Positions 1-64,000 of a stretch of 64,000 nucleotides of DNA are shown here, piece after piece. Under the pieces are notes generated by a model. That model ran no database searches. It saw only the letters and a program-made list of their open reading frames with translations, and was not told the origin of the DNA. The DNA lies in contig JACRFK010000003.1 in assembly GCA_016217925.1 (NCBI GenBank), positions 78,925 through 142,924 of the forward strand, in the 5' to 3' direction. Positions within the stretch are counted from its first letter, which is position 1. Each line of letters opens with the position of its first letter. The stretch comes from Candidatus Kaiserbacteria bacterium. GTDB taxonomy: Bacteria > Patescibacteriota > Minisyncoccia > Phycocordibacterales > UBA2100. The position numbers were made by a program, and so were the translations under genes.

Positions 1-362
1 TTTTAATTCCGCGCGGACTTGCAGTACAGGCGACTCCCGACAAAGTCGCGGCGCATTTGGCTGCGCAAAAGAGGGAAGGGGAGGCAAAGGAACAACAGAA
101 TAAAGCTATCACAGAAGCTGTGCACAGCCTGAATGGTGCACGTATCGAAATGAGTGCGCGAGCGACAGAAAAAGGCGGGCTCTTCAAATCAATTACTGCC
201 GCGGATATTGTAAAAGCGATTCAAGAACAAAGAAAGGTGCATATTCCGCTTGAGACGATAGACCTGCCGAAACCCATCAAAGAAGTAGGGGAGCACGCGC
301 TCAAAATCGCCTATGATAAGGCGAAGGTGGAGATGGTTCTCGCGATTATCGCGAGCGTTTAA
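1..362 (+). CDS. rplI: 50S ribosomal protein L9 (5' partial; continues upstream of window)
   Basis: The frame is open from nt 3. The N-terminal [15 protein letters not shown] matches the L9 N-domain (FLLPRGLA..AT). The C-domain motif is [16 protein letters not shown]. Confidence 0.8.
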
Positions 363-631
363 ACGACTTCAACAATGCGGCGGCGCACTGAGCGGCCGTC
401 GAAATTGGTCTTGCGCTTGGAGTGGAAACGTACGGTGCCTGCAGACATCGCAAAGAGGGTGTGATCTACGCCGACGCCGATATTTTTGCCGGCCATGATG
501 GCGGTGCCGCGCTGGCGTACGATAATCTCGCCGATACCGACTTTTTGGCCGTCCGCGCGCTTCACGCCGAGATACTTCGGATTCGAATCGTTCAGGTTAT
601 GCGCTGTTCCCCCTGCTTTGGTATGTGCCAT
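359..631 (-). CDS. rpmA: 50S ribosomal protein L27
   Basis: [25 protein letters not shown]...IIVRQRGT...GKDHTLFA is the canonical L27 sequence. Confidence 0.9.
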
Positions 632-658
632 ATTGCTGTCGTTGTATGATTAACTAAC

Positions 659-1018
659 ATGCAGAATATACACGAATGGTATCTAAAAATCAAGGTTTTC
701 GGGGAGGGATGGATAGCCGAATGGGGCATTGTGGTCATCGTCTTTCTGGTCGCTCTCGCATCCTTCGGCCTCGGCCGGCTTTCGGCCCTGGAAGACACGA
801 AACCGCTCGTTTCTATCACTGAGGCCCCGACGGACGCAAGACCAAGTCCAGCAGCCCCCGGAGGCCTGTATGTCGCGGCCCGGGGCGGCAGCGCCTATTA
901 CTATCCGTGGTGCACGGGCGCCAACAGGATAAACGCTGCCAATAAGGTGTGGTTCGAGAGCGAGGCAGCCGCACGCAAGGCAGGCTACTCGCCCGCCAAA
1001 GGCTGCAAAGGACTATAA
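659..1018 (+). CDS. Membrane-anchored protein with Ada-like metal-binding domain
   Basis: N-terminal TM helix. C-terminal YYYPWCTGANRINAANKVWFESEAAARKAGYSPAKGCKGL resembles the Ada Zn-binding domain (PF02805-like pattern Y.P.C....I...N...F.S...A...GY.P...C). Confidence 0.5.
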   Translation: MQNIHEWYLKIKVFGEGWIAEWGIVVIVFLVALASFGLGRLSALEDTKPLVSITEAPTDARPSPAAPGGLYVAARGGSAYYYPWCTGANRINAANKVWFESEAAARKAGYSPAKGCKGL

Positions 1019-1107
1019 AACGAAAGTATGGAGTATGGCGTATTGTGTATGGCGGGAAAAAATACAGGTACTTCATACTCTATACTCTATACGCTATACT
1101 TCGCTGC

Positions 1108-1698
1108 ATGATTGTCCTCGATGTGGAAGCAACAGGCGTGGAGCCCAAGAAGCACTCCATTGTAAGCCTCGGGGCACTCGACCTCGCGAATCCCACGAAC
1201 CGTTTTTATATGGAATGCCGCGTCTGGGATGGTGCGCACATCATGGACGAGGCGCTCGATGTGAATGGCTTTACCCGCGAACAGGTGACCGACGAAAGCA
1301 AGCCGAGCGAGGCCGACCTCACCCATGCCTTCCTACAGTGGAGCGAGGGAGTCGAAGAACGGACATTTGCCGGACAGAATGTTTCGTTCGACCGCGACTT
1401 TCTGAAAGAAGCTGCAGAGAGAGCCGGACACACAGAATGGCCGTTCGCGCACCGCACACTCGACACGCACACGATGGCATTCATGCATATGATCCACCGC
1501 GGCCTCCAGCCGCCGGTCAAACATCGCCGCTCGGCATTAAACCTCGACGCGGTACTCAATTACTGCGGCATCCCCGAAGAACCGTCGCCGCACAACGCGC
1601 TCACAGGAGCCTTGTCACATGCAGAGGTGGTCGCACGTCTACTATACGGGCGCAAACTCCTACCGGAATTCGCCCAGTTCGATATCCCCTGGAAGTAA
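1108..1698 (+). CDS. DEDDh 3'-5' exonuclease (DnaQ/PolIII epsilon-like)
   Basis: MIVLDVEATG Exo I motif, FDRDFL Exo II, HNALTGALSHAEV Exo III (H-x4-D-like). The internal ATG at 1108 was chosen because the upstream part of the ORF overlaps the previous gene. Confidence 0.65.
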   Translation: MIVLDVEATGVEPKKHSIVSLGALDLANPTNRFYMECRVWDGAHIMDEALDVNGFTREQVTDESKPSEADLTHAFLQWSEGVEERTFAGQNVSFDRDFLKEAAERAGHTEWPFAHRTLDTHTMAFMHMIHRGLQPPVKHRRSALNLDAVLNYCGIPEEPSPHNALTGALSHAEVVARLLYGRKLLPEFAQFDIPWK

Positions 1699-1717
1699 CA
1701 TTTCACAGTTCAAACGT

Positions 1718-2212
1718 ATGCGTATCGTCCGAAAATTCGGGATGTATCTCTCGCTCACTATAATTTCGGTGGTGCACGCAGTGCGCTACTGGACCTCTTT
1801 GCGTACGAGCAGCATTCAGGGCGTGCGCGTCATTCTCGTACAGGACCGCAAGGTCGTTCTCGTTACTCATTGGTATGCGCCGTGGACATGGACCTTGCCG
1901 GGCGGCGGCGTGAATAAAAACGAAACGCCCGAAGCAGCGGCTATACGCGAAGTGAAAGAAGAAACGGGATTCGACGTGAAATCGCTCGCGGGTGAAATAG
2001 GAAAATATAAGGGCACCTGGGGAAGGGGAGATATGGTGGCGGTCTATTATACGGGCGATTTCGGAGGTTCCCTCGCCCTCACGCCGAATATCGAAATAAT
2101 GGGCCGCAGCTGGTTTGATATTGATAATCTGCCAGAAGAGATCTCTCCGGCCAACCGCCGCCGCATCGAAGCATACCGCGACGGCGTCCGCGGCGAGGTG
2201 GGAAAATGGTGA
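1718..2212 (+). CDS. NUDIX hydrolase
   Basis: Nudix box GGGVNKNETPEAAAIREVKEETGF (GX5EX7REVXEEXGU). Confidence 0.7.
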   Translation: MRIVRKFGMYLSLTIISVVHAVRYWTSLRTSSIQGVRVILVQDRKVVLVTHWYAPWTWTLPGGGVNKNETPEAAAIREVKEETGFDVKSLAGEIGKYKGTWGRGDMVAVYYTGDFGGSLALTPNIEIMGRSWFDIDNLPEEISPANRRRIEAYRDGVRGEVGKW

Positions 2213-2729
2213 TACCTCTACTAAAAGGGGAGAGAGGCAGATGAACGGCAACGATACCCTGTACAGGTTCGGGGCGCGACCCCGCTTGAAGTTCGCTAAA
2301 CTTCGGAATGAATTCCGCCAATCGCTGTCGCGCAACTGCCCTCAATCGAATTTATTTCATCGTCGCGGAACTCGTGTTGGGGACAACTACTCTTGACAGG
2401 GTAGTGGTCTAATGTGGTCTGTGGCCTAATATCTCAACGTCGCACAATATATCTTTTGCGACGTATAGCTAGGCACAAATAAAGCATCCCCGCCAGGACC
2501 TGCCTCCGGCACGCACAAAGTCCCGACTTCCGCCGCTCCCGTGTCTCCTAGCCCCGTATAAGAGGTCAAAACAGCCTCAGGACCGTCTGCCGGGCCGCCG
2601 GCTCCCCCAAGCCCATCTCGGCCTTTTTCTGGAATCCAGCCAAGCATTCCGTCGACCCAGCTCCCCTATGACCCAAAAGCCCAAAAATCGGGGGACTCAG
2701 AAGCGTCTATTTTCTGGTATAGTTTCCAT

Positions 2730-3185
2730 ATGGCGGAACGACCGAATAGTTGGATACCGAAGATTGTTTCGAGTGGATTGGGTGCCCCAAAAGACGAAGT
2801 AGCAAAACCGAATACGTTGGCCGGAGGCGCTGTTCAGGGCGCTGATGCACAACCTGCCGAGTTGACTGATGAAGCGATGCTGGCAAGAGACATTGCTTAT
2901 GTCTCCGCAAACAAAGAGCGTGTGATGCAAATGGGCAAGAGAGTCGGGGAAATTGTGAGATTCATTCTCGATCTGAGGGATTTCTCCGAAAAGGACGAAA
3001 CTATTGCGTTACGGATTAAGAACATGCCCCGTATGGAACTTGCTGACGTTGCGGCGCATATCTTGGATAGTAATGAACTTCAGTGGCAAAAAGATCCAAC
3101 GTTTTATATGACAATCGTTCGCCACGGTGGCGCTCGAATGGAAAGATTGAAAGAGATAGCAGCGCGACCACGTCCAACTGAGTAG
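2730..3185 (+). CDS. Hypothetical protein
   Basis: 151-aa ORF with typical codon usage and no recognisable motif. Confidence 0.4.
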   Translation: MAERPNSWIPKIVSSGLGAPKDEVAKPNTLAGGAVQGADAQPAELTDEAMLARDIAYVSANKERVMQMGKRVGEIVRFILDLRDFSEKDETIALRIKNMPRMELADVAAHILDSNELQWQKDPTFYMTIVRHGGARMERLKEIAARPRPTE

Positions 3186-3346
3186 CTCCCACACGACGGT
3201 CGTGTTTTGCGGTCCGGGACCCTTGGCTTCCCTTTTGACTTCGGAAATCGGGAGGTAGACTGCAGTCCTGCACGCCTCAGGATTCTCACGCGAAAGATGC
3301 GAGGTGCGTGGGCGCCCTGTTCCCCAAAATGGGCGTGCCAACTTCA

Positions 3347-3376
3347 CCCCGGGCCAGCTTGCCCGGGGGCTTTTTT
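3347..3376 (+). terminator. Rho-independent terminator-like hairpin
   Basis: CCCCGGGCcagcttGCCCGGGG followed by TTTTTT. Confidence 0.5.
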
Positions 3377-3403
3377 CTAGGAGAGATAATTCTGTATACT
3401 GTG

Positions 3404-4039
3404 CCTATGTACAAGGAGAGAATTCGGGCGGTACTCTCCCCTCTCGAGCGCAAAATTTTTTCCAAACTCGCGACAGCAAAAAAAATTCAAGATTTTTTGG
3501 ACAAACTTCCGATAAATTTTGAACTTCGCGGCGAGACGTACATGTCGCCGCGGCGGCTTTTGCGCGAGCATACTGCACATTGTTTTGAGGGGGCCCTTTT
3601 GGCTGCCGCGGCTTTTGCGTATCACGGACAGCGGCCGCTTTTGTTGGACCTCCAGACGCTGCCCTCCGACGAGGATCATGTCGTAACGCTTTTTAAAGAG
3701 AACGGGCTTTGGGGCGCTATCAGCAAGACCAATCACGCGATTCTCCGCTATCGCGACCCTATCTACCGGACAGTACGCGAGCTAGCGATGTCGTATGCGC
3801 ACGAATACGTGTTGGAAAACGGCAGGAAATCTATGCTCGCGTATTCGAGGCCGTATGATCTCCGGCAGTTTGCGCCGGAGCGTTGGGTGACGGAAGAAGA
3901 AGATCTCGTATGGCTCGTCGATGCGCTCGATGATTCTCGCCACTCCCCTATTGCCCCGAAAAAATCTATGCGCACACTCCGGCCTGCATCAAAAATAGAA
4001 TTGCGGGCATTGGAAATCGAAGAGTGGAAAAAACGTTAA
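3404..4039 (+). CDS. Transglutaminase-like (papain-fold Cys/His) domain protein
   Basis: AHCFEGALLAAAAFAYHG resembles the TGase-core Cys motif (G.C.EFA.L...LR). A downstream DHVVTLF His and Asp are present. There is a TATACT -10-like hexamer just upstream. This is a low-confidence family call. Confidence 0.45.
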   Translation, partial: PMYKERIRAVLSPLERKIFSKLATAKKIQDFLDKLPINFELRGETYMSPRRLLREHTAHCFEGALLAAAAFAYHGQRPLLLDLQTLPSDEDHVVTLFKENGLWGAISKTNHAILRYRDPIYRTVRELAMSYAHEYVLENGRKSMLAYSRPYDLRQFAPERWVTEEEDLVWLVDALDDSRHSPIAPKKSMRTLRPASKIELRALEIEEWKKR

Positions 4040-5349
4040 GGAAGGTACGCCATGGGGTTGAGGAATCCGGCCGGAGGCGTAATGGGAATGGTTGCTCGCG
4101 AACATGCGGACGTCCTCTTGGTCGCTTCGCCGAAGGTCAGGATTTTGGTCACGGCTGTCACGTACACGCTCAGGTGGAGGTGCGGCCCGGTGGCGTATCC
4201 TGTAGCTCCGACGTTGCCGATTATTTGTCCGGTCGCCACGCTCTGACCTTGCACCACAGAAATTTGTGAGAGGTGCCCGTAGAGCGTCGAGAGGCCGTTC
4301 AGGTGCTTTATCATGATCCACTTGCCGGCTGAGTAGCAGCCTTTATAGAGGTCGGTATTTCCTGTGGCCCACACGGTACCCGAGAGAGCCGCTTTGACCG
4401 GCGTGCCGATAGGAGCGCCCATGTCGATGCCATTATGGCCTTTGCCATTGTAAGCGCCGCTTTTTGCAAAGTCCGATTGCCCGAAGGTTTGTGTCAGTCG
4501 GATTTTGTCGAGCGGCCACTTAAGAATGCCCCTTCGCGCTGTGAGGATTTGAGAAGGATCAACATTCTGCAGGTACTGCTCCTTGAGGTCGTTGAGTGCG
4601 GCTTCGAACGCTGTTTTTCCGGCAATTTTCTGTGCCAATATCGCTTGGTATGCGGATTCTTGGGATTTTGTCTGTGCCAATAGATCGCTCTGCGCCTTTT
4701 TTTGCGCATTCAACGAGCCCTGTTGGGCAACGAGAGTGTTCTGCTGAGCGAGCAGCTCGGCGCGTTTCTCTTCCGTTTTTTTCTTTACTTCAGCGAGCGA
4801 TTGTTTTTCCTCTGCGAGTTTGGCAATCTGCTCGTTGATAGCCCCTTGGAGCGTTTGGTATGAATCCATTTCGCGCCAGGTGTCTGCAATATCATCGGAA
4901 GCGAGTACCTGAACGGCAAGCGACGTTTCGTCCGACTCATTCATTTGCCGGAACGACTCCGCGAGCCCGGCGGCGTCAATATCGATGGAGCTTTGCTTTA
5001 CCGCGATGCCTTGCGCAAGCTGTTTGATTTGCAATTGCGTCGAGCTGATCTTGCTTTTCGTCGAAGCAATGGACGCGGCGCTTTTTTTGAGCAGCAGGTT
5101 CAGTTCGTTGAGGTCGTTCTGAAGGCTTTTCTTTTTGGTGCCGACGGCATCGAGTTGTACTTGGTATTGAGCGATCTCCTTGTCGAGCTCGGCTATCTGG
5201 GTGTTGTGGGCGTCGATGAGGCCTTGTATTTCTGCGGATGTCGGAGCGGTGGTCGTGCTTTGTGCCCACGACGCAAGTGGAAAAAGAGCCAGGGCACATG
5301 CGATCACGCCGACCGATAGCGTGGCCGCTCCTCTTATTCCCGCATTCAT
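4036..5349 (-). CDS. Secreted coiled-coil M23 (LytM) family peptidase, EnvC-like
   Basis: Signal peptide, long Q/K-rich coiled coil, C-terminal M23 motifs HNGIDMGAP...GHLHLSVY. Confidence 0.85.
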   Translation of the reverse strand: MNAGIRGAATLSVGVIACALALFPLASWAQSTTTAPTSAEIQGLIDAHNTQIAELDKEIAQYQVQLDAVGTKKKSLQNDLNELNLLLKKSAASIASTKSKISSTQLQIKQLAQGIAVKQSSIDIDAAGLAESFRQMNESDETSLAVQVLASDDIADTWREMDSYQTLQGAINEQIAKLAEEKQSLAEVKKKTEEKRAELLAQQNTLVAQQGSLNAQKKAQSDLLAQTKSQESAYQAILAQKIAGKTAFEAALNDLKEQYLQNVDPSQILTARRGILKWPLDKIRLTQTFGQSDFAKSGAYNGKGHNGIDMGAPIGTPVKAALSGTVWATGNTDLYKGCYSAGKWIMIKHLNGLSTLYGHLSQISVVQGQSVATGQIIGNVGATGYATGPHLHLSVYVTAVTKILTFGEATKRTSACSRATIPITPPAGFLNPMAYLP

Positions 5350-6656
5350 AAGGTCGAAAGGTGTGACAAGGCCGAATCAATGCGGCGCATAGCAGCCTCT
5401 TTGCCGATGAGAGAGGCGATGATGAAGGGGTCGGGGGATTTTTCGCGGCCGGAAAGGGCGACACGTAAAGGCCATAGTACGGCACCTCTCCCCTCTTCTG
5501 TCGCGTAAGGAAAAATCACCCTCTTTATTTCGTCGCTATTGAATTCTGAGACACTCCCTAAAAGCTCGGCCACTTTCTTTAGGTGCTTCGCCGCAGTCGC
5601 CGCGTCTGTCTTTGCACCTTTTAAAAGCAGGTGTGGTTCGTATCCTATCTTTTCAGACAAAAAATCATACTCACCGCTTTTGATAAGCTCCGCGGCTTCA
5701 CCAAACGTCCGCGCGCGTTCTTTGATGAGTGCGACGGGCAGCCTCGTCACATCTGCATCCGTGAATTCTTTGAGAAGGTCAGCGTATTGCGCGTCGGTAA
5801 GACGCTTCGAATGTTCGTGGTTGAGCCAGAGTAGTTTTTCCGTATCAAATACAGCACCGCTTTTGTGAACACGCTCGAGGGAAAAGGCTCGGGCAAGCTC
5901 TTCAAGCGTAAAGACTTCCTGCTCACCTCCGGGATTCCAGCCCAAAAGCGCAAGGTAATTCACGAAGGCTTGCGGCAAAAATCCCTGTCTCCGGTATTCA
6001 TTGACCGAAACCGCCCCGTGGCGTTTGGAGAGCTTCGAGCGGTCGGGGGCGAGGATGAGCGGTATATGGGCGTACACGGGTCTTTTGAACCCCAGACCTT
6101 CGATCATGAGTATTTGCCTCTGTGTATTGGAGATGTGGTCCTCGCCCCGGATGACGTGCGTGACGCCCGTCTCGTGGTCGTCAACGACAACAGCTAGGTG
6201 ATACAGCGGATCGTCGACGGACCGTGCAATGATAAAATCTTTAAGTTCTTCCGTTTTAAATGATACGGGGCCGCGCACGAGGTCGTCGAACGTAACGGTC
6301 GTGTTTGGGTTCTTAAAACGTACGATTTTTTTGTCGGGATTATCCGTCGCCGCTTCAGCCTCATAGGCATGTCCGCTTTCGATCAGTTTTTTGATGTAGC
6401 CGCGATATACGTCGATGCGCTCTGATTGCCTCCAGATAGCAGACTCGTCTTTCCCCAAAAGCCCGAGCCAGCGCATTCCCGCGAGAATGTCGTCTTCATA
6501 CTCCTTTTTGTTCCGCTCGGTGTCGGTGTCCTCAAAGCGCAGGTGCATGGCACCTCCTTCGTGAGCCGCAAAAAGATAGTTGAAAAGCGCCGTACGCGCC
6601 CCCCCGATGTGAAAATAACCGGTCGGCGACGGCGGAAAACGTGTTACGACGGTCAT
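5346..6656 (-). CDS. gltX: Glutamyl-tRNA synthetase (short, probably non-discriminating)
   Basis: RFPPSPTGYFHIGGARTALFNYLFA HIGH region, KLSKRHG KMSKS-type motif. Confidence 0.9.
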   Translation of the reverse strand: MTVVTRFPPSPTGYFHIGGARTALFNYLFAAHEGGAMHLRFEDTDTERNKKEYEDDILAGMRWLGLLGKDESAIWRQSERIDVYRGYIKKLIESGHAYEAEAATDNPDKKIVRFKNPNTTVTFDDLVRGPVSFKTEELKDFIIARSVDDPLYHLAVVVDDHETGVTHVIRGEDHISNTQRQILMIEGLGFKRPVYAHIPLILAPDRSKLSKRHGAVSVNEYRRQGFLPQAFVNYLALLGWNPGGEQEVFTLEELARAFSLERVHKSGAVFDTEKLLWLNHEHSKRLTDAQYADLLKEFTDADVTRLPVALIKERARTFGEAAELIKSGEYDFLSEKIGYEPHLLLKGAKTDAATAAKHLKKVAELLGSVSEFNSDEIKRVIFPYATEEGRGAVLWPLRVALSGREKSPDPFIIASLIGKEAAMRRIDSALSHLSTL

Positions 6657-7795
6657 ACAGGCTCATGCGAAATAGAGGTTTCAAGGAGCGTGAGAGCGAT
6701 CTTCCTAGCCGCATCCGGACGCGCGAATGTGCGGGCAGCGTCAGACATCTTCCCGCGTAGTACGGCGTCGTTCGTAATGCGGTCTATCTCGGCCACAAGA
6801 AGGTGTGGAGTAAGATTGCGTTGCTCGATGACGACCGCCGCCCCGGAGCGTGCGTACGAGAATGCGTTCTCGATCTGGTCGTGGGAAACATCTTTCGGTA
6901 TCGGCACGAGGATAGACGGCAAGCCCCAGCTCGCTATCTCAAAAATGGTACCCGAGCCCGCGCGTGCGACTACGACGGTAGTGATACCCGCTGCCATACG
7001 CAGTGCAAGTGTATTGAGAAGTCCGAACATCTTGTAACGATTTGCATATTGGGAATCCTTGAGGACTACGGAAGCAACACTGCTCACGTCTTGCACGTTT
7101 GCGACCCCGGCCTGATGTACGACGTTGAATTGAGAGGTCAATTCGCCGAGCGCGTCGAGTACGACCTCATTGATAGTGCGAGCACCCTGAGAGCCGCCCA
7201 TAATAAAAACGGTCGGGACTGTCGGGTCAAGTTTTAGAAATTCATACCCGCCTTCTTTTGCCGGCTGGATGATCGCTTTGCGTATGGGATGTCCTACGGC
7301 GACTATGTTGCCTTGGACCCGTGCCGGATATTTTGCCGCAGACGTAGGATGTGCGACCGCGATCCACTTCGCAAATTTCGCGGACCATAAGGAAACCCGC
7401 CCTGGCGTCGCATCGGCGTCGTAGATGATGACCGGTATCTGGAGAATGCGTGCGGCAAAGAGCGTCGGGAAAGCGGCGTAACCGCCGGTAGAAAAAACGA
7501 CGTCAGGATACAAACGAAAAAGCTGTCTTGTGGAGCGGATAATGCCGGCCGCATTCGTGAAAAAGCTGAGTATGTTGAGCGCGCTTGCGTATCTGCGCAC
7601 TTTGCCGGCCGAGGTCGGGACGAATGTAATATCATGCTCAAGCAGAGCCTCGGCATCGAATGCCGGAGGGCCGACGTAATAGAGCTCCGGCTCGATGAGC
7701 GTTCGTTCATGGCAAATCTCTTCTATCGCCTCGGCGACCGCGATAAGCGGGTAAAAATGCCCGCCAGTCCCCCCGCCGACTAAGACAATACGCAT
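6653..7795 (-). CDS. murG: MurG, UDP-GlcNAc:lipid I GlcNAc transferase
   Basis: MRIVLVGGGTGGHFYPLIAVAE N-terminus. GT28 architecture. ATGA overlap with gltX. Confidence 0.9.
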   Translation of the reverse strand: MRIVLVGGGTGGHFYPLIAVAEAIEEICHERTLIEPELYYVGPPAFDAEALLEHDITFVPTSAGKVRRYASALNILSFFTNAAGIIRSTRQLFRLYPDVVFSTGGYAAFPTLFAARILQIPVIIYDADATPGRVSLWSAKFAKWIAVAHPTSAAKYPARVQGNIVAVGHPIRKAIIQPAKEGGYEFLKLDPTVPTVFIMGGSQGARTINEVVLDALGELTSQFNVVHQAGVANVQDVSSVASVVLKDSQYANRYKMFGLLNTLALRMAAGITTVVVARAGSGTIFEIASWGLPSILVPIPKDVSHDQIENAFSYARSGAAVVIEQRNLTPHLLVAEIDRITNDAVLRGKMSDAARTFARPDAARKIALTLLETSISHEPV

Positions 7796-7839
7796 CGGGG
7801 TATTTTATCATACTCACTTGCTATATGGTGCCACGCGAT

Positions 7840-7876
7840 AAAAAAGCACATAGGTCGGTTCTCTGTGCTTTTTTGT
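7840..7876. terminator. Bidirectional terminator-like hairpin (repeat copy 1 of 2)
   Basis: AAAAAAGCACAtAGgtcggttCTCTGTGCTTTTTT between ftsW and murG. A near-identical copy lies at 56674-56706. Confidence 0.5.
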
Positions 7877-7886
7877 CACAGAGGAG

Positions 7887-8987
7887 TTATTTGACGCCCT
7901 TGTGGCGCGAGATATTGAGCAAAATGCCCGCACTTAGGAGCGATATCAACATCGCGCTTCCCCCTTGGCTTACAAAGGTAAGTGGCACGCCGGTGAGCGG
8001 TGCAAGCCCCAGCATTGCCGCGATATTAATGAAGGCTTCTCCGGCGAGATAGGTGGAAATGCCGACCGCGAGAAGCCCACCGAACATATCCGATGTGCGT
8101 GCAGCGACCACGTAGCCTCGCAGCGCAAGCGCGAGAAAGAGTAAGACGATAATGGTGGAACCGATAAAGCCAAGCTCCTCTCCTGCGACGGCGAATATCG
8201 AATCCCCCATCGCTTCCGGCAGATAGGTAAATTTTTGCACTCCCTGCCCGAGGCCGCGGCCGAAAACCTGACCGGAGCCGATAGCGATAAGCGATTGCGC
8301 GATCTGATAGCCTTCTGCTTGTTGATTTTGAGCGGGATTGAAGAACGTAACGATACGCTCCTGCACATGCGGCTTCATATACGCGAGTACCGCGAGCGAG
8401 ATAAGCGCAACACACAAAAGAATGGCGACATCGCGCATCCGTGCCCCCGCTGCGAAGAAAACGGCCACGACACTCATACAGATAATGCCGAGCGTCCCGA
8501 TGTCGGGCTGCATGACAAGGAGGACTATCGGAGCGATGAGTATCGCAGCGAGCCCTCCGACACCCCACGTAAACGTCTCGGCTTTTGAGCGTATAGCCGA
8601 GTAATACGCCGCGGCGATGAAGATGCTTGCTATTTTCAAGAGCTCCGACGGTTGGAATGACACCCCGAAGATGACTATCCATCGCTGCCCTCCCCCGTGC
8701 GCAAACCCGAGATTAGGAACGAAAACGAGCAGCATTGCAGCGAGCGCGAAAGCAAAAATATACGGAGCAAATTGCCGCCAATGTCGGTAGTTGATATTGA
8801 GCGCGATGAGGAGAAGCACCATGCCACCTCCCACCCCGAGGACAAGATGATTGAATGCAACGGATGTAATGCTGGAAAATCCCCGACCGAGAACGCCGAA
8901 TGCAGCTGAAACAAAGATCATGGATCCCCCGAGGAGCAGGGCAAAAATGATGAACGTGAGCGGCTTGTCTATGCGTGCGTGTTTCAT
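7887..8987 (-). CDS. ftsW: FtsW/RodA (SEDS) peptidoglycan glycosyltransferase
   Basis: 10-TM SEDS protein with the motif SELLKIASIFIAAAYY. Confidence 0.85.
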   Translation of the reverse strand: MKHARIDKPLTFIIFALLLGGSMIFVSAAFGVLGRGFSSITSVAFNHLVLGVGGGMVLLLIALNINYRHWRQFAPYIFAFALAAMLLVFVPNLGFAHGGGQRWIVIFGVSFQPSELLKIASIFIAAAYYSAIRSKAETFTWGVGGLAAILIAPIVLLVMQPDIGTLGIICMSVVAVFFAAGARMRDVAILLCVALISLAVLAYMKPHVQERIVTFFNPAQNQQAEGYQIAQSLIAIGSGQVFGRGLGQGVQKFTYLPEAMGDSIFAVAGEELGFIGSTIIVLLFLALALRGYVVAARTSDMFGGLLAVGISTYLAGEAFINIAAMLGLAPLTGVPLTFVSQGGSAMLISLLSAGILLNISRHKGVK

Positions 8988-9048
8988 CCCGCTCTTTCTA
9001 CGCCGCTAAAGTAATTATGGACCATAGGATTACTTGAAAGGGCGGGAT

Positions 9049-10119
9049 TCATTGTACGGGCAACGCGCTGAGGGCGATGATGACGCCCGCGAACGCGAAG
9101 ACCACAGAAAGCACCCAATAACGCATGACGACTTTCTCACCGGGCCATCCGATAGCCTCGAAGTGGTGATGCAGCGGCGCGATGCGCAGGAGCTTGCGAC
9201 CGAAGAACTTTTTGGAAACGACCTGCGCGATATCGGAAGCGACCGTGACGACAAGAAGCGCCCCGATGACTGGTAGCACGGAGATACCGACGCCTCCGCC
9301 GAGAGAGTCTGTCATAAAGGCGACCGCCCCGAGCGCGAGCGTCAATCCCATTGTGCCGGTGTCAGACATATAGAATCGCGCGGGAGGGATGTTGAACCAG
9401 AGGAATGCGAGTAATCCGCCAACGATGCAGGCAGTAAATGCTGCAAGGTCAATTTGGTCCTGTGTAAAGGCAATGATGGTATAAGAAGCAAAAATACTCC
9501 CAAAGACACCGCCTGAAAGCCCGTCGATGCCGTCAATAACGCCGGACGCATACAGCGCGAGCGATACGAGGACGAAAAGCGGGATGATGAGCCATCCAAT
9601 CTCAAGCGGAGCGGCGAACGGAATGTTGATAGCGGTCATAGCAAGTTTGTCCCAGAACCACCAGCCAATGAACGAGGCAAGAAGGACGACGATGATGACA
9701 CGATAACGCAAGCGCAAACCTTCTCCCTCCGGACGGATGACCAGCATGTCGTCTACGAACCCGACGAACGCACCAACAAGAAGGGTCGCGAATGGCAGCC
9801 ACGTCTGATTGCGGCTCAAAAAGTTGAGGTCTGTCGTTACGACAGCCGGAAAGAGCTTGGCGAGCGCGGCGATGCCAAAGATAGTAAGAGCTACGCTTCC
9901 CCACACCACGATGCCGCCCATGCGGGGAGCGCGGACCTCGTTCTCGATATGAAGTCGATTGAATTCATGCGCGGTGTTGCCGTCGAACGCTAGTTTGCCT
10001 GGGCGTTTTTTCCACGTCTTGTATTTATAGAGATAATGGCTGAGTAGCGGGGTGCTCACCATTCCTATGGCGAAAGCAACGGCAGCGGGAACGAGTATGC
10101 GGACGAGGTCGGGGACCAT
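9049..10119 (-). CDS. mraY: MraY, phospho-MurNAc-pentapeptide translocase
   Basis: MVPDLVRILV...DDMLV...NIPPARFYMSDTGTMGLT...HHHFE motifs. Start set at MVPDLV; the longer ORF would overlap the upstream gene. Confidence 0.9.
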   Translation of the reverse strand: MVPDLVRILVPAAVAFAIGMVSTPLLSHYLYKYKTWKKRPGKLAFDGNTAHEFNRLHIENEVRAPRMGGIVVWGSVALTIFGIAALAKLFPAVVTTDLNFLSRNQTWLPFATLLVGAFVGFVDDMLVIRPEGEGLRLRYRVIIVVLLASFIGWWFWDKLAMTAINIPFAAPLEIGWLIIPLFVLVSLALYASGVIDGIDGLSGGVFGSIFASYTIIAFTQDQIDLAAFTACIVGGLLAFLWFNIPPARFYMSDTGTMGLTLALGAVAFMTDSLGGGVGISVLPVIGALLVVTVASDIAQVVSKKFFGRKLLRIAPLHHHFEAIGWPGEKVVMRYWVLSVVFAFAGVIIALSALPVQ

Positions 10120-10168
10120 ATTTTGCCATTGTACCCCGACTGTCAAATTTTGCCCTGTGGAAGGGTAG

Positions 10169-19472: not shown

Positions 19473-20726
19473 CTAGCACATCGATGACAGGTATTGTTGC
19501 CACCGCGGCGCCCTGATGATGGGAAGTTGGATGGCGTCGGGCGCTCCGTGGACGATCTCCTCGGGGCGACCGGTCATCTTCATTCCGGCGATGCCACCCT
19601 GGGTTGCATAGACCGTCAGACGCAAGTAGTACGATCTGACGACCCGTTTGTTGCCGGCGAACACGACGACAGGAATTGGCTCTTGCGATACTTCCTGTTG
19701 TGCGACCCAAAGCGGGGTCCGTGCCCGCCCTTCCTCGGCGACCGTCTTCTGGAACGAAGGTTCGTTCGACTGCCGGACGATACCTTTGCTACCGGACGAA
19801 TGCGCGGATTTTAAGATGATCCGCTCACCCGTCCTCGGCCTCGAGAAGGTGCAGTCGGCGATGTTGCCGGTAAGAAGGGCCGTAGCAGGGATCGACCCGT
19901 TCACACGCTCTTGTGAAGCGAGGAACGGGAGGAACGCCTTTGACCCCAGGTACGCCTTGGGCGGGTACAGTGTCCTCACAGACCGGGCACGGTACTCCGC
20001 CAAAAGGTGCTCGCGGACCCCCGGATGGCGGTCCAGCGATTCCGGGATTGCCAGGAGGTGAAGCGGTCCGTCTCTGCACTTGAGCAGCGACGGATTATGT
20101 GCCGCCTCCTCTTCGCCCAGGAGCCTGACGGAGGTTCCCATCTTAGCAAGGAGCGAGGCGAGCGTTTCGTACGCTGCTCTGTAGCACCGCTCCTTCTCGG
20201 AAACGACGATAGTCCATTGCCGGTCGTTGCCGAGCGTCGCTGCGAGGTGCGATACCACGCAGTAGGCGGGCTCGTGTAGCCCGTACTTTGCAATCGCATC
20301 CACGAGCGCGATTACACCGAGCGGGCGGAGATTGTACGTGTCGACTTCGACGGCGTGCCAATTCCCCGCGGCATCCCGTACCATGTCGAGCTTGACGATG
20401 GGTGGGATGTCAGTCGCGCGGTCTTCCCCCGGCTGCAAGAGGCCGTGTGAGGCACTTCTTGCAAGTCGGAGAAGCTGCGACTGACGGTGGTCGATCCGCC
20501 GCAGACGCGGTAGGGCGGCGAGCGTAGTCTCGAGCTTCCCAACGGCCGCGTACAGCGCCGTCGATTGCTCGATCAGCTGCCGTTCTTCCCGCAGCACGTA
20601 GGCAGACGGGGTGAGGACGCAGGCGTGATGCTCGCGCCTCGCGGCAGTTCCCCAGTAGCCGATACTTGTCAGACAGTCTTCGACCTGCCTCGCGGTGAAG
20701 CCGAGGTCGAGCGTGTGCGAAGTCAT
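19473..20726 (-). CDS. Glutathionylspermidine-synthetase-like / circularly permuted ATP-grasp amide ligase
   Basis: RTLYPPKAYLGSKAFLPFLAS resembles the GSP-synth/YgiC motif (..SNKALLPLLW). The overall size of 417 aa fits. A family call at this level needs HHpred. Confidence 0.45.
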   Translation of the reverse strand: MTSHTLDLGFTARQVEDCLTSIGYWGTAARREHHACVLTPSAYVLREERQLIEQSTALYAAVGKLETTLAALPRLRRIDHRQSQLLRLARSASHGLLQPGEDRATDIPPIVKLDMVRDAAGNWHAVEVDTYNLRPLGVIALVDAIAKYGLHEPAYCVVSHLAATLGNDRQWTIVVSEKERCYRAAYETLASLLAKMGTSVRLLGEEEAAHNPSLLKCRDGPLHLLAIPESLDRHPGVREHLLAEYRARSVRTLYPPKAYLGSKAFLPFLASQERVNGSIPATALLTGNIADCTFSRPRTGERIILKSAHSSGSKGIVRQSNEPSFQKTVAEEGRARTPLWVAQQEVSQEPIPVVVFAGNKRVVRSYYLRLTVYATQGGIAGMKMTGRPEEIVHGAPDAIQLPIIRAPRWQQYLSSMC

Positions 20727-20830
20727 CGTGAGTTCCTTTCTCCGGGTGAGTTAAGCTGAAAAGATCTTGATGCCTCTCGGGCATCGCGCTACCTGTTTGC
20801 TGTGCAGGCAGTGCGGTGCTCGCGCGGTAT

Positions 20831-21283
20831 CTATTCAATAAGACCAAGCACCTCGTCCATCTCACCCACGGTTTTCCAGGGGTGGTCGGCTTCGATAGCG
20901 GGTTCGAGATCCGCGAATTTTCCGCGCTTGAGCCAGATAGTGCGCATTCCGCACTGGTTTCCGCAGCGGATTTCTTTGTGCAAGTGGTCGCCGACGACAT
21001 ACATCTGTTTGGGGTGTACGTCGGCCCGCCTCAAGATCTCGAAGAAGAGCGTCGGGTCTTTCCGCTCTACGAAGAACGATTCGGTAAAGAAGTCCTTGAC
21101 ACCCAACTCCTCAAGGAGCTGGGGCCGGCTTTCGTCGGCCTTTGAAACGAGATACAGGGGCACCGCACGGGCACGCAAAGTATCCAGTACCGCGCGAGCG
21201 CCCGACAGCATACCGCCCGTTTCCGGGTCGTAAATGGTCCTATTAAAATCGAATATCACGGCGATATCGCCTTTAGAGTTCAT
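20831..21283 (-). CDS. HAD-superfamily phosphatase (small, 150 aa)
   Basis: Motif I VIFDFNRTIYD, motif III K (VSKAD), motif IV VVGDHLHKEI. Confidence 0.7.
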   Translation of the reverse strand: MNSKGDIAVIFDFNRTIYDPETGGMLSGARAVLDTLRARAVPLYLVSKADESRPQLLEELGVKDFFTESFFVERKDPTLFFEILRRADVHPKQMYVVGDHLHKEIRCGNQCGMRTIWLKRGKFADLEPAIEADHPWKTVGEMDEVLGLIE

Positions 21284-21397
21284 ATATCTCTTACTCGGGT
21301 CTACATCAACCCCATCACTTCCGAAGACTAGCTGTTAAGTGATGATGGTAGCGGTTTTCTTCATAAATGCAAGCCGCTCTCCTGCGACTCCTGTGGA

Positions 21398-23032
21398 TTA
21401 CGAAGCCGACGCGGGCAACTCGACGATGAACCGCGAGCCCTTGCCGGCACCTTCCGATTCGGCCCAGATCTTGCCGCCGTGTGCTTCTACCACTTGCTTG
21501 GCTATGAAGAGGCCGTAGCCTGTGGAGTGGACGTTTATCTTGATGGAATCTTTGCCGTGGCCACCCTCCGTAAAGAGGTTTTTCATGTCTTCGGGCGTGA
21601 TGCCGACGCCGCTGTCTTTGACCGAGAAGTGGATTTTCCCGTTGCCGTCGGAAAGCTCCACTCGTATTGTGCCTTTGGGCGTGTATTTGATGGCATTGTC
21701 CACAAGATTGCGTATCACATGCTGACGGAGTTTCGTTTCGTCGCCGTTGAGCCTATAGTTCTCGTTGTTTGCTATGGCAATGTCTATACCGATGTGCTTC
21801 TCGTCAGCCGCTGGTTTGAGATGTTCTGTAACATCCAGTATTGCTTTTTTGAGATCGAATGGTTGCATTGTATAAGCGGTTGTTCCCTTCTTTAGATTTG
21901 AAGAATCCAATATTTCCATAACGGTCCGAACTCCCTTACGGACGTCCGCTAGCGCAGCCTTCGACATAGTCTGCAATTTCTCCGGTATTGCGCCGTAATC
22001 CCCTTCCGAGATAGCCGCAAATCCCGCCTCGCTCTTGGTGAGGTAGCCCTTAATCTCGTGACTGATGAAATGCAAAAGATTTTCCTGCTGCTTATTCACC
22101 ACCTCAAGCTCCTGCTCCTGCTTTTGTATCAACTCCCTCTGCGCGACTTCCCTCTTCACGCTCCGGACAAGGAAGATGCCGCTGATCAAAAAGGCGAACA
22201 ACGTAACTCCGGACAAAATAGTCCCGATTGTTGTCGTGCTATAGAACATCCGCGCCCCAATGAGCACGGCAATTCCGATTACAAGCGCCTGCGTGGCGAT
22301 AAGTTTTATGTTGAACGCCTTGAACTTAACGACAGTGTAAGTAAGAAGGGCGATAAAGACCGGCATACCGAATAATCCGGCCTGCGCTACGTTCCAGTTC
22401 TCGGTCCAACTCCCGATAATGTTTCCGGAGGAAAAGGCTAGCAGGAAGATAAGAATGCCGGTCGTAAAAAGGGCGATCTCCATTTTCCGCCGGGGTTCCC
22501 TGACAATACCCTCATAACTCACGATGAGGATGAGCAGGCTCAGGAATATTTCAATCCCATAGGTAAAGACGAAATTAAGCAGTGAATTCTCGGAAATGAC
22601 ACACGTCGAAAGATCTACACCCGTAAACAAATAATTGGTCGGCAGCAATACAATAATCGGGGCGAGCAAAATAACAAGCCCGACCTTGGGTAGGAATTGC
22701 AGGTCCTTCTGGAAAATAAATGTGTACGCAAAATAAAAAGCAGACATATACACAAACATCTCGGCCAAAACTTGCAAACTCCAGAGGAATAAGTCCACGT
22801 CGGGCAGGTTCAGTGCCCAGAGAGGAATGTCGATGATTGTCCACAGACTGAAAAAAAAGATCGTGGAAAGGAATAACTTGACCGGCAAAGAGCCTCTTAC
22901 TTGCGGCAGCAGAATAGAACCGAAGACAACCGCCGCTAGGATAGCGATTAGGTGCGAATAGTACAGAAGGGGCGGTACATTGCTTGAGAAAACGAAATAC
23001 TGTGCTGCTTCCCAGGGGCAAAGTGATTCCAT
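21398..23032 (-). CDS. Multi-TM sensor histidine kinase (orphan; no response regulator adjacent)
   Basis: Roughly 8 N-terminal TM helices, H-box FISHEIKGYL, N/G1/G2 boxes NLVDNAIKYT...DSGVGI...GYGLFIAK. Confidence 0.8.
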   Translation of the reverse strand: MESLCPWEAAQYFVFSSNVPPLLYYSHLIAILAAVVFGSILLPQVRGSLPVKLFLSTIFFFSLWTIIDIPLWALNLPDVDLFLWSLQVLAEMFVYMSAFYFAYTFIFQKDLQFLPKVGLVILLAPIIVLLPTNYLFTGVDLSTCVISENSLLNFVFTYGIEIFLSLLILIVSYEGIVREPRRKMEIALFTTGILIFLLAFSSGNIIGSWTENWNVAQAGLFGMPVFIALLTYTVVKFKAFNIKLIATQALVIGIAVLIGARMFYSTTTIGTILSGVTLFAFLISGIFLVRSVKREVAQRELIQKQEQELEVVNKQQENLLHFISHEIKGYLTKSEAGFAAISEGDYGAIPEKLQTMSKAALADVRKGVRTVMEILDSSNLKKGTTAYTMQPFDLKKAILDVTEHLKPAADEKHIGIDIAIANNENYRLNGDETKLRQHVIRNLVDNAIKYTPKGTIRVELSDGNGKIHFSVKDSGVGITPEDMKNLFTEGGHGKDSIKINVHSTGYGLFIAKQVVEAHGGKIWAESEGAGKGSRFIVELPASAS

Positions 23033-23154
23033 ATATCGGGGAATTATACCACTTTGTTCCGCCCCAAGGAGATGCTAATCTTTGCTTATGCGTTGTTACG
23101 CATTTCGCGGGGGTCCCGATGCTATCAGCGGTTCGTTAGACATGCAGATGCTAT

Positions 23155-24255
23155 ATGGAAAAGAGTAAACTAAACAAGCTTTCGCCCGGCTTGAGGAGGC
23201 TCATTGTACCGGACGATACCGCGGCAGCGGGTACCCTGAGTGCGGGTGTAAAGGATAGTCCAATGCCGGTGAGCAAATTTGCGGAGAGGACATTGCTTCA
23301 CTGCAACGGCGGCTCGACTATGCGTGCAGCAGTGTGGCTGAAGAATCATTTGGAGAATGGCGGCAAATTAGTAGTGACGCTTGCGGGTGCCCTAAGCTCA
23401 TTTCAAATCGGCGTGATGTTGGCTGAACTCATAAGAAAGGACAAGGTACATTTGATATCCGCCACTGCCGCCAACCATGAAGAGTCATACTACCGCTATG
23501 TCGCGCACTCACACTACGCAAACATTCCCCGCTATACGGAGCTGACCCCTGAACAAGAGGCTGAGTTGCGTGACGCCGGCCTGCGTAGGATTACGGACAC
23601 GTTTCTACCCGAAGATGAAAGTGTGCGTATCATGGAACCGCATTTGCTCAAGATGTGGAAAGACGCGCAGGACAAAAAGGAAGCATACTTCCCGCATGAA
23701 TACTTCCGAAGATTGTTCGCGGACAAATTAATCGGCCCGGACCCTAAAGCCAACCCGGACGACTGTTGGACGTATGCTGCATTTGAAAAAAATATACCGA
23801 TTGTGACCCCGGGGTTTGAGGATTCTACGATGGGCAACATTTTTGCGGGTTACACCTATGCCGGGCCACATAAGAAAGAGGGAGATGTCTGCCTGGACGG
23901 TGACGTCATGAAAAGCGGGTTGGAATACTTTCATCTCATGTACGACTGGTACATGAAAGAGAGCAAGGACTCTCCCATCGCCTTTCTACAGCTGGGCGGG
24001 GGTATTGCGGCGGATTTTCCCATCTGCGTCGTCCCGTCGCTAAGACACGATTTGAAACCTGGTGGCAAAATTCGGGATTGGGCGGGTTTTATTGAAATCG
24101 GCTCCTCGCCGATGTCGTATGGGTCCTACTCCGGCGCGGGTGGAAAAGAAAAAATCACGTGGGATAAACTTTCCACTGAAAGTTACTACCAAGTTATCCA
24201 GAGCGATGTGACCGTAGCGTTCCCTTGGATAGCGGCCGTCCTCTTGGGCCTATAG
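23155..24255 (+). CDS. Deoxyhypusine synthase-like NAD-dependent aminobutyl transferase
   Basis: Matches the DHS family along its length, including the C-terminal SDVTVAFPWIAAVLLG (comparable to DHS ..DATLVFPLLVA) and the central GGG..ADFP region. Confidence 0.75.
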   Translation: MEKSKLNKLSPGLRRLIVPDDTAAAGTLSAGVKDSPMPVSKFAERTLLHCNGGSTMRAAVWLKNHLENGGKLVVTLAGALSSFQIGVMLAELIRKDKVHLISATAANHEESYYRYVAHSHYANIPRYTELTPEQEAELRDAGLRRITDTFLPEDESVRIMEPHLLKMWKDAQDKKEAYFPHEYFRRLFADKLIGPDPKANPDDCWTYAAFEKNIPIVTPGFEDSTMGNIFAGYTYAGPHKKEGDVCLDGDVMKSGLEYFHLMYDWYMKESKDSPIAFLQLGGGIAADFPICVVPSLRHDLKPGGKIRDWAGFIEIGSSPMSYGSYSGAGGKEKITWDKLSTESYYQVIQSDVTVAFPWIAAVLLGL

Positions 24256-24267
24256 CCGGGAGGGTCC

Positions 24268-24400
24268 TCAAATTTCCTGGGCTTCAGAATCGAATGCGTC
24301 GAAGTCATTGCGCACGATTGCGCGGTCGTACGTAAGGTATATGGAAACGGCGACCGCAATAAAAAGCAGAGCAAGTAAGATTTTTGAACGCTTATCCATA
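24268..24400 (-). CDS. Possible small membrane protein (about 43 aa, MDKRSKILLALLFIAVAVSIYLTY...)
   Basis: Unlisted short ORF with one TM helix, between convergent genes. Weak support. Confidence 0.25.
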
Positions 24401-24453
24401 GGTTGTTACATGTAGTCTATTGATATCGGACCGTTAGTACCGTACATGGTACC

Positions 24454-25371
24454 TCATGAAATGAACAAGAGGTAGGTCCCAATTGCGGTAATGCAGATAG
24501 CAATAATCTTTTGCCATATGTGCTTAACATGTATCTTCTCTGCCGATATTTTCGGGAAGAACAGTGTCAGGAATATACCTAAAGCAAGGACGAAGACCGG
24601 CTGAAAAGAATTGGTAAGAAGTATGAGAGCAATGGGCGAAAGTAAGAATGCGAAGGAAAGTATTACATTCCCCAGTATGTACAGGGACTCGTTTGCGACA
24701 TTGAGCGACAGGATGGCCCCGGAATTACTCCGTAACGCCGTAAGAAAGTGAGTGCGGTAGGAGCGAATAAATAGAAAAATGCAAATGCCTATTAGCGTGA
24801 GCATGAGATGCTCCCAGAACAACGATCGCCACACATTCTCTTCAAGTGCGACCCCCTTGAAGACGGCAGAGCCAAGCGCCCAAAAGAAGGTAGCAGCGAG
24901 CATGTACGCAACAGTTGCCCTACGAAGCTTAAAATTATTTTCTGCATCTATCTCGAAGGAAATGGCCGTCGTTCCAAGAATGATGACCGCCATGGCGATC
25001 AGCTGCATCCGTGTCAGCACTTCACCGAGGAGAAAAAAGCCAAGCACGAGTCCGAATACAGGTGCGAGTTGGAAAAATATGACGACAACTGACGCCTCCT
25101 CGTCTCTTAGAGCAAGCAGATAGAACCACAGCACCAATATGTGTAGTGTACCTACCCCCGCGAGAACGAGGATGCTTGTAGCGTCCATGCGTAACGCTGA
25201 CGGATCCGCAAGATAGAGAAACGGCAGTACGAATACGGAAAGCAGCGAAGAGAAGAGAATGATCACGCCGACACCTCGTCCCCTAAAGTATTTCTCCAAC
25301 AGGATTTTGTCGATATGGTTTGAGAGCGCATACAAGAACGTACCGGTAAGCGCTATAAAGAACCAGCTCAT
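24454..25371 (-). CDS. EamA/DMT family transporter
   Basis: 10 TM helices in two EamA-like halves. Confidence 0.75.
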   Translation of the reverse strand: MSWFFIALTGTFLYALSNHIDKILLEKYFRGRGVGVIILFSSLLSVFVLPFLYLADPSALRMDATSILVLAGVGTLHILVLWFYLLALRDEEASVVVIFFQLAPVFGLVLGFFLLGEVLTRMQLIAMAVIILGTTAISFEIDAENNFKLRRATVAYMLAATFFWALGSAVFKGVALEENVWRSLFWEHLMLTLIGICIFLFIRSYRTHFLTALRSNSGAILSLNVANESLYILGNVILSFAFLLSPIALILLTNSFQPVFVLALGIFLTLFFPKISAEKIHVKHIWQKIIAICITAIGTYLLFIS

Positions 25372-25461
25372 ATGTATACGTGAGACTTTATGCTTGTTTG
25401 AATTGATTGGACTATCGCGTACCGACCGCCTGAAATGAGGTAAATTACAGAACGACGCTCG

Positions 25462-25854
25462 CTAATTAATATTGTGGTCAGGATATTTCAATCCGCGTTC
25501 AACAAGGCTCATTTCGACTTCTTCCAACTTGAATTTACGCTTGAGAAAGTCGCTAAAGAAGTTCGCGTCGATCCCATTCTTGCATGTGTAAATGTCCGCC
25601 GTTAGGAATTTACGGCGTGGGAAAGTGTGAATGCTGATGTGACTCTCTGCGATGACAACGAATCCACTCCAGCCACCCGGATCCTTCATATGATTGTCCG
25701 GTGCGCGATATACCTGAGGCTTTCCTAGCTGGTACATTTTCATGAGCTCACACAGCTCATCGAGACAGCCACGCACGATTTTTTTGTCGTCCAAAAGCGT
25801 GGGGCTTCCGCCATATCCGTCAACCATCACGTGTTCCCCGAAATGCATTGCCAT
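25462..25854 (-). CDS. speH: S-adenosylmethionine decarboxylase proenzyme (class 1a, SpeH-type)
   Basis: HVMVDGYGG ... GFVVIAESHISIHTFP (autoprocessing ES site) ... DIYTCK. Confidence 0.8.
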   Translation of the reverse strand: MAMHFGEHVMVDGYGGSPTLLDDKKIVRGCLDELCELMKMYQLGKPQVYRAPDNHMKDPGGWSGFVVIAESHISIHTFPRRKFLTADIYTCKNGIDANFFSDFLKRKFKLEEVEMSLVERGLKYPDHNIN

Positions 25855-25875
25855 AATTCTCGAATTATATCACTT

Positions 25876-26367
25876 TTAGCTGCGGACGGCGGCGAGGGTT
25901 ATATATGCGCCTGCAAGCCACCAGAAGCGGTAGGCTTCGCCGAATACGGCCTGTACCTGATCACCGAAATGCCAGAGGGACGTGAGGCCGGGGACTTGGA
26001 GCCATAGCACGATGAGGATCGCCGTCGTAGCCACGCCGGCGAGAAGCGATTGCACGGGCTGTCCCGACGAATCGCTGTAGAAGCCGAGAATGCGATAGGT
26101 CAAAATGTAAGCGAGAACAACAAGCGCCAACAAAATAATTGCCTGGACCATTTGGGTCTGCGCCTTCTCGAGAATGCTACCCAGGAACGCCGCAGATGGC
26201 AGCGCGCTCAAAATAAGGAAGGCCAGCGGTAGCGCAAGAGCGAGCGATACCGCGCGATTTGTCCCGGCACGCAAGCATTCCGCAGCGATGACGACGGCAA
26301 TGAACCCGAGGATTATCCAGTTTGTCGGCCAGTTGGCAAACACGGAAGAAATCGAGGCGACGTTCAT
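25876..26367 (-). CDS. Hypothetical 4-TM membrane protein
   Basis: Hydrophobic 163-aa ORF. Confidence 0.4.
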   Translation of the reverse strand: MNVASISSVFANWPTNWIILGFIAVVIAAECLRAGTNRAVSLALALPLAFLILSALPSAAFLGSILEKAQTQMVQAIILLALVVLAYILTYRILGFYSDSSGQPVQSLLAGVATTAILIVLWLQVPGLTSLWHFGDQVQAVFGEAYRFWWLAGAYITLAAVRS

Positions 26368-26412
26368 CAGCGCATTATACCCTTTTGAGGCAGGTTCTTC
26401 AGGGCGGGCTGT

Positions 26413-27516
26413 TTACAATCCTTCTTGTCTCAACTTCTCGATGAGTTCGCGCGCATGCCTCGAAAGCTTTTTTGGGAATTCGATATCCACACGTACCAAT
26501 AAATCGCCGCGGGCGCGACCGTGCGGTACGCCTTTGCCGCGTACCCGAATGACTTCGCCGTGAGCGATGCCCGGCTCTACGGTAAACATTTCGTCGCCGT
26601 CGAGCGTCTGTACACGGTACTCACCTCCGAGAAGTGCGTCGGAAAGTTTAATCGGGAGCGAAGTGACGAGGTTATTCCCCTCGCGTGAGAATTTTGCGTC
26701 GGATTTCACGTGCAATTTCACGTACAGGTCGCCCGGCGTAGCGCCCGGAGCAGCCTCACCTCGTCCCGGCATACGTATCATCTCTCCGTCCTCCACGCCG
26801 GAAGGCACAACGATGTGTATCTCTTCCTCGCGTTTGCGCACGCTTTCGCCACGGCACGCCTCACAGACCGTTTCGGGTATCTGACCTTTTCCGTGGCAGC
26901 GCGAGCACGGACGCGCCGACGTAAACGTCCCGAAAAATGAATTGCGTGACTCGCGAATCTCGCCTTTGCCGTTGCAGTTGGAACACGTGATGAGCTTCGA
27001 GCCTTTTTTTGCGCCGGAGCCGGCACAGGTGTCACATTGGCTCGTCTTGGTGAGCAGCACGCGGCGCTCGGCCCCGAATATTGATTCGCGGAAGGCAAGC
27101 TCTATATCTATTGAAATGTCGCGTCCCCGCCTCGTACGGGCCTGTCCGCCGCCGAATACGTCGCCAAAAATATCGCCCAAATCGAACTCAAATTGCTGCC
27201 CTCCGAAGGAGGGTCCGCCTCCGGCGGAAAAATTGGAGAAATCGAAGCCGCCGAATCCGCCTTGTCCTCCGAAGGAGGATCCACCTCCGGCGGACGGCCC
27301 CCCGCCTCCGGCGAAGGTCTTGCCGTAGGTATCGTATTCAGCGCGCTTCTTTTTATCGGAGAGTACCGAGTACGCCTCGCTCACCTCTTTGAATTTTTTC
27401 TCGTCGCCGCCTTTTTTATCGGGATGCAATTTGTGCGCCAGCTTTCTGAAAGCGGATTTGATTTCTTCTTCCGTCGCCGTCTTCGCGACGCCTAAAATAT
27501 CATAATAGTTTTTCAT
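26413..27516 (-). CDS. dnaJ: Chaperone DnaJ
   Basis: J-domain with HPD (KLHPDKK), a G/F-rich region, and four CxxCxGxG zinc-finger repeats. Confidence 0.9.
27199..27228. repeat. Diverged copy of the 30-bp GGS-encoding double-hairpin element (in the dnaJ G/F region)
   Basis: ccctccgaaggagggtccgcctccggcgga encodes [10 protein letters not shown] on the minus strand. Confidence 0.4.
27265..27294. repeat. Diverged copy of the 30-bp element (in the dnaJ G/F region)
   Basis: tcctccgaaggaggatccacctccggcgga encodes [10 protein letters not shown]. Confidence 0.45.
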
Positions 27517-27644
27517 CCCGCTCCTTCTACACTAGTAAAACCATATTTGCAAAATGAATTTGAAAGGGCGGGATTCATATCGGAGAAGTATTGTACTAAG
27601 GATACGTTCCCAAAGCAAAAGCCCCGCCGAGGCGGGGCTGCTTG

Positions 27645-29543
27645 TCATTCCTTTTTCGGTTCCTCAGGCGGTTTCTGTTCGTCTTTCGGCGGTTCTTGTC
27701 CTCCGGAGGAGGATCCGCCTTCGGCGGACGGGGGGGTTTGCTGATTTTTGCTCATCGCTTCGCCTATCGCACTCATGGCGGTGGAAAGTGCTTCGGCAGC
27801 GGATTTGATTGCCGCTGCGTCAGTACCGGCTCGAGCCGCCTTGGCGGCTTCGATCTTTTCCTGGACGTTCTTCTTGATATCCTCGCTCACCTTATCTCCG
27901 TGCTCGCGGAGTGCTTTTTCGGCTGCGTAGACGATTTGGTCGGCTGCGTTTTGGGCCTCAACCACATCCTTTTTCTGTTTGTCCGCCTCGGCGTTCACCT
28001 CGGCATCTTTACGCATCTTTTCAATATCGGCCTCCGAGAGGCCGGAGCTACCTTCAATGCGAATGGACTGCTCCTTGTTCGTGGACTTGTCTTTGGCCTT
28101 TACGGTAAGTATGCCATTTGCATCAATGTCGAATGAGACCTCCACTTGGGGCATACCGCGCGGCGCCGGCGGGATACCGTCGAGGTTGAAGCGCCCAAGC
28201 GACTTATTGTCGCCCGCCATCGGGCGTTCGCCCTGCACGACGTGAATTTCAACGGACGGTTGATTGTCGCTCGCCGTGGAAAACGTCTGCGAGCGCGAGG
28301 TCGGAATGGTCGTATTGCGTTCGATGAGCTTGGTCGCCACACCACCCATCGTCTCGATGCCGAGCGAAAGCGGAATGACATCAAGGAGGAGCACGTCTTT
28401 GACATCACCCTGCAAAATGCCGCCTTGGATAGCTGCACCGATGGCCACGACTTCGTCGGGATTCACACTCAAGTTCGGTTTTTTGCCGAAGAATTCCTCT
28501 ACAGCCTTCTGCATAGCCGGCATGCGCGTCTGGCCCCCAACGAGAACGACTTCGTTGATATCTCCGACCTTGAAAGGCGATGCTTCGACGGCGCGCTTGG
28601 TGATGGTCATGGCACGGTCTAAAAATTCACGCGTAAGCTCTTCGAGCTTCCCCCTCGTCATCTTGATGAGCAAGTGCTGCGGGCCGGCGTCGGTCGAGGT
28701 GATGAACGGGATGTTTATCTCCGTCTCAAGTGCGGTGGAGAGCTCAATCTTTGCCTTTTCCGCAGCTTCGTCGAGCCGTTGGCGAGCGAGCGGGTCCTTA
28801 CTCACATCAATGCCAGATTCCTTTTTGAACTCATCGGAAATCCAAGTCATTATCTTTTGGTCGATATCCCGCCCGCCCAGGTGTGCGTCACCGTCTGTAG
28901 AGCGCACTTCGATAACGTCGTCACCGACTTCAAGTACCGAGATGTCGAACGTACCGCCGCCGAAATCGAAGACCGCTATTTTTTCGTTCTTCTTTTTGTT
29001 GAATCCGTATGCGAGAGCTGCCGCCGTCGGCTCGTTGATGATGCGCTTCACATCAAGGCCTGCGATTTTGCCTGCGTCCTTCGTCGCCTGACGTTGAGAG
29101 TCGTTGAAGTACGCGGGTACGGTGATGACGGCCTCCGTGATGGTCTCTCCCAGTCGCGCCTCGGCGTCTTGCTTTAGCTTCTGCAGTATCATCGCGGATA
29201 TCTCCTCGGGGCGGTACCATTTATCCGCCATTTTTACTTCAATACCGCCGTTTGCGGACTTTTGCGTTTCAAATGAGACGGCGGCGCGATCCTTTGCGAC
29301 CGCGGGTTCGTCGAACGTGTGGCCGATAAAGCGTTTTATCTGGTATACCGTGTTCTTTGGGTTCGTTACTCCCTGTCGTTTGGCAAGGAGGCCGACAAGT
29401 CGCTCTGACGTTTTACCGACAGCAACGACCGACGGAGTCGTGCGGGCGCCCTCTGCGTTCTCGATTATCTGCGGCTCACCGCCTTTCACCACAGCAATGG
29501 CGGAGTTGGTCGTGCCGAGGTCTATACCTAATATCTTGCTCAT
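27645..29543 (-). CDS. dnaK: Chaperone DnaK (Hsp70)
   Basis: [19 protein letters not shown]...DLGGGTFD... Start set at MSKIL. The C-terminal tail carries the [10 protein letters not shown] insert. Confidence 0.9.
27699..27728. repeat. 30-bp GGATCC-centred double-hairpin element, in-frame in the dnaK 3' end
   Basis: tcctccggaggaggatccgccttcggcgga. The same 30-mer occurs again at 31179. Confidence 0.8.
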
Positions 29544-29556
29544 ATAGTTGCTAGGT

Positions 29557-29585
29557 GTTATATGCTTTGCTAAGCACTTTGTCAA
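29557..29585 (-). promoter_or_regulatory. Candidate sigma70-type promoter for dnaK
   Basis: On the minus strand: TTGACA, a 17-nt spacer, then TATAAC. This sits about 14 nt upstream of the dnaK ATG, so the leader is very short and the call is speculative. Confidence 0.3.
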
Positions 29586-29592
29586 CCCGGCG

Positions 29593-29675
29593 TTAAATTT
29601 TCAATTTGCAATTTACAATTTTGCAAATTTATACATTGTAAATTGATTGGAAATTAAAAATTGAGAATTGAAAAT
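29593..29675. repeat. AT-rich repetitive spacer between grpE and dnaK (paralogous to 34058-34151)
   Basis: Built from repeated TGTAAATTG / AAAATTCAT units, which is striking in a 57 % GC genome. Confidence 0.6.
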
Positions 29676-30218
29676 TCATTTCTTAACAATAACGTGCGCT
29701 GCCCGCAATACCCTGCCGTCCATTTTGTACCCGTAGCGCAATATTCGTGCCACTGTTCCGGATTCGCCCGCCACGTCGTCACGCTCTTCTACAGTTTCGT
29801 GTACCGCATGGTCGACAATTTGGCCGACTTTCCCGAATCGCTCCACGCCATGGCGCGAAAGCGCATCAAGAAGCTGGCTACGTATCTGCTCGATGCCGCT
29901 GCGCCACCCCGCGTCCATGCTCTCCCACGTTGGTGAGCTTGCGGCGATATCAAAACCGTCGAGCGCGGGGATGATATCCGCGATCAGGTCTTCCTTGGCA
30001 CGGGTGCCCAATCGCTCGGCGTTTGCAAGCATTTCTTTGCGTGCGTTCACACTATCGGCCTTGCAACGCTGCCACCCGTCGAGGTACTCCTGGCGCTCTG
30101 CCTTCACCTCCGCGAGTTCGTCCTTAAGTTTTTTGAGCTTTGCCTGTGCGGCGCCGACGTCCCCGAGCTCTTCATCGGGCTCGAAATTCAGTTCTTCATC
30201 CGGAGGGACGTTCTTCAT
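29676..30218 (-). CDS. grpE: Nucleotide exchange factor GrpE
   Basis: Coiled-coil N-terminus. C-terminal GrpE signature HEAVHETVEE...VLRAAHVIV. Confidence 0.85.
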   Translation of the reverse strand: MKNVPPDEELNFEPDEELGDVGAAQAKLKKLKDELAEVKAERQEYLDGWQRCKADSVNARKEMLANAERLGTRAKEDLIADIIPALDGFDIAASSPTWESMDAGWRSGIEQIRSQLLDALSRHGVERFGKVGQIVDHAVHETVEERDDVAGESGTVARILRYGYKMDGRVLRAAHVIVKK

Positions 30219-30387
30219 GACGAAGCGAGTATAACAAAAACACCCCGCGATTGCGAGGTGTTTTTGCTTGAGGGGTTGAATCTATCGCTTGCGTCACGAC
30301 TCTCGTCGCGCCACCGCGACTCGGTCGCGACCCCGCCTCGCGGCCTCGCCTACTGGCTCGGCATCGCTCCGGCCGTCGTAGTGTCAA

Positions 30388-30411
30388 GAAAAAGCGAAGC
30401 AGTTCGCTTTT
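30388..30411 (-). terminator. Rho-independent terminator after rpsI
   Basis: On the minus strand: GAAAAAGCGAAcTGCTTCGCTTTT, a hairpin followed by a U-tract. Confidence 0.55.
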
Positions 30412-30412
30412 T

Positions 30413-30808
30413 CTAGCGCTTCGACCATTGCGGCGCTCTGCGCGCAGCTTTGAGACCGAACTTCTTGCGTTCTTTTGCACGGGGGTCGCGTTTGAGGAAG
30501 CCTCGGACCTTGAGGTCTTTACGCTGCTCGGGGGTGACTTCTATCATCGCGCGGGAAAGACCGAGGCGTACCGCTTCTGCCTGCGCCTTGAGGCCGCCGC
30601 CCTGTACGTGCGCAGAGACAGCGTACGTCGCCCCCATAAGCTTCAACGGCGAAAATGCCATCTGCACCATGACCTCGAGCGGGAAGTATTCATTCGCAAG
30701 TTTACCGTTCACGGTCATCGAAGAGCTCTTCGCTTCGGTGATGCGCACGCGGGCTGTTGCGGTCTTCCGACGGCCTACTGCTTCTGTGTATCGTAATTCT
30801 TTTGCCAT
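30413..30808 (-). CDS. rpsI: 30S ribosomal protein S9
   Basis: GRRKTATARV...GGGLKAQAEAVRLG...ERKKFGLKAARRAPQWSKR. Confidence 0.9.
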   Translation of the reverse strand: MAKELRYTEAVGRRKTATARVRITEAKSSSMTVNGKLANEYFPLEVMVQMAFSPLKLMGATYAVSAHVQGGGLKAQAEAVRLGLSRAMIEVTPEQRKDLKVRGFLKRDPRAKERKKFGLKAARRAPQWSKR

Positions 30809-30810
30809 AC

Positions 30811-31167
30811 TTATTCGGTAACCGCTAAATTTTTCAGACGGGGCGTATGCATCGTGTTGCGCGGGAGCATCCGTGCGACGGCCCGGCGGAGCGCTTCGGC
30901 GTTGCCTTTGCGTGCGGTGAGCGATGCGAGGCTTTCGCGCTTCAAGCCGCCCGGGTATCCGGAGTAGGTGGTATAGATAGTGCGCGAGCGTTTGCGTTCA
31001 CGGATATAGAGCTTGCTTGCATTGGTGACGGAGACTTTGACGTTCGAATTTTTGTTGGGCGTGTAATCGGGGCGCATCTTGCCCATGAGGGCTTTTGCGG
31101 CCTCGGAGGCGACGCGCCCGAGTGTGCGGCCGGCGGCGTCGATTGTGTATGTGTTTTTTGTCTCCAT
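30811..31167 (-). CDS. rplM: 50S ribosomal protein L13
   Basis: YTIDAAGRTLGRVASEAAKALMGK matches the L13 N-terminus. Operon partner of rpsI. Confidence 0.85.
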   Translation of the reverse strand: METKNTYTIDAAGRTLGRVASEAAKALMGKMRPDYTPNKNSNVKVSVTNASKLYIRERKRSRTIYTTYSGYPGGLKRESLASLTARKGNAEALRRAVARMLPRNTMHTPRLKNLAVTE

Positions 31168-31172
31168 ACTAA

Positions 31173-31559
31173 TTATTTTCCTCCGGAGGAGGATCCGCCT
31201 TCGGCGGAAACGAATTCAATGCGTGCGGCTTCACCCACGCGCTTCCCTACTCTGCCGAGGTTAACGATGCGTGTGTAGCCGCCTGCTCGTTTTGCGTAGC
31301 GCGGGGCGTATACATCGTGAAGCTTTTTCACCACATCATGAGCACCGCCCATGCGCGTTTCGATGACGCGGCGTGACGCGAGTGTGTTCTTCTTGCTCAT
31401 CGAGACCATCCTCTCGACGAACGGGCGGAGTTCTTTTGCCTTTGCGATAGTGGTCGTAATTCCCTCGTGTAGTACGAGCGAACGCGCGAGACTGCGCAGA
31501 AGTGCCGTCCGTTGCCCCCTCTTACGTCCCAATGTTCTGTTCTTCTTGTGATGCTGCAT
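31173..31559 (-). CDS. rplQ: 50S ribosomal protein L17 (with [12 protein letters not shown]-terminal extension)
   Basis: MQHHKKNRTLGRKRGQRTALLRSLARSLVLHEGITTT. The last 11 codons come from the 30-bp element. Confidence 0.85.
   Translation of the reverse strand: MQHHKKNRTLGRKRGQRTALLRSLARSLVLHEGITTTIAKAKELRPFVERMVSMSKKNTLASRRVIETRMGGAHDVVKKLHDVYAPRYAKRAGGYTRIVNLGRVGKRVGEAARIEFVSAEGGSSSGGK
31179..31208. repeat. 30-bp GGATCC-centred double-hairpin element, in-frame at the extreme 3' end of rplQ
   Basis: tcctccggaggaggatccgccttcggcgga, 30/30 identical to the dnaK copy. Confidence 0.8.
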
Positions 31560-31565
31560 ACCAGG

Positions 31566-32543
31566 TTACTTATCGTTGCGGAGAGTGAGACCCATGTTCG
31601 AGAGCGCGCGTTTAATGTCCTGAAGTCCTTTTTGGCCGAGCCCTTCTATAGCAAGAAGGTCATCTTCTCGCTTGCGTACCAATCCTCCGACGGTCCGGAT
31701 AGAAGCGTTATCGAGCGCCTGCTCCACACGCTGCGGCATGCTTAATTCCGTGATACGGGTCTTCAAAACTTCCGCGTCCATGGCTCCTCCCTTGTCTTCG
31801 CGGGAACCAGCGTGTGCTTCGGTCGCGCCAGAGAGTGCCTCCGGCGTCTCGTCCTCCTTGAATCCGACGACGGCCTTGAGCTGATGGATCATGGTCTCAA
31901 TAGAACTCTCAAGTGCTTCTCGCGGAGCAAGAGTGCCGTCGGTCTCGATAACGATACGGAGACGGTTGAAATCCGTGCGGTCTCCGACGCGCATGTTTTC
32001 CACTTCGTAATTGACACGGCGTATCGGCGAGAATATCGCGTCAAGCGCGATGGTCCCGATCTCCACGCGCTCCTTTTGGTGCATCTCCTTTGCGATGTAG
32101 CCAAGACCGCGTTCCGCGCGCAGCTCTAATTCAAGATTGACTTTGCCGCTTACATCGGCGATGTGCTGTTCCGGATTCAATATTTCGACTTGGCCGGGCA
32201 ATTTAAAATCTGCGGCGGTCACTTCTTTCGGCCCCTTCACTGAAAGCGTGATTGTCTGAGGTTCATCGGTCAGGAGCTTGAGGCGGACCTTGCGGATATT
32301 GAGCAAGAGCGTTACAACGTCCTCCTTGACGCCTTCGATGGTGGAGAATTCATGCGCGACCCCGGGAAGTTTGACGTGCGTGACAGCTGCGCCCGGAAGG
32401 GACGAGAGGATGATGCGGCGCAACGAATTTCCCAGAGTGTAGCCGTATCCCGGATAGAGTCCGTCTATTTCATAGGTACCGCCTCGCTCTGTTTCGGAGA
32501 CGACGCGCGGTTTGCTGGGCAGTGCAATGTGGTAATCCGACAT
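31566..32543 (-). CDS. rpoA: DNA-directed RNA polymerase alpha subunit
   Basis: GYGYTLGNSLRRIILSSLPGAAVT N-terminal domain. Has a C-terminal alpha-CTD. Confidence 0.9.
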   Translation of the reverse strand: MSDYHIALPSKPRVVSETERGGTYEIDGLYPGYGYTLGNSLRRIILSSLPGAAVTHVKLPGVAHEFSTIEGVKEDVVTLLLNIRKVRLKLLTDEPQTITLSVKGPKEVTAADFKLPGQVEILNPEQHIADVSGKVNLELELRAERGLGYIAKEMHQKERVEIGTIALDAIFSPIRRVNYEVENMRVGDRTDFNRLRIVIETDGTLAPREALESSIETMIHQLKAVVGFKEDETPEALSGATEAHAGSREDKGGAMDAEVLKTRITELSMPQRVEQALDNASIRTVGGLVRKREDDLLAIEGLGQKGLQDIKRALSNMGLTLRNDK

Positions 32544-32593
32544 AAAAAAATGATAACGTCAAGCTGCTAGTAAAAATCGCCAACAATTATAAC

Positions 32594-33211
32594 CTATCTG
32601 CTGTAGAACTCAAAGACCGTAGGATAATCGAGTCCGGTCTCAACGGTGTTGTACGTCGGCTCTCCGACGACCTCTGCTTTGAGCAAGCTAAGGTCAACGG
32701 TGAGCCATGCGGGAACGGAACGGGTGTTCTCTGCTTTGTTCTCGAGAAGGCCGGCAAACAACGGGCTTCGGCGGCTACCCTCCCGGACGCTGACTACATC
32801 ACCCTTGCGGACGCGGTACGAAGGGACCGTCGTTCGCTTGCTGTTGATCAGGATGTGGCCGTGAGAGAGAGCTTGACGTGCAGCACGGCGTGTGGGCAAA
32901 AGGCCTGCGCGATACGCGACGCTATCTGCGCGCATTTCGAGCGCGCGATGCAAACTCGCCGACGGATCAGGTTGCGTGTACGCCACTTTTGCATAATTGG
33001 AAAGCTGTTTCTCCGAGATGCCATAGGTAAAGCGGACGCGCTGCTTCTCCAAAAGCTGTCTCCCGTAATCACTGCCGCCCCGGCCTCCGCGGGTTTTCTT
33101 ATTTGCAGCCGAGCGTGCCTCCGAGAGTGCGAATTTTTGTGACTGCGTCTTTTCAAAGATGGCGGCGCCAAGTCTTTTTGCGATCTTAAATTTTGATTTT
33201 ATCAGCAACAT
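32594..33211 (-). CDS. rpsD: 30S ribosomal protein S4
   Basis: S4 N-terminal region plus S4 RNA-binding domain (RLD..VYR.G). Confidence 0.9.
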   Translation of the reverse strand: MLLIKSKFKIAKRLGAAIFEKTQSQKFALSEARSAANKKTRGGRGGSDYGRQLLEKQRVRFTYGISEKQLSNYAKVAYTQPDPSASLHRALEMRADSVAYRAGLLPTRRAARQALSHGHILINSKRTTVPSYRVRKGDVVSVREGSRRSPLFAGLLENKAENTRSVPAWLTVDLSLLKAEVVGEPTYNTVETGLDYPTVFEFYSR

Positions 33212-33216
33212 ATATA

Positions 33217-33651
33217 TTAGACCCTTCGAGGCTTTGGCGGTCGGGGGCCATTATGCGGTATCGGGGTGTCGTCGGCAATTCGAGTGACGTCAATACCTTT
33301 ACTGACAAATCCGCGCATTGCGGATTCGCGACCGGCGCCGACACCACGGATGACGACATCCACTTCTTTGACGCCGATGATGGCCGCTTTGTCCCCAACA
33401 AGTTCGCCGACTTTTGCGGCAGCAAATGGAGTGCCTTTCTTGGCGCCTGAAAAGCCGAGAGCGCCTGAGGACGACCACGCGACCGCGTTGCCGCTCTTGT
33501 CTGTCAGAAGGACTTTGGTGTTGTTGTACGTCGCATGGATATGCAGTGTGCCCGCGAGAATGTTCTTCTTTGCGATGCGCGCGAGAGAGCGGGACTTGAG
33601 TCCTTGGTCCACGCTACCTCCGCTCTTTCTTATGATGCGCTTTTTTCCCAT
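33217..33651 (-). CDS. rpsK: 30S ribosomal protein S11
   Basis: LHIHATYNNTKVLLTD..GN....SSGALGFSGAKKGTPFAA. Confidence 0.9.
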   Translation of the reverse strand: MGKKRIIRKSGGSVDQGLKSRSLARIAKKNILAGTLHIHATYNNTKVLLTDKSGNAVAWSSSGALGFSGAKKGTPFAAAKVGELVGDKAAIIGVKEVDVVIRGVGAGRESAMRGFVSKGIDVTRIADDTPIPHNGPRPPKPRRV

Positions 33652-33676
33652 ACTGGTACAAAAATAAATTTTTTGA

Positions 33677-34057
33677 TTATGTCTTCTCCAACTTGCGGCG
33701 GCCGGATGTCATCGTCTTTCTGACGTTGCCACGGACCGTGCGGGAATTGGTTTTTGAACGCTGACCACGACCCGGCAAATGTTTGGCGTGGCGGCTCCCT
33801 CGATAAGATTTAATGTCTTTGAGCCGGCGGATATTGCCGCTCACGTCGCGGCGCAATTCCCCTTCTACGGTAAACTTCTCGACTGCTTCGCGAAGCGAGG
33901 TCTCTTCTTTTGCCGAAACATCTTTCGGTTTCTTACCGGCGTCTATGCCGAGTGCTTTAAGTGTGGCAAGCGCTCGTGGTCGGCCGATGCCATAAATGGC
34001 GGTCAGGCCTATTTCGAGGCGCTTTTCTTCGGGTATGGTGATTCCAGCGATACGCAT
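33677..34057 (-). CDS. rpsM: 30S ribosomal protein S13
   Basis: MRIAGITIPEEKRLEIGLTAIYGIGRPRA. Confidence 0.9.
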   Translation of the reverse strand: MRIAGITIPEEKRLEIGLTAIYGIGRPRALATLKALGIDAGKKPKDVSAKEETSLREAVEKFTVEGELRRDVSGNIRRLKDIKSYRGSRHAKHLPGRGQRSKTNSRTVRGNVRKTMTSGRRKLEKT

Positions 34058-34151
34058 ATGAATAATTTTTAATTTACAATTTTCAATTTACAAAATTGGG
34101 ACATTGAAAATTCATTGCAAAATTGAAAATTGATAACTGAAAATTTGAGTT
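34058..34151. repeat. AT-rich repetitive spacer between rpmJ and rpsM (paralogous to 29593-29675)
   Basis: Shares AATTTACAATTTT and ATTGAAAATTCATT with the grpE-dnaK spacer. Confidence 0.6.
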
Positions 34152-34265
34152 CTAGCCTTGTCGTTGTTTATGTCTTGGATTTTTACAAATAACCCACAAT
34201 CGCCCGCGACGCTTCACTGCGTGGCAATGTGTACAGATCTTTTTGACTGAGGATTTTACTTTCAT
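34152..34265 (-). CDS. rpmJ: 50S ribosomal protein L36 (not in the ORF track)
   Basis: Manual translation gives [37 protein letters not shown], a zinc-ribbon L36. Confidence 0.8.
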
Positions 34266-34338
34266 GTTCCTAAATTTGCAAAACGTAACCAGAATCCCGT
34301 CTCCGAACTTCGGAGTGCGCGACTCTACGGACTTCTCG

Positions 34339-34545
34339 TTAGCTTCGTCTCACGATACGTGCCCTGCCTCCGTACGGATCCAGTTGCACTTCTACTTTAT
34401 CGCCGACGAGCACCTTAATTCTATGCAGCCGCATCTTTCCGGCGAGATACGCGAGTACGCGAGTCCCCCCTTCGAGCTTCACCTGAAAAAGGGTGTTGGG
34501 AAGCGCCTCATCGACGACTCCACTCACAACCTTTAGTTCGGTCAT
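34339..34545 (-). CDS. infA: Translation initiation factor IF-1
   Basis: [58 protein letters not shown], an S1-like OB fold. Confidence 0.8.
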
Positions 34546-34682
34546 ATCTGCGCTCGGTAGAATAGCAGCTCTGTGCGGGTTAGTCAACCCCGTTAGAGGC
34601 CAACTTCGCTGATTCTTGTAATTTTCATTTTTGCAGGTGACATTGATCCGCGTAGCCTCTAACGGGGTCAAATCCCTGCAGG

Positions 34683-36155
34683 CTATTTGACCACTTCAGG
34701 CACGACCACGTCGATCTTGATGTCGGAAGCTGTAGCCGGAAAGCTGTTTTTCCAGAACGGGGCGATACGCGCACGTGCCTCCTGGACGCCTGAGAATCCG
34801 TTTACAATACCCTGAAATGCCGAGTTGTCCTTGCCCTCCAAAGCCTTCGCAAGTGCCTCAGCGTCGACCTTCCAGATAACAAGGGCGGAGCCGGATACAG
34901 CAAGGTTGAGAATGCTTGGTTGGCCATCAATGCTGGACGAGGCAAACTGAACGGAAAAGTCGTCCGATGGCTTCAGGGTGACTAATTCAGCATCGTCGAA
35001 ATCGGTAAATGCCGATCGAGCGACAGATCGTGCGAAGGCGTCTGAAGAAAATGTCGGCACCGTCACACGTGCCTTTTGGTGGATCCTCACCGAGCTACCA
35101 GCCTCCGTCGTATTGGGCAGCGATTCGTACGTGATTCGGATGAGCTCTGGAAATACGGAAACGCCATCTTTGGCCTGGCCAATCGCGGCCTCGTGGGCCT
35201 TTGTCTCGAGCCTTGTGCGCACGGCGGAGATGGCGCTGTCGAGCTCTCCTGGTGTTGTGCCGGGCTGTTCACCCGCGAAGCCCCCCGAGAATGCGTCGGT
35301 CGACTTCGCGTATACACCCGCGTACATAGGCGCGGTCGATTTGAGTCCGGGAAGGGTGAACTTCGCGACAGGACCAATATTGTACTTCTCACCGGGCTGG
35401 TCTGCGGCGACTGTGACATTGACCTGTCCAGGTGCCGAACCGACTTTTCCCGGAACCACGACATCGGACAGTGCACGGTAGATGAGACCCTCGGGAGATT
35501 CGAATCGTGTCGTTTTAACCAAGCGAACAGGAGATGCAGAATATGAGTTATAAACAGTGATGCTACCGGAGGCTTTCGTTTCAACGTGGGTCGTGCCTTG
35601 TGCGGCGACGACCCCGGAGTCCTCGAGGTCGAAGGTCTGCACGGTATACGCGAGCGTACCGGGTGTCGCCTCTGACGCATCGGCTACTTGGTACGCCGTG
35701 AGCGTGGTGGAAGAAAGCGTAGCCATACGCGATTTGGGTGTAACTGTGATGGTGGTTGAGGAAAACACAAAAAGAAGCGACGCGGCAGCGATGAGAACAA
35801 CGAGTGACGCAGCCGCCCAAATCCACAGACGAGTAGCGCGGCGCGGCGGGCGTAGCGGACCTCCGCCTGAAGCGTCACGAATGTCGGTATCCATACGATT
35901 CGGTGCCCCCGTGACTCGAAATGGGCGTGAACGCGCCGGAGGAGATATGCTCCGTATGCCGCGCGAGGCCGGATCGGCCGTCCCATCAGTACCCATAGAT
36001 GCATCAGCTACGCGTATCGGTATGTCGCGTGCGTCGGTCGGCCGGTCAAGTGGCTCTTCCTCCACGGGCGCCTGGGGTGGGCGGGGAGTGAACTGACGCG
36101 GTGGAGTCGGAGCACCGGATGGTGGCGTAATATCTTGAAAGTAATCTTTTGCCAT
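34683..36155 (-). CDS. Hypothetical single-pass membrane protein with Pro-rich N-terminus and large extracytoplasmic domain
   Basis: 490-aa ORF with one TM helix at about residue 110 and no known motif. Confidence 0.45.
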   Translation of the reverse strand: MAKDYFQDITPPSGAPTPPRQFTPRPPQAPVEEEPLDRPTDARDIPIRVADASMGTDGTADPASRGIRSISPPARSRPFRVTGAPNRMDTDIRDASGGGPLRPPRRATRLWIWAAASLVVLIAAASLLFVFSSTTITVTPKSRMATLSSTTLTAYQVADASEATPGTLAYTVQTFDLEDSGVVAAQGTTHVETKASGSITVYNSYSASPVRLVKTTRFESPEGLIYRALSDVVVPGKVGSAPGQVNVTVAADQPGEKYNIGPVAKFTLPGLKSTAPMYAGVYAKSTDAFSGGFAGEQPGTTPGELDSAISAVRTRLETKAHEAAIGQAKDGVSVFPELIRITYESLPNTTEAGSSVRIHQKARVTVPTFSSDAFARSVARSAFTDFDDAELVTLKPSDDFSVQFASSSIDGQPSILNLAVSGSALVIWKVDAEALAKALEGKDNSAFQGIVNGFSGVQEARARIAPFWKNSFPATASDIKIDVVVPEVVK

Positions 36156-36204
36156 GTAATTTTCTCGAAATTATGTCGCGACTTCTATATTCTACCTCAC
36201 AAAA

Positions 36205-37362
36205 TCATGCCCGCCTTTCTTCGATGTTAACAAGTGCGGCGGCGAGGTGAATGCCTGTGTCAATGCGTACTGCAGTTTCGGGAAGCGCCCAATGCGCGAG
36301 ATCAAGCGACTTTAGAGACGAGACAACGAATGGTTGTGTTGTTGTGGTGAATTGCGCGAAATCGATACGAGAAAAAAGTCCGCTAAGCCACGGAATGAGG
36401 TCTTGGTGCGTCGTAAGTATGAGATGGTTTGGTAAGCGTTGGCGTTGGACTAATTTCGCAATAGCTTCGCCAAATGCACGAACAAGCTCTGGCTCGGCCT
36501 TTGCCGCAGCGGCATTAACCGCCTCACACGCGGGGTCGTGGCATTCTCCACCCGCAATAAGGCGCAACAAGGTCAGAGTGTCGTCCGGCATATTATTTCC
36601 ACTGATCCGTTTAAGGATCGAATTCTTTCCTTCAGACGTTGACGCGTATTCCGTCACGAGTCCGTTCCGGATCACCATAAAACTTGTTCCCTCGCTAGCC
36701 ATATCCACAACTACAAATTCGTCGGGCGACGCCGGAGTAACCCGCATGACAGAGAGCGTCGCGTGAACTCCCGAACGCCATGTGACCGGCTGGGAGCCAA
36801 AAAGTTGTTGCAGCGCGCTATTCACCGATGCACGTAATCCTGGGTCGCAACCGCTGACAAGCGCAGAGACGTTAAGCTCGTTGCCGGATTTCCCCTCCGG
36901 CCGACTTGTCGGATATCCGTTGACCTCGACGCGCACAACTCCGGCTTCTAGGATATTCTCTCGGGCAAATTCAGTATCTTCTGCAAGGGCCTGTTGCGCA
37001 AGTTTGCCTATCACCTTGCCTGAAATGGACGTCGCCTTGGGGAAAGTCGTCCGCGCCGTGACCGTTTTTGAGCGTGTCCACGGTGCGCGGATGATGGCGT
37101 AGACGGAATGCGGCATCTTCCCTCCCGCTTCTCTGTGGTTTTCGAGCGCGTGCTGTCCCGCCCCTATCAAATGCGCGCCGATGGCGGCAATAATTGCCGC
37201 AGGAGAGCGCTCCTCAATGGGTAGGGAACGACGCTCTGCAGCGAGTATGCGTACCGGCCCGTCTTTTGGTACGGCAAGTATGGCGACGGCGGCGCTTCCG
37301 CTCCCGATATCCGCGACGGCGACAATCTTTTCGCGCGAACGCCCGAGATGTATTCCGAACAT
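36205..37362 (-). CDS. ASKHA (actin-like ATPase) fold protein, possibly Ppx/GppA-family
   Basis: VAVADIGSGSAAVAIL phosphate-1 motif and DMASEGTSFMV phosphate-2-like motif. A weak call. Confidence 0.35.
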   Translation of the reverse strand: MFGIHLGRSREKIVAVADIGSGSAAVAILAVPKDGPVRILAAERRSLPIEERSPAAIIAAIGAHLIGAGQHALENHREAGGKMPHSVYAIIRAPWTRSKTVTARTTFPKATSISGKVIGKLAQQALAEDTEFARENILEAGVVRVEVNGYPTSRPEGKSGNELNVSALVSGCDPGLRASVNSALQQLFGSQPVTWRSGVHATLSVMRVTPASPDEFVVVDMASEGTSFMVIRNGLVTEYASTSEGKNSILKRISGNNMPDDTLTLLRLIAGGECHDPACEAVNAAAAKAEPELVRAFGEAIAKLVQRQRLPNHLILTTHQDLIPWLSGLFSRIDFAQFTTTTQPFVVSSLKSLDLAHWALPETAVRIDTGIHLAAALVNIEERRA

Positions 37363-37482
37363 TGAGTAAGTATACCAATCAAAGGGTCAGAAGGTCTGCG
37401 AATTTTGGTGAAGTGTTGAAAAAACAATCACGCCCGCCGGTTTAACCGAGCGGGCGTGGGAGTCTCAGCGGCACGGCATCGC

Positions 37483-37995
37483 TTATTTTTTGTAGTAATC
37501 CGCGTCGTCCATTATGGCTTGCGGCATGACCACCATTTGATGACCGCCCCAATTATGGGGATTATCAATGGTCATAATCATCGCAGGCTCTACCTTGATG
37601 TCGAGTTCAGCAAGTAGCGCCTTCTTCTCGTTATATCGTCCGAAGTCTGGGACGAACAGAGACGTACCAACGGCTACTGCACTGAGCACGCACAAGCTCA
37701 CGACAATCGGCATTTTCGCCGGTTCGGTAAGTAATCCTTGCGCTATGAAAGCCGATGATATAAGCATGGCAGTAGTTACGATTACTACCCATGCCATACC
37801 GTGCTTCCACCAAGGCTTCAGCTCGATTGCTTGCCATCTGCAGTACGCCCGGTCAGGTATTCGTATTACTTTACAAAAGCAACGCCAATCCTCGGGCTCT
37901 CCTCGCCAGAAGACGTATTCCTCACTTCCGAATCGATGAATCCTCCAGGGCAACCTACGTGTCCCCGCTGGAGTCTTTTTCTTCTGTTCGGCCAT
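37483..37995 (-). CDS. Hypothetical membrane protein
   Basis: 170-aa ORF with a Cys/Trp-rich N-terminus and 2-3 TM helices. Confidence 0.35.
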   Translation of the reverse strand: MAEQKKKTPAGTRRLPWRIHRFGSEEYVFWRGEPEDWRCFCKVIRIPDRAYCRWQAIELKPWWKHGMAWVVIVTTAMLISSAFIAQGLLTEPAKMPIVVSLCVLSAVAVGTSLFVPDFGRYNEKKALLAELDIKVEPAMIMTIDNPHNWGGHQMVVMPQAIMDDADYYKK

Positions 37996-38051
37996 GGCCG
38001 ACCCCCATTGGAGCGTGATTGCCCACTGTCGAGCACTATGCGTCAGTAAAA

Positions 38052-40028
38052 TTACACGGTCAACACCGCCTTGATGCGGCGGATGCCTGCCGCGACCGCT
38101 TCCTCTTTCTGAATTTTGAATGTGCCGCCCTCTCCTATCTCACGTGTGTTCCCGACGTGTGGGCCGCCGCAGAATTCTATCGAGAACGCTTTGTCGAATT
38201 GCGGGTCGGTGGCCGTCGCCCCTTTTGGTCCGAGCGAGTACACCGAGACCATGTCGGGATACTTTGCACCGAATTCGTGCTCGGCGCCGAGTTTCTCTGC
38301 CTCCTCTTTGGGCAAGGTCGAGCGTATCATCGGCAGTCCTTCTTGTATTTTTTCGTTGACGATGCGTTCCACCTCCTGTAGCTGTTCGGGTGTCATTTTG
38401 GCGCCGTACGAGAAGTCTATACGTAGACGCTCTTGTGTGATGTTGCTACCGCGCTGTTTTATCGAAGGGCCAAGCACTATTTGCAAGGCCTTGAGGAGCA
38501 GGTGGTGCGCCGTGTGCAGGCGCGTGGTCTTTTCGGACTGGTCGGCGAGTCCCCCTTTAAACTTTTGCTCACTCCCCGCGCGGGAGAGTTCGCGGTGTTT
38601 CTTCATCGCCGCAGCGAACCCGTCCTCATCCACGTCAATACCGCGCTCGTGCGCCAATTCGAGCGTCATCTCAAAGGGAAAACCGTAGGTCGTGAAGAGG
38701 AGAAAGGCATCGTTACTCGCGATGTGGCCGGCCTTTGCCACCTTCTCGAATTCCTTCATGCCGCTTTCGAGGGTGTGTGCGAATTGTTTTTCCTCTTTCC
38801 ATATCTCGCTCGTGATAGTTTCGTACGCCTCTTCGGAGCCGAGCTCGGGGTATGCCTGCTTGTACTTCTCGATGAAAGACACCGCACAGCGCACGAGCAT
38901 GCTGTCCGCGGCCTCACCATTCTGTATTTCGAGTTTCTGCGCGTGTTGCGCGGCACGGCGGATGAGGCGGCGCAATACATATCCGCGGTCGGTGTTGGCC
39001 GGCCGCACACCATCGGCGAGCATGAATGTCGCGGCGCGCATGTGGTCCGCGACGATGCGGTATGAGCGCTGGTACCGCTTGTCCTCGTACTCCTTGCCTG
39101 AGAAATGAATGAGGAGTCCGATGACGTCGGCGAAGACATCAATAGCGAAGACGTCGGGGTTGTCCTGCGCGGCTGCGGCGATGCGTTCGAGCCCGCCGCC
39201 GAAGTCGACATTAGCCTTTGGTAAAAGCTTAAATACTTTCTTTCCGCCGGAGGCGGATCCTCCTTCGGAGGAGATGTACTGCATAAAGACGGAATTACCA
39301 ATCTCGAGGAACCGTCCGCAATCGCAATTGGGGTGGCACTCGGCGCCGAATTGCGGGTCGTGAGGCGTGCCGAAGTCATAAAACACCTCTGAGTCCGGCC
39401 CGCCCGGCTCCCCTGCAGGCATGTTTTCGGGGACTCCCGCGCGGCTCCACCAATTTTTCTTGGCATCGTAGTAGAAGATGCGTCCGCCTTGCATGCCGAG
39501 GCGGTAGCCGTCGGCTTCCGGACCTATTTCAACTATCTTTGCGTCGATTCCTTTGCTCTCAAACAGTGTTTTCCAAATTTCGGCAGACTCAGTATCCTTA
39601 GGGACACCGTTTTTTTCATCGCCGATAAATGCGGTCACATACAAATTCTTCGGGTCGAGACCTATCTCGCTCGTCAAGAATTCAAAGAACCACGGCAGCT
39701 GCTCACGCTTAAAATAATCGCCGAGCGACCAATTGCCGAGCATCTCGAAAAATGTCGTGTGGCGGTTGTCGCCCACTTCTTCGATATCTTCAGCGCGGAA
39801 ACTTTTCTGGCTATTTACCAAACGATTGCCTTTTGGATGCGGCTCGCCGAGAAGATACGGCACGAGCGGCTGCATGCCGCTACCGGTGAAAAGTGTCGTC
39901 GGGTCGTTCTGGGGTACGAGCGGCGCGGAAGGAATTATGGTGTGCCCTCTTGTCTTTCCGCCGGAGGCGGATCCTCCTCTGGAGGAGAAAAATTCCAGAT
40001 ACTTCGTGCGTATCTCGTTGATAGTCAT
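38052..40028 (-). CDS. alaS: Alanyl-tRNA synthetase (short form, catalytic plus editing domains) carrying two 10-aa element insertions
   Basis: N-terminal EIRTKYLEFF....GH..IPSAPLVPQNDPTLLFTGSGM. Editing-site HTAHHLL and CGGPHV motifs. 658 aa. Confidence 0.9.
   Translation of the reverse strand: MTINEIRTKYLEFFSSRGGSASGGKTRGHTIIPSAPLVPQNDPTTLFTGSGMQPLVPYLLGEPHPKGNRLVNSQKSFRAEDIEEVGDNRHTTFFEMLGNWSLGDYFKREQLPWFFEFLTSEIGLDPKNLYVTAFIGDEKNGVPKDTESAEIWKTLFESKGIDAKIVEIGPEADGYRLGMQGGRIFYYDAKKNWWSRAGVPENMPAGEPGGPDSEVFYDFGTPHDPQFGAECHPNCDCGRFLEIGNSVFMQYISSEGGSASGGKKVFKLLPKANVDFGGGLERIAAAAQDNPDVFAIDVFADVIGLLIHFSGKEYEDKRYQRSYRIVADHMRAATFMLADGVRPANTDRGYVLRRLIRRAAQHAQKLEIQNGEAADSMLVRCAVSFIEKYKQAYPELGSEEAYETITSEIWKEEKQFAHTLESGMKEFEKVAKAGHIASNDAFLLFTTYGFPFEMTLELAHERGIDVDEDGFAAAMKKHRELSRAGSEQKFKGGLADQSEKTTRLHTAHHLLLKALQIVLGPSIKQRGSNITQERLRIDFSYGAKMTPEQLQEVERIVNEKIQEGLPMIRSTLPKEEAEKLGAEHEFGAKYPDMVSVYSLGPKGATATDPQFDKAFSIEFCGGPHVGNTREIGEGGTFKIQKEEAVAAGIRRIKAVLTV
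39243..39272. repeat. 30-bp double-hairpin element, in-frame in alaS (encodes [10 protein letters not shown])
   Basis: tccgccggaggcggatcctccttcggagga. This is the opposite orientation to the dnaK and rplQ copies. Confidence 0.8.
39957..39986. repeat. 30-bp double-hairpin element, in-frame in the alaS N-terminus (encodes SSRGGSASGG)
   Basis: tccgccggaggcggatcctcctctggagga. It interrupts the otherwise conserved AlaRS N-terminal block FF..GH. Confidence 0.8.
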
Positions 40029-40113
40029 TTAGAAGAGAGTAACGCGTTTTCCAAAAAAGAAAAGAGGCCCGGCAGTGCGCCGAGCCCTTCTTTTTCTTAG
40101 AACTGACCGGTAG

Positions 40114-40572
40114 CTATTGCGACCGAGACCTTGGAATTGGAAGGTCGGCCTTGCGACCGTTGATCAGGACATCGTCGGCAGGGAAGAACAGATAAGCCGG
40201 TCTGCGCATCCACGTGAAGTAGCGTGTATTGCCCCAGTCCAAAGTGTTCCAGTCTTCCAACGTGAGGCCGAAACGTTCGTTCGACGACCCTTGGAATGAA
40301 GCCTCGGCACACTTGAAGTAGCCCCACCTGACCGTTCGTTTGCTGGACCCGTCTTTATTGGTCCACACATGGGCCTCGTTCATGTCGAAGACGCAGGGGA
40401 TCCCGCTGTAGAACACGACAGACTTCGGCCATCCCCAATACGCCGTAGCGACAGATCCGAGGATGACTCCGATTACCAAGGCGTACAAAAATGCACTTCG
40501 TTCGCCCAGATCTTTGGCTTTCACCGGCTTCTGGGTAGCCTTCTTGTCTTTTGCAGCCATCGTAGCCCTCAC
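40114..40572 (-). CDS. Hypothetical small membrane protein
   Basis: 152-aa ORF with one TM helix. Confidence 0.35.
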   Translation of the reverse strand: MRATMAAKDKKATQKPVKAKDLGERSAFLYALVIGVILGSVATAYWGWPKSVVFYSGIPCVFDMNEAHVWTNKDGSSKRTVRWGYFKCAEASFQGSSNERFGLTLEDWNTLDWGNTRYFTWMRRPAYLFFPADDVLINGRKADLPIPRSRSQ

Positions 40573-40635
40573 AGTTTGAGGACGCTCAACAGACGTCCAT
40601 GGGTAATATACGCCTTAGCTTTTGCTATATCAACC

Positions 40636-41931
40636 ATGAGGCGATACTATGCGCTGACGATGAAATACGATATCCACACACTTAAAAACGGACTGCGGGT
40701 CGTGCTCGTCCCGATGCCGACTACACAGACGGCCACGGTCGTCGTGATGACGGGCACCGGCTCGCGATATGAAAATGCGCACGAGAACGGCCTCGCACAT
40801 TTCTTGGAGCACATGTTTTTCAAGGGCACGAAGAAGCGTAAGGGCGCCCGCGAAATCAGCGAAGAGCTCGACGGCATCGGTAGCTCCTACAACGCCTTCA
40901 CCGCCAAAGACCGCACCGCCTATTACGCCAAGGTGAGCGCAGGCTACCTCGATACCGCGCTGGATGTGATAAGCGACATCTTCCTCAACTCCACGCTCCC
41001 CGGCAGGGAGATAACCAAAGAGCGCGGGGCCATCATTCAGGAGATTGATATGTACGAAGATATGCCGATGCGCACTATTGATAACGTCTTTGATGCCCTC
41101 ATTTTCGGCGCGGAGCACCCGCTCGGCCGCACGATACTCGGGCCGAAGGAAAATATCCGCACATTTTCGCGTACGGATTTCTCCACATACCTCAAGAGAA
41201 ACTACACCCCGGCCAACACCATCGTCAGCATCGCGGGCTCGTTCTCGACGCCGAAAGTCTTGGCGAAGATAAAGAAGGAATTCGGACGCCTCAAGAAGGC
41301 CGAATCCCCCGCCCTCGTGCCTTTCATCGGCACTCAGGAAGCTCCACGCATCTCTATAAAGGAGAAAAAGACCGACCAGACCCAGCTCATGCTCGGCTTG
41401 CCCGCGTACCCGTACCTGCACAAGGATGAATACGCCCTCGAAGTGCTTGCCTCCCTTTTGGGCGGGGGAATGAGCAGCCGACTTTTCCTCGAGGTGCGCG
41501 AGAAGCGCGGCCTCGCCTATTCCGTACACGCCTGGGCAGAGAAATATCCCGACACCGGCTACTTCGCGGTACAGGCCGGCGTGGAGCACGGAAAGTTGGA
41601 AAAGGCGGTCGAAACGATTCTCGCCGAGTTCCGTAAAGTGAAGAAGACGAAAGTCTCGGCAAAAGAGCTCGCGAAAGTGAAGGCAAACCTCAAAGGCACG
41701 ATGACCCTCGCGCTCGAAACTAGCGGCGCGATAGCCCAGCATGCGGCATCGTCGCTGGTGAGCATCGGAAAGATACGGCAATTGGAGGAGATTATGAAAG
41801 GGGTAGACAAAGTCACCGCCATTGACATCCAGCGCGTAGCAAAAGACATCCTCCAGACAGGAAAACTCAACCTGGCCATCATCGGCCCGCATTTGCAGAA
41901 AGAGCAACTTCTAAAACTCTTGCGCATATAA
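40636..41931 (+). CDS. M16 family zinc peptidase (insulinase/pitrilysin-like)
   Basis: Inverted zinc motif HFLEHMFFKGT (HxxEH) plus the downstream E of M16. Confidence 0.8.
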   Translation: MRRYYALTMKYDIHTLKNGLRVVLVPMPTTQTATVVVMTGTGSRYENAHENGLAHFLEHMFFKGTKKRKGAREISEELDGIGSSYNAFTAKDRTAYYAKVSAGYLDTALDVISDIFLNSTLPGREITKERGAIIQEIDMYEDMPMRTIDNVFDALIFGAEHPLGRTILGPKENIRTFSRTDFSTYLKRNYTPANTIVSIAGSFSTPKVLAKIKKEFGRLKKAESPALVPFIGTQEAPRISIKEKKTDQTQLMLGLPAYPYLHKDEYALEVLASLLGGGMSSRLFLEVREKRGLAYSVHAWAEKYPDTGYFAVQAGVEHGKLEKAVETILAEFRKVKKTKVSAKELAKVKANLKGTMTLALETSGAIAQHAASSLVSIGKIRQLEEIMKGVDKVTAIDIQRVAKDILQTGKLNLAIIGPHLQKEQLLKLLRI

Positions 41932-41984
41932 CAGTAGACGTGTATAGAGTCTCGGGCGAAACACTTACGCGAGGGAGCATCGCA

Positions 41985-42350
41985 ATGACTGATAGGAAGC
42001 GACTGTACAACCTCGCGCGTGTTCGCAACGCGGGGCAAATGGCCGAGATGGAGCGCTTCGAGGCAGCTGGTATCTGTATGTTCTGTCCGGAAGGGCTTGG
42101 ACCCGCAGACGTGCCAATCGTCACGCAAGGAGAGCGCTGGATTATAGCCCGCAACAAGCATCCCTATGAGGGCACGGCGCTGCACTACATCGCGATTTAT
42201 CGCGTGCACGTGCAATCTTTTAGCGAGGTCGCGGGTGAAGCTTGGCCGGAACTTTTCAGGCTTTTCGCTGAACTCGTGGGTCCAACTTGCTCGTTCGTTA
42301 TGGCTGTGCAAGTCGGACTTGCTCATCTTCAGCTTCTGAGTTCGAGCTAA
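41985..42350 (+). CDS. HIT-superfamily-like protein
   Basis: GICMFCPEG...W.IARNKHPYEGTALHYIAIYRVHV resembles the GalT/Ap4A-phosphorylase HIT branch. The His triad is degenerate. Confidence 0.35.
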   Translation: MTDRKRLYNLARVRNAGQMAEMERFEAAGICMFCPEGLGPADVPIVTQGERWIIARNKHPYEGTALHYIAIYRVHVQSFSEVAGEAWPELFRLFAELVGPTCSFVMAVQVGLAHLQLLSSS

Positions 42351-42412
42351 CTTGACATATCGGTTTTGCGACGTAGAGTCTTGATAGTTTCCTAGGAGCA
42401 CTGGCTCCGCAT

Positions 42413-42877
42413 TTGAGGATCTTTCCCATGCAAGACAGCCTAGCGTCGAAGCTGGCGGAGTTGACCGCGGAAGCGCGTAAGAAATTTCCGTCTGTAGAGC
42501 CCCTGGACGAAGCTCGCGAGATAGAGCAAATCCAGGCTCTCTGCCAAAAACTACCCGATATGCTGATGGACGCGGCGCGTCGCGGCCAGACCCGATTCGA
42601 CATCATGGTCATTCAGCCTCGGCACCAAGCGGGCATGTTCACGTGGTACATGTACTCGCCCTTGATCGGCCCACAAGTCGACAAAGCGATGGTCGAGTTG
42701 AAAGGCGCCGCAGCTACCATGGTGACGTGGATGAAGGCGCAGGGTTTGCGACCCGGTATTCACCATGTCAGGCATTGCGAAAGTCATGACGGCATGTCGA
42801 CCATGTGGTGGGACTACACTTTAAGCGCGCACTGGCCGCGTGCAGTTCCCGCCAAGAAAGCAGTCGCTGCGGCCTGA
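42413..42877 (+). CDS. Hypothetical protein
   Basis: 154-aa ORF. Confidence 0.35.
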   Translation: MRIFPMQDSLASKLAELTAEARKKFPSVEPLDEAREIEQIQALCQKLPDMLMDAARRGQTRFDIMVIQPRHQAGMFTWYMYSPLIGPQVDKAMVELKGAAATMVTWMKAQGLRPGIHHVRHCESHDGMSTMWWDYTLSAHWPRAVPAKKAVAAA

Positions 42878-42958
42878 CCAAAACGACCCCCCTTTGCGGG
42901 GACGAAGAGCCAAACCTTCGTCTCGTGCGAGGGGGCGGCTTTTTACAACCAATCGAGG

Positions 42959-43016
42959 GGTTTTGTTGTGGCTCGCTAGATACTCGTTTGTTTTGCTGAA
43001 GGGTTTGGAGCCGGAG
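42959..43016. repeat. Direct repeat copy 1, an orphaned duplicate of the ung 3' coding end
   Basis: Its reverse complement translates to SGSKPFSKTNEYLASHNKTPRL, compared with ung FGSKPFSKTNAYLVEHNKKPIDWL. About 50 of 57 nt are identical to 43652-43708. Confidence 0.7.
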
Positions 43017-43020
43017 TCGC

Positions 43021-43416
43021 TTATTCTTTCCGCTTCAAGTCCACCTCTGCTTTTTGCATATCAAACTTTACGACAAAGTGCTCGAAGAATCCGGTCTGAC
43101 CAACGACACCGTAATTGGATCCGCCAGCGACAAGCGGAAGGAACCCAGCTTGTATGTTGTACGACCAGCCACCGACCTCAATAGTCACGGGGTGGATAAA
43201 GTACGTCGCTGTTTGCCCGGCGATACCTCCGACAAGCGCCGGAGTTCCTTTTTCGACTTCGATCCCTAAAGCGGATGCAACTTGCTCATCGAAAATGCAA
43301 CTGTCCGCGCCAGAATCTACGAGGACGCTGTAGGAAATTGAACGCCCATCATGCTTGATCTTTATCGGTATGACTGGCCGTGAATGAGCACCATATCGAA
43401 GATACGGGAATTTCAT
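43021..43416 (-). CDS. Retropepsin-like aspartic protease (clan AA)
   Basis: VLVDSGADSCIF contains the D-S/T-G-A active-site motif. 131 aa. Confidence 0.6.
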   Translation of the reverse strand: MKFPYLRYGAHSRPVIPIKIKHDGRSISYSVLVDSGADSCIFDEQVASALGIEVEKGTPALVGGIAGQTATYFIHPVTIEVGGWSYNIQAGFLPLVAGGSNYGVVGQTGFFEHFVVKFDMQKAEVDLKRKE

Positions 43417-43616
43417 ATCCCATACCCAACGTACGTTATATCTTCTTTCGGCATGCGCATCATGATAGGATCTTTACACCCTTTCTTCTTGGCGTCCTCG
43501 AGAGCTTCCTTGAGAGTTTCGCCAGCTCCGACAACAGTGGTCTGGTCCTCTGCAAGCCCCACCCACATGCCGGCATACTTCTTTTGTGCTTCCGTCAAAT
43601 CTATTTCCATATACAT
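43413..43616 (-). CDS. Hypothetical 67-aa protein, translationally coupled to the protease
   Basis: ATGA overlap with the downstream protease gene. Confidence 0.4.
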   Translation of the reverse strand: MYMEIDLTEAQKKYAGMWVGLAEDQTTVVGAGETLKEALEDAKKKGCKDPIMMRMPKEDITYVGYGI

Positions 43617-43633
43617 GCATTATAACAAAGATG

Positions 43634-44317
43634 CTACAGCCAATCAATCGGCTTTTTGTTGTGCTCAACTAGATACGCGTTCGTTTTGCTGAAGGGTTTG
43701 GAGCCGAAGAATTTGGTGGCGGAAAAGGGCGAGGGGTGGGCGGATTCGATTACGAGGTGCTTGGTGCGGTCTATATGTGCGCCTTTCTGCTTGGCGTAGT
43801 TGCCCCAGAGGATGAAAACGAGATGCTCGCGCTCCTCGGAGAGCTTGCGAATGACCGCGTCTGTGAATTCTTCCCAGCCCTTGCCTTGATGCGAGCCGGC
43901 TGTTCTCGCGCGAACAGTTAACGTTGCGTTGAGTAGCAAGACGCCTTGCTTGGCCCAATCCTCTAAACTACCACCCTTCTTCGCCAAGGCTTCGAAGGGC
44001 AAAGAACAATCTGCTGAAAGTTCTTTGAATATATTCTGCAGCGACGGCGGGAGCGGCACGCCCTCACTCACCGCAAAGCACAAGCCGTTGGCTTGCTGCG
44101 GGCCGTGGTACGGGTCCTGGCCGAGGATGACGACTTCCACCTTGTCGAAGGGGCACAAGTCGAAGGCGCGGAAAATATTCTTCGGCGCGGGGTAGACGAT
44201 GGCGTGCTGATACTCCCCCTTCACAAACTCCCGCAGCTTGGTGAAATACCCCTTGCCAAACTCGTCCTGCAGCACCCTCTTCCACGATACCTCGATCTTT
44301 ACGTCTTTTTCTGTCAT
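43634..44317 (-). CDS. ung: Uracil-DNA glycosylase, family 1
   Basis: GQDPYHGPQQANGLCF water-activating motif and HPSPFS C-terminal motif. Start set at MTEKDV. Confidence 0.85.
   Translation of the reverse strand: MTEKDVKIEVSWKRVLQDEFGKGYFTKLREFVKGEYQHAIVYPAPKNIFRAFDLCPFDKVEVVILGQDPYHGPQQANGLCFAVSEGVPLPPSLQNIFKELSADCSLPFEALAKKGGSLEDWAKQGVLLLNATLTVRARTAGSHQGKGWEEFTDAVIRKLSEEREHLVFILWGNYAKQKGAHIDRTKHLVIESAHPSPFSATKFFGSKPFSKTNAYLVEHNKKPIDWL
43652..43708. repeat. Direct repeat copy 2 (the functional 3' end of ung)
   Basis: Overlaps the last ~19 codons of ung. Confidence 0.7.
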
Positions 44318-44456
44318 ATGGGCAGTATACAAAACATCCGGCCTTTGAGGGTTATGCACCCGCGGGTTCCAGCCCCCTCGAAAAGCCTCTCCTGTTGTGG
44401 TATACAAAAGCGGGCGAAGGCCCTTTTTATTATTCTGATTATCTAACAGTGATTGC

Positions 44457-45884
44457 ATGAAAAAAGGAAGATATCCCGTGTACGTAAAGTTTCCCGGCAA
44501 GCTGCTCATCGTAGGCTTCGGCTCCATCGGCCAAGGCGTGCTGCCCTTGATACTCCGCCACATCGGCATCGACCGAAAAAATATTTCCATCATCACCGCC
44601 GACAACTCAGGTAAGGCAATCGCAAAGAAGGAAGGTATTCCGTTCAAGATAGAACCTCTTTTGCAGGATAACTACCAGACCGTGCTCGACCGCCACATCG
44701 GTAAAGGTGACTTTCTTTTGAACCTTTCCGTCGATGTTTCATCTGTCGACCTCATGGCGTACTGCAAGGAAAAAGACATCCTGTACCTCGACACCGTGGT
44801 GGAGCCGTGGCTCGGCGGCTACACTGACCCGAAGCTTTCCATCACCGACCGCTCCAACTACGGCCTGCGCGAGACTTTGCTCGCTGCGAAACGCAAATTC
44901 GGCAAAGGGCCAACGGCGGTCTCGACACACGGCGCCAACCCCGGCATCGTGTCGCACTTCCTCAAGCGCGCACTGATTCAAATCGCGAAGGACACAAAGT
45001 TCAAACACAAAAAGCCCGTCTCGCGTGAGGATTGGGCGAAGCTCATGAAAGACCTCGGTGTGAAAGCGGTGCATGTGGCCGAGTACGATTCGCAAAAATC
45101 CAATAAACCAAAGAAAATCGGACAATTCGAAAATACCTGGTCGGTGCCGGGATTCCACTCCGAAGGCATTCTGCAGCCTTCCGAGATGGGCTGGGGCACC
45201 CACGAAAAGCACTTTCCCAAGAACGGTCATCGGCACAAGGGAGGCTGCGATGCTTCTATCTACCTCGACCAGCCGGGTGCGCGCACTCTTGTGCGCACCT
45301 GGACGCCGGAGCACGGCCATTTCCTCGGCCGCGCGGTCACCCACAACGAGTCCGTATCAATCGCCGACTACTACACGGTAAAAAAGGGTAAAAAGGCCGT
45401 GTATCGACCGACCGTGCACTACGCCTATCGTTGCTGCGATGTGGCGATACTCTCTATCGAGGAATGTTTCGGGCGCAACTCCGTCCTGCAGAACGAGTGG
45501 CGCATTCTCATGGACGATATCGTCTCCGGCATGGATGAGCTTGGCGTGCTTCTCATGGGTCACAAGAAAAATGCGTATTGGTATGGCTCGCAGCTCACAA
45601 TGGAGGAGACGCGCGGACTCGCCCCGTATCAGAATGCTACAGGTCTACAGGTGACCGTCGGCGTATTGGGCGGCATGATATGGGCGATAGAAAACCCGCG
45701 AGAAGGCATCGTCGAAGCCGACGAAATGGACTACGAGCGCGTCATGGAAATTATCGAGCCGTATCTTGGCACGATGAAAGGCGCCTATACCGATTGGACG
45801 CCGCTCGAAGGGCGCACAAGCACATTCGAGCAGGATGTCGACAAGTCCGACCCGTGGCAATTCAAAAACATCTTGTTCTCGTAG
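44457..45884 (+). CDS. hss: Homospermidine synthase (bacterial NAD-dependent type)
   Basis: 475 aa. Rossmann N-terminus LLIVGFGSIGQGVLPLILRH, matching the bacterial HSS/CANSDH family. Confidence 0.75.
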   Translation: MKKGRYPVYVKFPGKLLIVGFGSIGQGVLPLILRHIGIDRKNISIITADNSGKAIAKKEGIPFKIEPLLQDNYQTVLDRHIGKGDFLLNLSVDVSSVDLMAYCKEKDILYLDTVVEPWLGGYTDPKLSITDRSNYGLRETLLAAKRKFGKGPTAVSTHGANPGIVSHFLKRALIQIAKDTKFKHKKPVSREDWAKLMKDLGVKAVHVAEYDSQKSNKPKKIGQFENTWSVPGFHSEGILQPSEMGWGTHEKHFPKNGHRHKGGCDASIYLDQPGARTLVRTWTPEHGHFLGRAVTHNESVSIADYYTVKKGKKAVYRPTVHYAYRCCDVAILSIEECFGRNSVLQNEWRILMDDIVSGMDELGVLLMGHKKNAYWYGSQLTMEETRGLAPYQNATGLQVTVGVLGGMIWAIENPREGIVEADEMDYERVMEIIEPYLGTMKGAYTDWTPLEGRTSTFEQDVDKSDPWQFKNILFS

Positions 45885-45892
45885 AATTTGTT

Positions 45893-46561
45893 TTAGCCGA
45901 GAACTGACTCGATGTCTGCAACAGTAGGTACAACATCCTTAACTCCGAGTTCTTGAGCTTGTTTCTCGCTGAGATGACCTGTTAAGACGACGACAGGCCG
46001 AACTCCTGAGGCTTGCGCCATTTTCACATCGCCCGCGGCGTCCCCGGCCATTATTGCTTCATCAGGGCGAACGTCTTGAGTTTTTAAGATGTTTTCAAGA
46101 AGGTCTGGGTACGGTTTCCCCCTTGAAAGATCGGGGAGATCATATGTCGAGATAATTTGACAGAATAATTCTTTAGAAACACCGAATTTGGGCATGACAT
46201 ATTCTTTGAGTAAAACAGGATGAATACCCGTTGCGATTGCAAGTTTATATTTGCTTTGTAGAGCGTGGAGAGTTTCTATGCTATCCGGAACAATTGATAA
46301 TTTTCCTATAAACAACTCGGAGAAAAGACACTTCTCGTAGTGTTCATGTGCTTGTTCAATAAGGTCAGAGCGCTTACCCAAAATCCGTGCGATTACCTCA
46401 CGTGCCGGTCTGCCCCAAAGTTCTTTCGCAGCCGCTCTGGCGGCATTTGGATCAATTCCATCCAAGACTGAATCTGTTCCGGCTTTGTAGCAAGCGTAGT
46501 ACCCTTCCGAAGCTCCGCGAGTAAATACGTCGTCCCAGTCGAAAACAATAAGTTTTATCAT
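45893..46561 (-). CDS. HAD-superfamily hydrolase (phosphoglycolate-phosphatase-like)
   Basis: LIVFDWDDVF motif I, capped architecture, GDAAGD motif IV. Confidence 0.7.
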   Translation of the reverse strand: MIKLIVFDWDDVFTRGASEGYYACYKAGTDSVLDGIDPNAARAAAKELWGRPAREVIARILGKRSDLIEQAHEHYEKCLFSELFIGKLSIVPDSIETLHALQSKYKLAIATGIHPVLLKEYVMPKFGVSKELFCQIISTYDLPDLSRGKPYPDLLENILKTQDVRPDEAIMAGDAAGDVKMAQASGVRPVVVLTGHLSEKQAQELGVKDVVPTVADIESVLG

Positions 46562-46573
46562 GAGCTGTGCATG

Positions 46574-46879
46574 CTAGAGCGCGTCTTCGCTCTTCAAAAG
46601 TTCGTATTTTCGTAACGTACCGCCGCGGTTGCCACCGCTTCCAGCGGGGTCCCGCCCTGGGCGGTGATAGCCACCGAGCGAACCGTCGGACTTAACGACG
46701 CGATGGCACGGGATGTCGTGATTGTAATTGGAACGCATGATGGCGCCCACGGCCCGCGCGGCTTTCGGGTTGCCCGCTTTGGTCGCTACTTCTTTATACG
46801 TCATCGACTTCCCTTTTGGGATTTTTGCGACGACCGCCCGTACTCTATCTCGAAATGATTGAGAACGTATCTCAATCAT
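46574..46879 (-). CDS. MGMT/Ogt-like DNA-binding domain protein (active-site PCHRV present)
   Basis: MTYKEVA...PCHRVVKSDGSLGGY. Confidence 0.7.
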   Translation of the reverse strand: MIEIRSQSFRDRVRAVVAKIPKGKSMTYKEVATKAGNPKAARAVGAIMRSNYNHDIPCHRVVKSDGSLGGYHRPGRDPAGSGGNRGGTLRKYELLKSEDAL

Positions 46880-47712
46880 AAGCCAAGAGATCTTTGTCCG
46901 CCGTCTTTCTTTGCCTTGGGTGCAAATCCCATCAGCTTCTTCCCCACTGTTTCGCGGTAAACGCAGTAATCGCAATCAGGCGCGGGTGCGGGCAAGAGCT
47001 CGCTATCGAGGGTCTTTTTGATATCCATCAGTGTCCCTTCCACCCATGAATCGTCACCTTTGTGCGGGACGAGCGTTACTTCAAATTCGAGCTTGCCGTC
47101 GAAGGCTTTGTTTGCCTTGCTTGCATTGGCATAGACGAAATACCCCATGTCGGAGACCTTGAAGCCGTTGCGGCGGAAAAGCCACTGATATATCTCCATC
47201 TGGTGCTTGTAGCCGTCGTGCCACTCCTTATCAAGCGCCTCTATCTTTTCATCCTTACTGGTGGATTTGTAATCCACAATCATCAGCTCCCCCGCGGGAT
47301 TGACCCACACATCGTCAATGGCGCCGGAGACGGTAAATCCCGTCGGCTCGTGGTGATAATCAATGCCCTTGAAATTTTCCCGCCAGATATCCATTTTGGG
47401 ATGCTGGAAAGGCACCGCGTCGAGGCCGTACTGCTTCATGAGCGGGTGCGAGGTCTTGCCCGCACGGTGAATGTCGAACTCTTTTTTGAGAAGCGCATCT
47501 ACCGCCGAATTGAGATTAAACGGGAATCCCGGCGGACGGGCGGTGCCGAGCTTGTTGTCGATATAGAAACAGCGCGGGCACTCCTGAAAAAGTCCTATCT
47601 TCGATCGCGAGAGGCGCCATTTGTTGCCGCCGTAATTCCAATCGGTTTTCCTGTCGGGCTTGTAGTAGTCGGACATCGCGACAGTATACCCCATTAGATA
47701 GCCTGTCGGCAT
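46876..47712 (-). CDS. PD-(D/E)xK RecB-family nuclease, Cas4-like (4 Cys)
   Basis: Motif III IVDYKST, the QxxxY motif HQMEIYQWL, and Cys pairs CPRC (N-terminal) and CDYC (C-terminal). Confidence 0.6.
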   Translation of the reverse strand: MPTGYLMGYTVAMSDYYKPDRKTDWNYGGNKWRLSRSKIGLFQECPRCFYIDNKLGTARPPGFPFNLNSAVDALLKKEFDIHRAGKTSHPLMKQYGLDAVPFQHPKMDIWRENFKGIDYHHEPTGFTVSGAIDDVWVNPAGELMIVDYKSTSKDEKIEALDKEWHDGYKHQMEIYQWLFRRNGFKVSDMGYFVYANASKANKAFDGKLEFEVTLVPHKGDDSWVEGTLMDIKKTLDSELLPAPAPDCDYCVYRETVGKKLMGFAPKAKKDGGQRSLGL

Positions 47713-47735
47713 CTAACGGGGCAGGTCACTTCGCT

Positions 47736-48218
47736 TTACGACTTTTGCCCATCGCCGGACTGCAGATCAGGGCCATGCTCCACGAACCAGTGTTTGAAAC
47801 GATTTTCCAGATACCACATACCGGTGAACATGAGGAGCGTGAGAATGGTCGTGAAGATGGCGACCGAGTACAGACCGTATCCCACGGCGATACCGAGTCC
47901 TGCTGCGATCCAAAATCCTGCGGCTGTCGTTACCCCATGTACTGCATCTCCGCGGAAGACTATGATACCGCCTCCGAGAAATCCAATGCCCATGATGATC
48001 GCTGCAGCAGTGCGCATCGGGTCAAAATTGAGAATGCCGATATAGGCTATATCAACGTAGTTCGAGGTAATGATGAAGAGGCACGCACCGAGCGCCACGA
48101 GGCCGAAGGTGCGAGTGCCTGCAGATTGCTTGGCAATCACAGCGCGTTCGGTGCCGATGATACCGCCCAAGATCATCGCCAGGAGCAATTTTGCGAACAT
48201 GACTACCGTGGGGTCCAT
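47736..48218 (-). CDS. MgtC/SapB family membrane protein
   Basis: LLLAMILGGIIGTERAVIAKQSAGTRTFGLVALG. Confidence 0.7.
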   Translation of the reverse strand: MDPTVVMFAKLLLAMILGGIIGTERAVIAKQSAGTRTFGLVALGACLFIITSNYVDIAYIGILNFDPMRTAAAIIMGIGFLGGGIIVFRGDAVHGVTTAAGFWIAAGLGIAVGYGLYSVAIFTTILTLLMFTGMWYLENRFKHWFVEHGPDLQSGDGQKS

Positions 48219-48340
48219 GAAAAGTGTCGCGCCGCGCATGCGAATAGTATATAGCCACTAGGCTTTAGGGTCTAGGAGGATTCTGTACAAACGGAGGAAT
48301 TTAATTTTCTAATGGCTACACACTATTGGCTAATTCCTAT

Positions 48341-49225
48341 CTAGATACCACAAAGCTGCTTAGCCTCTTCCATCACATGCGGTATGCGGTCCGGCTTGAT
48401 GCCGAAATCTTTGAGCAAATGCGGCGCTCCCACATGCTTACACAAGACAACGCGCTGATCGAGAAGTCGGCGCTTTTCTGAATCTGAAAGTGTGGTGAGG
48501 CACGTGAGCGGATGGACGCGCGCTTCTTCTATGAGCGTAAGGAGATTGCGCGTGCGCGGATAGTCCCACCCGATGAGCGAAAGCCCGGAGCATTGCGCGT
48601 ACCGGATGGCATTACGCGTAAAGCGTGTGTTGGTGATGAGTATCCCCTCGTCGACGCGCGAGGACGCTTCCGGAGCGGAGCGTAGGTCTTCGTACCGTGC
48701 ATACACATAGAGCGCGTCCTTGATGTCGGTCTTCCCTGCCGCATCGTTGTGGAATTTTGCCTCGATACCGATACGTTTGCCGTTCTTCTCTGCGAATACA
48801 TCCACTTCATGCGGTGCACAGCGGCCGTTCAAAGCGACACCCGTCTGAGCCTTCCATCCATGCGCTCTGAATACCTCCGCGAGGAACTGTTCGAACGGAA
48901 ATCCTGAGGGGCCGAGCGCGAAAACCGCGCGCTTGATCGAATAGCGCGCCGCGACAGGTACTGCCTCCTCGCGCCGTAGGATGTCGAAGGCATATCGATA
49001 TATCTCCTCGGTCATCATCCCCGGCTTTAGTTGATGCATAACGTGTGAGAGTACCCGCGCACGCATCGTCGAGCTCGCACCCGATTGCGCAAGGGAGTGT
49101 TCGAGCTTCGCCGGATCAAACGGCTCCTGCTCTCCGTCCGCTTTTGTGATCAACATATGTGGCAAGAGTAAGCCGCGTGCGGCACTCGGCCGGTCTACAG
49201 TAGTTCGTGGAGTGGTGTGCGACAT
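48341..49225 (-). CDS. ATP-cone domain fused to restriction-endonuclease-like (Mrr-type) domain protein
   Basis: N-terminal MLITKADGEQEPFDPAKLEHSL resembles an ATP-cone. The C-terminal half has a PD-(D/E)xK-like D...E.K core (DVFAEKNGKRIGIEAKF). Confidence 0.45.
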   Translation of the reverse strand: MSHTTPRTTVDRPSAARGLLLPHMLITKADGEQEPFDPAKLEHSLAQSGASSTMRARVLSHVMHQLKPGMMTEEIYRYAFDILRREEAVPVAARYSIKRAVFALGPSGFPFEQFLAEVFRAHGWKAQTGVALNGRCAPHEVDVFAEKNGKRIGIEAKFHNDAAGKTDIKDALYVYARYEDLRSAPEASSRVDEGILITNTRFTRNAIRYAQCSGLSLIGWDYPRTRNLLTLIEEARVHPLTCLTTLSDSEKRRLLDQRVVLCKHVGAPHLLKDFGIKPDRIPHVMEEAKQLCGI

Positions 49226-49237
49226 GGTGAGGTCTAA

Positions 49238-49654
49238 TTATATCGTTATACGGCTAGGAAGAGCCGGTTCGACGATTATGGGGAGACCGATCCCGTCGAG
49301 AGTTGCAATAAATGCGACACCTGTCGCGGGTGCGAACAGGACGGTACGAAAATAACGAGGCACCTCGTTCATCTCACAGATGACGGATGGTTCACGCCAC
49401 GTGCGAAAAACGAGCATATAGGTGAAGTCTGCGAGCGCCTCGGTCCGAACAGAAAGCTGATCGCATGGTGTCGGCACCATGATCATTCCCGACAGATGAT
49501 GCGCGCCCGACCCCAGTTCGTCCCGAACGATAATGGGCTGATTTTCGCGCGACTCTTGCGCATGTACGACGCTTCCCGCAATGAGGTACACCGCGTACGC
49601 GACTACGCTCGCAACAACAAAAAACCACAGCATGCGGGATATGATCGCACCCAT
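49238..49654 (-). CDS. Hypothetical membrane protein
   Basis: 138-aa ORF with an N-terminal TM helix. Confidence 0.35.
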   Translation of the reverse strand: MGAIISRMLWFFVVASVVAYAVYLIAGSVVHAQESRENQPIIVRDELGSGAHHLSGMIMVPTPCDQLSVRTEALADFTYMLVFRTWREPSVICEMNEVPRYFRTVLFAPATGVAFIATLDGIGLPIIVEPALPSRITI

Positions 49655-49671
49655 ACGAACAGTGTATAGGG

Positions 49672-49750
49672 ATTAGCCACTAGCCACTAGGAAAAAATGT
49701 GTATATGAATTTTTACTAGTGGCTAAGGACTAGTCGCTAGTGGCTATTAT
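49672..49750. repeat. Compound inverted repeat built from TAGCCACTAG / CTAGTGGCTA 10-mers
   Basis: The left arm has two copies of TAGCCACTAG and the right arm two of CTAGTGGCTA, with an AT-rich loop between them. It overlaps the mnmA 3' end. An additional half-site lies at 48253-48264. Confidence 0.5.
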
Positions 49751-50803
49751 CCCTCCGCCAAGACACACGTCCCCCTCCTCTTCCCGTTCATTTTTTTGGT
49801 ACAGGACGAGCGATTGTCCGGGTGACGCGATATGCGGATGCTCGAATGCTGACGCGAAACCGCCGGGACCTTTGGAGATGGTCGCGCCGATTGGCGCCTC
49901 GTGATAGCGGGCTTGCGCTTGAAGGGTTACAGGCAGCCGCAGCTCACGATATATCCAGTGCATATCACTGAGGTTCACCGTAGTACGAGTGGCATCTTCG
50001 CGTCGGAGCGAAACGTGGACTGTATTCTTTACGACCTCAACACGTGTCACGTAAAAGGGCCCAGCTCCTGCGTCTTTCGAGAGTGCAAAACCGTGCCGCT
50101 GACCGACCGTATAGAGTGCTGCGCCTTCGTGTTCGCCGATAACTCTGCCGTCGCACACGAGAGGTCCGGGGATAACCGCGATGAACCGTTTGAGGAATTC
50201 CGACATTGAAACCTCACCTACGAAGCACAGTCCCTGACTGTCCGGTTTTTTTGCGACCGGCAGGTTGAACTTTGACGCCAGCGCGCGCACCTCCGACTTC
50301 AGCAGACCACCTATGGGGAATAAGGCACGCGCAAGCTCGAGCTGCCCCAGACGATACAAAAAGTATGATTGGTCCTTTGCGCTGTCGCGTGCTCGTAGCA
50401 AGTCGAAATGGCCACCAACCTCGCGCTTGCGCGCATAATGGCCGGTTGCTATCGCTTTGGCACCATTTTCTTTCGCCCAACGTGAGAACGAACCAAACTT
50501 GATGTGTATATTGCAAAGTGCGTCAGGGTTTGGAGTGATGCCTTGTGCGTAACCCCGCACCATGCGTTCTACGACCGCCTCTTTGTATTCCTGAGAAAGG
50601 TCCACTTCGCGAAATGGTATCGCGAGCGCGGCACACACACGCATCGCGTCGAGCCTATCCTCGCACCACGTACATTCGATGAATTCCGGCTGCCATATCT
50701 TTATGAAGGCGCCGACGACGTCGTAGCCTTCCCTCTGGAGAAGCGCCGCAGAAACGGCGCTATCAACCCCGCCTGAGAGCCCGACAAATACCCGGTGCGT
50801 CAT
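49730..50803 (-). CDS. mnmA: tRNA 2-thiouridylase MnmA
   Basis: PP-loop SGGVDSAVSAALL and GITPNPDALCN motifs. Confidence 0.85.
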   Translation of the reverse strand: MTHRVFVGLSGGVDSAVSAALLQREGYDVVGAFIKIWQPEFIECTWCEDRLDAMRVCAALAIPFREVDLSQEYKEAVVERMVRGYAQGITPNPDALCNIHIKFGSFSRWAKENGAKAIATGHYARKREVGGHFDLLRARDSAKDQSYFLYRLGQLELARALFPIGGLLKSEVRALASKFNLPVAKKPDSQGLCFVGEVSMSEFLKRFIAVIPGPLVCDGRVIGEHEGAALYTVGQRHGFALSKDAGAGPFYVTRVEVVKNTVHVSLRREDATRTTVNLSDMHWIYRELRLPVTLQAQARYHEAPIGATISKGPGGFASAFEHPHIASPGQSLVLYQKNEREEEGDVCLGGGIIATSD

Positions 50804-50820
50804 GCGACCAGAATACACTA

Positions 50821-51855
50821 CTAGGTACCCAAATACAGACGCTTTTTCCGGAGATGCTCCGCATAGGTTTTGCTGAAGTAGGTGACGCCGTTACGGTCCG
50901 CAAGATAGTACAAATAGTTACTCTTGGTCGGGTGTACGGCCGCTTGCAGTGAATCGAGCGAGGGACTGCCGATTGCGGTCGGCGGGAGACCTTTTCTCGT
51001 ATAGGTATTGTATGGAGAGTCGGTCATCAGGTCCTTATTGGTAAGCTCGAATGTCCCCTTACCGATAGTGTAGAGAAAAGAAACGTCAACCTGAAGAAGC
51101 ATTCCCCTATCGATCCTGTTCCAGAGGACGCCTGATATCATCCGGCGGTCGGCGCTGTTGCGGGCCTCGCGCTCGATGAGCGATGCCATGATGACAATAT
51201 CCGAGAGCGAACGTGTCGAGCTGGCGATCTCAGGGCGGAGGGCGGCAATATGTTGATCGAAATTTTGACGCATTGCCTGTATGACGGCATCTTCGGTAAT
51301 GTTGGGAAGGAAGAAATACGTATCCGGAAAAAGGTAGCCCTCTTGCTGCGCGCTTTGCGCGAGGAAATTCTCTGAATTGAAACGCTGAAGCAGCCTGCCG
51401 AATATTTTTGCCATTTCTTTGGTCGTTGCTCCCTCCGGTATGCGGATACGAAATGGCTCAAGCCCGAATGCGCCCACAACGAGTGCACGGGCGACCGAGA
51501 ACAGGTCGCGCGGCTCTTTGAAAATGTAATCTCCCGCGTGGACGTTGCGCTCAGAGCCGATTAGCTTCACGAAAACATGCAGTGCGGATGCCGAACGCAC
51601 GACGCCCGCCTCCTGTAGAGACTTCGCGACCTCGGCCAACGATTGCCCCTTCTGGACTGAAATGAGCGTATCGACGGGGAACGACTCCGGCGGCTGTATA
51701 ACGTACACGTACGAGAGCGCTGTTATCGTACCGACGAGCAGCAAGATAACTATGGTGCGACGATTCGCGTGGGCGTCCCACCGTGATGACAGGCGCGTAA
51801 GGAATACGTGTCCTCGCTCAAAAATATTTTCCAAAAATGATACAGGCTCGGGCAT
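50821..51855 (-). CDS. mltG: Endolytic murein transglycosylase MltG (YceG-like)
   Basis: N-terminal TM helix and the YceG core YLFPDTYFF. Confidence 0.8.
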   Translation of the reverse strand: MPEPVSFLENIFERGHVFLTRLSSRWDAHANRRTIVILLLVGTITALSYVYVIQPPESFPVDTLISVQKGQSLAEVAKSLQEAGVVRSASALHVFVKLIGSERNVHAGDYIFKEPRDLFSVARALVVGAFGLEPFRIRIPEGATTKEMAKIFGRLLQRFNSENFLAQSAQQEGYLFPDTYFFLPNITEDAVIQAMRQNFDQHIAALRPEIASSTRSLSDIVIMASLIEREARNSADRRMISGVLWNRIDRGMLLQVDVSFLYTIGKGTFELTNKDLMTDSPYNTYTRKGLPPTAIGSPSLDSLQAAVHPTKSNYLYYLADRNGVTYFSKTYAEHLRKKRLYLGT

Positions 51856-51883
51856 ACGTATGCTCTATGATGCAGTCCGTTGC

Positions 51884-53305
51884 CTATTTCGGCAAATTTG
51901 CGGGTGGTTCGCCTTTCTTGGCAGGAATGCGTGCGAGTCCCGGAGCGCCTACAGCGGCTGACGGCGGATGCCAGATAGTAGCCAAGACTTCTGTCGACAT
52001 CATGTTGTGCGGCATGATCCACGGCGAATAGAAGTGCGAGCGACGACGATAGCAATCAAGAAAGCGCCGTACCGTGAGATTCCATCGGATGTTGTTGAAA
52101 TCCTGCCATGGCCAATCGAAAGGATTGCCCCAACGGCGCGGACGCAGTTGATTCATGAACTGTGGATTGCCGACCGGTCGCCATATCCAACGGATAGCGG
52201 TGTACCCTGGTGCGCCAAAGTCTTTGGCATCCGAGATGTAGATCCCGCGCATGCCGACGTTGAACGGATGCTTGCCCATGTTCCTTTCCATCGCTTTCAC
52301 CGTCTCGGTGTAACGGTAGCGGGGTACACGGGCGTAAGTTTTCCAGGCGTCGGATGCGTGCCTGTCTCCGGGATCTTGCGTACTTGTTTCCTTGATGAGC
52401 TTATCCACCTCTTCTTTTATCAATCCTTCGTAACGACTCTCGGTCTCATACCACGCGCCGCCTTTTTTGCGTCGTACGTCCTTGCACAGGGTGATGATGA
52501 TCTGTATCCACATCTGCTCGGAAGGTTTCAGATTGCTCATGCGTTCCAGCACCTCGGAGAGCGGGTCTATTTTGAACTCTTCCTTCGGGTCTTTGTCGAG
52601 CTCGAATTCGACGTAGGTGCGGATGGGGTATGCATCATTGCGCGGCTCGTAGCGCCAGTCGGTCGGAAAAGCATCTTGTTTGTTGGGGTCAAATCGGTAC
52701 TTTGAGGCATAATCTTCGACCTCGACCATTTCCACCTCGGGGTAGTACGCATACATCATGGCCTCGACGTTGGGGCGCCAATTACGCCAGCACCAAATAT
52801 AAAAGTGAATCTCCCCCCCGAAGGACGCTATCTCAAATGAGAAGTACGGCAAGACGCCCCCCTGCCAAAGACGGTTCAAAAACGTGGTCACGCCCGAATC
52901 GATCCAGAGTTTGGAAAGTGCATTTTCCATTGCGCGCGGCGAGCGGGTGATATCGCGCGGCATTTTTACCTCCAAAAGCACCACATCGCGCTTAAAAATG
53001 TATGTGGACTGGACATACCAGATCCAGATCTTCCACGCGGTGATAATCATCACTATGGGAAGCCACACGGGTGCCATGCCCAAGAGCCAACCGAAAGCAA
53101 ACATCGGCAGATTGGGGATCATGTTCCATAGGATCCCGAGTAGGCCCCAAAACATAATGCTGAGAACAAGGCAACGGGAAATTCCCCAGTAATTGCCGCC
53201 GAGCGAATCAATTACATCGTGAAAATCCAGTTTTATGAGGTGGCCCAGTATCGTGCGGATATCAACCGTGGTGATCATCCCTGTCTGTTCATGCTCATGT
53301 ATCAC
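51884..53305 (-). CDS. Hypothetical polytopic membrane protein with Trp-rich C-terminal domain
   Basis: 473-aa ORF with N-terminal TM helices and no recognised motif. Confidence 0.4.
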   Translation of the reverse strand: MIHEHEQTGMITTVDIRTILGHLIKLDFHDVIDSLGGNYWGISRCLVLSIMFWGLLGILWNMIPNLPMFAFGWLLGMAPVWLPIVMIITAWKIWIWYVQSTYIFKRDVVLLEVKMPRDITRSPRAMENALSKLWIDSGVTTFLNRLWQGGVLPYFSFEIASFGGEIHFYIWCWRNWRPNVEAMMYAYYPEVEMVEVEDYASKYRFDPNKQDAFPTDWRYEPRNDAYPIRTYVEFELDKDPKEEFKIDPLSEVLERMSNLKPSEQMWIQIIITLCKDVRRKKGGAWYETESRYEGLIKEEVDKLIKETSTQDPGDRHASDAWKTYARVPRYRYTETVKAMERNMGKHPFNVGMRGIYISDAKDFGAPGYTAIRWIWRPVGNPQFMNQLRPRRWGNPFDWPWQDFNNIRWNLTVRRFLDCYRRRSHFYSPWIMPHNMMSTEVLATIWHPPSAAVGAPGLARIPAKKGEPPANLPK

Positions 53306-53413
53306 CTCACGATTCTAACATTGGAAGGCGGGAGAAGCATCGCTCAAAATGAAAGAATGGGGAATACAAAAAGCCACGAGTCCTCGTGTCTTCTGACCCG
53401 CCTCTCTTGCATC

Positions 53414-54436
53414 TTACTTGGCGAGAGAGTATTTACCTTCAGGATTGCGTACGAACATACCGTTCTGCAAGTTGACAGCGATGGTCGCGTCTTTCACATA
53501 CCGCTCGCGCTTCACACGCTCAACTATTTCCTCGCGAGTGAGAGGGCCTTCGCGCTGTAGTATGCCCGCGATGACGTCGCGCACGACACCAGGTTCGTAT
53601 CCCCATTCCTTGAGCGCGTAAAGCCCGCGGCCCACGAGTACGAAGCGCCCGTCTTTGATGAGCTCGTTGTGTGTCGTTGCGGGATGTGTTTTGCGACCGA
53701 AGAGCTTCTCAATATTTTTCGCCACTTCAGTGAAGTGCATCGGAGAACCGTGCCGCTTGAGCGTGAGGTATGCGAAATCGCGCGTGTTCTTGATGCGCAC
53801 GTGCGGAGAATCCTGCCGGCCCCACTCCCCAAGCGGATTCCTGCCGATGCGCTTTGATATCAAAAGCCAGCGTGGAAGCGCGTCGTTGCTACGGTTCTTT
53901 ACACCGGCCTGTTTCAGGTGACGCGCAAAAATTTCCAGAAACTCTTCTTCGGGAGTGAGCTTGTTCGGTTCGATGGATTCGTAGAGACTTGAGAGTGCCG
54001 CTTCGATCTGTTCGGCAAGCTGTTCATCGATGTGCCAGCGCGCCCGAAAATCATTGTCCTCACGGCGGTCCTCGAAATGATGGCCGACGGTAAGGAGGAA
54101 CACGACGTGGTTACGGTCCGCATCGTTTTTGGCAAGTTCCTGTAATATCGTTTCTTCTGAAAGTACGCCTCCCAGAGCCGTAATAGCGGCTTTCAGATTT
54201 TCCCAATGTTGTGTGAGTGCAGCGTACGCGTCGGAATCGCGCACGGCCGAGATGCTGTGATTTTCGATCTGGCGAATGCGCTCGCGGGTGATGCCGTATT
54301 CCTGCCCGATGGCATCGAGCGTCCGGCGTTCACCCTTTCCTGCGAGGCCAAAGCGGTCCGTAAGGACGCGACGAGAACGCTCCGGGAGTCCGGAGAGCAA
54401 GTCTTTGGTCACAGATTTTGGCTGAAAAGATAGCAT
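53414..54436 (-). CDS. Sigma-70 region-4 (HTH) domain protein lacking regions 2 and 3
   Basis: The N-terminal VLTDRFGL...RTLDAIGQEYGITRERIRQIENHSISAVR closely resembles RpoD region 4.2. The remaining 260 aa are unassigned. Divergent from dnaB. Confidence 0.55.
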   Translation of the reverse strand: MLSFQPKSVTKDLLSGLPERSRRVLTDRFGLAGKGERRTLDAIGQEYGITRERIRQIENHSISAVRDSDAYAALTQHWENLKAAITALGGVLSEETILQELAKNDADRNHVVFLLTVGHHFEDRREDNDFRARWHIDEQLAEQIEAALSSLYESIEPNKLTPEEEFLEIFARHLKQAGVKNRSNDALPRWLLISKRIGRNPLGEWGRQDSPHVRIKNTRDFAYLTLKRHGSPMHFTEVAKNIEKLFGRKTHPATTHNELIKDGRFVLVGRGLYALKEWGYEPGVVRDVIAGILQREGPLTREEIVERVKRERYVKDATIAVNLQNGMFVRNPEGKYSLAK

Positions 54437-54594
54437 AATTGACGTATTCGTATTCCTGTGTTCTCCTTATATCAAATCCCTATGGGGCTGTCAATCCCGC
54501 CCTTTCTTATTGGGGAAAGGGCGGGATGTCCACATCTAAGGCACACTTCCCTACCTATCTGCTCCTGAGGGCGGCAAAGACATAATGGTAGGAT

Positions 54595-55989
54595 GTGGCG
54601 ATGGCACGCGATACAGTGAAAGTTCCTCCTCAAGACATCGAAATGGAGCGCGCACTTCTTGGCGCTTTAATGCTCAATCAGAACGCTATCTATGAGGTCG
54701 CGGACCTCATCGGCGTTGATTCGTTTTATGCGGGAAAACACCGCACTATTTTCGACGCCATGCTCGGCCTTTTTGCAAAAGGCGAGCCAATAGACGTCGT
54801 TACCCTTTCGAGCAAACTCAAAGAGCGCAAACTTCTAAACGAGATAGGCGGCGCAAGCTACCTCTCAGAGCTGGTCGGAGCTGCAGCCTCCCCAGGTAGC
54901 GCGCGGCATTATGCACAAGGAGTGCAGACAAAATTCGTGTTGCGCAGCCTTATTGACGCGGCGGCCCGTATCGGGGAACTTGGTTTTGAAGAAGACAAAG
55001 ACATCGAGGTCATCCTCGATGAGGCGCAGTCGGCGGTGTTCTCGGTGACACAAACCCCGATGCTGCGTTCATTCACGGCTATCAAGGACGAGCTCACCGA
55101 GGCGTGGGAGCGTCTTGAAAGTCTCCAGAAACACAAAGGTTCGATGCGTGGCATTCCGACTGGTTTTCCTCAGCTCGACAATTTGCTCGCCGGTTTCCAA
55201 AAATCCGACCTCGTCATCCTTGCCGCCCGTCCGAGTATGGGTAAAACGGCCCTCGCCCTCGACATCGCACGGCAAACCGCGACCAAGCATGGTACCCCGG
55301 TCGGTATCTTCTCTCTCGAAATGAGCTCACAACAACTTGTGGACAGAATGTTAGCCGCACAAGCAGGCGTCAATTCGTGGCGGCTACGCACCGGAAAGAT
55401 CAAAGATGAGGATGAATTCGAACGCTTGCAGCAGGGCATGGGTGTCCTCGCGGATGCACCTATTTATATCGACGACAAAGCGTCGACCACGGTTCTTGCA
55501 ATGCGCTCCGTTGCGCGACGCCTCAAACTGGAGAAAAACCTCGGGCTTATTATCGTGGACTACTTGCAGCTCATTACGCCTACATTCGCCCGCGGCGGCG
55601 ACAACCTCGTGCAACAGGTCACCGAGATCTCGCGCTCGCTCAAAGCTATGGCGCGCGAATTAGAAATACCGGTCCTCGCGCTCTCACAGCTTTCCCGTGC
55701 AGTCGAGCAGCGTCGCGGACGCCCGCGCCTCTCGGACCTCCGCGACTCCGGCTCCATCGAGCAAGACGCTGACGTCGTTATGTTCATTCACCGCGAAGAT
55801 AAAATGAACGACAATTCAGACAAACCAGGTATCGCAGAAATATTGGTGGAAAAGCATCGCAATGGCCCTGTCGGCAAAGTAGAACTGCGCTTCGACGAGG
55901 AGCAGACGACGTTCCGTTCGATAGACAAGAGCGACTTTGGCGATTTCACTCCGGAGGCAGAAGTCGAGGCTGAATCTGCTCCATTCTAA
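54595..55989 (+). CDS. dnaB: Replicative DNA helicase DnaB
   Basis: N-terminal ERALLGALMLN, Walker A ARPSMGKTALAL, Walker B and the arginine finger. 464 aa with no intein. Confidence 0.9.
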   Translation: MAMARDTVKVPPQDIEMERALLGALMLNQNAIYEVADLIGVDSFYAGKHRTIFDAMLGLFAKGEPIDVVTLSSKLKERKLLNEIGGASYLSELVGAAASPGSARHYAQGVQTKFVLRSLIDAAARIGELGFEEDKDIEVILDEAQSAVFSVTQTPMLRSFTAIKDELTEAWERLESLQKHKGSMRGIPTGFPQLDNLLAGFQKSDLVILAARPSMGKTALALDIARQTATKHGTPVGIFSLEMSSQQLVDRMLAAQAGVNSWRLRTGKIKDEDEFERLQQGMGVLADAPIYIDDKASTTVLAMRSVARRLKLEKNLGLIIVDYLQLITPTFARGGDNLVQQVTEISRSLKAMARELEIPVLALSQLSRAVEQRRGRPRLSDLRDSGSIEQDADVVMFIHREDKMNDNSDKPGIAEILVEKHRNGPVGKVELRFDEEQTTFRSIDKSDFGDFTPEAEVEAESAPF

Positions 55990-56073
55990 AAAACAAGTGT
56001 ACCCCGTGAGATATTCAGCGCGAAAATTCTAGTAACGCCCTGGGAATTATCTCATGGGGTATACTGACACCCA

Positions 56074-56673
56074 ATGGATGCGATCGAACAATTAATTTCC
56101 CTCTTCGAACGCTTTCCTGGGATTGGACCTAGGCAGGCGCAGCGTTTTGTGCAATTTCTCCTCCGTAGCTCCCCTTCCGTCCGGCGTGAACTCGTGGACG
56201 CCGTGCAATCCCTGGGGGGTTCGGTGCGCCAATGCCCCCGGTGCATGCGTTTCTCGAGCAGCAGCGCGAAGCTTTGCAGCATGTGCTCGAATCCGCAGAG
56301 GGACCCGAAGCTGCTGGCTGTCGTCGCGTCCGACGCCGATATCGCAGCTCTCGAGCGTGGTGGCACCTACCGTGGATACTATTTCGTGCTTGGCGGCACC
56401 ATATCGCTCGCATCTGAAAAGACAAATGGCCTGCGTATCAAGCAACTCCTCGATTCGGTTCCGGCCAGAATAAAGGCCGGACTCACGGAAATTATTCTCG
56501 CCTTTCCCGCCAACCCCGAAGGCGACGCAACCGCTATCCAGGTACGCGAAAGACTTCAGCAAGGGTTCCCTTCACTGAAGATAACCTCACTCGGCCGTGG
56601 CCTCTCGACCGGCAGCGAACTGGAGTACGCCGACCCCGAAACAATAAAAAGCGCCCTCGAAAGCAGGCGATAG
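56074..56673 (+). CDS. recR: Recombination protein RecR
   Basis: HhH FPGIGPRQAQR, C4 zinc finger CPRCMRF...CSMC, and a Toprim domain. Confidence 0.9.
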   Translation: MDAIEQLISLFERFPGIGPRQAQRFVQFLLRSSPSVRRELVDAVQSLGGSVRQCPRCMRFSSSSAKLCSMCSNPQRDPKLLAVVASDADIAALERGGTYRGYYFVLGGTISLASEKTNGLRIKQLLDSVPARIKAGLTEIILAFPANPEGDATAIQVRERLQQGFPSLKITSLGRGLSTGSELEYADPETIKSALESRR

Positions 56674-56706
56674 GAAAAAGCACAGAGGTCGGTTCTCTGT
56701 GCTTTC
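56674..56706. terminator. Bidirectional terminator-like hairpin (repeat copy 2 of 2)
   Basis: GAAAAAGCACAGAGgtcggttCTCTGTGCTTTCT between the convergent recR and rplU genes. Identical to 7840-7876 except for one nt. Confidence 0.5.
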
Positions 56707-57023
56707 TAGGGTAGCGCGGTAATGCGCACTTTTGCGTACGGTTGGCGGTGGCCGCGCTTCTTGAAATAGCGGCTTTTCTGGCGGTAGCGGATTACGGTCA
56801 CTTTTGCCTCGCGGCCTTCCTCGACGAGCTCCGCCGAGACTTTGGCACCTTTCACATACGGCGCTCCCACTGTCGTCTCTTTGCCGTCGTCGGTCAAAAG
56901 CACTTTATCGAAGGTGATTTTGTCACCTGTCTTGTGTCCGTTGATTTTTTCAATATCCAAAACGCTGTCCTGTGTGACAACGTACTGCTTGCCGCCCGTC
57001 TCGATGATAGCTATCTTTGCCAT
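56706..57023 (-). CDS. rplU: 50S ribosomal protein L21
   Basis: MAKIAIIETGGKQYVVTQDSVLDIEK...YRQKSRYFKKRGHRQPYAKVRI. Confidence 0.85.
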   Translation of the reverse strand: MAKIAIIETGGKQYVVTQDSVLDIEKINGHKTGDKITFDKVLLTDDGKETTVGAPYVKGAKVSAELVEEGREAKVTVIRYRQKSRYFKKRGHRQPYAKVRITALP

Positions 57024-57045
57024 ATGAGGCGCCACTATACCCTGC

Positions 57046-58122
57046 TTAGGCCTCTTCCGCAAGGGTCGGCTTCTCCAAAAGCGGCGTTTCGAGCTCGGCT
57101 GACTCCCCGGTGATGCGAAGTACATCTTTGTCTATTTTGCCCAATTCCTTGGAGCCCGCGTTGAAATGGTTGACCGTGGTCGAGAGCGCGTTGCCGAGTT
57201 TTTTGTAGTAATCCTGATACGCATTGAGATGTCGGCCCAGTGCTTCGACGTTTTTGGCTATATCCTTGGCCGTTTCCTCTATCTTGAAGGCCTTGAAACC
57301 GTAAAGCACCGACTGAAGGTACGCGGCAAAGGTTGTAGGGCTAACGATGATGACTTTCTTTTCGTTGTACGCGTAATCAATAAGATTGCGGGTGTTCACC
57401 TTGACCGAGCCCACTTCGTTGATAAGTAGGTCGTAATAAATCGCTTCGGCGGGGATGTACATGAAAGCGAACGGCAGCGTGCCATCCTTGGGACGTACGT
57501 ATTTGGCCGTCTCGTCGATGCGCATTTTGAGGTCGTTCTTGAATTGCTTCTCGAGCTCGGCGCGTTGCGTGTCGTCTATCGCATCGACAAGCCGCTGGTA
57601 GTTGTCGAGCGAGAATTTGGCATCTATCGGTATCACCCCTTCTTTGGTCACGACGACAGCATCCACAGTCTCGCCGCCGGGAAATTCATACTGCATTTTG
57701 TACGAGCCGGGCGGGAGAATATTGGAGAGAATGAGTTCAAGAGAGGCTTCGCCGAGATTCCCCCGCTGTTTTTGGTGCTTGAGGACCTTTTCGAGATTCG
57801 CGAGCTGCTCCGCGATGGTCATGAAGCGGGTCGTTGATTCGTTGGTCTTCGTTTGTTCGATGCGCACCTCCGTGAGCTGTTTGGCCACAAGGTCGCGAAT
57901 GTCGGTCGCAAGCTTCTGGCTCTCCCCGAACTGCGCGCGCATATTTTCGAACATGCGGCTCGTCCCCTCTCCGAGCTTGAGCTCCAAACTCCGCTCCAAC
58001 TCTTGTATCCGCTGCTGCAACAGGACCATGCCTTGTGTTTCCTCAGGCGTTTTACGCGCCCATACGACGTACGCAAGAAGTGCGAAGATAGCGACGAGAA
58101 GGGCGATGGTGAGCCATTCCAT
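57046..58122 (-). CDS. rmuC: DNA recombination protein RmuC
   Basis: N-terminal TM helix, coiled coil, and the RmuC C-terminal core (IPIDAKFSLDNY...FAFMYIPAEAIYYD). Confidence 0.8.
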   Translation of the reverse strand: MEWLTIALLVAIFALLAYVVWARKTPEETQGMVLLQQRIQELERSLELKLGEGTSRMFENMRAQFGESQKLATDIRDLVAKQLTEVRIEQTKTNESTTRFMTIAEQLANLEKVLKHQKQRGNLGEASLELILSNILPPGSYKMQYEFPGGETVDAVVVTKEGVIPIDAKFSLDNYQRLVDAIDDTQRAELEKQFKNDLKMRIDETAKYVRPKDGTLPFAFMYIPAEAIYYDLLINEVGSVKVNTRNLIDYAYNEKKVIIVSPTTFAAYLQSVLYGFKAFKIEETAKDIAKNVEALGRHLNAYQDYYKKLGNALSTTVNHFNAGSKELGKIDKDVLRITGESAELETPLLEKPTLAEEA

Positions 58123-58163
58123 GTCGCGATTGTACCACGCGAGCTTCTTGCTATACTGGTCCG

Positions 58164-58634
58164 ATGTTAACCGCACAAATACGCACCGACATGGTTTCCG
58201 CGATGAAGGCCAAGGACGACCTGAAGCGCGATACGCTTCGCGGAGCACTTTCCGCGTTTACCAACGAGCTCGTCGCCAAGGGCCGCAAGCCGACAGAAGA
58301 GCTTTCTGACGCTGACGCGGTTACCGTGCTCAAACGCCTTGGTAAACAGCGCAAAGAGGCCGCGGAAGTCTACACAAAAGGCGGACGCGCCGAGCTTGCC
58401 GAGAAGGAGTTGAGCGAGCTGAAGATAATTGAATCCTACCTGCCGCAGATGGCGAGCCGTGAAGATATCGAGAAGGTCGCCCGAAAGAAAATGCAGGAGC
58501 TTGGTATTGAAGCGGGCTCGCCCGCCGAAGCCTTGGCGAAGGCGGGTAAACTCACGGGCGTCGTTATGAAAGAATTCGCTGGCACTGCCGACGGGAATCT
58601 GGTCAAGGAAGTTATCGCCTCTCTCTTCGCTTAG
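58164..58634 (+). CDS. GatB/YqeY domain protein
   Basis: Typical YqeY helical-repeat sequence ...KIIESYLPQMASREDIEKV. Confidence 0.75.
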   Translation: MLTAQIRTDMVSAMKAKDDLKRDTLRGALSAFTNELVAKGRKPTEELSDADAVTVLKRLGKQRKEAAEVYTKGGRAELAEKELSELKIIESYLPQMASREDIEKVARKKMQELGIEAGSPAEALAKAGKLTGVVMKEFAGTADGNLVKEVIASLFA

Positions 58635-59827
58635 CGCGGAGCAAGCACGGCCGCGGTCGACGCGACCGCGGCAAAGAGAAATATCACGATAAAAGCAACG
58701 GGCAGCGAGAACAATAATGCACATATAGACCCGATAGCGCATATGAATATCCTGCCGAGCGTGAGCGCCATTTCTTTGAGCGCGGTGTACTCGTCGACGT
58801 AGGAGCCTGCGTCTGCGGCCTGTTCGAACGTGAGTGGATCAAGTCCGATGCGGCGAGGTGTCGTCGTATAGAAATATGAATCTACTCCGATAACTCCGAG
58901 CGGGGTTCCGACGAGCATGCGAAATACCCACGGCGTGAAAGCGAGGACGACGTTCATAGGCATGGAATTGGGTGCATTCACTTTTCGTAAGCCTCTGCGA
59001 ACAAGCGGCCGTCCGAGTATCGCAATGACGAACGTGAGCGAGAGAATGAGCCCGAGCGTCTCATACGACCATCCGGTAATGGTAAATATCGCAAGAGGCC
59101 AGAAGAGCAAGAGCCCCGCTCCGGATATACCCTCGAGTACTGCACCCACAACAATGCCGCGATTTGCCGGTTCGACTAACTGTCCGAACGTTTCGCGATA
59201 CCCCCACGCGAAGCGCTCCTGGATGTCCCGCAGGTAGAAGATCGGGATCGCCGCAATAAGGATGAGTATCGCCCCCGCAAAAAGAAGCGAGATCGGTCCG
59301 AACGGCATAGCCGTGACGAACACTCCACCGACGAGCGGCGCGAGTGCGATACAAAACTCCGCAAAGCGAGTTCTACGACCGCCGCCGGTCGCCTCTACTT
59401 CGATCTCGTATGGTATCCAGTAGAGTGCGCGATATAATCCGAGCCCGCAGGAAAATACTACGAGCGCGGCGGGAATATACGCGCCACCCCAAAAGCCTTC
59501 GAATGCCGCGCCGAGGACTATGAACGACGAGGCCGCAACGACCGTTGCTACTATGAGCGTGCGGCGTGCGCCGGAGAGAAGCAGGCCCGCCGCGAAGGGC
59601 GTCACGAGGCACGTAACAGTCTGCGAGAGGGCGTACAAGAGAGCGGTGCGCACGAGCCCGTGCGCCACATCCGGTTCAATGAGAAAAAAATATTGAAAAA
59701 CAAATATCCAGGCGTATACATTCACCCCCGCAAATGCGAAACGAAAGAGAATGCGGTGTAATGAGAGCGCTCGTACGCTTTGCATGGGTGATGCGAGCGT
59801 TGGCTCTCGCAAAGAAAAGCTTCGCAT
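58631..59827 (-). CDS. Polytopic membrane protein (MFS-like transporter?)
   Basis: About 11-12 TM helices with no diagnostic motif. Confidence 0.45.
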   Translation of the reverse strand: MRSFSLREPTLASPMQSVRALSLHRILFRFAFAGVNVYAWIFVFQYFFLIEPDVAHGLVRTALLYALSQTVTCLVTPFAAGLLLSGARRTLIVATVVAASSFIVLGAAFEGFWGGAYIPAALVVFSCGLGLYRALYWIPYEIEVEATGGGRRTRFAEFCIALAPLVGGVFVTAMPFGPISLLFAGAILILIAAIPIFYLRDIQERFAWGYRETFGQLVEPANRGIVVGAVLEGISGAGLLLFWPLAIFTITGWSYETLGLILSLTFVIAILGRPLVRRGLRKVNAPNSMPMNVVLAFTPWVFRMLVGTPLGVIGVDSYFYTTTPRRIGLDPLTFEQAADAGSYVDEYTALKEMALTLGRIFICAIGSICALLFSLPVAFIVIFLFAAVASTAAVLAPR

Positions 59828-59828
59828 A

Positions 59829-60215
59829 TCAATTGTCGACCCTTTTGGGAAGTGAGTGCATGAGTGGTGTGAAAAGTGGCACGATAGCTACGAGCCCATA
59901 TCCGACCCAGAGACTCCAATCCGCATACAAAACCCATCCCGAGAAAGGGACGGCGTACACGGCATCGAGTACACCCATTGAGAGCGCCCAAAAAAGCGAG
60001 TACGGAAGAACGTCTATCCAAGAATGGAGACGAAGCGAACGACCGGCTATCGTCGTTACAAGTATCAAGATGCTCAGCCTGAAGATGAGCGAAGAAAGTC
60101 CGCCGGCGAGACCGTAGATAACGAGCCCCGACCAAGCAAGCGACATAACGGCATATATAACAATGCCCCATCCGATAAGCGGTATGAAATTTCTTCGCAT
60201 ACTCAGCATCATTAT
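59829..60215 (-). CDS. Hypothetical small membrane protein
   Basis: Start moved to MMLSM so the gene does not run through the RRM gene. Confidence 0.3.
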   Translation of the reverse strand: MMMLSMRRNFIPLIGWGIVIYAVMSLAWSGLVIYGLAGGLSSLIFRLSILILVTTIAGRSLRLHSWIDVLPYSLFWALSMGVLDAVYAVPFSGWVLYADWSLWVGYGLVAIVPLFTPLMHSLPKRVDN

Positions 60216-60270
60216 ACAGCGGCCCCCCGCAAATTGCGGGGGGCCGCTGTGCAAAAGCGAACAGTGAAAA

Positions 60271-60615
60271 CTACCAACTTCTGCCACCTCCATTGCCTCC
60301 CCGTGCGCCACCGTAGCCACCGCGGTCGTTACCGCCGCCGCTACGAAAATCGCGTCGAGGGCGGTCTTCCATTGGGCGCGCCTCATTTACCGTGAGCGAG
60401 CGTCCGCCGAAGTCCTTCCCGTTCCACGTTTCGATCGCCTTCTGTGCCTCCTCGTCGGAAGACATCTCGACGAATCCGAAACCTTTCGAACGGCCGCTCA
60501 TCTTATCCATGATGATGACAGCCGACTCGACGGTTCCGCATTGTGCGAAAGCATCCTTGAGCTCTGTATCGGACGTGCTGTAAGGGAGCCCGCCGACGTA
60601 TAGCTTCTTAGCCAT
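60271..60615 (-). CDS. Glycine-rich RRM RNA-binding protein
   Basis: RNP2 LYVGGL and RNP1 KGFGFVEM, plus a C-terminal RGG/GGY tail. Confidence 0.8.
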   Translation of the reverse strand: MAKKLYVGGLPYSTSDTELKDAFAQCGTVESAVIIMDKMSGRSKGFGFVEMSSDEEAQKAIETWNGKDFGGRSLTVNEARPMEDRPRRDFRSGGGNDRGGYGGARGGNGGGRSW

Positions 60616-61486
60616 GATTCTTTGTTATGCTTGCCCCGTAGCAAATACCTGAGAAGCAGCGGCCCCAGAGAAACATACTCTGTTTCGTCGCGGCCATGAG
60701 TTTATCGATAACTCTTTCTTTTCGTATTTTGCTACCGGGGTGTTCCTCTAAAATGATGTAAACCAACCTTTCCACTCAAATATACATAAGTTGTGGAAAA
60801 CTTACATTCACGGCAATAATGCGGCACCCCCCGAAATTGTCAAGCATTGCGGGAGGACAATGAAAACAGCACCAGATACGAGAAAGAATGTATCTGGTGC
60901 TGAAATAATACGAGAAATGAACAATAAAGAGCAGTAAAGGGCAAAAGAAAGAAACAATGAGGAAGAAGAACAAAAGAAGAGGAGAGAAATCACGGTGACC
61001 GTCGGTAATCCGAGTATTAAGTTAGCGGCGTGAATACAAGAATGTAGTCACGTTGAACCCGGATGTACCGACAGGATCTGCCGTCGACTCCCTGTAGAGG
61101 GAGGTTGTTCCGGAGCTAAAACTCGGGAACGTGGTTGTAGGTCGCCAAGCAGTGTCGACACAGTTGCCGGCAGCCGTTGAAGCCGTCGAAGTCGAGAGTG
61201 CCTCTCGTTACGTTGGTCGGTATTCCTTCCGACTCAGTCATGATTTTGAAGCATGTGGGGTAGAGGTGTACGCGGCCGCGTTTTACGGTCCATACATCAA
61301 TACTGAATCCGCATGCATCGGGCGGAGAAGAGAGAGTCGCAGACTGGCGCTGCATTGTTGGGCCTCATTTATTTGAGGTTGAGGGGATCTTTGGATTCCG
61401 ATGAACGAACAGTTGTATCTCTAATGTATCACAGTCTTTTCGACGGTCAACCGGCTGTGGATAAGTCCCATTAGAGAGCGGAGCCT

Positions 61487-63715
61487 CTAACGGGATACAT
61501 ACGAGGCGAGACCGCCGGGACGGGAATAGGCGTAGACATCCTTGATGCCGAGGTCTTGTGCGAGCAAAAGCACTACTTCAATGAGTTGATTCGAAACAGG
61601 TGCATTTTCGTCTATTACGATATTTTTTGGTTCAGGATATTTGAGAAGCATGTTGTATCCGAGCGAGCTTTTGTCTTCAGGCCGGCCATTCGGAATGAGC
61701 CCGACAAGCTCGGCTCCCCCGCCACCGCCCTTGGGCTTTTGGTGGAATTTGTACACGGGGTCGTTAGGCAGATATTTTTCCACCTCTGCAATACTTGGAA
61801 TGTCCGCGACGGTCGGAATGTCCTTCGCACGGTAATCCGCGCTGCAAATAGAAACACATACGAGCGCTTTGCCGTTTCGGTCTGCAACTTCCGGCGAAAG
61901 CATTTCCGTATATGTCTTCTTTAGAATCTCCGCTGCTGAGAGATTGGTGCGGACGAGTGCGATTTGCCCTGCGAGCGAATCGTCTAGTTTTATCGCGAGC
62001 ACTGTAAGTATCCGGGGAATTTGCTTTTCGTAGGTCGAACGGTCCGCCGTGAGCGGCGCCCAACAGTTGTTGTGAAGCTCAAACGAAGCCGACATCCAAC
62101 GCGAGTCCCGATGCAAGACGCTGAAGCGAAGCTTCGAGGTTTTGAGGAGGCCGTATATTGATTCGAAGCGCTCATACGGCAGCTGACTCTTGAGGACGCT
62201 CCGCTGCACCTTGCCCGTTGAGGTCATCGGGAGCAGGCCGCCTGCGAGCGAGGTGATGTATTTCGGCGTCTCGTATGCGCTTAGGTACGGCGTCCCGAGC
62301 AGGAAGGCGCTTTTCAAGCGGCGTTTTGCACCGTCTTCATCTATTTTCTCCTTCCACGAAATCACGGCACCCGCCTCCTCGCCGTAGCGCTCGTCAGGAA
62401 CGGAAACGACGTGTACCTGGTCGATGTCGGATGAAATTTTCTTCAAGGCATTTTCAACCGCAACGGGCGAAACATTGACCCCTCCTTTGATGATGATTTC
62501 CTTCTTGCGGCCCTTGAGGTAATAAAATTTCCTGCCTTCAATCTCGGTGTAGTAGCCGATATCGCCTGTGAGGAAGTAGCCGTCGCGAAAGGCGGGCTCG
62601 CGGCCGAGGTATCCCTCCATGATGGCCGGACCTTTGACGACGAGTTCGCCCTCCCCCCCTTCTTTCAAAAATTTTCCTTCGTCGTCGGATATCTGCAGGT
62701 CGGCCCACGGCATCGGAGAGCCGATGGAGTTTTCTTCAACAAGTTTCTCGTACAACTCCTCTGAGGTGTCCATGGGGACCCCCGTGACACGCAACGCCGT
62801 TTCCGTTTGTCCGTAGCCTTGGTAGACGGCGATGCCGAATTTTTTTCTGAATTCCTGTACGGTGTGCGTGACGACGGGCGCCGAACCTATCTGAATGCGG
62901 TCTAGTTTTATCTGACTCTTGACTGCCTGAAATTCTTTTTCGCGGCTGACCTGATCAAAAAGGATCGATTGAACGATGGACGTAACGGTCGCACCTGTCT
63001 TTGCCATTTGTTGCCAGAAATTGGAATTGGAATAATTGGGCGGAATGGCGATAGTGCCTCCCGCGAGCAGTGTGGAGAGGCAGAAGGTGGTCGAATTGAT
63101 GTGGTGCAATGGCAAATTCACGAGGAACGTATCCTCCGACGTAATGCGTAACCACTCACGAATGCCGTCGGCGTTTACAAGCAAATTTTCAAGCGAAAGC
63201 ATCGCGCCCTTCGGGTGCCCCGTCGTACCGGAGGTAAAGAGCACGAGCGCCTGATGTGCAAGCCCGTTCTCCCACACAACTGCCGCATCACTCGCAGGGC
63301 CGAATTCCGTATGCACTTTAATGCGCACACCGGGCAGCTTCACCGCCTGAATGCCGCGCTCCAATATGAGCACTTTCGCTTTGTTGAGGTTTATCTTGTA
63401 TTCATAGAGCTCAGGCGTATCCCGCTTGGTGTCCATCGGGACGGTAACAATGCCCGATGCCCACGCGGCCCAGCTCCATATAAGGAGAGCGGGTGAATTG
63501 CGGAACGCCAGAGCGATGCGATCGCCCTTCTGAAGCCCTAAACCTTTCAGCTCCGCAGCCGCCGATTCGAGCAAACGGCTCAATTCCTGGTATGTGAGCC
63601 GTTCGGTGACGCTTCCCTTTTCATCGGTGCCGACAAGCGCCGCTTTTTCCGGATGTTTTTCTGCAAGCGCAACGATGTGCTCATGCAGACTTTTCGGGAG
63701 ACTGACGGTATCCAT
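61487..63715 (-). CDS. ANL-superfamily adenylate-forming enzyme (acyl-CoA synthetase-like) fused to about 250-aa C-terminal domain of unknown function
   Basis: LFTSGTTGHPKGAML (A3), YGQTE (A5), TGDIGY (A7) and KGG motifs in the first ~480 aa. The C-terminal extension is unassigned. Start set at MDTVSLPK to avoid the tRNA. Confidence 0.7.
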   Translation of the reverse strand: MDTVSLPKSLHEHIVALAEKHPEKAALVGTDEKGSVTERLTYQELSRLLESAAAELKGLGLQKGDRIALAFRNSPALLIWSWAAWASGIVTVPMDTKRDTPELYEYKINLNKAKVLILERGIQAVKLPGVRIKVHTEFGPASDAAVVWENGLAHQALVLFTSGTTGHPKGAMLSLENLLVNADGIREWLRITSEDTFLVNLPLHHINSTTFCLSTLLAGGTIAIPPNYSNSNFWQQMAKTGATVTSIVQSILFDQVSREKEFQAVKSQIKLDRIQIGSAPVVTHTVQEFRKKFGIAVYQGYGQTETALRVTGVPMDTSEELYEKLVEENSIGSPMPWADLQISDDEGKFLKEGGEGELVVKGPAIMEGYLGREPAFRDGYFLTGDIGYYTEIEGRKFYYLKGRKKEIIIKGGVNVSPVAVENALKKISSDIDQVHVVSVPDERYGEEAGAVISWKEKIDEDGAKRRLKSAFLLGTPYLSAYETPKYITSLAGGLLPMTSTGKVQRSVLKSQLPYERFESIYGLLKTSKLRFSVLHRDSRWMSASFELHNNCWAPLTADRSTYEKQIPRILTVLAIKLDDSLAGQIALVRTNLSAAEILKKTYTEMLSPEVADRNGKALVCVSICSADYRAKDIPTVADIPSIAEVEKYLPNDPVYKFHQKPKGGGGGAELVGLIPNGRPEDKSSLGYNMLLKYPEPKNIVIDENAPVSNQLIEVVLLLAQDLGIKDVYAYSRPGGLASYVSR

Positions 63716-63718
63716 ATG

Positions 63719-63790
63719 TGGACCAGCGGGGGATCGAACCCCGGACCTCCTCATTGCAAATGAGGCATTCTACCACTGAACTACTGGCCC
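63719..63790 (-). tRNA. tRNA-Ala (anticodon UGC)
   Basis: Reverse complement GGGCCAGTAGTTCAGTGGTAGAATGCCTCATTTGCAATGAGGAGGTCCGGGGTTCGATCCCCCGCTGGTCCA. It has the G3:U70 Ala identity pair, T-loop GTTCGATCC and a 7-nt anticodon loop TTTGCAA. Confidence 0.85.
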
Positions 63791-63896
63791 CTATACTTCA
63801 CTACAGACCAACTGAATCCCGACGTTTCAGTCGGGACCCCGACCGCTTTGCGCGTCGGGGCTACTGGCCCGAACTTCAAAAATCTAACACGCCGCT

Positions 63897-64000
63897 AGCG
63901 CATCGCCAACTTGATGGCATGTTCGAGAAATTCCGGCACGGATGAGCCGACGCTCTCGAGCATCGGTTGGAATGAGGCTCCAGGGTAGAGCCCCGGTATC
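63897..64000 (-). CDS. 3' end of a gene continuing beyond the window (unknown product)
   Basis: Open frame ending ...MLESVGSSVPEFLEHAIKLAMR*. It is followed on the same strand by two tandem CCCGAC/GTCGGG hairpins at 63815-63870. Confidence 0.3.

Follow-up and report, generated by a model that had tools for sequence, protein, structure and literature searches.

Polyamine-related genes in the Kaiserbacteria window

The window analyzed here, a 64-kb stretch within a 376,200-bp contig, derives from Candidatus Kaiserbacteria, a tiny-genome groundwater bacterium of the CPR/Patescibacteria, as an earlier note on this DNA had guessed in calling the genome small. The four ORFs claimed in that note (a DHS-like protein, an AdoMetDC, an HSS, and a ligase) were all found in place and are listed here with their neighbors.

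19473–20726, minus strand: ATP-grasp ligase (417 aa) of the glutathione-synthetase/glutathionylspermidine-synthetase fold; predicted carboxylate–amine ligase
20831–21283, minus strand: small HAD-family hydrolase (Pfam HAD/Hydrolase_like), conserved upstream partner of the ligase
21398–23032, minus strand: sensor-kinase-like protein (Pfam HATPase_c, 97 bits), divergently adjacent to the DHS-like gene
23155–24255, plus strand: DHS-family protein (366 aa; Pfam DS) of a CPR-wide conserved clade; predicted SpeY-like NAD-dependent (guanidino/amino)butyl transferase
24454–25371, minus strand: EamA-family transporter (Pfam EamA), a recurrent neighbor of the DHS-like gene
25462–25854, minus strand: class 1b SpeD (AdoMetDC-fold) pyruvoyl proenzyme (130 aa; Pfam AdoMet_dc, TIGR03330) of a CPR-specific clade
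25876–26367, minus strand: small multi-pass membrane protein (hydrophobic sequence), directly upstream of the SpeD homolog
44457–45884, plus strand: canonical bacterial homospermidine synthase (475 aa; similar to BvHSS 4PLP), putrescine-dependent

The span 23155–45884 is not a gene cluster, because housekeeping genes separate the SpeD homolog from HSS (dnaJ, dnaK, grpE, rpsI, rplM, rplQ, rpoA, rpsD, rpsK, and rpsM, together with alaS, an M16 peptidase, an aspartyl protease, and UDG). HSS is a lone gene, 19 kb from the DHS-like/SpeD region and divergent from UDG. A 117-aa ORF upstream of HSS was rejected as an antisense artefact that arises because the UDG ORF is over-extended. The other genes belong to a Parcubacterial minus-strand block with the order DnaK–DnaJ–[small membrane protein–SpeD homolog–EamA]–sensor kinase–HAD–ATP-grasp ligase–TrpRS–AspRS–ScpA, within which the DHS-family gene lies on the strand opposite to that of its neighbors.

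In several genomes, the decarboxylase, EamA, kinase, HAD, and ligase genes of this block were collinear. An EamA homolog was located within about 1.2 kb of the DHS-like gene at five related loci (L020, L025, L027, L030, and L047), and the EamA protein of the window was 66% identical to that of the ligase block at L087. Kinase homologs (36–60% identity) adjoined SpeD homologs at L090 and L091 and the DHS-like gene at L009, L017, and L023, and a HAD protein of 150–154 aa (63–87% identity) was encoded immediately upstream of the ligase homolog at L087, L088, L094, and L096. The membrane protein at 25876–26367 matched no Pfam or NCBIfam model; non-homologous small membrane proteins occupied the same position upstream of the SpeD homologs at L001, L017, and L090–L092.

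A canonical homospermidine synthase

The HSS aligned over its full length with the Blastochloris viridis enzyme (PDB 4PLP/4TVB; 560 bits and E = 4e-167 to 4PLP) with further matches to the enzymes of P. aeruginosa (6Y87) and L. pneumophila (2PH5). The catalytic and "ionic slide" residues listed in PMC4725965 were all the same in the alignment (Asp94, Glu117, Asn162, Glu210, Trp229, Glu237, His296, Glu298, and Asp361), confirming that this is a canonical bacterial HSS. Given this homology and the fully conserved active site, the enzyme would convert two putrescines to sym-homospermidine with tightly bound NAD+. The protein itself shows no notable difference from that of B. viridis; what is unusual is the SpeY-like gene in the same genome. 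The HSS and SpeY routes have been argued to be mutually exclusive (PMC13625781), and here an HSS and a SpeY-like gene occur together. Whereas the Ca. Kaiserbacteria example in PMC10407285 has an adjacent ODC or SpeDC, the HSS of the window has neither, and no SpeD homolog adjoined it in the window. The metagenomic HSS loci likewise had no DHS-like or SpeD neighbor, although the trio of DHS-like, SpeD, and HSS genes recurred within 10 kb at L009.

A conserved clade of deoxyhypusine-synthase-like proteins

The DHS-like protein matched Pfam DS (PF01916; 102 bits, E = 5e-29), whereas it fell below the cut-offs of all NCBIfam DHS/SpeY equivalogs (53–66 bits versus 300–500), so that its recovery as DHS in profile searches held at the family level and failed for every curated NCBIfam model. 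Its best PDB matches scored 22–37 bits with the single sequence and 63–84 bits with the clade profile. The earlier proposal of two different NAD-dependent enzymes of the homospermidine type was nevertheless borne out, the second being this DHS-family protein, which is unrelated to the canonical HSS.

The protein belongs to the same family as eukaryotic and archaeal deoxyhypusine synthase (EC 2.5.1.46) and has the same lysine-imine catalytic apparatus, its Lys338, Glu332, and Trp336 aligning to Lys329, Glu323, and Trp327 of human DHS. However, no substrate of the eIF5A/aIF5A type is known in bacteria, and His288, Asp243, Asp313, and Asp316 (human numbering) are all substituted, with Asp287 for His288, Asn228 for Asp243, Tyr at 313, and Tyr325 for Asp316; the spermidine-binding Asp243 and Asp316 of true DHS are therefore absent, while the catalytic lysine is kept. 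SpeY also lacks acidic residues at these two positions. Thermus CdmS/SpeY has Phe204 and Leu286 there (PMC10981699), in place of the Asn and Tyr of the DHS-like protein, and bona fide Trichormus SpeY (592 bits on NF002699) has neither aspartate. The DHS fold (Pfam DS), the catalytic lysine, and the Glu323 and Trp327 equivalents are also common to SpeY and the DHS-like protein. In contrast, the DHS-like protein is only about 21% identical to a bona fide SpeY, scores about 60 bits against SpeY cut-offs of 450–500, has Tyr at 313, where SpeY and DHS both retain Asp, and Asp at 288, where DHS has His and Trichormus SpeY has Asn, and carries an N-terminal extension of roughly 35 aa.

More than 6,200 homologs were detected, the top 120 with 79–87% identity, and the protein was found in 281 GTDB species representatives, with 76–86% identity across CPR lineages. 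In the same genome pairs, the median identity was 81–83% for the DHS-like protein, 54% for DnaG, 79% for RpoD, and 42–59% for the pathway partners, so that conservation of the clade exceeds that of DnaG and equals or exceeds that of RpoD, although this estimate is inflated, the 80 loci being the best of 281 and found via exact query peptides. The identity of the protein correlated with the identity of housekeeping genes (rho about 0.6), and 186 of the 366 alignment columns were at least 98% invariant among 83 species. A further difference from SpeY is that the conservation of the clade far exceeds that of its partner enzymes; eukaryotic DHS, too, is typically very highly conserved. A purely metabolic role does not account for such extreme conservation.

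An atypical SpeD homolog

The SpeD homolog matched Pfam AdoMet_dc (92.5 bits) and marginally passed TIGR03330, the B. subtilis type (77.4 versus a cut-off of 75.65). It is thus the small class 1b form (nomenclature of PMC10407285), not the class 1a AdoMetDC first supposed, and a single gene, EamA, separates it from the DHS-like gene, which had been placed two genes away. Neofunctionalized class 1b SpeD homologs, of which the CPR and DPANN are a known reservoir, include the arginine decarboxylase SpeDA and the ornithine decarboxylase SpeDC. Like these, the protein of the window is a small pyruvoyl proenzyme keeping the Ser, His, and Cys of the family (T. maritima Ser63, His68, and Cys83). Its highest scores were with bona fide AdoMetDCs (46 bits for A. 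aeolicus; 39–40 bits for T. maritima and Omnitrophica SpeD1), versus only 16–20 bits with DS-fused SpeD domains and SpeDC, and it has none of the four residues diagnostic of SpeDC. At the position where we infer it to lie, it retains the proline that SpeDAs tend to lose and that, according to PMC10407285, distinguishes AdoMetDC from ADC.

The motif DPGGWSG..AESHISIHTFP[KR]RRF..DVYTC[QK]NG was invariant in 120 homologs of the clade, and its FP[KR]RRF and YTC[QK]NG elements form a clade-specific signature not shared with SpeDA or SpeDC. The clade has an altered pocket. Where bona fide enzymes have "HTWPE", its members invariably carry "HTFP[KR]R", the Glu of "WPE" being Lys or Arg in 120 of 120 sequences. 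As with SpeDA and SpeDC, no SpeE partner is in view, and the homolog is linked to a DHS homolog and, at a greater distance, to hss; no speE was detected in the 64 kb or adjoining the SpeD homologs at L090–L092. In collinear relatives, its slot between DnaJ and the kinase is filled by a PLP decarboxylase (L094) or a SpeA-like ADC (L089, where a pyruvoyl ArgDC lies two genes beyond the ligase homolog). Because amino-acid decarboxylases of the PLP or pyruvoyl type hold this position, the SpeD homolog is probably an amino-acid decarboxylase, perhaps acting on arginine; that it is a bona fide AdoMetDC is doubtful, and it is probably not the partner of a spermidine synthase.

Genomic neighborhoods of the DHS-like gene

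We surveyed the genes within 10 kb of the DHS-like gene at 84 loci where it could be called, mostly from GTDB species representatives and including a few near-duplicate contigs. An agmatine-pathway gene (ADC/PLP decarboxylase, agmatinase, or deiminase/amidase homolog) was present at 53 of the 84 loci, whereas 25 had no polyamine gene nearby. Specifically, homologs of agmatine deiminase (280 bits on TIGR03380) occurred at 33 loci, those of N-carbamoylputrescine amidase at 27, a single family of PLP decarboxylases at 26, and agmatinase-family proteins (204 bits versus a cut-off of 174) at 17. The PLP decarboxylase of L007, tested as the representative of this family, found its best match in SpeA, with 222 bits for the N-terminal part; in its short length it is similar to the "ancestral AR-fold ADC". 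A SpeA-like ADC and the SpeD homolog never occurred together beside the DHS-like gene, and the only PLP decarboxylase accompanying a SpeD homolog (L017) was LysA-like.

These clusters of the DHS-like gene with ADC plus agmatinase, or with ADC plus AIH and NCPAH homologs, correspond to the SpeY+DUH and SpeY+DIH+NCHAH modules described for the diagmatine synthase pathway (PMC13625781). Just as speDA–speY clusters have been described (PMC10407285, PMC13625781), the DHS-like clade is paired or fused with SpeD-type decarboxylases: public AdoMet_dc–DS fusion proteins belong to this clade (35–44% identity to the window protein; a Rosetta-stone link), and SpeD homologs pair with the DHS-like gene at L001/L002/L023, L009, L013, and L017; the adjacency recurs in at least five distinct genomes. 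However, SpeD–kinase pairs also exist without a DHS-like gene nearby, so that this adjacency may be partly historical.

The ligase and the phosphonate genes

The glutathionylspermidine-synthetase-like ligase proposed earlier does have the fold of polyamine-amide ligases (GspS, YgiC, YjfC, and TryS), whereas it matched neither Pfam GSP_synth nor any other profile, lacks an amidase domain, and is only 10–16% identical to E. coli GspS, YgiC/YjfC, trypanothione synthetase, and the eukaryotic-type glutathione synthetase/Cp1B. YgiC and YjfC are peptide–spermidine ligases (cited in PMC12568646). Only 14 homologs of the window ligase are known, all from the CPR, and that at L089 is flanked by two arginine decarboxylases. 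HAD–ligase pairs were also found elsewhere without a DHS-like gene. The suggested link between polyamines and phosphonates fails on synteny: in the window, the phosphonate genes for PEP mutase and phosphonopyruvate decarboxylase form a lineage-specific insertion that parts the ligase from TrpRS–AspRS–ScpA, the genes directly following it at L094, and neither of the two accompanied the ligase at L087–L089 or L094–L096.

A proposed SpeY-like pathway and its alternatives

Our preferred reading, to which we assign a probability of roughly 0.55, is that the window holds two separate things: a stand-alone canonical HSS and a conserved block with a SpeY-like pathway. Judging from genomic context, the SpeD homolog would self-cleave at the conserved Glu–Ser bond to become a pyruvoyl enzyme and decarboxylate a basic amino acid, for which arginine, yielding agmatine, is the likeliest candidate. 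As the CPR counterpart of SpeY, the DHS-family enzyme would oxidize the primary amine of agmatine with NAD+, bind the 4-guanidinobutyl group to Lys338 as an imine, and transfer it to another agmatine molecule, so that N1,N9-bis(guanidino)homospermidine results. In other CPR genomes, an adjacent agmatinase-type enzyme or a deiminase–amidase pair would trim this product to homospermidine. The GspS/YgiC-fold ligase may join a carboxylate to one of the pathway amines with ATP, and EamA may move a substrate or product. As drawn, the pathway is incomplete in the window, because no agmatinase, AIH, NCPAH, or PLP-ADC is encoded in its 64 kb; unlike the SpeY pathway, the window has no trimming hydrolase near the DHS-like gene, and HSS is present in the genome.

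It is also possible, if clearly less probable, that these are independent genes lying by chance within the same 27 kb of a small and densely packed genome, with HSS and the DHS-like enzyme representing redundant or separately acquired routes. The distance of HSS behind housekeeping operons, its solitary metagenomic counterparts, the opposite strand of the DHS-like gene, and the SpeD–kinase and HAD–ligase pairs that lack this gene are all consistent with such a view, whereas the repeated DHS-like–SpeD adjacency, the SpeD–DS fusions, the trio at L009, and the collinearity of the block argue against it. Somewhat more doubtful is a classical route, in which a genuine AdoMetDC supplies decarboxylated AdoMet to an unrecognized aminopropyltransferase and the DHS-like enzyme makes homospermidine from the resulting spermidine, the aminobutyl donor of eukaryotic DHS and plant HSS. 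The TIGR03330 score, the proximity to bona fide AdoMetDCs, and the retained ESH, His, Cys, and HTxP proline would suit this route, and an NNMT/PNMT-type methyltransferase-fold gene, conceivably the aminopropyltransferase, adjoins or is fused with SpeD and DS in some relatives. However, neither speE nor an NNMT-like gene is present in the 64 kb, the spermidine-binding aspartates are missing, the "WPE" Glu is replaced throughout the clade, amino-acid decarboxylases fill the SpeD slot in relatives, and HSS would be redundant.

Least probable, and in our view improbable, is that the DHS-like enzyme modifies a protein or other macromolecule in a hypusine-like manner, adding an aminobutyl or guanidinobutyl group from agmatine, putrescine, or HSS-made homospermidine. 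This role would explain both the extreme conservation of the clade, which tracks that of housekeeping genes, and the coexistence with HSS in the window and at L009, and the kept catalytic lysine and the 25 loci without polyamine genes are compatible with it. Against it, the conservation figures are overestimates, the gene neighborhoods are those of the metabolic SpeY pathway, no acceptor candidate was found (the small ORFs beside the DHS-like gene encode unrelated membrane proteins), and in the sole CPR EF-P seen (L044) Gln takes the place of E. coli Lys34.

Under the preferred reading of a separate HSS and SpeY-like block, the earlier suggestion of non-standard polyamine chemistry is reasonable as regards a product of the homospermidine type and perhaps an amine conjugate, given the two enzymes, the ligase fold, and the ligase block with its decarboxylase and EamA transporter. 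It is not obviously new chemistry, because the two enzymes match both bacterial homospermidine routes already described, putrescine/HSS and agmatine/SpeY (PMC13625781). Two puzzles remain, namely the presence of HSS alongside a SpeY-like enzyme and the extreme conservation of the DHS-like clade. The gene set is a variant of known homospermidine pathways, and polyamine chemistry is likely in this host, which carries together an HSS, a DHS relative, a pyruvoyl decarboxylase, and a ligase of the GSP-synthetase fold.

Gene organization of the window

Two products of the window, the DHS-like protein and the 417-aa protein, matched proteins of a Candidatus Kaiserbacteria MAG (CPR/Patescibacteria) with 100% identity. 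The gene map, based on the ORF listing and on Pfam and NCBIfam scans of the window, was as follows.

11822–14884, minus strand: ScpA and synthetases of the AspRS and TrpRS types
14984–15727, plus strand: TauE
15743–17107, plus strand: P-loop protein
17110–18249, minus strand: phosphonopyruvate decarboxylase
18236–19165, minus strand: PEP mutase
19473–20726, minus strand: 417-aa protein
20831–21283, minus strand: small HAD hydrolase
21398–23032, minus strand: HATPase_c sensor kinase
23155–24255, plus strand: DHS-like protein
24454–25371, minus strand: EamA
25462–25854, minus strand: SpeD homolog
25876–26367, minus strand: small membrane protein
26413–30218, minus strand: dnaJ, dnaK, grpE
30413–40028, minus strand: rpsI, rplM, rplQ, rpoA, rpsD, rpsK, rpsM, two unknown ORFs, alaS
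40369–41931, plus strand: M16 peptidase
about 43634–44317, minus strand: UDG
44457–45884, plus strand: homospermidine synthase (HSS)

The genes correspond to two homospermidine routes that are already known. The earlier note had described a polyamine gene set extending over 23155–45884, which was largely right but required correction: housekeeping operons separate HSS from the pair formed by the DHS-like protein and the SpeD homolog, so the 22.7-kb span is not a cluster, and the AdoMetDC-like protein belongs to class 1b. Elsewhere in the window, sizeable ORFs without a Pfam family (490, 385, 473, 398, and 185 aa) were located at 34683–37362, 51884–53305, and 58631–60386, and a 131-aa retropepsin-like aspartyl protease (Pfam Asp_protease_2; 43021–43416) lies between unannotated small ORFs and UDG.

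Family and active site of the DHS-like protein

The DHS-like protein matched PF01916 (DS) with 102 bits over residues 53–361, consistent with the DHS fold, and scored 53–66 bits on all seven NCBIfam equivalogs for DHS and SpeY (diagmatine synthase). It fell below the cut-offs (304–434) of the true-DHS equivalogs TIGR00321, NF002294, NF002006, NF003052, and NF002630, and reached 60.4 and 60.7 bits on the SpeY equivalogs NF002699 and NF001980, against cut-offs of 500 and 450. The DHS-like identity proposed earlier thus stands at the level of the Pfam DS family but not at that of the curated DHS and SpeY models. In a plasmid search, only cyanobacterial SpeY was matched (22% identity); this was used as the comparator (Trichormus variabilis plasmid A, 592 bits on NF002699). 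No match was found in a phage search. Compared with SpeY and DHS, the DS-like clade of CPR bacteria forms a third, equally distant branch, with about 21–22% identity to both.

The active site was compared using the clade profile against human DHS (1DHS) and a MAFFT alignment with the Trichormus SpeY. The catalytic Lys329, Glu323, and Trp327 of human DHS correspond to Lys338, Glu332, and Trp336, of which Lys338, within the motif 'ITWDKL', is invariant in both the clade and SpeY. At the position of His288, which is His in archaeal and eukaryotic DHS, the clade has an invariant Asp (Asp287) and the Trichormus SpeY has Asn. The positions of Asp243 and Asp316 are occupied by Asn228 and Tyr325 in the DHS-like protein and by Phe and Leu in the Trichormus SpeY, whereas Asp313, retained by both DHS and the Trichormus SpeY, is replaced by Tyr. 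The DHS-like protein therefore lacks the His288 and spermidine-binding Asp243/Asp316 of a true DHS and shows the SpeY pattern, that is, non-acidic residues at the latter two positions with the catalytic Lys retained; with Asn and Tyr there, the CPR enzyme is, like SpeY, without the spermidine-binding acids. For Thermus CdmS/SpeY, the same hydrophobic pair (Phe204 and Leu286) has been reported as what chiefly distinguishes the pocket from that of human DHS (PMC10981699). No candidate eIF5A-type substrate was found within the 64-kb window, and the small ORFs adjoining the DS-like gene and the SpeD homolog, considered as protein substrates, were unrelated membrane proteins.

Genomic context of the DS-like clade

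ORFs were called in 86 related loci and clustered, and the recurrent families were annotated. Within 10 kb of the DS-like gene, we found homologs of agmatine deiminase (33 loci) and N-carbamoylputrescine amidase (27 loci), a single family of PLP decarboxylases (26 loci), an agmatinase-family protein (17 loci; TIGR01230, 204 bits against a cut-off of 174), rpoD-dnaG (16 loci), a SpeD homolog (7 loci), and an EamA transporter (6 loci). At least one agmatine-pathway gene occurred beside the DS-like gene in 53 of 84 loci. The representative PLP decarboxylase (L007, 467 aa) scored best on SpeA, over its N-terminal part only, and has the length of an 'ancestral AR-fold ADC' (arginine decarboxylase); the one in locus L017 is LysA-like.

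In the pathway described by Li et al. 2026 (PMC13625781), ADC produces agmatine, SpeY joins two agmatines into N1,N9-bis(guanidino)homospermidine, and homospermidine is then obtained through a specific ureohydrolase or, alternatively, through an iminohydrolase acting together with an amidase. The CPR loci match this gene architecture, and the DS-like clade is best read, from its context, as a putative CPR version of SpeY, even though it falls short of the curated models. None of agmatinase, agmatine deiminase, N-carbamoylputrescine amidase, or PLP-type ADC is present in the 64-kb window, where only the SpeD homolog adjoins the DS-like gene, so the SpeY route would here be without its trimming step.

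The wider DS clade includes two AdoMet_dc-DS fusions (P0261 and P0293) and an AdoMet_dc-methyltransferase-DS fusion (P0260), with 35–44% identity to the DHS-like protein. The P0260 methyltransferase is of the NNMT/PNMT type, and the fusion has a transit-peptide-like N-terminus; in a CPR locus (L091:6001-9262), the gene order is SpeD homolog, NNMT-like methyltransferase, sensor kinase. These arrangements suggest N-methylated polyamine products in some lineages. In Kaiserbacteria-type loci, a radical-SAM protein (431–448 aa; L009:12026-13372 and L001:2368-3663), absent from the window, lies a few kb from the DS-SpeD pair.

Homospermidine synthase

HSS (475 aa) aligned end to end with the B. viridis enzyme (4PLP; 560 bits), and the L. 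pneumophila and P. aeruginosa enzymes also aligned with it. A residue-by-residue check of the 4PLP alignment (chain index = residue number plus 2) against the catalytic and substrate-guiding residues given in PMC4725965 showed that the active-site residues Asn162, Glu210, Trp229, Glu237, His296, Glu298, and Asp361, the ionic slide Asp94 and Glu117, and Tyr123 are all retained. The earlier identification of a canonical bacterial HSS is thereby borne out, and the protein is presumably an active, ordinary putrescine-dependent HSS. No decarboxylase gene adjoins it in the window; a 117-aa ORF upstream of hss, considered as a hidden SpeDC, is antisense to an over-extended UDG ORF and lacks a SpeD motif. 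The loci recovered in a metagenome scan with HSS were mostly of high GC content and from outside CPR, with SpeA in the vicinity; no DS-like or SpeD neighbor was seen, and the scan is uninformative about the context of HSS in CPR bacteria.

The SpeD homolog

The SpeD homolog (130 aa) scored 92.5 bits on Pfam AdoMet_dc and marginally exceeded the cut-off of TIGR03330 (77.4 against 75.65). Its motif 'AESH..IHT...YTC' aligns with T. maritima Ser63, His68, and Cys83, and thus includes the Ser required for self-processing together with the catalytic His and Cys. From its sequence, it is assigned to the small B. subtilis/T. maritima type, class 1b of PMC10407285, rather than to class 1a as had been stated. 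Its highest similarity is to bona fide AdoMetDCs (39–46 bits), and it retains the HTxP proline. All 120 CPR-clade members share 'DPGGWSG...AESHISIHTFP[KR]RRF..DVYTC[QK]NG', in which invariant 'HTFP[KR]R' and 'YTC[QK]N' replace the 'HTWPE' and 'FTCG' that four bona fide sequences led us to take as defining. The motif common to the clade thus implies that the acidic 'WPE' was replaced by basic residues; a literature search on the substrate-binding residues of T. maritima AdoMetDC yielded nothing usable, and this WPE-to-FP[KR] reading is therefore one that we infer.

Class 1b SpeD homologs have repeatedly become arginine (SpeDA) or ornithine (SpeDC) decarboxylases, one SpeDC example being from Ca. 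Kaiserbacteria and clustered with hss (PMC10407285). The biochemically validated SpeDC from Ca. Kaiserbacteria (OGG79367) was not found among the clusters of ten NCBI-sourced SpeD homologs. The residues diagnostic of SpeDC around the processing site are Gln, Thr, Phe, and Tyr (PMC10407285); the SpeD homolog has none of the four, carrying Val, Glu, Thr, and Thr at positions deduced from the SpeD2 (ODC) halves of fusion proteins (Fig. S5 of that paper). No speE was found in the 64-kb window or beside the SpeD homologs in L001, L009, L017, and L090–L092.

The window is collinear with five related loci (L094, L087, L088, L089, and L096) in the order DnaK-DnaJ-X-kinase-HAD-ligase-TrpRS-AspRS-ScpA. 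The window has the membrane protein, the SpeD homolog, and EamA in slot X, plus the DS-like gene on the other strand; L094 has EamA and a PLP decarboxylase of the Orn/DAP/Arg type there. No locus combines a SpeA-like ADC with a SpeD homolog next to its DS-like gene, the only PLP decarboxylase accompanying a SpeD homolog being the LysA-like one in L017. Mainly because of this non-orthologous displacement, to which the decarboxylases of L089 (see below) also belong, the SpeD homolog is predicted to be an amino-acid decarboxylase, probably acting on arginine. Only the C-terminal HATPase_c of the sensor-kinase-like protein (21398–23032, 544 aa) was recognized by Pfam; its homologs consistently adjoin SpeD homologs (L090 and L091) and the DS-like gene (L009, L017, and L023).

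The orphan ligase and the phosphonate genes

The 417-aa protein had no sequence match in Pfam (including GSP_synth and GSH_synth_ATP), NCBIfam, or the PDB, and only 14 homologs, all in CPR bacteria, were found. An AlphaFold model built with these homologs (pLDDT 89.6, pTM 0.89) predicted the three-domain GSS/GspS ATP-grasp fold; the proposed GSP-synthetase-like ligase is thus supported by predicted fold and not by sequence-profile membership. The family invariants (K112-x-D114, E127-x-D129..N132, and an SSGxKG loop) resemble the [R]xD...ExN and P-loop elements of Cp1B (PMC12568646). YgiC and YjfC are peptide-spermidine ligases, according to Pederick et al. 2023 as cited in PMC12568646. The 150-aa HAD gene is a constant partner of the ligase; a 418-aa ORF in L002 and a 416-aa ORF in L009, considered as ligase homologs, were unrelated. 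In L089, a SpeA-like ADC lies directly upstream of the ligase and a pyruvoyl arginine decarboxylase, which passes TIGR00286, two genes downstream. With decarboxylases nearby, a link between the ligase and decarboxylase-derived amines is plausible.

In the relatives' loci examined, PEP mutase never adjoins the ligase, and the phosphonate genes, P-loop protein, and TauE of the window occupy a gap absent in L094. A link between polyamines and phosphonates, which the earlier note had raised speculatively, is therefore unsupported: the phosphonate genes are an insertion. The rest of its interpretation, homospermidine-type chemistry with a possible amine conjugate, remains reasonable. The set at 14984–19165, which interrupts the ligase-TrpRS synteny of L094 and L087, comprises PEP mutase (TIGR02320, 371 bits), phosphonopyruvate decarboxylase (TIGR03297, 455 bits), the 454-aa P-loop protein, and a TauE-type exporter, and suggests that this CPR genome carries a compact phosphonate module of the 2-AEP type; no aminotransferase lay near these genes. 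LPG_synthase_C (aminoacyl-phosphatidylglycerol synthase-like) genes recur beside the SpeD homolog, the kinase, and the ligase block (L090:5351-10771, L087:1750-2688, and L088:867-1775), one of those in L090 adjoining a class I LysRS, which hints at an envelope-modification theme.

Distribution and conservation of the DS-like clade

Database searches with the DHS-like protein returned >6,200 matches, of which the best 120 had 79–87% identity and were labeled Kaiserbacteria, Paceibacterota, Roizmanbacteria, and Doudnabacteria. Among GTDB species representatives, the scan identified 281 genomes with the DS-like gene; the proteins of the best 80 were 76–86% identical, under labels (some probably wrong) of Parcubacteria, Nomura-, Doudna-, Uhr-, and Magasanikbacteria, Peregrini-/Peribacteria, and Gracilibacteria. 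When compared with a library reduced to clusters of 50% identity, the DHS-like protein had its next full-length relatives at 64%, 50%, and then ≤44% identity; nearly the entire CPR family thus falls within one to three clusters. The loci were recruited via exact 8-residue query peptides, which favors conserved copies and affects the conservation figures, including the following.

Median identity between the same genome pairs
DS-like: 81–83%
RpoD: 79%
N-carbamoylputrescine amidase homolog: 59%
DnaG: 54%
PLP decarboxylase: 53%
Agmatine deiminase homolog: 51%
Agmatinase homolog: 42%

In the DS-like alignment of 83 sequences, 186 of 366 columns were at least 98% invariant. DS identity was correlated with that of RpoD and DnaG (rho about 0.6), which favors vertical inheritance under very strong constraint over recent spread. 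Nine contigs with non-CPR labels (L010, L013, L014, L016, L027, L034, L038, L057, and L084; Gammaproteobacteria, Methanosarcinales, Nanoarchaeota, Woesearchaeota, Bdellovibrionota, or Deltaproteobacteria) carried a CPR-type DS gene with 80–84% identity; these labels are probably binning or labeling errors, the alternative being real transfer to DPANN.

Interpretation

Overall, the gene set appears to be a variant of known systems, with two genuine puzzles: the coexistence of HSS with a SpeY-like protein and the conservation of the DS-like clade. The agmatine/SpeY and putrescine/HSS routes have been argued to be mutually exclusive (PMC13625781, 2026). Both enzyme types are carried by the window genome and by L009, in which the DS-like gene, the SpeD homolog, and HSS all lie within 10 kb; thus, either the CPR enzyme has a function other than that of SpeY or the exclusivity rule has exceptions. 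A metabolic role does not readily account for the conservation, given that the partner enzymes evolve at ordinary rates.

The missing trimming step, the coexistence with HSS, and the conservation of the clade are our reasons for keeping a macromolecule-modifying role under consideration. On this improbable reading, the DHS-family protein would be kept nearly unchanged across CPR because it attaches an aminobutyl or guanidinobutyl group to a macromolecule. Such a reaction would amount to a hypusine-like modification, in bacteria, of some component of translation or of the envelope; the donor would then be agmatine, or homospermidine from the co-resident HSS. Weak evidence against EF-P as the acceptor is that the sole CPR EF-P at hand has neither Lys nor Arg at the canonical tip position. 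This EF-P, from Peregrinibacteria, is encoded at L044:969-1526, at a distance of 10 kb from the DS-like gene; its loop, 'NRKQQRKP', carries Gln at the position of E. coli Lys34. In a weaker variant, the orphan GspS-fold ligase would make a new Parcubacteria-specific amide conjugate containing agmatine or homospermidine. The preferred reading remains that of a CPR version of SpeY.

Two enzyme groups merit the attention of polyamine biochemists: the CPR-specific SpeD clade with a re-charged pocket and the orphan GspS-fold ligase family, which is invisible to sequence profiles. CPR bacteria, with their minimal metabolism, keep a DHS-family gene almost invariant across lineages in which DnaG is only ~54% identical, which indicates that it is important for their biology.

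Follow-up and report, generated by a model that had tools for sequence, protein, structure and literature searches.

A probable new family of 30-bp palindromic insertion elements in genes of Candidatus Kaiserbacteria and other Paceibacteria

Rickettsia palindromic elements (RPEs) are palindromic repeats that sit in frame within unrelated, often essential genes of a bacterium whose genome is reduced. The conserved peptide that they contribute falls where the fold of the protein can accommodate it, and copies are found both within and between genes (PMC10969869). MITEs are small, non-autonomous and dispersed, and sometimes give rise to in-frame fusions (PMC10969869). In mitochondria, hairpin elements (fungal double-hairpin elements, sponge RHEs, yeast GC clusters) form short, mobile sequences with conserved stems and variable loops, which occasionally lie inside rRNA or protein genes and are kept in the transcripts; their mechanism is also unknown (PMC2800124). 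REP/REPIN sequences, which RAYT (Y1 HUH) transposases mobilise, and IS200/IS605 elements carry GC-rich imperfect palindromes of 20-40 bp, which form hairpins in single-stranded DNA. Excision of IS200/IS605 elements is seamless. Both groups are without terminal inverted repeats and without target duplication (REPs are reviewed in PMC3733652).

The element described here, from a window of 64,000 nt (the whole stretch of DNA analysed) of a Candidatus Kaiserbacteria genome, resembles RPEs in being palindromic and in lying in frame in protein genes at tolerated sites. RPEs, however, are about 100-150 bp long, form about ten families and occur only in Rickettsia, whereas this element measures 30 bp, has an unrelated consensus and is found in Paceibacteria and some other phyla; it does not belong to the RPE families. 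In contrast to them, it yields one peptide type in both orientations, is open in six frames, and leaves exact empty sites without target duplication. It shares its small size, dispersal and lack of autonomy with MITEs, but these span 50-500 bp and have target-site duplications and terminal inverted repeats matching a parent IS; here, no filled/empty pair shows a duplication, and comparison of shared flanks finds no longer parent element, the only matches being orthologous genes and one foldback repeat. The hairpin architecture resembles that of REP/REPIN and IS200/IS605 palindromes. REPs, though, are extragenic, number hundreds per genome, usually flank a cognate RAYT gene and are tagged at one end by GTAG or CGTC, whereas the element is mostly intragenic (at least 113 of the 256 classified copies can be placed inside ORFs with confidence), numbers tens per genome, and has no terminal GTAG or CGTC, only a symmetric TTT|AAA flank. 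Mitochondrial hairpin elements, finally, belong to organelles, differ in length and lie mainly in rRNA or between genes, whereas this one is bacterial, a dimer fixed at 30 bp, and mainly coding, in one reading frame.

Copies in dnaJ, dnaK, rplQ and alaS

The window contains six copies in four genes, two each in dnaJ and alaS and one each in dnaK and rplQ (Table 1); the minus strand is the orientation of all four genes. These are the six places at which an initial annotation had reported the element, and 100 dinucleotide shuffles of the sequence yield no match. The copies have the consensus TCCTCC-GAA-GGAGGA-TCCGCC-TCC-GGCGGA. Those in the dnaK tail and in rplQ are identical 30-mers, of which the two alaS copies are opposite-strand versions with two mismatches each; copy B of dnaJ has three mismatches to this 30-mer and one to the family consensus, copy A four and two. 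The T1>C and A15>G changes of copy A form a compensatory pair within hairpin 1. The antisense ORFs that the initial annotation ascribed to out-of-frame translation of the element are present as well, including ones that contain PPEADPP.

Table 1. Element copies and their host genes in the window
Feature	Position	Strand	Observation
dnaJ copy A, G/F region (CCCTCCGAAGGAGGGTCCGCCTCCGGCGGA)	27199-27228	+	decayed; identical copy at orthologous site of L108
dnaJ copy B, G/F region	27265-27294	+	clean alignment gap in syntenic relative L108
dnaK copy, C-terminal tail	27699-27728	+	site empty in L108
rplQ copy	31179-31208	+	last codons before stop
alaS copy, variable loop after FMQYI	39243-39272	-	exact 30-bp gap in L020 (site empty)
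alaS copy, N-terminal	39957-39986	-	splits conserved AlaRS motif: FF[SSRGGSASGG]KTRGH
dnaJ	26413-27516	-	ORF and translation; syntenic with L108
dnaK	27645-29585	-	ORF as listed; internal ATG may be true start
rplQ (ribosomal protein L17)	31173-31559	-	ORF
alaS (658 aa, Candidatus Kaiserbacteria)	38052-40028	-	ORF and P0001 match

Comparison with orthologs shows exact presence or absence at these positions. The gaps opposite the dnaK tail copy and dnaJ copy B are clean in L108 (27 columns as aligned), and the dnaK site is filled in L004 and, judged by shared flanks, probably also in L003. The rplQ copy is 30/30 identical in L108, within an alignment of about 83% identity; read in the sense of the gene, it ends in GGAGGA, 11 nt ahead of the rplM ATG. 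The window alaS product is 100% identical to P0001 and has the domains PF01411 and PF07973. Its N-terminal copy is carried by 6 of 120 orthologs, while exactly 30 bp are missing in L027 and L235, which bears out the reported clean split of the conserved AlaRS block; the second copy is carried by 2 of the 120, P0001 and P0004 only. In an AlphaFold2 model, the insert at 39243-39272 occupies a loop between strands E240-254 and E265-278, and the N-terminal insert is a coil with pLDDT <50 between H3-14 and E29-31, which aligns to a gap in PDB chain 9jc7; both inserts are predicted to sit in loops, at tolerated positions.

Family, fold and stem conservation

A wider pattern search recovers hundreds more copies in unrelated genes and genomes, spread over at least 109 stretches of genome sequence (every one of them from a Patescibacteria-type MAG) and at least 120 of metagenome sequence; the commonest form of the family is TCCGCC-NNN-GGCGGA, twice. 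The 250 perfect-stem copies lie in unrelated genes (aaRSs, GyrA, UvrD, LigA, ComM, PGI, TpiA, SSB, glycosyltransferases and others). The element is dispersed through the genomes of Paceibacteria, or Parcubacteria, which belong to the candidate phyla radiation (CPR) and include this Kaiserbacteria genome; outside the CPR, at least some bacteria of the same habitats carry the TCCGCC/GGCGGA form. Its density is about one copy per 40-100 kb, a rough estimate from extra copies in fetched loci. The 250 dimers compare with 42 isolated hairpins, most of them beside a decayed second hairpin, and no trimers, which rules out a monomer or a trimer as the unit and leaves the dimer. Phage carriage was dropped as an explanation, given only 2 matches among 2.9 million viral contigs; one of these lies where a group II intron reverse-transcriptase gene ends. 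The hosts are described as ultra-small groundwater bacteria, and at least two other short GC-rich palindrome families, CCTGCCTGCCGGCAGGCAGG and CCTTCGACAAGCTCAGGG-like, occur in the same genes. A literature search, literal sequences included, found no published description of the 30-bp element, which appears to be undescribed.

The breadth of the family bears on a synthetic origin, which the initial annotation had left standing (for example a GGS linker with a BamHI site, carried over from a cloning vector), and on an artefact such as faulty assembly. GGATCC is indeed a BamHI site, and the literature matches to GGCGGATCCGCC come from unrelated cloning-type studies, in which it is most likely a primer sequence. 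But more than 200 contigs from independent MAG and metagenome projects contain the element, whose loops and stems vary naturally; copies lie in frame in essential genes, at orthologous sites that are conserved between genomes only 70-85% identical; and the window has no excess of GGATCC (14 sites, where 18.6 would be expected). Neither a synthetic nor an artefactual origin fits this distribution, and the probability of either is negligible.

The initial annotation had read the unit as a palindrome joined to a hairpin; its palindromic nature stands, but the fold is refined to two adjacent hairpins, each with a 6-bp stem and a 3-nt loop (TCCKCC-NNN-GGMGGA, twice), that meet at the central GGATCC. 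With this model, 98.2% of cells are paired and 10 of the 12 stem pairs show compensatory changes, values reached by none of 500 shuffles, whereas a single long hairpin pairs 85.2%, which shuffles do as well. The compensatory changes thus favor two local hairpins, and the long fold is rejected for want of covariation. Complementarity between the loops, which would make a perfect 30-bp palindrome, is likewise rejected, being seen in only 19 of 127 copies.

As most copies were found by patterns that require intact stems, conservation within those sets is partly by construction; the sets free of this bias are the alaS carriers and a relaxed scan. Among the alaS carriers, fetched by protein identity alone, the stems have 8 fourfold-degenerate sites, and all 8 agree between lineages, compared with 34-44% identity at fourfold sites gene-wide. 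The hairpins have kept their stems as nucleotide sequence, compensatory changes included; this upkeep might reflect selection on a DNA or RNA hairpin, or else self-correction templated by the hairpin.

One form of such selection would be an RNA role kept by the host: ribosome pausing between domains, protection of mRNA ends, or masking or presenting of the Shine-Dalgarno-like GGAGGA; the way in which the DNA first spread would then matter less. The predicted fold is strong as RNA (-17.4 kcal/mol, against -10.7 as DNA), stems are conserved while loops vary freely, G-U-compatible single changes occur, and many copies are followed by a stop 1-4 codons later or by a start a short way downstream (rplM; smc, argD, rplN). 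Against this, close orthologs of one and the same essential gene may have or lack the element, so that no tested copy is required; the two orientations relative to genes are about equally frequent (50 and 42); and an Rfam scan of the window returns a single match, a tRNA, and no family for the element. Nor is it a terminator, since T's precede and A's follow the hairpin on both strands. A host RNA function is therefore improbable.

Reading frame and sites of insertion

At 30 bp, the element is ten codons long and free of stops in all six frames, and its insertion thus never breaks the reading frame of the host gene. The reverse complement of TCC (Ser) is GGA (Gly), so that both orientations, read in frame 0, encode S-[SA]-x-G-G-S-[SA]-x-G-G. 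Frames were assigned by ORF inspection together with a codon log-likelihood classifier, as a longest-ORF rule misassigns copies that are open in all frames; the confidently intragenic copies are distributed 107:4:2, in favor of the Ser/Ala/Gly frame. Target-like motifs alone would place frame 0 in only 40-57%, which indicates that selection filters the frame. The claim that the element always encodes a Gly/Ser decapeptide thus holds for the window copies but fails family-wide, where about 5% of the confidently intragenic copies are read in a Pro-rich frame (in the real proteins LigA and MnmA, for instance) or an Arg-rich frame (RNase HII, likewise real), and still others are found in 5' leaders or intergenic DNA. 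With copies in other frames and in intergenic DNA, the element is an entity of DNA, not of peptide.

These distributions also speak to the simplest account, by which the inserts are ordinary Gly/Ser linkers, produced by protein-level selection and a preference for TCC and GGA codons, with no mobile element. Runs of (Ser)n(Gly)n in these codons are self-complementary anyway, the DnaJ G/F region is Gly-rich by nature, and 95% of the intragenic copies use the Gly/Ser frame. Such linkers, however, leave unexplained the identical 30-mer in unrelated genes and genomes, the invariance of its fourfold stem sites, the copies in other frames or between genes, indels of exactly 30 bp even inside the universally conserved AlaRS motif, and compensatory stem changes, one of which, in dnaJ copy A, is non-synonymous and replaces Ser by Pro; insert-bearing orthologs use the same nucleotides, not unrelated codons. 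This account is very improbable.

Exact 30-bp filled/empty pairs without target duplication are found at the alaS N-terminus, at the second alaS site, between L076 and L047, and between alleles of ComM. In a nested case, the element lies at the center of a foldback repeat of about 200 bp, of which empty copies exist in the same genome. In the flanks, the base at -2 is T in 207 of 250 copies, and that at +32 is A in 198 of them; empty alleles have the same flanks, and the alaS site TTTTTC|AAG is occupied by different subtypes in several distant lineages. New copies are thus exact 30-bp insertions without target-site duplication that prefer T-rich|A-rich triplets (consensus TTT|AAA). Positions -1 to -7 and +31 to +37 show no covariation, so the flanks represent target preference and not part of the fold; their complementarity as an outer stem is rejected. 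A preference for the apex of larger flanking hairpins is also discarded (2.0% against 2.2% in controls, for stems of at least 5 bp in a symmetric-register test), the nested copy being kept as a single case.

The ComM alleles are 98% identical as protein and 97% as DNA, and 15 of the gene's 42 mismatches fall in the 45 nt beside the insert; in this one case, a filled allele has moved between related lineages by homologous recombination. The patchy distribution in alaS may likewise go back to one old insertion followed by recombination, instead of repeated transposition and excision.

Recombination is central to a further alternative, in which the element is a functional DNA site, bound by a dimeric protein or serving as an uptake tag in competent bacteria, and is spread by recombination and molecular drive without transposition. 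It is dyad-symmetric, each half-site has two unspecified positions, and A9 and T22 are conserved, all of which would suit such a role, as would the conservation of one sequence across many lineages, the near absence from viral contigs, and the ComM allele with its diverged flanking patch. Yet the covariation lies within each half (1-15, 3-13, 4-12 etc.), which argues for intrastrand hairpins and against duplex read-out. The copies, moreover, are 30-bp insertions at hundreds of different sites, not point mutations of existing sequence, and those at new loci exceed what recombination can create. Known DNA uptake sequences (DUS/USS) arise by point mutation and uptake bias and occur about once per kb, a density that the element, by the rough estimate above, falls far below. 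A DNA site of this kind is unlikely.

Mobilisation and implications

We consider it likely that the element represents a new family of non-autonomous 30-bp palindromic insertion DNA that works like RPEs, much as the initial annotation had proposed for a small palindromic in-frame element neutral to orientation at the peptide level, except that the Gly/Ser frame is a strong bias and not a rule. Judging from the frame counts, selection would remove most insertions in other frames and in structured parts of proteins, and the survivors would sit in loops, linkers, protein termini and intergenic DNA.

Mobilisation of the family would need a putative trans-acting enzyme that recognizes the folded hairpins or a cruciform, an idea to which we attach low confidence; among the 20 window proteins scanned, all ordinary housekeeping or unannotated, there is no transposase or other mobilising enzyme. 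With similarly low confidence, the chemistry may resemble the single-strand HUH/Y1 type (IS200/IS605 or REP/RAYT) more than DDE transposition, since target duplication is missing, the ends are hairpins, and the element is absent in a patchy and apparently seamless manner; two hairpins supported by covariation and exact 30-bp indels without duplication are shared with IS200/IS605. Counting against Y1, 30 bp leave no room for the guide sequences used by IS200/IS605 ends, and the target signal, which looks symmetric (TTT|AAA), would differ from the one-sided tetranucleotide expected for Y1 enzymes. IS200/IS605 elements insert 3' of a specific tetra- or pentanucleotide on one strand, with a strand bias relative to replication; here the T-rich triplet on the 5' side is matched by an equally strong A-rich one on the 3' side, and the element itself is nearly symmetric. 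To our knowledge, no element as small as 30 bp has been shown to transpose. The copy density, seemingly low at tens per genome, is a point against a mobile element.

A bolder reading, which we offer as speculative and rather doubtful, would join these features: a 30-nt single strand would fold into a dumbbell of two stacked hairpins, to be cut and pasted without footprint into T|A steps by a putative structure-specific enzyme; it would be the smallest self-propagating DNA seen, invisible to translation and crossing phyla among ultra-small groundwater bacteria, and, together with the two other palindrome families, would constitute a general, unrecognised route by which CPR proteins gain loops.

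As the copies are exact 30-bp differences of presence and absence, mobilisation is directly testable, in population metagenomes and by oligonucleotide biochemistry; a mobilising enzyme, if found, might point to a new chemistry by which very short DNA is inserted without a footprint. The element is a compact natural DNA made translation-neutral in both orientations, and would serve as an inexpensive marker by which recent insertion and recombination could be followed in uncultured populations. Neither the antisense 'PPEEDPP' ORFs nor the Gly/Ser loops should be taken as functional features. Proteins of CPR/Patescibacteria are known for odd insertions, which annotation pipelines handle as ordinary sequence; the 30-bp family and its sister palindrome families would explain part of the length variation of these proteins.

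Copies of the element and its double-hairpin unit

The 30-bp element that the initial annotation had placed in dnaJ, dnaK, rplQ and alaS, all four of which lie on the minus strand, is confirmed in each of them. A search of the window for the 30-mer allowing up to 3 mismatches returns five copies, and none in 100 dinucleotide-preserving shuffles; a Hamming scan of the 64 kb adds a single, more decayed copy and nothing beyond these six. GGATCC is not in excess in the window (14 sites observed, 18.6 expected), and the window is part of a Candidatus Kaiserbacteria genome; a protein with 100% identity to the window AlaRS lies on a contig of 376,200 bp. The synthetic origin that had been kept as an alternative is rejected, as is a reading of the copies as ordinary low-complexity Gly/Ser linkers.

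Positions of element copies and other repeats, in the window and in loci retrieved from other genomes or metagenomes (L-numbers)
Feature	Sequence	Position	Context
Element copy (Hamming scan)	window	27199-27228	dnaJ G/F region, copy A
Element copy (up to 3 mismatches)	window	27265-27294	dnaJ G/F region, copy B
Element copy (up to 3 mismatches)	window	27699	dnaK tail; same gene-sense peptide stated for the rplQ-end copy
Element copy (up to 3 mismatches)	window	31179	rplQ end
Element copy (up to 3 mismatches)	window	39243-39272	alaS, insert 2
Element copy (up to 3 mismatches)	window	39957-39986	alaS, insert 1; one of the two alaS copies reads SSRGGSASGG in gene sense
Foldback repeat	L008	~4600-4850	genome CAZYWN01
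Foldback repeat	L039	~690-940	genome CAZYWN01
Foldback repeat	L080	~1-260	genome CAZYWN01
Foldback repeat	L085	~2030-2280	genome CAZYWN01
Foldback repeat	L038	4216-4465	genome CAZYWN01
Foldback repeat	L057	3270-3430	genome CAZYWN01
Second palindrome family	L020	~2693	alaS
Second palindrome family	L233	~1047	alaS
Third AlaRS insert type	L019	~1196	
Third AlaRS insert type	L031	~7389	
Third AlaRS insert type	L095	~7159	
Third AlaRS insert type	L138	~1976	
Third AlaRS insert type	L180	~5566	
Third AlaRS insert type	L232	~1170	
AT-rich imperfect palindrome, 46 bp	window	29601-29646	between grpE and dnaK
Hairpin, 17-bp arms	window	60216-60250	just past the stop of a Gly/Arg-rich minus-strand ORF

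The unit is a dimer of two hairpins: 250 dimers were counted against 42 isolated hairpins, most of which adjoin a decayed second one, and no trimers were seen in this count. When two fold models are compared on 127 distinct copies, the double hairpin leaves 98.2% of cells paired, with both-side changes at 10/12 pairs, and on each measure the observed value is reached by 0/500 shuffles; folded as one long hairpin, 85.2% of cells pair, no better than shuffles. A relaxed scan allowing up to five stem mismatches recovers 38 decayed copies, many with paired changes (C1/G15, TCGGCC/GGCCGA, TCTGTC/GACAGA, TCCACC/GGTGGA, TGCGCC/GGCGCA). At the middle stem pair, subfamily descent may account for some of the T-A/G-C signal; changes at the other pairs are independent events. 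Between genomes with no more than 70-77% identity, copies at orthologous sites keep their stems and differ in their loops, a comparison of less weight since these pairs were found by an intact-stem pattern. The window form is predicted to fold with an energy of -17.4 kcal/mol (RNA) or -10.7 (DNA).

Some further structures were noticed in the window. In the gene sense, the rplQ copy, within the stretch 31173-31208, ends in GGAGGA, followed by AAA, TAA, 5 nt and the ATG of rplM (start 31167); this Shine-Dalgarno-like GGAGGA lies 11 nt upstream of rplM and can pair with the TCCTCC of its own hairpin, and a similar arrangement is found upstream of smc (L074), argD (L030) and rplN (L042). The palindrome before dnaK, TCAATTTGCAATTTACAATTTTGCAAATTTATACATTGTAAATTGA, may be a heat-shock operator, though it does not fit the CIRCE consensus. 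The hairpin ACAGCGGCCCCCCGCAA T TTGCGGGGGGCCGCTGT, with perfectly complementary arms, has the look of a terminator and no relation to the 30-mer.

Filled and empty sites

The copies are insertions. In the syntenic relative L108 (~80-85% nucleotide identity), dnaJ copy A is also present and the rplQ copy is 30/30 identical; the dnaK-tail copy and dnaJ copy B are missing from it. Filled and empty alleles differ by exactly 30 bp at the alaS N-terminus (empty alleles TTC-GAG or TTT-AAG, the hyphen marking the insertion point), at alaS site 2, and at CTT-AAG in the pair L076/L047, with no target duplication at any of the three. Two ComM-like proteins, 98% identical and from different samples, likewise differ by exactly the ten residues of the element, the indel being exactly 30 bp at the DNA level. 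In one MAG (CAZYWN01), an AT-rich foldback repeat of ~200 bp, with arms of aaatcctaaat-type units, occurs in at least 6 copies; four hold the 30-mer exactly at their centre and two others are empty, so that the 30-mer is here a nested insertion. The interpretation in the initial annotation, as an in-frame palindromic insertion element, is supported.

Among 250 distinct copies, T stands at -2 in 207 and A at +32 in 198, giving the consensus TTT-AAA. The two flanks show no covariation across these copies and thus do not form an outer stem; as the same flanks occur in empty alleles, they are a property of the target rather than of the element. With T's preceding and A's following the hairpins whichever strand is read, the element never passes for an intrinsic terminator. 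The alaS N-terminal site, TTTTTC-AAG, fits this consensus and is filled in several distant lineages with different subtypes and loops, which means a hot spot or a very old insert.

Reading frame and the inserts in AlaRS

The element exists at the level of DNA and is no peptide motif: all six frames of the 30-bp unit are open, LigA carries it as PPEEDPPPAE, MnmA and RNase HII likewise read it in a frame other than Ser/Ala/Gly, and some copies are intergenic or sit shortly before a start codon. When frames are assigned by a codon log-likelihood classifier and only confident intragenic copies are counted, the Ser/Ala/Gly, Pro-rich and Arg-rich frames stand at 107:4:2; many more are placed 1-4 codons ahead of a stop. 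In long ORFs, only 40-57% of target-like motifs coincide with codon boundaries, so that target preference alone cannot explain this 95% bias, for which selection against the other frames would be the simplest account.

The N-terminal insert of AlaRS is present in only 6/120 Kaiserbacteria orthologs and the site-2 insert in 2/120, and in a neighbour-joining tree these carriers are interspersed with relatives whose site is empty. Inserts encoded by unrelated nucleotides, which the initial annotation had named as telling against an inserted element, are the opposite of what is found: all alaS carriers, their DNA retrieved by protein identity independently of any DNA pattern, read TCC TCC A[AG]A GGA GGA TCC GCC TCC GGC GGA, with fourfold-degenerate stem sites 8/8 identical against 34-44% identity at fourfold sites gene-wide, while the adjoining codons vary freely. 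In the alignment to the solved AlaRS 9jc7, insert 1 falls opposite a ten-residue gap. In an AlphaFold2 model (mean pLDDT 78.8), insert 1 forms a coil of low confidence that links helix 3-14 to strand 29-31, and insert 2 a loop joining two strands. For dnaK and rplQ, the copies sit in C-terminal tails.

Small inserts of all types occupy 10 or more sites in this family, as seen among the 120 orthologs. A second palindrome, CCTGCCTGCCGGCAGGCAGG, perfect over 20 bp and encoding LPAGRQ on both strands, adds seven residues (RLPAGRQ) to the AlaRS of some Kaiserbacteria; it is found further at L052, L067, L086, L134, L145 (two copies), L175, L214 and L221, and has no match in the window at up to 3 mismatches. 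A third recurrent type (PSTGSGQA, PSTSSG, GSPQAV or STGSG; DNA like CCTTCGACAAGCTCAGGG) occupies several different positions in the alignment. The AlaRS of the window (38052-40028) and all 120 relatives have ~637-669 aa and Pfam matches to the catalytic and tRNA_SAD (second additional) domains only; they are thus without the C-Ala domain of E. coli-type enzymes, and some sources label them 'alanine--tRNA ligase-related protein'.

Family, relatives and spread

The 30-mer is a large dispersed family. In a scan covering one genome per species, at least 109 genome stretches match TCCTCCNNAGGAGGATCCNCCTNCGGCGGA; among the matches listed, all are Patescibacteria-type MAGs from many projects, including Kaiser-, Lipton-, Jorgensen- and Nomurabacteria, Paceibacterota and others. 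The looser pattern TCCKCCNNNGGMGGATCCKCCNNNGGMGGA, with loops and middle stem pair left free, matches at least 120 metagenome stretches and only 2 viral contigs. Among the metagenome matches listed, a less biased sample, TCCGCC/GGCGGA in both hairpins is the dominant form (109/125 copies) and the mixed TCCTCC/TCCGCC form of the window a minority. Groundwater metagenomes such as the Hainich and Rifle sets are among the sources of the contigs. Host genes are unrelated: several aminoacyl-tRNA synthetases, GyrA, UvrD, LigA, MnmA, RNase HII, ComM, TpiA, SSB, PGI, D-Ala-D-Ala ligase, glycosyltransferases and large secreted proteins. One host protein has an LptC/OstA-like domain, so at least some carriers are diderm bacteria outside CPR.

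The closest known system in function is the Rickettsia palindromic element (PMC10969869), from which this element differs in size, sequence and host; the closest in structure are REPs and the mitochondrial elements with one or two hairpins (PMC2800124). Unlike REPs, it has neither the extragenic location nor the GTAG/CGTC tag that define them, and unlike MITEs, neither their defining target duplication nor terminal repeats. No published account of it was found in the full-text literature, literal sequences included, most subscription journals lying outside this coverage.

New loci must be reached by de novo insertion, since the same 30-mer stands at hundreds of unrelated sites. The closest known chemistry would be that of single-strand HUH/Y1 systems (IS200/IS605, REP/RAYT); mobilisation of this type would agree with the hairpin ends, the lack of target duplication and a patchy absence that appears seamless. 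The symmetric target, the tiny element and the lack of a transposase among 20 window proteins scanned tell against a simple fit, and this type of mobilisation is rather unlikely. In one of the two 'viral' matches (L111 nt 390-419, an IMG/VR contig), the element forms the last codons before the stop of a protein that by the look of its sequence resembles the reverse transcriptase of a group II intron, and transfer from genome to genome on a mobile intron is conceivable. Besides inserting de novo, filled alleles also move by homologous recombination: between the ComM-like alleles L183 (filled) and L236 (empty), 97.4% identical overall, 15/42 gene mismatches are clustered within 45 nt directly on the 3' side of the element, a pattern that points to recombination import from a diverged donor, or to mutagenic repair, and the site-2 alaS carriers have in common an adjacent 3-residue difference.

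Follow-up and report, generated by a model that had tools for sequence, protein, structure and literature searches.

Several described systems resemble the two elements that we analysed between grpE and dnaK and between rpmJ and rpsM in a Candidatus Kaiserbacteria (Patescibacteria) genome. Correia elements (NEMIS, Neisseria), RUP, REP/BIME and the Rickettsia RPE are ~80-150 bp long, have inverted-repeat arms, lie in intergenic positions near genes, are co-transcribed and vary in presence or absence between strains. The ends of Correia elements can create outward promoters and their hairpin is an RNase III substrate. STRR1-3 of heterocystous cyanobacteria are tandem 7-nt intergenic units that occur in many copies per genome and whose function is unknown; to our knowledge, no description has them in inverted pairs that stop at a constant spacing from start codons. 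Putative mobile promoters ("promoter propagation in prokaryotes") are reportedly homologous short intergenic sequences found before unrelated genes, within and between genomes. The operators of the omega (ribbon-helix-helix) protein of plasmid pSM19035 are contiguous 7-bp units, direct and inverted, and these heptads overlap promoters. UP elements of the rrnB P1 type place an A/T-tract block just upstream of the -35 hexamer, and the alpha-operon leader, or S4 site (RF00140), is a hairpin directly 5' of the rpsM start at the spc/alpha boundary. Tuning of expression by heptanucleotide repeats in promoter regions is a known mechanism (PMC8262952, PMC12721329). In TIGR arrays (TIGR-Tas), units of ~36 nt that contain edge and loop repeats and dual spacers are repeated many times in tandem beside a Nop-domain Tas gene (PMC12045711).

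The size, arms, placement and patchy occurrence of our elements are those of the Correia, RUP, REP/BIME and RPE repeats. Unlike these MITE-like repeats, the copies lack a TA target-site duplication, have no transposase among their Pfam-scanned neighbours and are only 80% alike, and their arms are tandem 7-bp arrays in an element that is extremely AT-rich for a 54% GC genome. Among the hallmarks of MITEs, terminal inverted repeats and filled and empty orthologous sites are present and a target-site duplication is absent. Period 7 dominates as it does in STRR1-3, whereas the units are CAATTTN/NAAATTG instead of CCCCAGT and others and the host belongs to the Kaiserbacteria, not the cyanobacteria. 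Like putative mobile promoters, the elements precede unrelated genes (dnaK, rpsM, rpsG, groEL, tuf and others), although their heptad-palindrome architecture lies outside that concept and their promoter activity is putative. The geometry of the omega operators recurs, but the unit (AAATTGN) departs from the consensus WATCACW, no cognate ribbon-helix-helix gene was present among the neighbours and the setting is one of chromosomal housekeeping genes. Copy 1 resembles an UP element in its A/T-tract block GCAAATTGAAAATTT at about -59 to -45; it differs in that its agreement with the consensus covers only about half of the positions, its proximal subsite is rich in GC and the element reaches ~80 nt further upstream, while copy 2 has no separate core promoter. 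The position of copy 2 is that of the alpha-operon leader, but both a Shine-Dalgarno sequence and a pseudoknot are missing, and dnaK is preceded by the same element. A TIGR array was ruled out: the period is 7 and not 36, the ~82-nt unit stands alone, and the genes on either side are grpE/dnaK and rpmJ/rpsM.

Two collinear copies of one element

The window, which is the whole stretch of DNA that we analysed, spans 64 kb. Its two longest and lowest-GC AT-rich islands are at 29,589-29,697 and 34,041-34,159. An earlier note on this DNA put the two spacers at ~20% GC in a 57% GC genome; the first figure holds (17% and 19%), whereas the window has 54.1% GC. The same note described the spacers as sharing short units, and the relationship is stronger than that, as they contain two collinear copies of one element (Table 1). 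Copies 1 and 2 align in the same orientation with 66 identities over 83 positions and one 1-nt gap. The alignment scores 47, whereas a dinucleotide shuffle gives 11.0 ± 3.3 (z = 10.9) and a shuffle by 7-mer blocks 19.0 ± 4.0 (z = 7.0).

Table 1 Features of the window, with positions numbered from its first letter
Feature	Position	Strand	Description
Third heptad palindrome	1024-1101	plus	[A/C/T]GTATGG x4, 22-nt centre, TATACTC x4; TRF period 7
dnaK	27645-29543	minus	Pfam-confirmed
dnaK promoter-like site	29557-29585	minus	TTGACA (29585-29580), 17 nt, TATAAC (29562-29557), 13 nt, ATG 29543
TAA abutting right end of copy 1	29593-29595	minus	..GAAAATT/TAACGCCGGGTTGACA; direct sequence reading
Copy 1, AT-rich heptad palindrome, grpE/dnaK spacer	29596-29677	minus	Aligns with copy 2; arms 29596-29621 and 29651-29676; TRF period 7
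grpE	29676-30218	minus	Pfam-confirmed
rpsM	33677-34057	minus	Pfam-confirmed
Copy 2, same element, rpmJ/rpsM spacer	34064-34146	minus	Aligns with copy 1; arms 34064-34089 and 34120-34145
Sigma-70-like candidate in copy 2	34065-34093	minus	TTGTAA (34093-34088), 17 nt, AAAAAT (34070-34065), TATTCAT, rpsM ATG
rpmJ	34152-34265	minus	Pfam-confirmed
Fourth heptad palindrome	49667-49749	minus	TAGCCAC-type units, centre, CTAGTGG units; TRF

The element is ~82 nt long with 18% GC and consists of 4-6 CAATTTN heptads, a short centre and four NAAATTG heptads. On the gene strand, copy 1 (also 18% GC) runs from the T-rich CAATTTN heptads through a centre with CAATCAATTTACAATGT to the four NAAATTG heptads. 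Each copy is an imperfect palindrome whose 26-nt arms are 85% complementary and separated by a gap of 29 or 30 nt. TRF reported period 7 with 4.3-4.4 units per arm, and the units within an arm are imperfect (79-83% matches). Copy 1 is not an assembly artefact, given that an independent Logan contig (L001, run SRR12113407) is identical over 2173 nt that include it.

Within the window, AATTTACAATTTT occurs only at 29,610 and 34,071, AAAATTCAT only at 29,671 and 34,107, and CAATTTACA (the reverse complement of TGTAAATTG) only at 29,609 and 34,084. AATTT.CAATTT has five occurrences, all within the two islands. These motifs were found at no further intergenic region of the window; dispersal within the 64 kb amounts to these two copies, with no third.

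Lineage-specific insertion at dnaK and rpsM

We compared the orthologous spacers of five syntenic relatives (L122, L124, L125, L127 and L128), whose GrpE proteins are 73-81% identical. The grpE/dnaK spacer lacks the element in all five, and the rpmJ/rpsM junction is 1-6 nt in L124, L125, L127 and L128. At the latter site, L122 and L123 have a different heptad palindrome (TAGTTTN/NAAACTA) without sigma-70-like hexamers. Because the element is absent from the relatives' orthologous spacers, both copies are lineage-specific insertions and not a conserved operator, and the proposal of a shared, conserved operator linking dnaK and rpsM is not supported.

At dnaK, the promoter proposed in the earlier note (TTGACA-N17-TATAAC) is in place. 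All five relatives have TTGACA-N17-TATA(C/T)A at the equivalent place past the grpE stop, where 10-13 nt separate the stop from TTGACA. A consensus scanner did not call this promoter because its second hexamer lacks T at position 6. The almost leaderless dnaK transcript suggested previously would fit, with its very short leader, the pattern of operon-first genes in this genome. The current grpE stop (TGA, 29,678-29,676) is at the left edge of copy 1, and the TAA that abuts the right end is probably the stop that grpE used before the insertion. The -35 hexamer of dnaK follows 10 nt after the end of the 3' arm of copy 1. The interval from -59 to -38 in copy 1 reads GCAAATTGAAAATTTAACGCCG; compared with the UP consensus AAAWWTWTTTTNNNAAANNN, the distal AAATT matches and the remainder and the proximal subsite do not. 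A promoter or UP-like role of the copies is plausible. The CIRCE/HrcA operator (TTAGCACTC-N9-GAGTGCTAA), also noted previously as missing before dnaK, has 0 matches in the whole window at ≤3 mismatches.

Copy 2 occupies the rpmJ/rpsM spacer, starting ~6 nt past the rpmJ TAG (34,152-34,154) and stopping 6 nt short of the ATG of rpsM, a gene that lacks a Shine-Dalgarno sequence. The sole sigma-70-like candidate on the gene strand of copy 2, TTGTAA-N17-AAAAAT, is weak (8/12 and no TGn, for a scanner threshold of 9/12), and its AAAAAT lies 7 nt before the ATG. The Alpha_RBS model (RF00140) scored 24.4 bits at rpsM against a gathering threshold of 38, and what aligns is the start of the rpsM coding sequence plus a generic 10-bp stem.

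Heptad palindromes in the window and in other Patescibacteria

In this genome, TGnTAtAnT or TATACT stands 6-10 nt ahead of the ATG in at least 12 operon-first genes, which lack a Shine-Dalgarno sequence. Another two heptad palindromes in the window, built from other units, both terminate in this leaderless -10 box, as TATACT or TATACA with 7-8 nt left to the ATG. The third palindrome has 28-nt arms that are 79% complementary, and its last TATACT (1095-1100) is 7 nt before ATG 1108 of an RNase_T-family exonuclease gene, in which the Pfam RNase_T match starts at residue 2 from that start. In the fourth, whose 5' arm overlaps the final codons of a tRNA methyltransferase gene, the CTAGTGG units pass in register into TATACA (49,668-49,663), followed by 8 nt and ATG 49,654. 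CTAGTGG heptads also stand ahead of TATACT-N6-ATG of an MgtC gene (48,239).

Many Patescibacteria have intergenic spacers filled by heptad palindromes of this kind, and some carry several copies per 8 kb. Other genomes contain close relatives of the element itself, such as one between rpsL and rpsG (L169), which bears out the earlier suggestion of a short dispersed repeat family. In the loci that we retrieved, we measured how far the last AAATT of the outward arm is from the next ATG of a long ORF; the distribution has its peak at exactly 8 nt (11-12 cases versus 1-5 in adjacent bins). Distances of 6-8 nt account for 20 cases, and copy 2, at 6 nt, falls inside the peak. The bases between arm and ATG are not Shine-Dalgarno-like in these loci. 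Genes ≤10 nt downstream of arms are housekeeping genes, among them those encoding S7, L32, L27, EF-Tu, RpoA, NusB, GroEL, DnaA and aminoacyl-tRNA synthetases. Position -1 is modestly enriched in pyrimidine (21/24 versus a background of 0.68, p = 0.025). Start codons are adjoined by both T-rich and A-rich arrays, and by CTAAAAC-type heptads too. About 10 of the 86 palindromes sit between convergent genes, and for many the nearest 30 nt contain no start codon.

We also assessed what sets these arrays apart. In a viral contig control, AAATTG arrays (42) showed no excess over two other AT-rich heptads (43 and 87). In the examined loci, period 7 exceeds periods 6 or 8 by 4-7 times, across many different units. 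The feature that stands out is the 7-base period and not the AAATTG unit. The variable base of mirrored heptads forms Watson-Crick pairs in 43% of cases (z = -1.4 versus a within-element shuffle). As this base is not complementary beyond the shuffle, recognition of the unit is indicated rather than a strict hairpin.

Possible roles of the element

Starting from the observed anatomy, insertion status, family membership and spacing statistics, we give a probability of roughly 40% to the reading that the copies are portable promoter-proximal modules for leaderless or near-leaderless genes, whose promoter activity, start sites and effect on expression we infer. Each copy has inserted into a once-minimal spacer in this Kaiserbacteria lineage and would act chiefly at the DNA level, in a genome that appears to start most operons with leaderless mRNAs. 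In the four-heptad arm facing the downstream gene, a -35-like TTGNAA and the -10-like NAAAAT that follows it are exactly 17 bp apart, a register that results arithmetically from the 7-bp period of the arm. At rpsM, the ATG is not preceded by a Shine-Dalgarno sequence, and the -10-like hexamer 7 nt ahead of it could yield an internal leaderless or near-leaderless transcript of the alpha operon. This new transcript may replace the translational coupling lost to the 94-nt insertion; with no Shine-Dalgarno sequence at rpsM, an insertion that disrupts coupling would presumably have to bring its own initiation signal. At dnaK, the arm is in the UP-element position above TTGACA-N17-TATAAC and might add a tandem start or stimulate the promoter. 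The close match of the two copies, their status as insertions, the leaderless pattern of this genome, the -10 boxes that close the third and fourth palindromes, the 8-nt peak, the housekeeping genes next to the arms and the lack of pairing at the variable base speak for this reading. Several observations count against a promoter module. The hexamers of the window copies are weak and below the scanner threshold, and transcription from the upstream arm would run antisense into rpmJ or grpE. The palindromes between convergent genes, the many without a nearby start, the modest excess of pyrimidine at -1 and the viral control likewise run counter to it. Promoter hexamers are not the common denominator of the class because the L122/L123 palindrome lacks them and CTAAAAC heptads adjoin starts.

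A broader proposal, of which we are doubtful, is that inverted arrays with a 7-base period form a distinct cis-element class that is widespread in Patescibacteria and perhaps in other lineages that use Shine-Dalgarno sequences little. A reader with 7-nt periodicity would mark or create leaderless starts; the units (AAATTGN, TATACTC, CTAGTGG, CTAAAAC) would be interchangeable, and the period and the ~8 nt to the ATG decisive. Candidate readers would be an OB-fold protein, a ribbon-helix-helix protein or RNA polymerase/sigma, for which four heptads would provide the 17-bp register. Such a class, if real, would also suggest what the heptamer (STRR-type) repeats, long unexplained, might do.

It is rather unlikely, in our judgement, that the copies are selfish or neutral repeats without a role of their own, either a MITE-like palindrome or a local microsatellite-type heptad array (slippage and fold-back duplication) in permissive sites. 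Their closeness to starts would then arise because the whole spacer is filled or because an AT-rich sequence such as a -10 box is the target. This would account for the inverted-repeat arms, the presence/absence polymorphism among close relatives, the multiple copies per 8 kb in some Patescibacteria, the occurrence in all intergenic contexts including convergent pairs, and an internal polarity that is independent of gene direction (4 versus 5). Other AT-rich heptad arrays being equally common in viral contigs agrees with it too, and the L122 unit TAGTTTN includes the local stop TAG, which suggests birth in situ. Neither copy, however, has a target-site duplication at its flanks (..AAATG-element-TAACG.. 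and ..CTCAA-element-ATTCA..), no transposase was found among the Pfam-scanned neighbour genes, and the mutual identity is just 80%. Random filling does not predict the sharp 8-nt peak, nor plain slippage the excess of period 7, and the insert persists though the essential rpsM lost its coupling. Less probable still is an element that acts at the RNA level within a polycistronic mRNA. It would be either a hairpin or leader, rich in A/U, that draws in ribosomes where a Shine-Dalgarno sequence is missing (by S1-type or cold-shock-domain binding), or a double-stranded site for processing or stability (RNase III-type, like those of Correia or REP) that uncouples rpsM or dnaK from the cistron before it. 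The gene-strand folds of the two copies are more stable than those of shuffled sequences (-18.5 and -16.2 kcal/mol, z = -3.6 and -2.75), arms of ~26 bp are long enough for RNase III, 8 nt to the AUG resembles Shine-Dalgarno spacing, hosts of heptad arrays seem to use Shine-Dalgarno sequences little, and CTAAAAC heptads, which are not promoter-like, take the same place. The sense strand folds more stably than the antisense strand in 21 of 30 oriented family members and less stably in 9 (Wilcoxon p = 0.058). Yet the antisense fold of copy 1 (-19.8) is as stable as its sense fold, variable heptad positions are not complementary, no compensatory changes separate copy 1 from copy 2, T-rich as well as A-rich arrays adjoin start codons, and the Rfam search returned no family at threshold.

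The strict 7-bp period, the direct and inverted blocks of units, the conservation of the unit and not of its pairing, and the over-representation of period 7 with many different units in the same genomes would also suit a protein-binding array. A reader of direct and inverted 7-bp units (with omega-like geometry), or a nucleoid or AT-hook-type protein on AAATT minor grooves, would then regulate or insulate the downstream promoters. We think this improbable: no candidate protein was identified, absence of the elements from relatives implies no conserved regulon, and different units at different loci would require many readers. Least probable is a phase-variable simple-sequence repeat in which slippage in unit number tunes promoter spacing, as do the 7-bp repeats upstream of Haemophilus hmw1A. 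The arrays are indeed tandem 7-mers beside promoters, but the imperfect units suppress slippage, the targets are core housekeeping genes, and the unit number is the same in the Logan assembly.

Two collinear heptad palindromes beside dnaK and rpsM

We examined the two AT-rich spacers, grpE|dnaK and rpmJ|rpsM, for which an earlier note had described shared short units. The genes named there are correct, and Pfam matches place all of them on the minus strand (see the table). At 54.1% GC overall, the window has no longer or more AT-rich islands than these two spacers, which are at 17% GC (grpE|dnaK, 29593-29675) and 19% GC (rpmJ|rpsM, 34058-34151). When the window was searched, the units quoted earlier were confined to these islands, which also hold all five occurrences of AATTT.CAATTT. 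The likeness is much stronger than common units: the islands contain collinear copies that align on the gene strand with 66/83 identities and a single 1-nt gap. The alignment score is 47, whereas dinucleotide shuffles reach 11.0 ± 3.3 and 7-mer-block shuffles 19.0 ± 4.0. The same-orientation score exceeds both that of the opposite orientation (31) and those of the copies against their own reverse complements (27 and 25). Over 2173 nt that include copy 1, an independent Logan assembly matches the window without a difference.

Features of the window discussed here
Feature	Coordinates	Strand	Basis or units
Heptad palindrome, non-AT-rich units	1024-1101	+	[A/C/T]GTATGG x4, 22-nt centre, TATACTC x4
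dnaJ	26413-27516	-	Pfam
dnaK	27645-29543	-	Pfam
AT-rich heptad palindrome, copy 1 (grpE|dnaK)	29596-29677	-	
grpE	29676-30218	-	Pfam
rpsM	33677-34057	-	Pfam
AT-rich heptad palindrome, copy 2 (rpmJ|rpsM)	34064-34146	-	
rpmJ	34152-34265	-	Pfam
Heptad palindrome, non-AT-rich units	49667-49749	-	TAGCCAC and CTAGTGG units

Each copy is an imperfect palindrome whose 26-nt arms are 85% complementary and lie 29 or 30 nt apart. The arms are built of tandem 7-nt units (TRF period 7, 4.3-4.4 copies), and the gene-strand order is CAATTTN units, a centre including CAAT[C/G]AATTT[A/T]CAATGT, and four NAAATTG units. Copy 1 has its left edge at the grpE stop, whose TGA it overlaps, and its right end lies 10 nt before the TTGACA-N17-TATAAC-N13-ATG of dnaK; the TAA that directly follows this end probably served as the grpE stop before the insertion. 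Copy 2 extends from ~6 nt past the rpmJ stop to a point 6 nt short of the rpsM ATG, upstream of which there is no Shine-Dalgarno sequence. The heptad-palindrome feature of the two spacers is real, and its anatomy is sharper than first reported.

Junctions in syntenic relatives

We compared the window with five distinct syntenic relatives (loci L122/L123, L124, L125/L126, L127 and L128; GrpE identity 73-81%). The gene order infA-rpmJ-rpsM-rpsK-rpsD-rpoA-rplQ-rplM-rpsI-grpE-dnaK is kept in all five. Their grpE|dnaK spacers uniformly read stop, 10-13 nt, TTGACA-N17-TATA(C/T)A and a leader of ~30-45 nt, and none of the five carries an AT-rich heptad element there. The rpmJ-rpsM distance is 1-6 nt in four of the five. 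Since both window elements are absent from the relatives' junctions, they are lineage-specific insertions and not a conserved operator shared by dnaK and rpsM, one of the possibilities raised in the earlier note. The dnaK promoter proposed in the same note stands, being conserved in the five relatives.

At the fifth rpmJ|rpsM junction (L122 5913-6012, and L123) there is a different palindrome of ~95 nt, made of TAGTTTN/NAAACTA heptads. The repeat unit itself includes TAG, the stop codon of rpmJ, a hint that this palindrome arose on the spot by slippage. Arms of a similar, CTAAAAC-type kind are found ahead of genes in four other fetched loci (L169, L160, L201, L230).

In the relatives' dnaK promoters (L122 10562-10644, L125 10544-10626, L127 7520-7601) an inverted repeat spans the -10 region; in L125 it is ACACCTCC-T-GGAGGTGT, and we regard it as a candidate non-CIRCE heat-shock operator. 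Window positions 29544-29592 have neither this repeat nor the ~45-nt leader, and a 13-nt interval is found instead. In the window (34683-37362, minus strand) and the syntenic genes of L122-L128, the alaS to infA interval, where secY-adk-map would normally precede infA-rpmJ, encodes two uncharacterised proteins (~385 and 490 aa) whose matches, to Baseplate_J or GlxA, are all weak.

A wider family and its seven-nucleotide period

We collected further elements by scanning GTDB genomes for four AAATTG heptads and metagenomes for the palindromic form, and obtained at least 86 different palindromes after removal of duplicates. Among the matches listed, the GTDB scan reached many phyla, and the full palindromic form came mostly from Patescibacteria-like contigs. 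Broad spread is not evidence for a special motif, because in viral contigs control heptads of the same composition were as frequent or commoner (four-unit arrays of AAATTGN in 42 stretches, against 43 for AATATGN and 87 for ATTAAGN). Palindromic versions of all three units had no matches in viral contigs; no phage link was found, and the result is silent on unit specificity. An element between rpsL and rpsG (L169) scores 61 and 58 against the window copies, exceeding their mutual score. Some Patescibacteria carry several elements per 8 kb, each filling an entire spacer.

The distinguishing feature is the 7-nt period. In the fetched loci (L002-L248) we counted 160 arrays of period 7, compared with 24 of period 6 and 45 of period 8; after removal of AAATT/AATTT units the counts were 108, 16 and 25. 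The excess of period 7 over periods 6 and 8 is 4-7 fold, and all seven TRF rows in the window with at least three copies have period 7. The arrays comprise many unrelated units (CTAAAAC, GAATACT, ACTTATA, GGTTAGA and others) in several phyla, and a start codon is often only 0-9 nt away.

We compared the elements with known systems. An Rfam search returned nothing at gathering thresholds; a sub-threshold Alpha_RBS match is explained by the rpsM coding sequence. CIRCE is absent, as the earlier note had said of the region upstream of dnaK. TIGR arrays have the wrong period and no Tas gene is present, and as for integron attC sites, the GTTAA...TTAAC flanks of copy 1 are in the order opposite to R''/R' and copy 2 is without such flanks. 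Omega-type heptad operators share only geometry with the window elements. The closest in behaviour are MITE-like small palindromic repeats (e.g., Correia elements), mobile promoters and the cyanobacterial STRR heptamer repeats; the window elements lack the target-site duplication expected of MITEs. Searches of the accessible literature by repeat sequence, for heptanucleotide repeats and for candidate-phyla-radiation leaderless or intergenic repeats turned up no account of such elements; they belong to an apparently undescribed class of heptad-period palindromes.

In six loci from other phyla (L036, L112, L189, L200, L202, L247), with hosts that include Thermoanaerobaculia of 63-68% GC, small GC-rich hairpins have AAATTG/CAATTT heptad arrays on either side. 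Where the order is convergent (A-rich arm, hairpin, T-rich arm), they resemble intrinsic terminators that work in both directions and have lengthened A and T tracts. One identical locus recurs in human-gut metagenomes (L129, L134, L137 and ~30 others) and consists of CAATTTACAATTT, a 24-nt GC-rich centre and AAATTGTAAATTG; presumably all of these come from one widespread gut bacterium that has a heptad palindrome.

Heptad palindromes and a possible link to leaderless starts

To our knowledge, almost nothing is known of how transcription and translation start in candidate-phyla-radiation bacteria, and although heptanucleotide repeats between genes were already known in 1990, we are aware of no function assigned to them. 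Leaderless mRNAs appear to be the norm in this Kaiserbacteria genome, since at least 12 operon-first genes, grpE included, lack a Shine-Dalgarno sequence and show TGnTAtAnT or TATACT 6-10 nt upstream of the ATG (e.g., starts at 2730, 14884, 23032, 25854, 30218, 37362, 58122 and 58164). Shine-Dalgarno sequences occur in few window genes (dnaJ, rplM). The two palindromes of non-AT-rich units end in exactly this start grammar. In the plus-strand element, 7 nt separate the last TATACT from ATG 1108, the start of an RNase_T-family gene whose Pfam match starts at residue 2. In the other, the CTAGTGG units continue in register into TATACA, and ATG 49654 comes after a further 8 nt. CTAGTGG heptads also lie upstream of an MgtC gene start at 48239.

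The strongest regularity of the family is its spacing. Among the matches listed, the gap between the final AAATT of an outward-facing arm and the long-ORF ATG that comes next has a peak at exactly 8 nt (11-12 cases at 8 nt, 20 at 6-8 nt and 1-5 in neighbouring bins). The intervening bases in the fetched loci are not Shine-Dalgarno-like. The genes behind the spaced starts are housekeeping genes, encoding S7, L32, L27, EF-Tu, RpoA, NusB, GroEL, DnaA, RNase III, three aminoacyl-tRNA synthetases, GlmS and others. A pyrimidine at -1, sought as a transcription start signature, was only slightly above the 68% background.

The best-supported reading, to which we give a probability of about 40%, is that the elements may be portable, promoter-proximal modules for leaderless starts. 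By arithmetic on the sequence, an array (TTGNAAA)n puts 17 bp, the optimal spacing, between TTGNAA and NAAAAT because 23 = 3 × 7 + 2, and four heptads span one promoter. Copy 2 contains TTGTAA-N17-AAAAAT followed by 7 nt and ATG, the sole gene-strand candidate (8/12 matches), which the consensus scanner did not report. The 94-nt insert, without a Shine-Dalgarno sequence and at a junction of 1-6 nt in relatives, would cost the essential rpsM its translational coupling, so that the insert itself would have to supply initiation signals. Copy 1 would act from an UP-element or tandem-promoter position. Several observations count against the module reading. Its hexamers are weak; neither the L122 element nor the CTAAAAC-type heptads, which sit at the same position, have promoter-like hexamers; the upstream arm points in the antisense direction; and element polarity has no relation to gene direction (4 vs 5). 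Genomic contexts are mixed: among the palindromes listed, 31 could be placed between co-directional genes and ~10 between convergent genes, and the latter also count against it. The connection with leaderless starts is suggestive, not proven.

Portable leaderless-start modules would explain the continued expression of essential ribosomal and chaperone genes after disruption of operon junctions, would offer ready-made promoter parts for new Patescibacteria genetic systems, and would give heptanucleotide intergenic repeats a testable function. If the elements are instead selfish repeats, they would mark rapid intergenic turnover in very small genomes and call for caution in motif-based regulon prediction.

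We also considered a strict RNA hairpin under selection. Both copies fold better as RNA than shuffles on the gene strand (z = -3.6 and -2.75), and the antisense strand of copy 1 folds equally well. The variable heptad bases are no more complementary than in within-element shuffles, which rejects this explanation. The sense strand was more stable than the antisense strand in 21 of 30 elements, a marginal difference (p = 0.058).

Follow-up and report, generated by a model that had tools for sequence, protein, structure and literature searches.

An integrase-less two-gene cassette lies at the 3′ end of the uracil-DNA glycosylase gene, ung, of a Candidatus Kaiserbacteria bacterium, between two copies of the ung terminus, one live and one orphaned. 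Sequence comparison with relatives indicates that the cassette family recurrently occupies the ung end in Kaiserbacteria-like CPR bacteria, so that the first-pass annotation, made from one locus, had seen a single instance of a recurrent, multi-cassette, multi-target phenomenon. The arrangement was probably produced by single-crossover (Campbell-type) integration of a cassette that carries a functional ung end of its own and belongs to a recurrent family moved in trans.

Anatomy of the ung locus

The features of the locus are listed below by position in the window, i.e., the whole 64,000-nucleotide stretch of DNA analysed.

40636..41931, plus strand: M16 peptidase gene (Pfam domains; synteny)
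41940..42877, plus strand: two lineage-specific ORFs, of 136/121 aa and 154/149 aa, without a family match (ORF table, profile search)
42903-42886, minus strand, and 42918-42938, plus strand: back-to-back terminator-like hairpins (terminator scan)
42943..43016, minus strand: repeat copy 1, the stranded old end of ung, frameshifted once and closing with TAA at 42943-42945 (repeat search, alignment, Ung ends of relatives)
43021..43416, minus strand: retropepsin-fold aspartic protease, 131 aa (Pfam PF13650, Asp_protease_2; E = 6.5e-10, 40 bits against a cutoff of 24.3)
43413..43616, minus strand: DUF5678 small protein, 67 aa from the ATG at 43616 (Pfam PF18929, 30 bits against a cutoff of 23.2)
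43619..43647, minus strand: promoter-like site for the cassette (−35 TTGATT at 43647-43642, 17-nt spacer, TG-extended −10 TATAAT at 43624-43619)
43634..43709, minus strand: repeat copy 2, live ung 3′ end, comprising the last ~25 codons and TAG (repeat search, alignment)
43634..44320, minus strand: ung, family-1 uracil-DNA glycosylase, 228 aa, intact (NCBIfam equivalogs, Pfam UDG)

The ung product gave full-length, equivalog-level matches to NCBIfam NF003592 (315 bits, cutoff 162, E = 2e-94) and TIGR00628 (273 bits, cutoff 186, E = 2e-81); an exact-protein look-up returned no record for it. The ORF terminates in copy 2 with ...FGSKPFSKTNAYLVEHNKKPIDWL*, in agreement with the first-pass annotation, which had taken this copy for the real 3′ end of the gene. 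Copy 1, which begins 4 nt past the protease stop, translates as DSGSKPFSKTNEYLASHNKTPRL in one frame and, past the frameshift, as PLDWL* ending in its TAA. Its earlier designation as an orphaned ung terminus holds: it aligns with Ung C-termini from relatives and comprises the whole old end including its own stop, slightly more than was first recognized.

A direct-repeat search paired 42961-43016 with 43654-43709 (56 nt, start-to-start spacing 693), and gapped local alignment lengthened the pair to 42944-43016 and 43635-43709 (73 and 75 nt), reaching both stop codons. Repeat tracts therefore do flank the two-gene insert, as described, although two of the original figures changed: ungapped identity is 86% rather than ~88%, and the non-repeat insert separating the two ung-end copies is 618 nt, not 640 bp. 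The pair contains a 24-nt identical block. A blastn-short comparison of one copy with the whole 64-kb window gave a single match above noise, to its partner (38 nt, 94.7%, E = 5e-12). A scan for repeats across the window yielded just four families of direct repeats of 32 nt or more, of which this is one. The structure is not a misassembly specific to the window, since a contig from an independent Logan assembly (L001, SRR12113407) spans all of it and is 100% identical over 4169 nt.

The terminator-like hairpins separate the orphan ung end from the gene convergent with it and are probably the original ung terminator region. Between the orphan end and the M16 peptidase gene lie the two lineage-specific ORFs, which are missing in empty-site relatives. 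The M16 gene itself is found beside ung in L002, L003, L004, L098, L100, L178, and L082 (tblastn synteny), and is the ancestral convergent neighbour of ung. The other ung-flanking genes encode a saccharopine dehydrogenase-like protein, a HAD protein, an Ogt-like DNA-binding protein, and a PD-(D/E)XK protein. Rfam and tRNA searches of the region found nothing, the sole tRNA of the window being at 63718-63790.

A near-identical repeat of a gene's 3′ coding end with a non-coding copy downstream is also the layout of the template and variable repeats of a diversity-generating retroelement (DGR), which would here act on the Ung C-terminus. CPR genomes are rich in DGRs, and one distant relative of the cassette (L190) adjoins a DGR reverse transcriptase and bAvd. 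We give this reading practically no credence: no reverse transcriptase (RVT domain) was found among the scanned window ORFs, and the orphan copy contains a stop codon and a frameshift. The base spectrum of the mismatches, which are not concentrated at adenines in either copy, led us to reject it.

The cassette genes

Only the DUF5678 and Asp_protease_2 genes lie between the repeats. This matches the original description of a 67-aa ORF plus a 131-aa clan-AA protease with a VLVDSGAD motif, except that GenBank (HY971_00825) annotates the small protein as 65 aa, from a second ATG at 43610. The two genes are co-directional and the protease start overlaps the DUF5678 stop by 4 nt. The pairing was kept in every one of the 25 or more loci examined.

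The catalytic residues of the protease motif are D34-S35-G36; across 21 homologues these three are invariant and A37 is nearly so, and a VGGIAG segment aligned to the HIV flap sequence IGGIGG. An AF2 model of the protease (pLDDT 94.9) had as its best Foldseek matches the proteases of HIV-1, FIV, and EIAV (probability 1.0, TM up to 0.68). Omega values against the sister lineage were 0.03 for the protease and 0.13 for DUF5678, indicating that both cargo genes are under strong purifying selection.

The promoter-like site scored 10 of 12 matches in a promoter scan, a score that reflects match to consensus only. Its −35 box sits within the ung codons I-D-W and its −10 box within the cassette leader, and the promoter layout ahead of DUF5678 and HicB-like cassettes in L082/L084 is alike.

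A literature search returned nothing on DUF5678 function or on retropepsin-antitoxin pairs. The cassette has the traits of toxin-antitoxin modules: two small, overlapping, co-directional genes, mobility, a patchy distribution, and stacking with HicA cassettes. There was also a weak PADLOC match to the defence candidate PDC-M08B (E = 4e-6). The pair seems most likely to be a selfish addiction or defence-type module, in which a putatively active, dimeric aspartic protease would be controlled by, or act upon, the small DUF5678 protein encoded upstream.

Empty sites and recurrence at ung

In the three closest uninterrupted ung loci, the ung and M16 stops are 97 (L002), 37 (L003), and 6 nt (L004) apart; these are the empty sites that the first-pass annotation had suggested looking for. 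Occupied sites were found in two other lineages, in which the repeats remain readily recognizable (89-93% identical within genomes). In L083-L089 the cassette at ung shows 93% protease identity and has 81-85-nt ung-end repeats that are 92-93% identical, while in L178-L181 the protease is 69% identical, the 79-nt repeat is 89% identical, and the orphan frame is intact. An independent lineage, L018, has two extra ung-end copies downstream of ung.

Flanking repeats are missing from more distant members of the cassette family (L090, L092, L188-L191), and the DUF5678-protease module is thus not always bounded by gene-end repeats. An exact direct repeat of 16 nt surrounds the module in L196. The P0005 loci were considered as one identical cassette in many contexts, a reading that was rejected on pairwise comparison: most of them represent a single locus (M48 peptidase, 166-aa gene, DUF5678, protease) that varies among strains and lacks a flanking repeat. 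They were accordingly not counted as evidence of hopping.

Stacked cassettes and a second target

The sister population represented by L082 and L084 has a stack of three cassettes at ung, each bounded by an ung-end copy, in this order:

L082/L084: ung end A, DUF5678-protease, end B, 112-aa membrane ORF, 37-nt partial end, 102-aa ORF and HicA, end C, M16

The left flanks vary by strain and are joined at a repeat boundary, L082 having a ParB-like gene there and L086 a further HicA. The ung site thus appears to accept other small toxin-antitoxin-like cassettes, which gives rise to stacks.

A second target was found in a fourth lineage, L182-L187, where the module occupies the alaS 5′ end, with the protease stop overlapping the alaS ATG. 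On either side is a 68-nt repeat that covers alaS codons 1-21; the two copies in L182 are 78% identical, and all seven differences in the conserved block are synonymous.

Evolution and age of the repeat copies

Pooled live-orphan pairs gave a pN/pS of 0.37; synonymous changes were in excess (p = 9e-4). Since the differences between repeat copies are mostly synonymous, both copies have evolved as coding ends. Orphan copies also retain conserved Ung and AlaRS residues, and those of L084, L178, and L018 have open frames and correct stops. Synonymous divergence between the repeat copies within a genome (pS 0.11-0.24) is far below that seen when cassette and ung codons of the window are compared with their orthologues in the L083 lineage (pS 0.45-0.64), and the two L178 copies have lineage-specific codon states in common; the duplication is therefore younger than the lineage split.

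These patterns bear on two ways in which the repeats could have arisen without a gene end arriving from outside. One is duplication in place: a transposition-like or break-repair insertion would have left a long target-site or repair-synthesis duplication, with the orphan neutral ever since. The direct repeats do immediately abut the insert, and the 16-nt repeats around the L196 module fit such an origin. However, repeats of 68-85 nt far exceed known target-site duplications, no transposase was found in the scanned window ORFs, and neither the low pN/pS and retained residues nor the open frames of the orphans accord with neutrality. We regard this origin as very improbable.

The other is a single ancient insertion, made in a common ancestor of the lineages and inherited vertically, in which gene conversion keeps the copies alike and the empty sites are deletions between the repeats. 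Occupation of the same site in three lineages fits this, as does the divergence of the protease (82% nucleotide identity), which roughly tracks that of host genes (86% at the 3′ end of ung); a clean empty site would moreover be restored if one direct repeat recombined with the other. Against it, copy differences are spread along the whole repeat without long converted tracts; the bias towards synonymous changes and variable positions is unlike what neutral orphan decay plus conversion predicts; strain variants with different cassettes joined at repeat boundaries point to ongoing turnover; and the family occupies a second target where this anatomy is repeated. An ancient insertion is, on this evidence, improbable.

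Integration with a gene end carried by the cassette predicts that one of the copies came in from outside. Copy 2 and the cassette-linked ung end of the sister lineage (L084) have a TAG stop and leader sequence in common, and copy 2 may well be the end supplied by the cassette. Stop codon and similarity to relatives gave an ambiguous answer as to which copy is native, since the L084 end linked to the cassette is similar to the native L002 end.

Search for a recombinase and for site features

No recombinase domain was found in the ~55 window ORFs scanned or in the cassette proteins of the stacks, which agrees with the earlier statement that no integrase is present. There was no IntI gene beside ung, and among 166 ung loci, which for the closest lineage lie on short contigs, none had an integrase-bearing element at the ung end. 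Two patterns of ung-end DNA motif were absent from IMG/VR viral contigs; a profile search of viral contigs yielded no relatives of the protease, and tblastn found no match to it in phage and plasmid collections.

The repeats themselves are 78-93% identical, with exact blocks of 14-24 nt, and homology lengths vary from 24 to ~350 nt. For several different cassettes in three lineages, the 5′ limit of the ung homology falls within a few bases of TTCTTCGG. Folding of the attC type was rejected, as eight repeat copies had DNA-fold z-scores of −0.96 to +1.58 relative to shuffled sequences. Inverted repeats of the dif or core type were also sought (6-nt seed, spacing ≤12 nt) and none was found, nor was a motif common to the ung and alaS repeats. 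A literature search found nothing on ung as an attachment site. The earlier proposal of site-specific integration into a gene 3′ end with regeneration of that end thus fares well as to integration, given the repeats, empty sites, and recurrence; site specificity is a possible but less secure part of it, as no recombinase, conserved core, or inverted-repeat site was found.

Integration at a gene end has familiar precedents. In E. coli, e14 and phage 21 integrate in icd. Streptococcal ICEs integrate at the 3′ or 5′ ends of housekeeping protein genes, which are the usual targets of tyrosine integrases (PMC4701971). As in gene-end integration by phages, ICEs, and IMEs, the cassettes substitute a gene end, leave the target intact, are flanked by gene-end direct repeats, and use both 3′ and 5′ ends. 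They differ in being 0.6-1.2 kb long, without integrase, excisionase, or transfer genes, in having 68-85-nt repeats of 78-93% identity instead of a short identical core of 2-60 bp, and in showing no inverted-repeat core of the att type.

The cassette could be a relic of the CIME type, left when an integrase-bearing prophage, ICE, or IME at the ung 3′ end shrank to two cargo genes and its att sites, and either immobile or movable only in cis by a related intact element. CIMEs are integrase-less, keep attL and attR, and undergo tandem accretion at att sites (PMC5704250). The locus fits that description in its att-like flanks without an integrase and in its stacks, where tandem units of the att-flanked type without integration genes (L082-L085) sit at one gene end, separated by gene-end copies. 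The ParB-like gene at one left flank was considered as a trace of a larger element, an interpretation that we rejected because its homologues lie in ordinary chromosomal contexts without integrases. Whereas CIMEs derive by decay from ICEs or IMEs that can be identified and that use the same att site, no parent element or integrase was found here, including in viral, phage, and plasmid sequences. Moreover, the minimal two-gene unit recurs with unchanged boundaries in three lineages although its proteins have diverged to 46-69% identity, i.e., it is conserved as such across deep divergence, and at least five other cassettes at the ung site are equally minimal, none with an integrase. Such a relic is accordingly unlikely.

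Proposed mechanism

In the Campbell-type scheme that we favor, the mobile unit would be a ~0.69-kb cassette made up of an ung 3′ end, a 17-nt leader, DUF5678, and the retropepsin-like protease. One reciprocal crossover inside the last ~80 bases of ung would place it in the chromosome, whereupon the cassette-borne end would complete ung (copy 2) and the old end of the host gene, with its stop and terminator, would be displaced 0.7 kb downstream to decay (copy 1). The −35 box in the ung end and the −10 box in the leader are predicted to form the promoter for the cassette. Because only gene-terminal homology spares the target gene, the homologous stretch in every case ends precisely at the stop codon of ung or begins shortly before the start codon of alaS.

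The cassette encodes no recombinase, so its movement depends on a function supplied in trans. Homologous recombination through gene-end homology explains the data about as well as site-specific integration does. In the former case, host enzymes acting on gene-end homologies of 25-100 nt would recombine repeat with repeat, excising the cassette as a circle that could re-integrate, possibly after DNA uptake. The identity and exact blocks of the repeats are marginal for RecA, and the homology limit near TTCTTCGG counts against homologous recombination because it is closer to what a defined site, or an ung fragment of common ancestry, would give. Against a site-specific enzyme, in turn, no hairpin, inverted-repeat core, or motif shared by ung and alaS was found, and homology lengths vary. 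Host homologous recombination may be the mover with close to an even chance; an unlinked site-specific recombinase is a candidate to a somewhat lesser degree, and other routes take up the remainder.

Likeness to other cassette systems

Integron arrays are like the ung locus in being ordered stacks of small, mostly promoter-poor, diverse cassettes that include toxin-antitoxin pairs, in having strain-variable content, and in having a promoter at the attachment end that reads into the first cassette. On the other hand, the ung stacks have no adjacent IntI and no attC hairpins (the repeats fold no better than shuffles), and their recombination site is a coding gene end. Xer-dependent IMEX and pdif modules are integrase-less cassettes that rely on a host-encoded recombinase, occur in tandem arrays, and frequently have toxin-antitoxin cargo. 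The ung cassettes are similar in lacking an integrase, in tandem arrangement, and in cargo, but their repeats are gene ends, with no dif-like 11-6-11 imperfect palindrome in or beside them. Minimal mobile elements of Neisseria are small cassettes that differ by strain at a fixed intergenic site and move by transformation and homologous recombination without a dedicated recombinase. The fixed site between conserved genes and the strain-dependent content are shared with ung; the Neisseria elements, however, leave the flanking gene end unduplicated, whereas here each cassette has a gene-end copy.

A broader possibility is that Kaiserbacteria-like CPR bacteria have a system for exchanging cassettes in which coding ends of housekeeping genes (ung 3′, alaS 5′) serve as attachment sites. 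Integrase-less cassettes, each with a replacement end and part of a hybrid promoter, would insert, stack, and swap in integron-like fashion through host recombination or a recombinase acting in trans, and would constitute a new class of mobile element. We put this forward tentatively and think it somewhat doubtful.

Implications for CPR genomes

The genomes of CPR bacteria (Patescibacteria) are tiny, and descriptions of mobile elements in them are very few. For the acquisition of accessory and defence genes by these bacteria, the ung locus provides a concrete, recurrent route: cassettes shorter than a kilobase travel with a copy of a housekeeping gene end, which keeps the gene intact, allows stacking and differences among strains, and requires no recombinase of their own. 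The locus further offers a genomic entry point to the uncharacterised partnership between DUF5678 and a bacterial retropepsin. If the moving enzyme is host RecA, gene-end homology alone would suffice to mobilise a selfish cassette; an unlinked recombinase in that role would mean that a new att/recombinase pair is still to be discovered. Should the exchange-system reading prove true, it would add a new mobile-element class to a group with very few described.

Results

Structure of the ung locus

Three adjacent minus-strand genes make up the locus:

43634..44320, minus strand: ung, family-1 uracil-DNA glycosylase, 228 aa, passing the NCBIfam ung equivalog models
43413..43616, minus strand: DUF5678 gene, annotated 65 aa (HY971_00825, Candidatus Kaiserbacteria bacterium)
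43021..43416, minus strand: Asp_protease_2 protein, 131 aa

The terminal 75 nt of ung (43635-43709) recur at 42944-43016 in a gapped alignment, in which each copy remains similar as far as its stop codon. An ungapped repeat search gave a 56-nt pair, 86% identical and spaced by 693, and the sole match to either copy in window-wide blastn-short searches was the other copy (E = 5e-12). Because the second tract translates as DSGSKPFSKTNEYLASHNKTPRL, then a frameshift, then PLDWL*, with its TAA at 42943-42945, it is a whole, but broken, Ung C-terminus; terminator-like hairpins lie ~40 nt past this stop. The DUF5678 and protease genes overlap by 4 nt and are alone between the repeat copies. The first-pass annotation had described ung-end direct repeats, an orphaned ung terminus and a two-gene content, and all three descriptions hold. 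An independent Logan assembly matched the window structure at 100% across 4.2 kb.

Empty and filled sites in relatives

Ung loci were fetched from species-representative genomes (80) and metagenomes (80). L002, L003 and L004, the nearest relatives in which the locus is uninterrupted (Ung 80%, 77% and 74% identical), have ung converging straight onto an M16 peptidase gene, with stop-to-stop spacers of 97, 37 and 6 nt, respectively; in the window, the two stop codons are 1.7 kb apart. Gaps in other relatives hold unrelated small ORFs: 639 nt in L098, where a 24-nt ung-end remnant stands ahead of an 87-aa ORF, 341 nt in L100 and 291 nt in L102. Because the spacer is empty in the first group and variably filled in the second, it is a variable hot spot whose content in the window is derived, and the empty sites support the earlier proposal of an insertion at the ung 3′ end. 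L098, the closest full-length ung relative, also has copies of CCTCCCGAGGTTTAAC, one hairpin-forming, at 1086-1119 and 1594-1640, flanking the 87-aa ORF and the remnant. In a Bacteroidetes MAG (L064, 4662-4800), ten tandem 14-nt units that contain the ung stop region (CGATTGGTAACAT) directly follow ung.

Protease relatives number ~65 at cluster level, and the few with source names are all Patescibacteria MAGs. Sister-lineage contigs from several groundwater samples (L082-L089; protease 93% identical to that of the window) have the DUF5678-protease pair directly after ung, 81-85-nt ung-end repeats at 92-93% identity, and further ung-end copies downstream of the pair.

Order of elements in the sister-lineage stack, in ung orientation

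1: live end A, TATAAT leader, DUF5678, protease
2: full copy B, promoter, 112-aa membrane ORF
3: 37-nt partial copy, TATAAT leader, 102-aa ORF, HicA toxin
4: full copy C, TAA end
5: 175-aa gene, then M16

To the right of copy A, two of these contigs, L082 and L086, match the others at 99.7-99.9% identity. Their left-hand sequence differs, from the repeat boundary onward, and holds a ParB-like gene in L082 and another HicA gene in L086. These flanks can be read as extra cassettes between ung and the DUF5678 cassette, present in some strains only.

A third lineage (L178-L181, GCA_964351105.1; identity to the window 69% for the protease, ~47% for DUF5678 and 78% for Ung) has the order ung, DUF5678, protease, orphan ung end, three genes, M16, and its orphan end is intact (79 nt, 89% identical). 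In an unrelated MAG contig, L018, two additional ung-end copies, 102 nt and ~350 nt long, lie downstream of ung on either side of a DUF6273 gene. The scan of 166 ung loci gave such repeats in window-lineage loci and L018 only, plus the 24-nt remnant of L098; L178-L181, fetched after that scan, also carry them.

A second target, alaS

In L182-L187, the pair (protease 67% identical) lies directly upstream of alaS, and the protease stop codon overlaps the alaS ATG. Direct repeats of 68 nt, running from 6 nt before the ATG through codon 21, stand on either side of the pair (in L182, upstream orphan 3039-3106 and live copy 3710-3777, 78% identity); L184 has the same repeat pair. The arrangement mirrors that at ung and shows that the gene-end anatomy is not bound to a single sequence. 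At the start of the L182 contig (84-345), ung fragments covering residues 18-47 and then, in a different frame, 189-228 precede a 143-aa gene and M16, suggesting an orphan ung end or broken ung in this lineage as well.

The flanking repeat was not found in more distant relatives of the pair: L188/L189 (after RNase III), L190, L191 and the L090 group. L196 (79% identical) likewise lacks it but has an exact 16-nt direct repeat, GCAAGGATTTTCAGGT, at 587-602 and 1301-1316, around the pair in a non-ung context. The 14-nt core of this motif, AAGGATTTTCAGGT, is also present after ung-end copy B of the L082-L089 stacks (L082 1972-1985) and was seen in no other fetched locus; the 16-nt motif was not found in the window. 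In L190 (1843-3225), a DGR-type reverse transcriptase and bAvd gene lie ~1.4 kb from the pair, whose DUF5678 ORF is called at 121 aa, above the usual length. Successive small genes upstream of another DUF5678-protease locus are separated by a 166-nt unit (L091 1953-2118, 2806-2971, 3584-3749 and 4088-4253; also L094 2771-2914), which encodes a 47-aa ORF in most copies and varies in presence between strains (L094 vs L093); it looks like another cassette-boundary repeat.

Promoter and cargo

A minus-strand promoter scan gave a single strong site, TTGATT at 43647 and, after a 17-nt spacer, a TG-extended TATAAT ending at 43619. The final ung codons contain the candidate −35 box; the −10 box is part of the cassette leader, 8 nt ahead of the ATG at 43610. 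In L082/L084, this layout recurs in front of the DUF5678 and HicB-like cassettes. This design may be the reason why even partial ung-end copies persist.

In the protease, D34-S35-G36 is invariant and A37 nearly so; it aligns with the active site and flap of HIV-1 protease, and the best structural matches of its model (pLDDT 94.9) are retroviral proteases. Omega was 0.03 for the protease and 0.13 for DUF5678, for which structure searches gave no solved relative or confident fold match. The gene layout, the neighbouring HicA cassettes and a weak PADLOC match to candidate PDC-M08B give the pair a resemblance to an addiction or defence-type module.

Other features of the window

Six 36-nt GC-rich palindromic elements, e.g. 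TCCGCCGGAGGCGGATCCTCCTTCGGAGGA, occur in the window, in frame within conserved genes; in AlaRS they give two GGSASGGK-type inserts.

39239-39274 and 39953-39988: inside alaS
27195-27230 and 27261-27296: inside the DnaJ ORF
27695-27730: inside the DnaK ORF
31175-31210: sixth element

A second orphan gene-end fragment (19186-19241 vs 21217-21272) repeats the opening codons of a HAD-like gene in degenerate form, at 71% identity (GDIAAVLSVNRTMYG vs GDIAVIFDFNRTIYD). It sits 2 kb away, shortly before a PEP mutase gene, and the intervening 417-aa ORF belongs to no known family. The PEP mutase gene adjoins a TPP-dependent decarboxylase-like gene (17110-19165); together they resemble a phosphonate-biosynthesis pair, here in a CPR genome.

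Discussion

Nei-Gojobori counts over five live/orphan pairs gave 17.5 synonymous and 26.5 non-synonymous differences (pooled pN/pS = 0.37; synonymous excess p = 9e-4, one-sided binomial). All seven differences within the conserved EIRSKYLEFFEKRG block of the alaS pair are synonymous, as are the changes at conserved Ung codons (S, T, H) in L178, where the orphan keeps a consensus proline missing from the live copy. Both copies were therefore working coding ends for most of their divergence, as expected if one came from another genome on the cassette, but not if the orphan arose as a local copy and drifted afterwards. Within genomes, the copies have a pS of 0.11-0.24, far below the values at orthologous codons when the window is compared with the L083 lineage (protease, 0.64; DUF5678, 0.45; ung 3′ end, 0.49), and the L178 copies have lineage-specific codon choices in common, so the duplications are younger than the lineage splits. 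This leaves either recurrent insertion within every lineage or homogenisation of the copies; in the ung-end copies compared, long converted tracts were not seen.

As first annotated, no integrase accompanies the cassette: no recombinase, transposase or reverse transcriptase domain was found in ~55 ORFs across the 64-kb window or in any cassette protein. The repeats folded no better than shuffles and had no inverted-repeat core, and Rfam and tRNA scans gave nothing near the locus. Neither the ung-end motif nor the protease was found in the viral contigs searched, nor was the protease in phage and plasmid collections. Two routes of movement remain. In homologous recombination, a crossover between the flanking copies would excise a circle carrying a single ung end and able to re-enter any ung end; this route fits the varied homology lengths (24, 37, 68, 79-85, 102 and ~350 nt), the second target and the absence of site features from the repeats. 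An unlinked site-specific recombinase would fit the 16-nt repeat of L196 and the 5′ limit of ung homology, which is near-constant at TTCTTCGG across several cassettes and lineages. By either route, the target gene would stay whole only with fragments that include a gene terminus, which would explain why the homology always reaches a stop or start codon.

Tyrosine-integrase elements routinely integrate at the 3′ or 5′ end of a housekeeping gene and are flanked by direct repeats (PMC4701971), and CIMEs are integrase-less, att-flanked relics that undergo tandem accretion (PMC5704250). The ung cassettes have this anatomy in common with both, but differ from the former in that no integrase was found and from the latter in that no parent element was found. 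An integron reading was rejected (no IntI, no attC hairpins), as was a DGR reading, for which the DGR tests failed. Because the anatomy is shared and these tests failed, we file the ung and alaS cassettes as minimal, integrase-less, gene-end-carrying cassettes in CPR bacteria. What was first seen as one insertion into the ung 3′ end extends to a site that cassettes occupy recurrently and in stacks, and to a second target.
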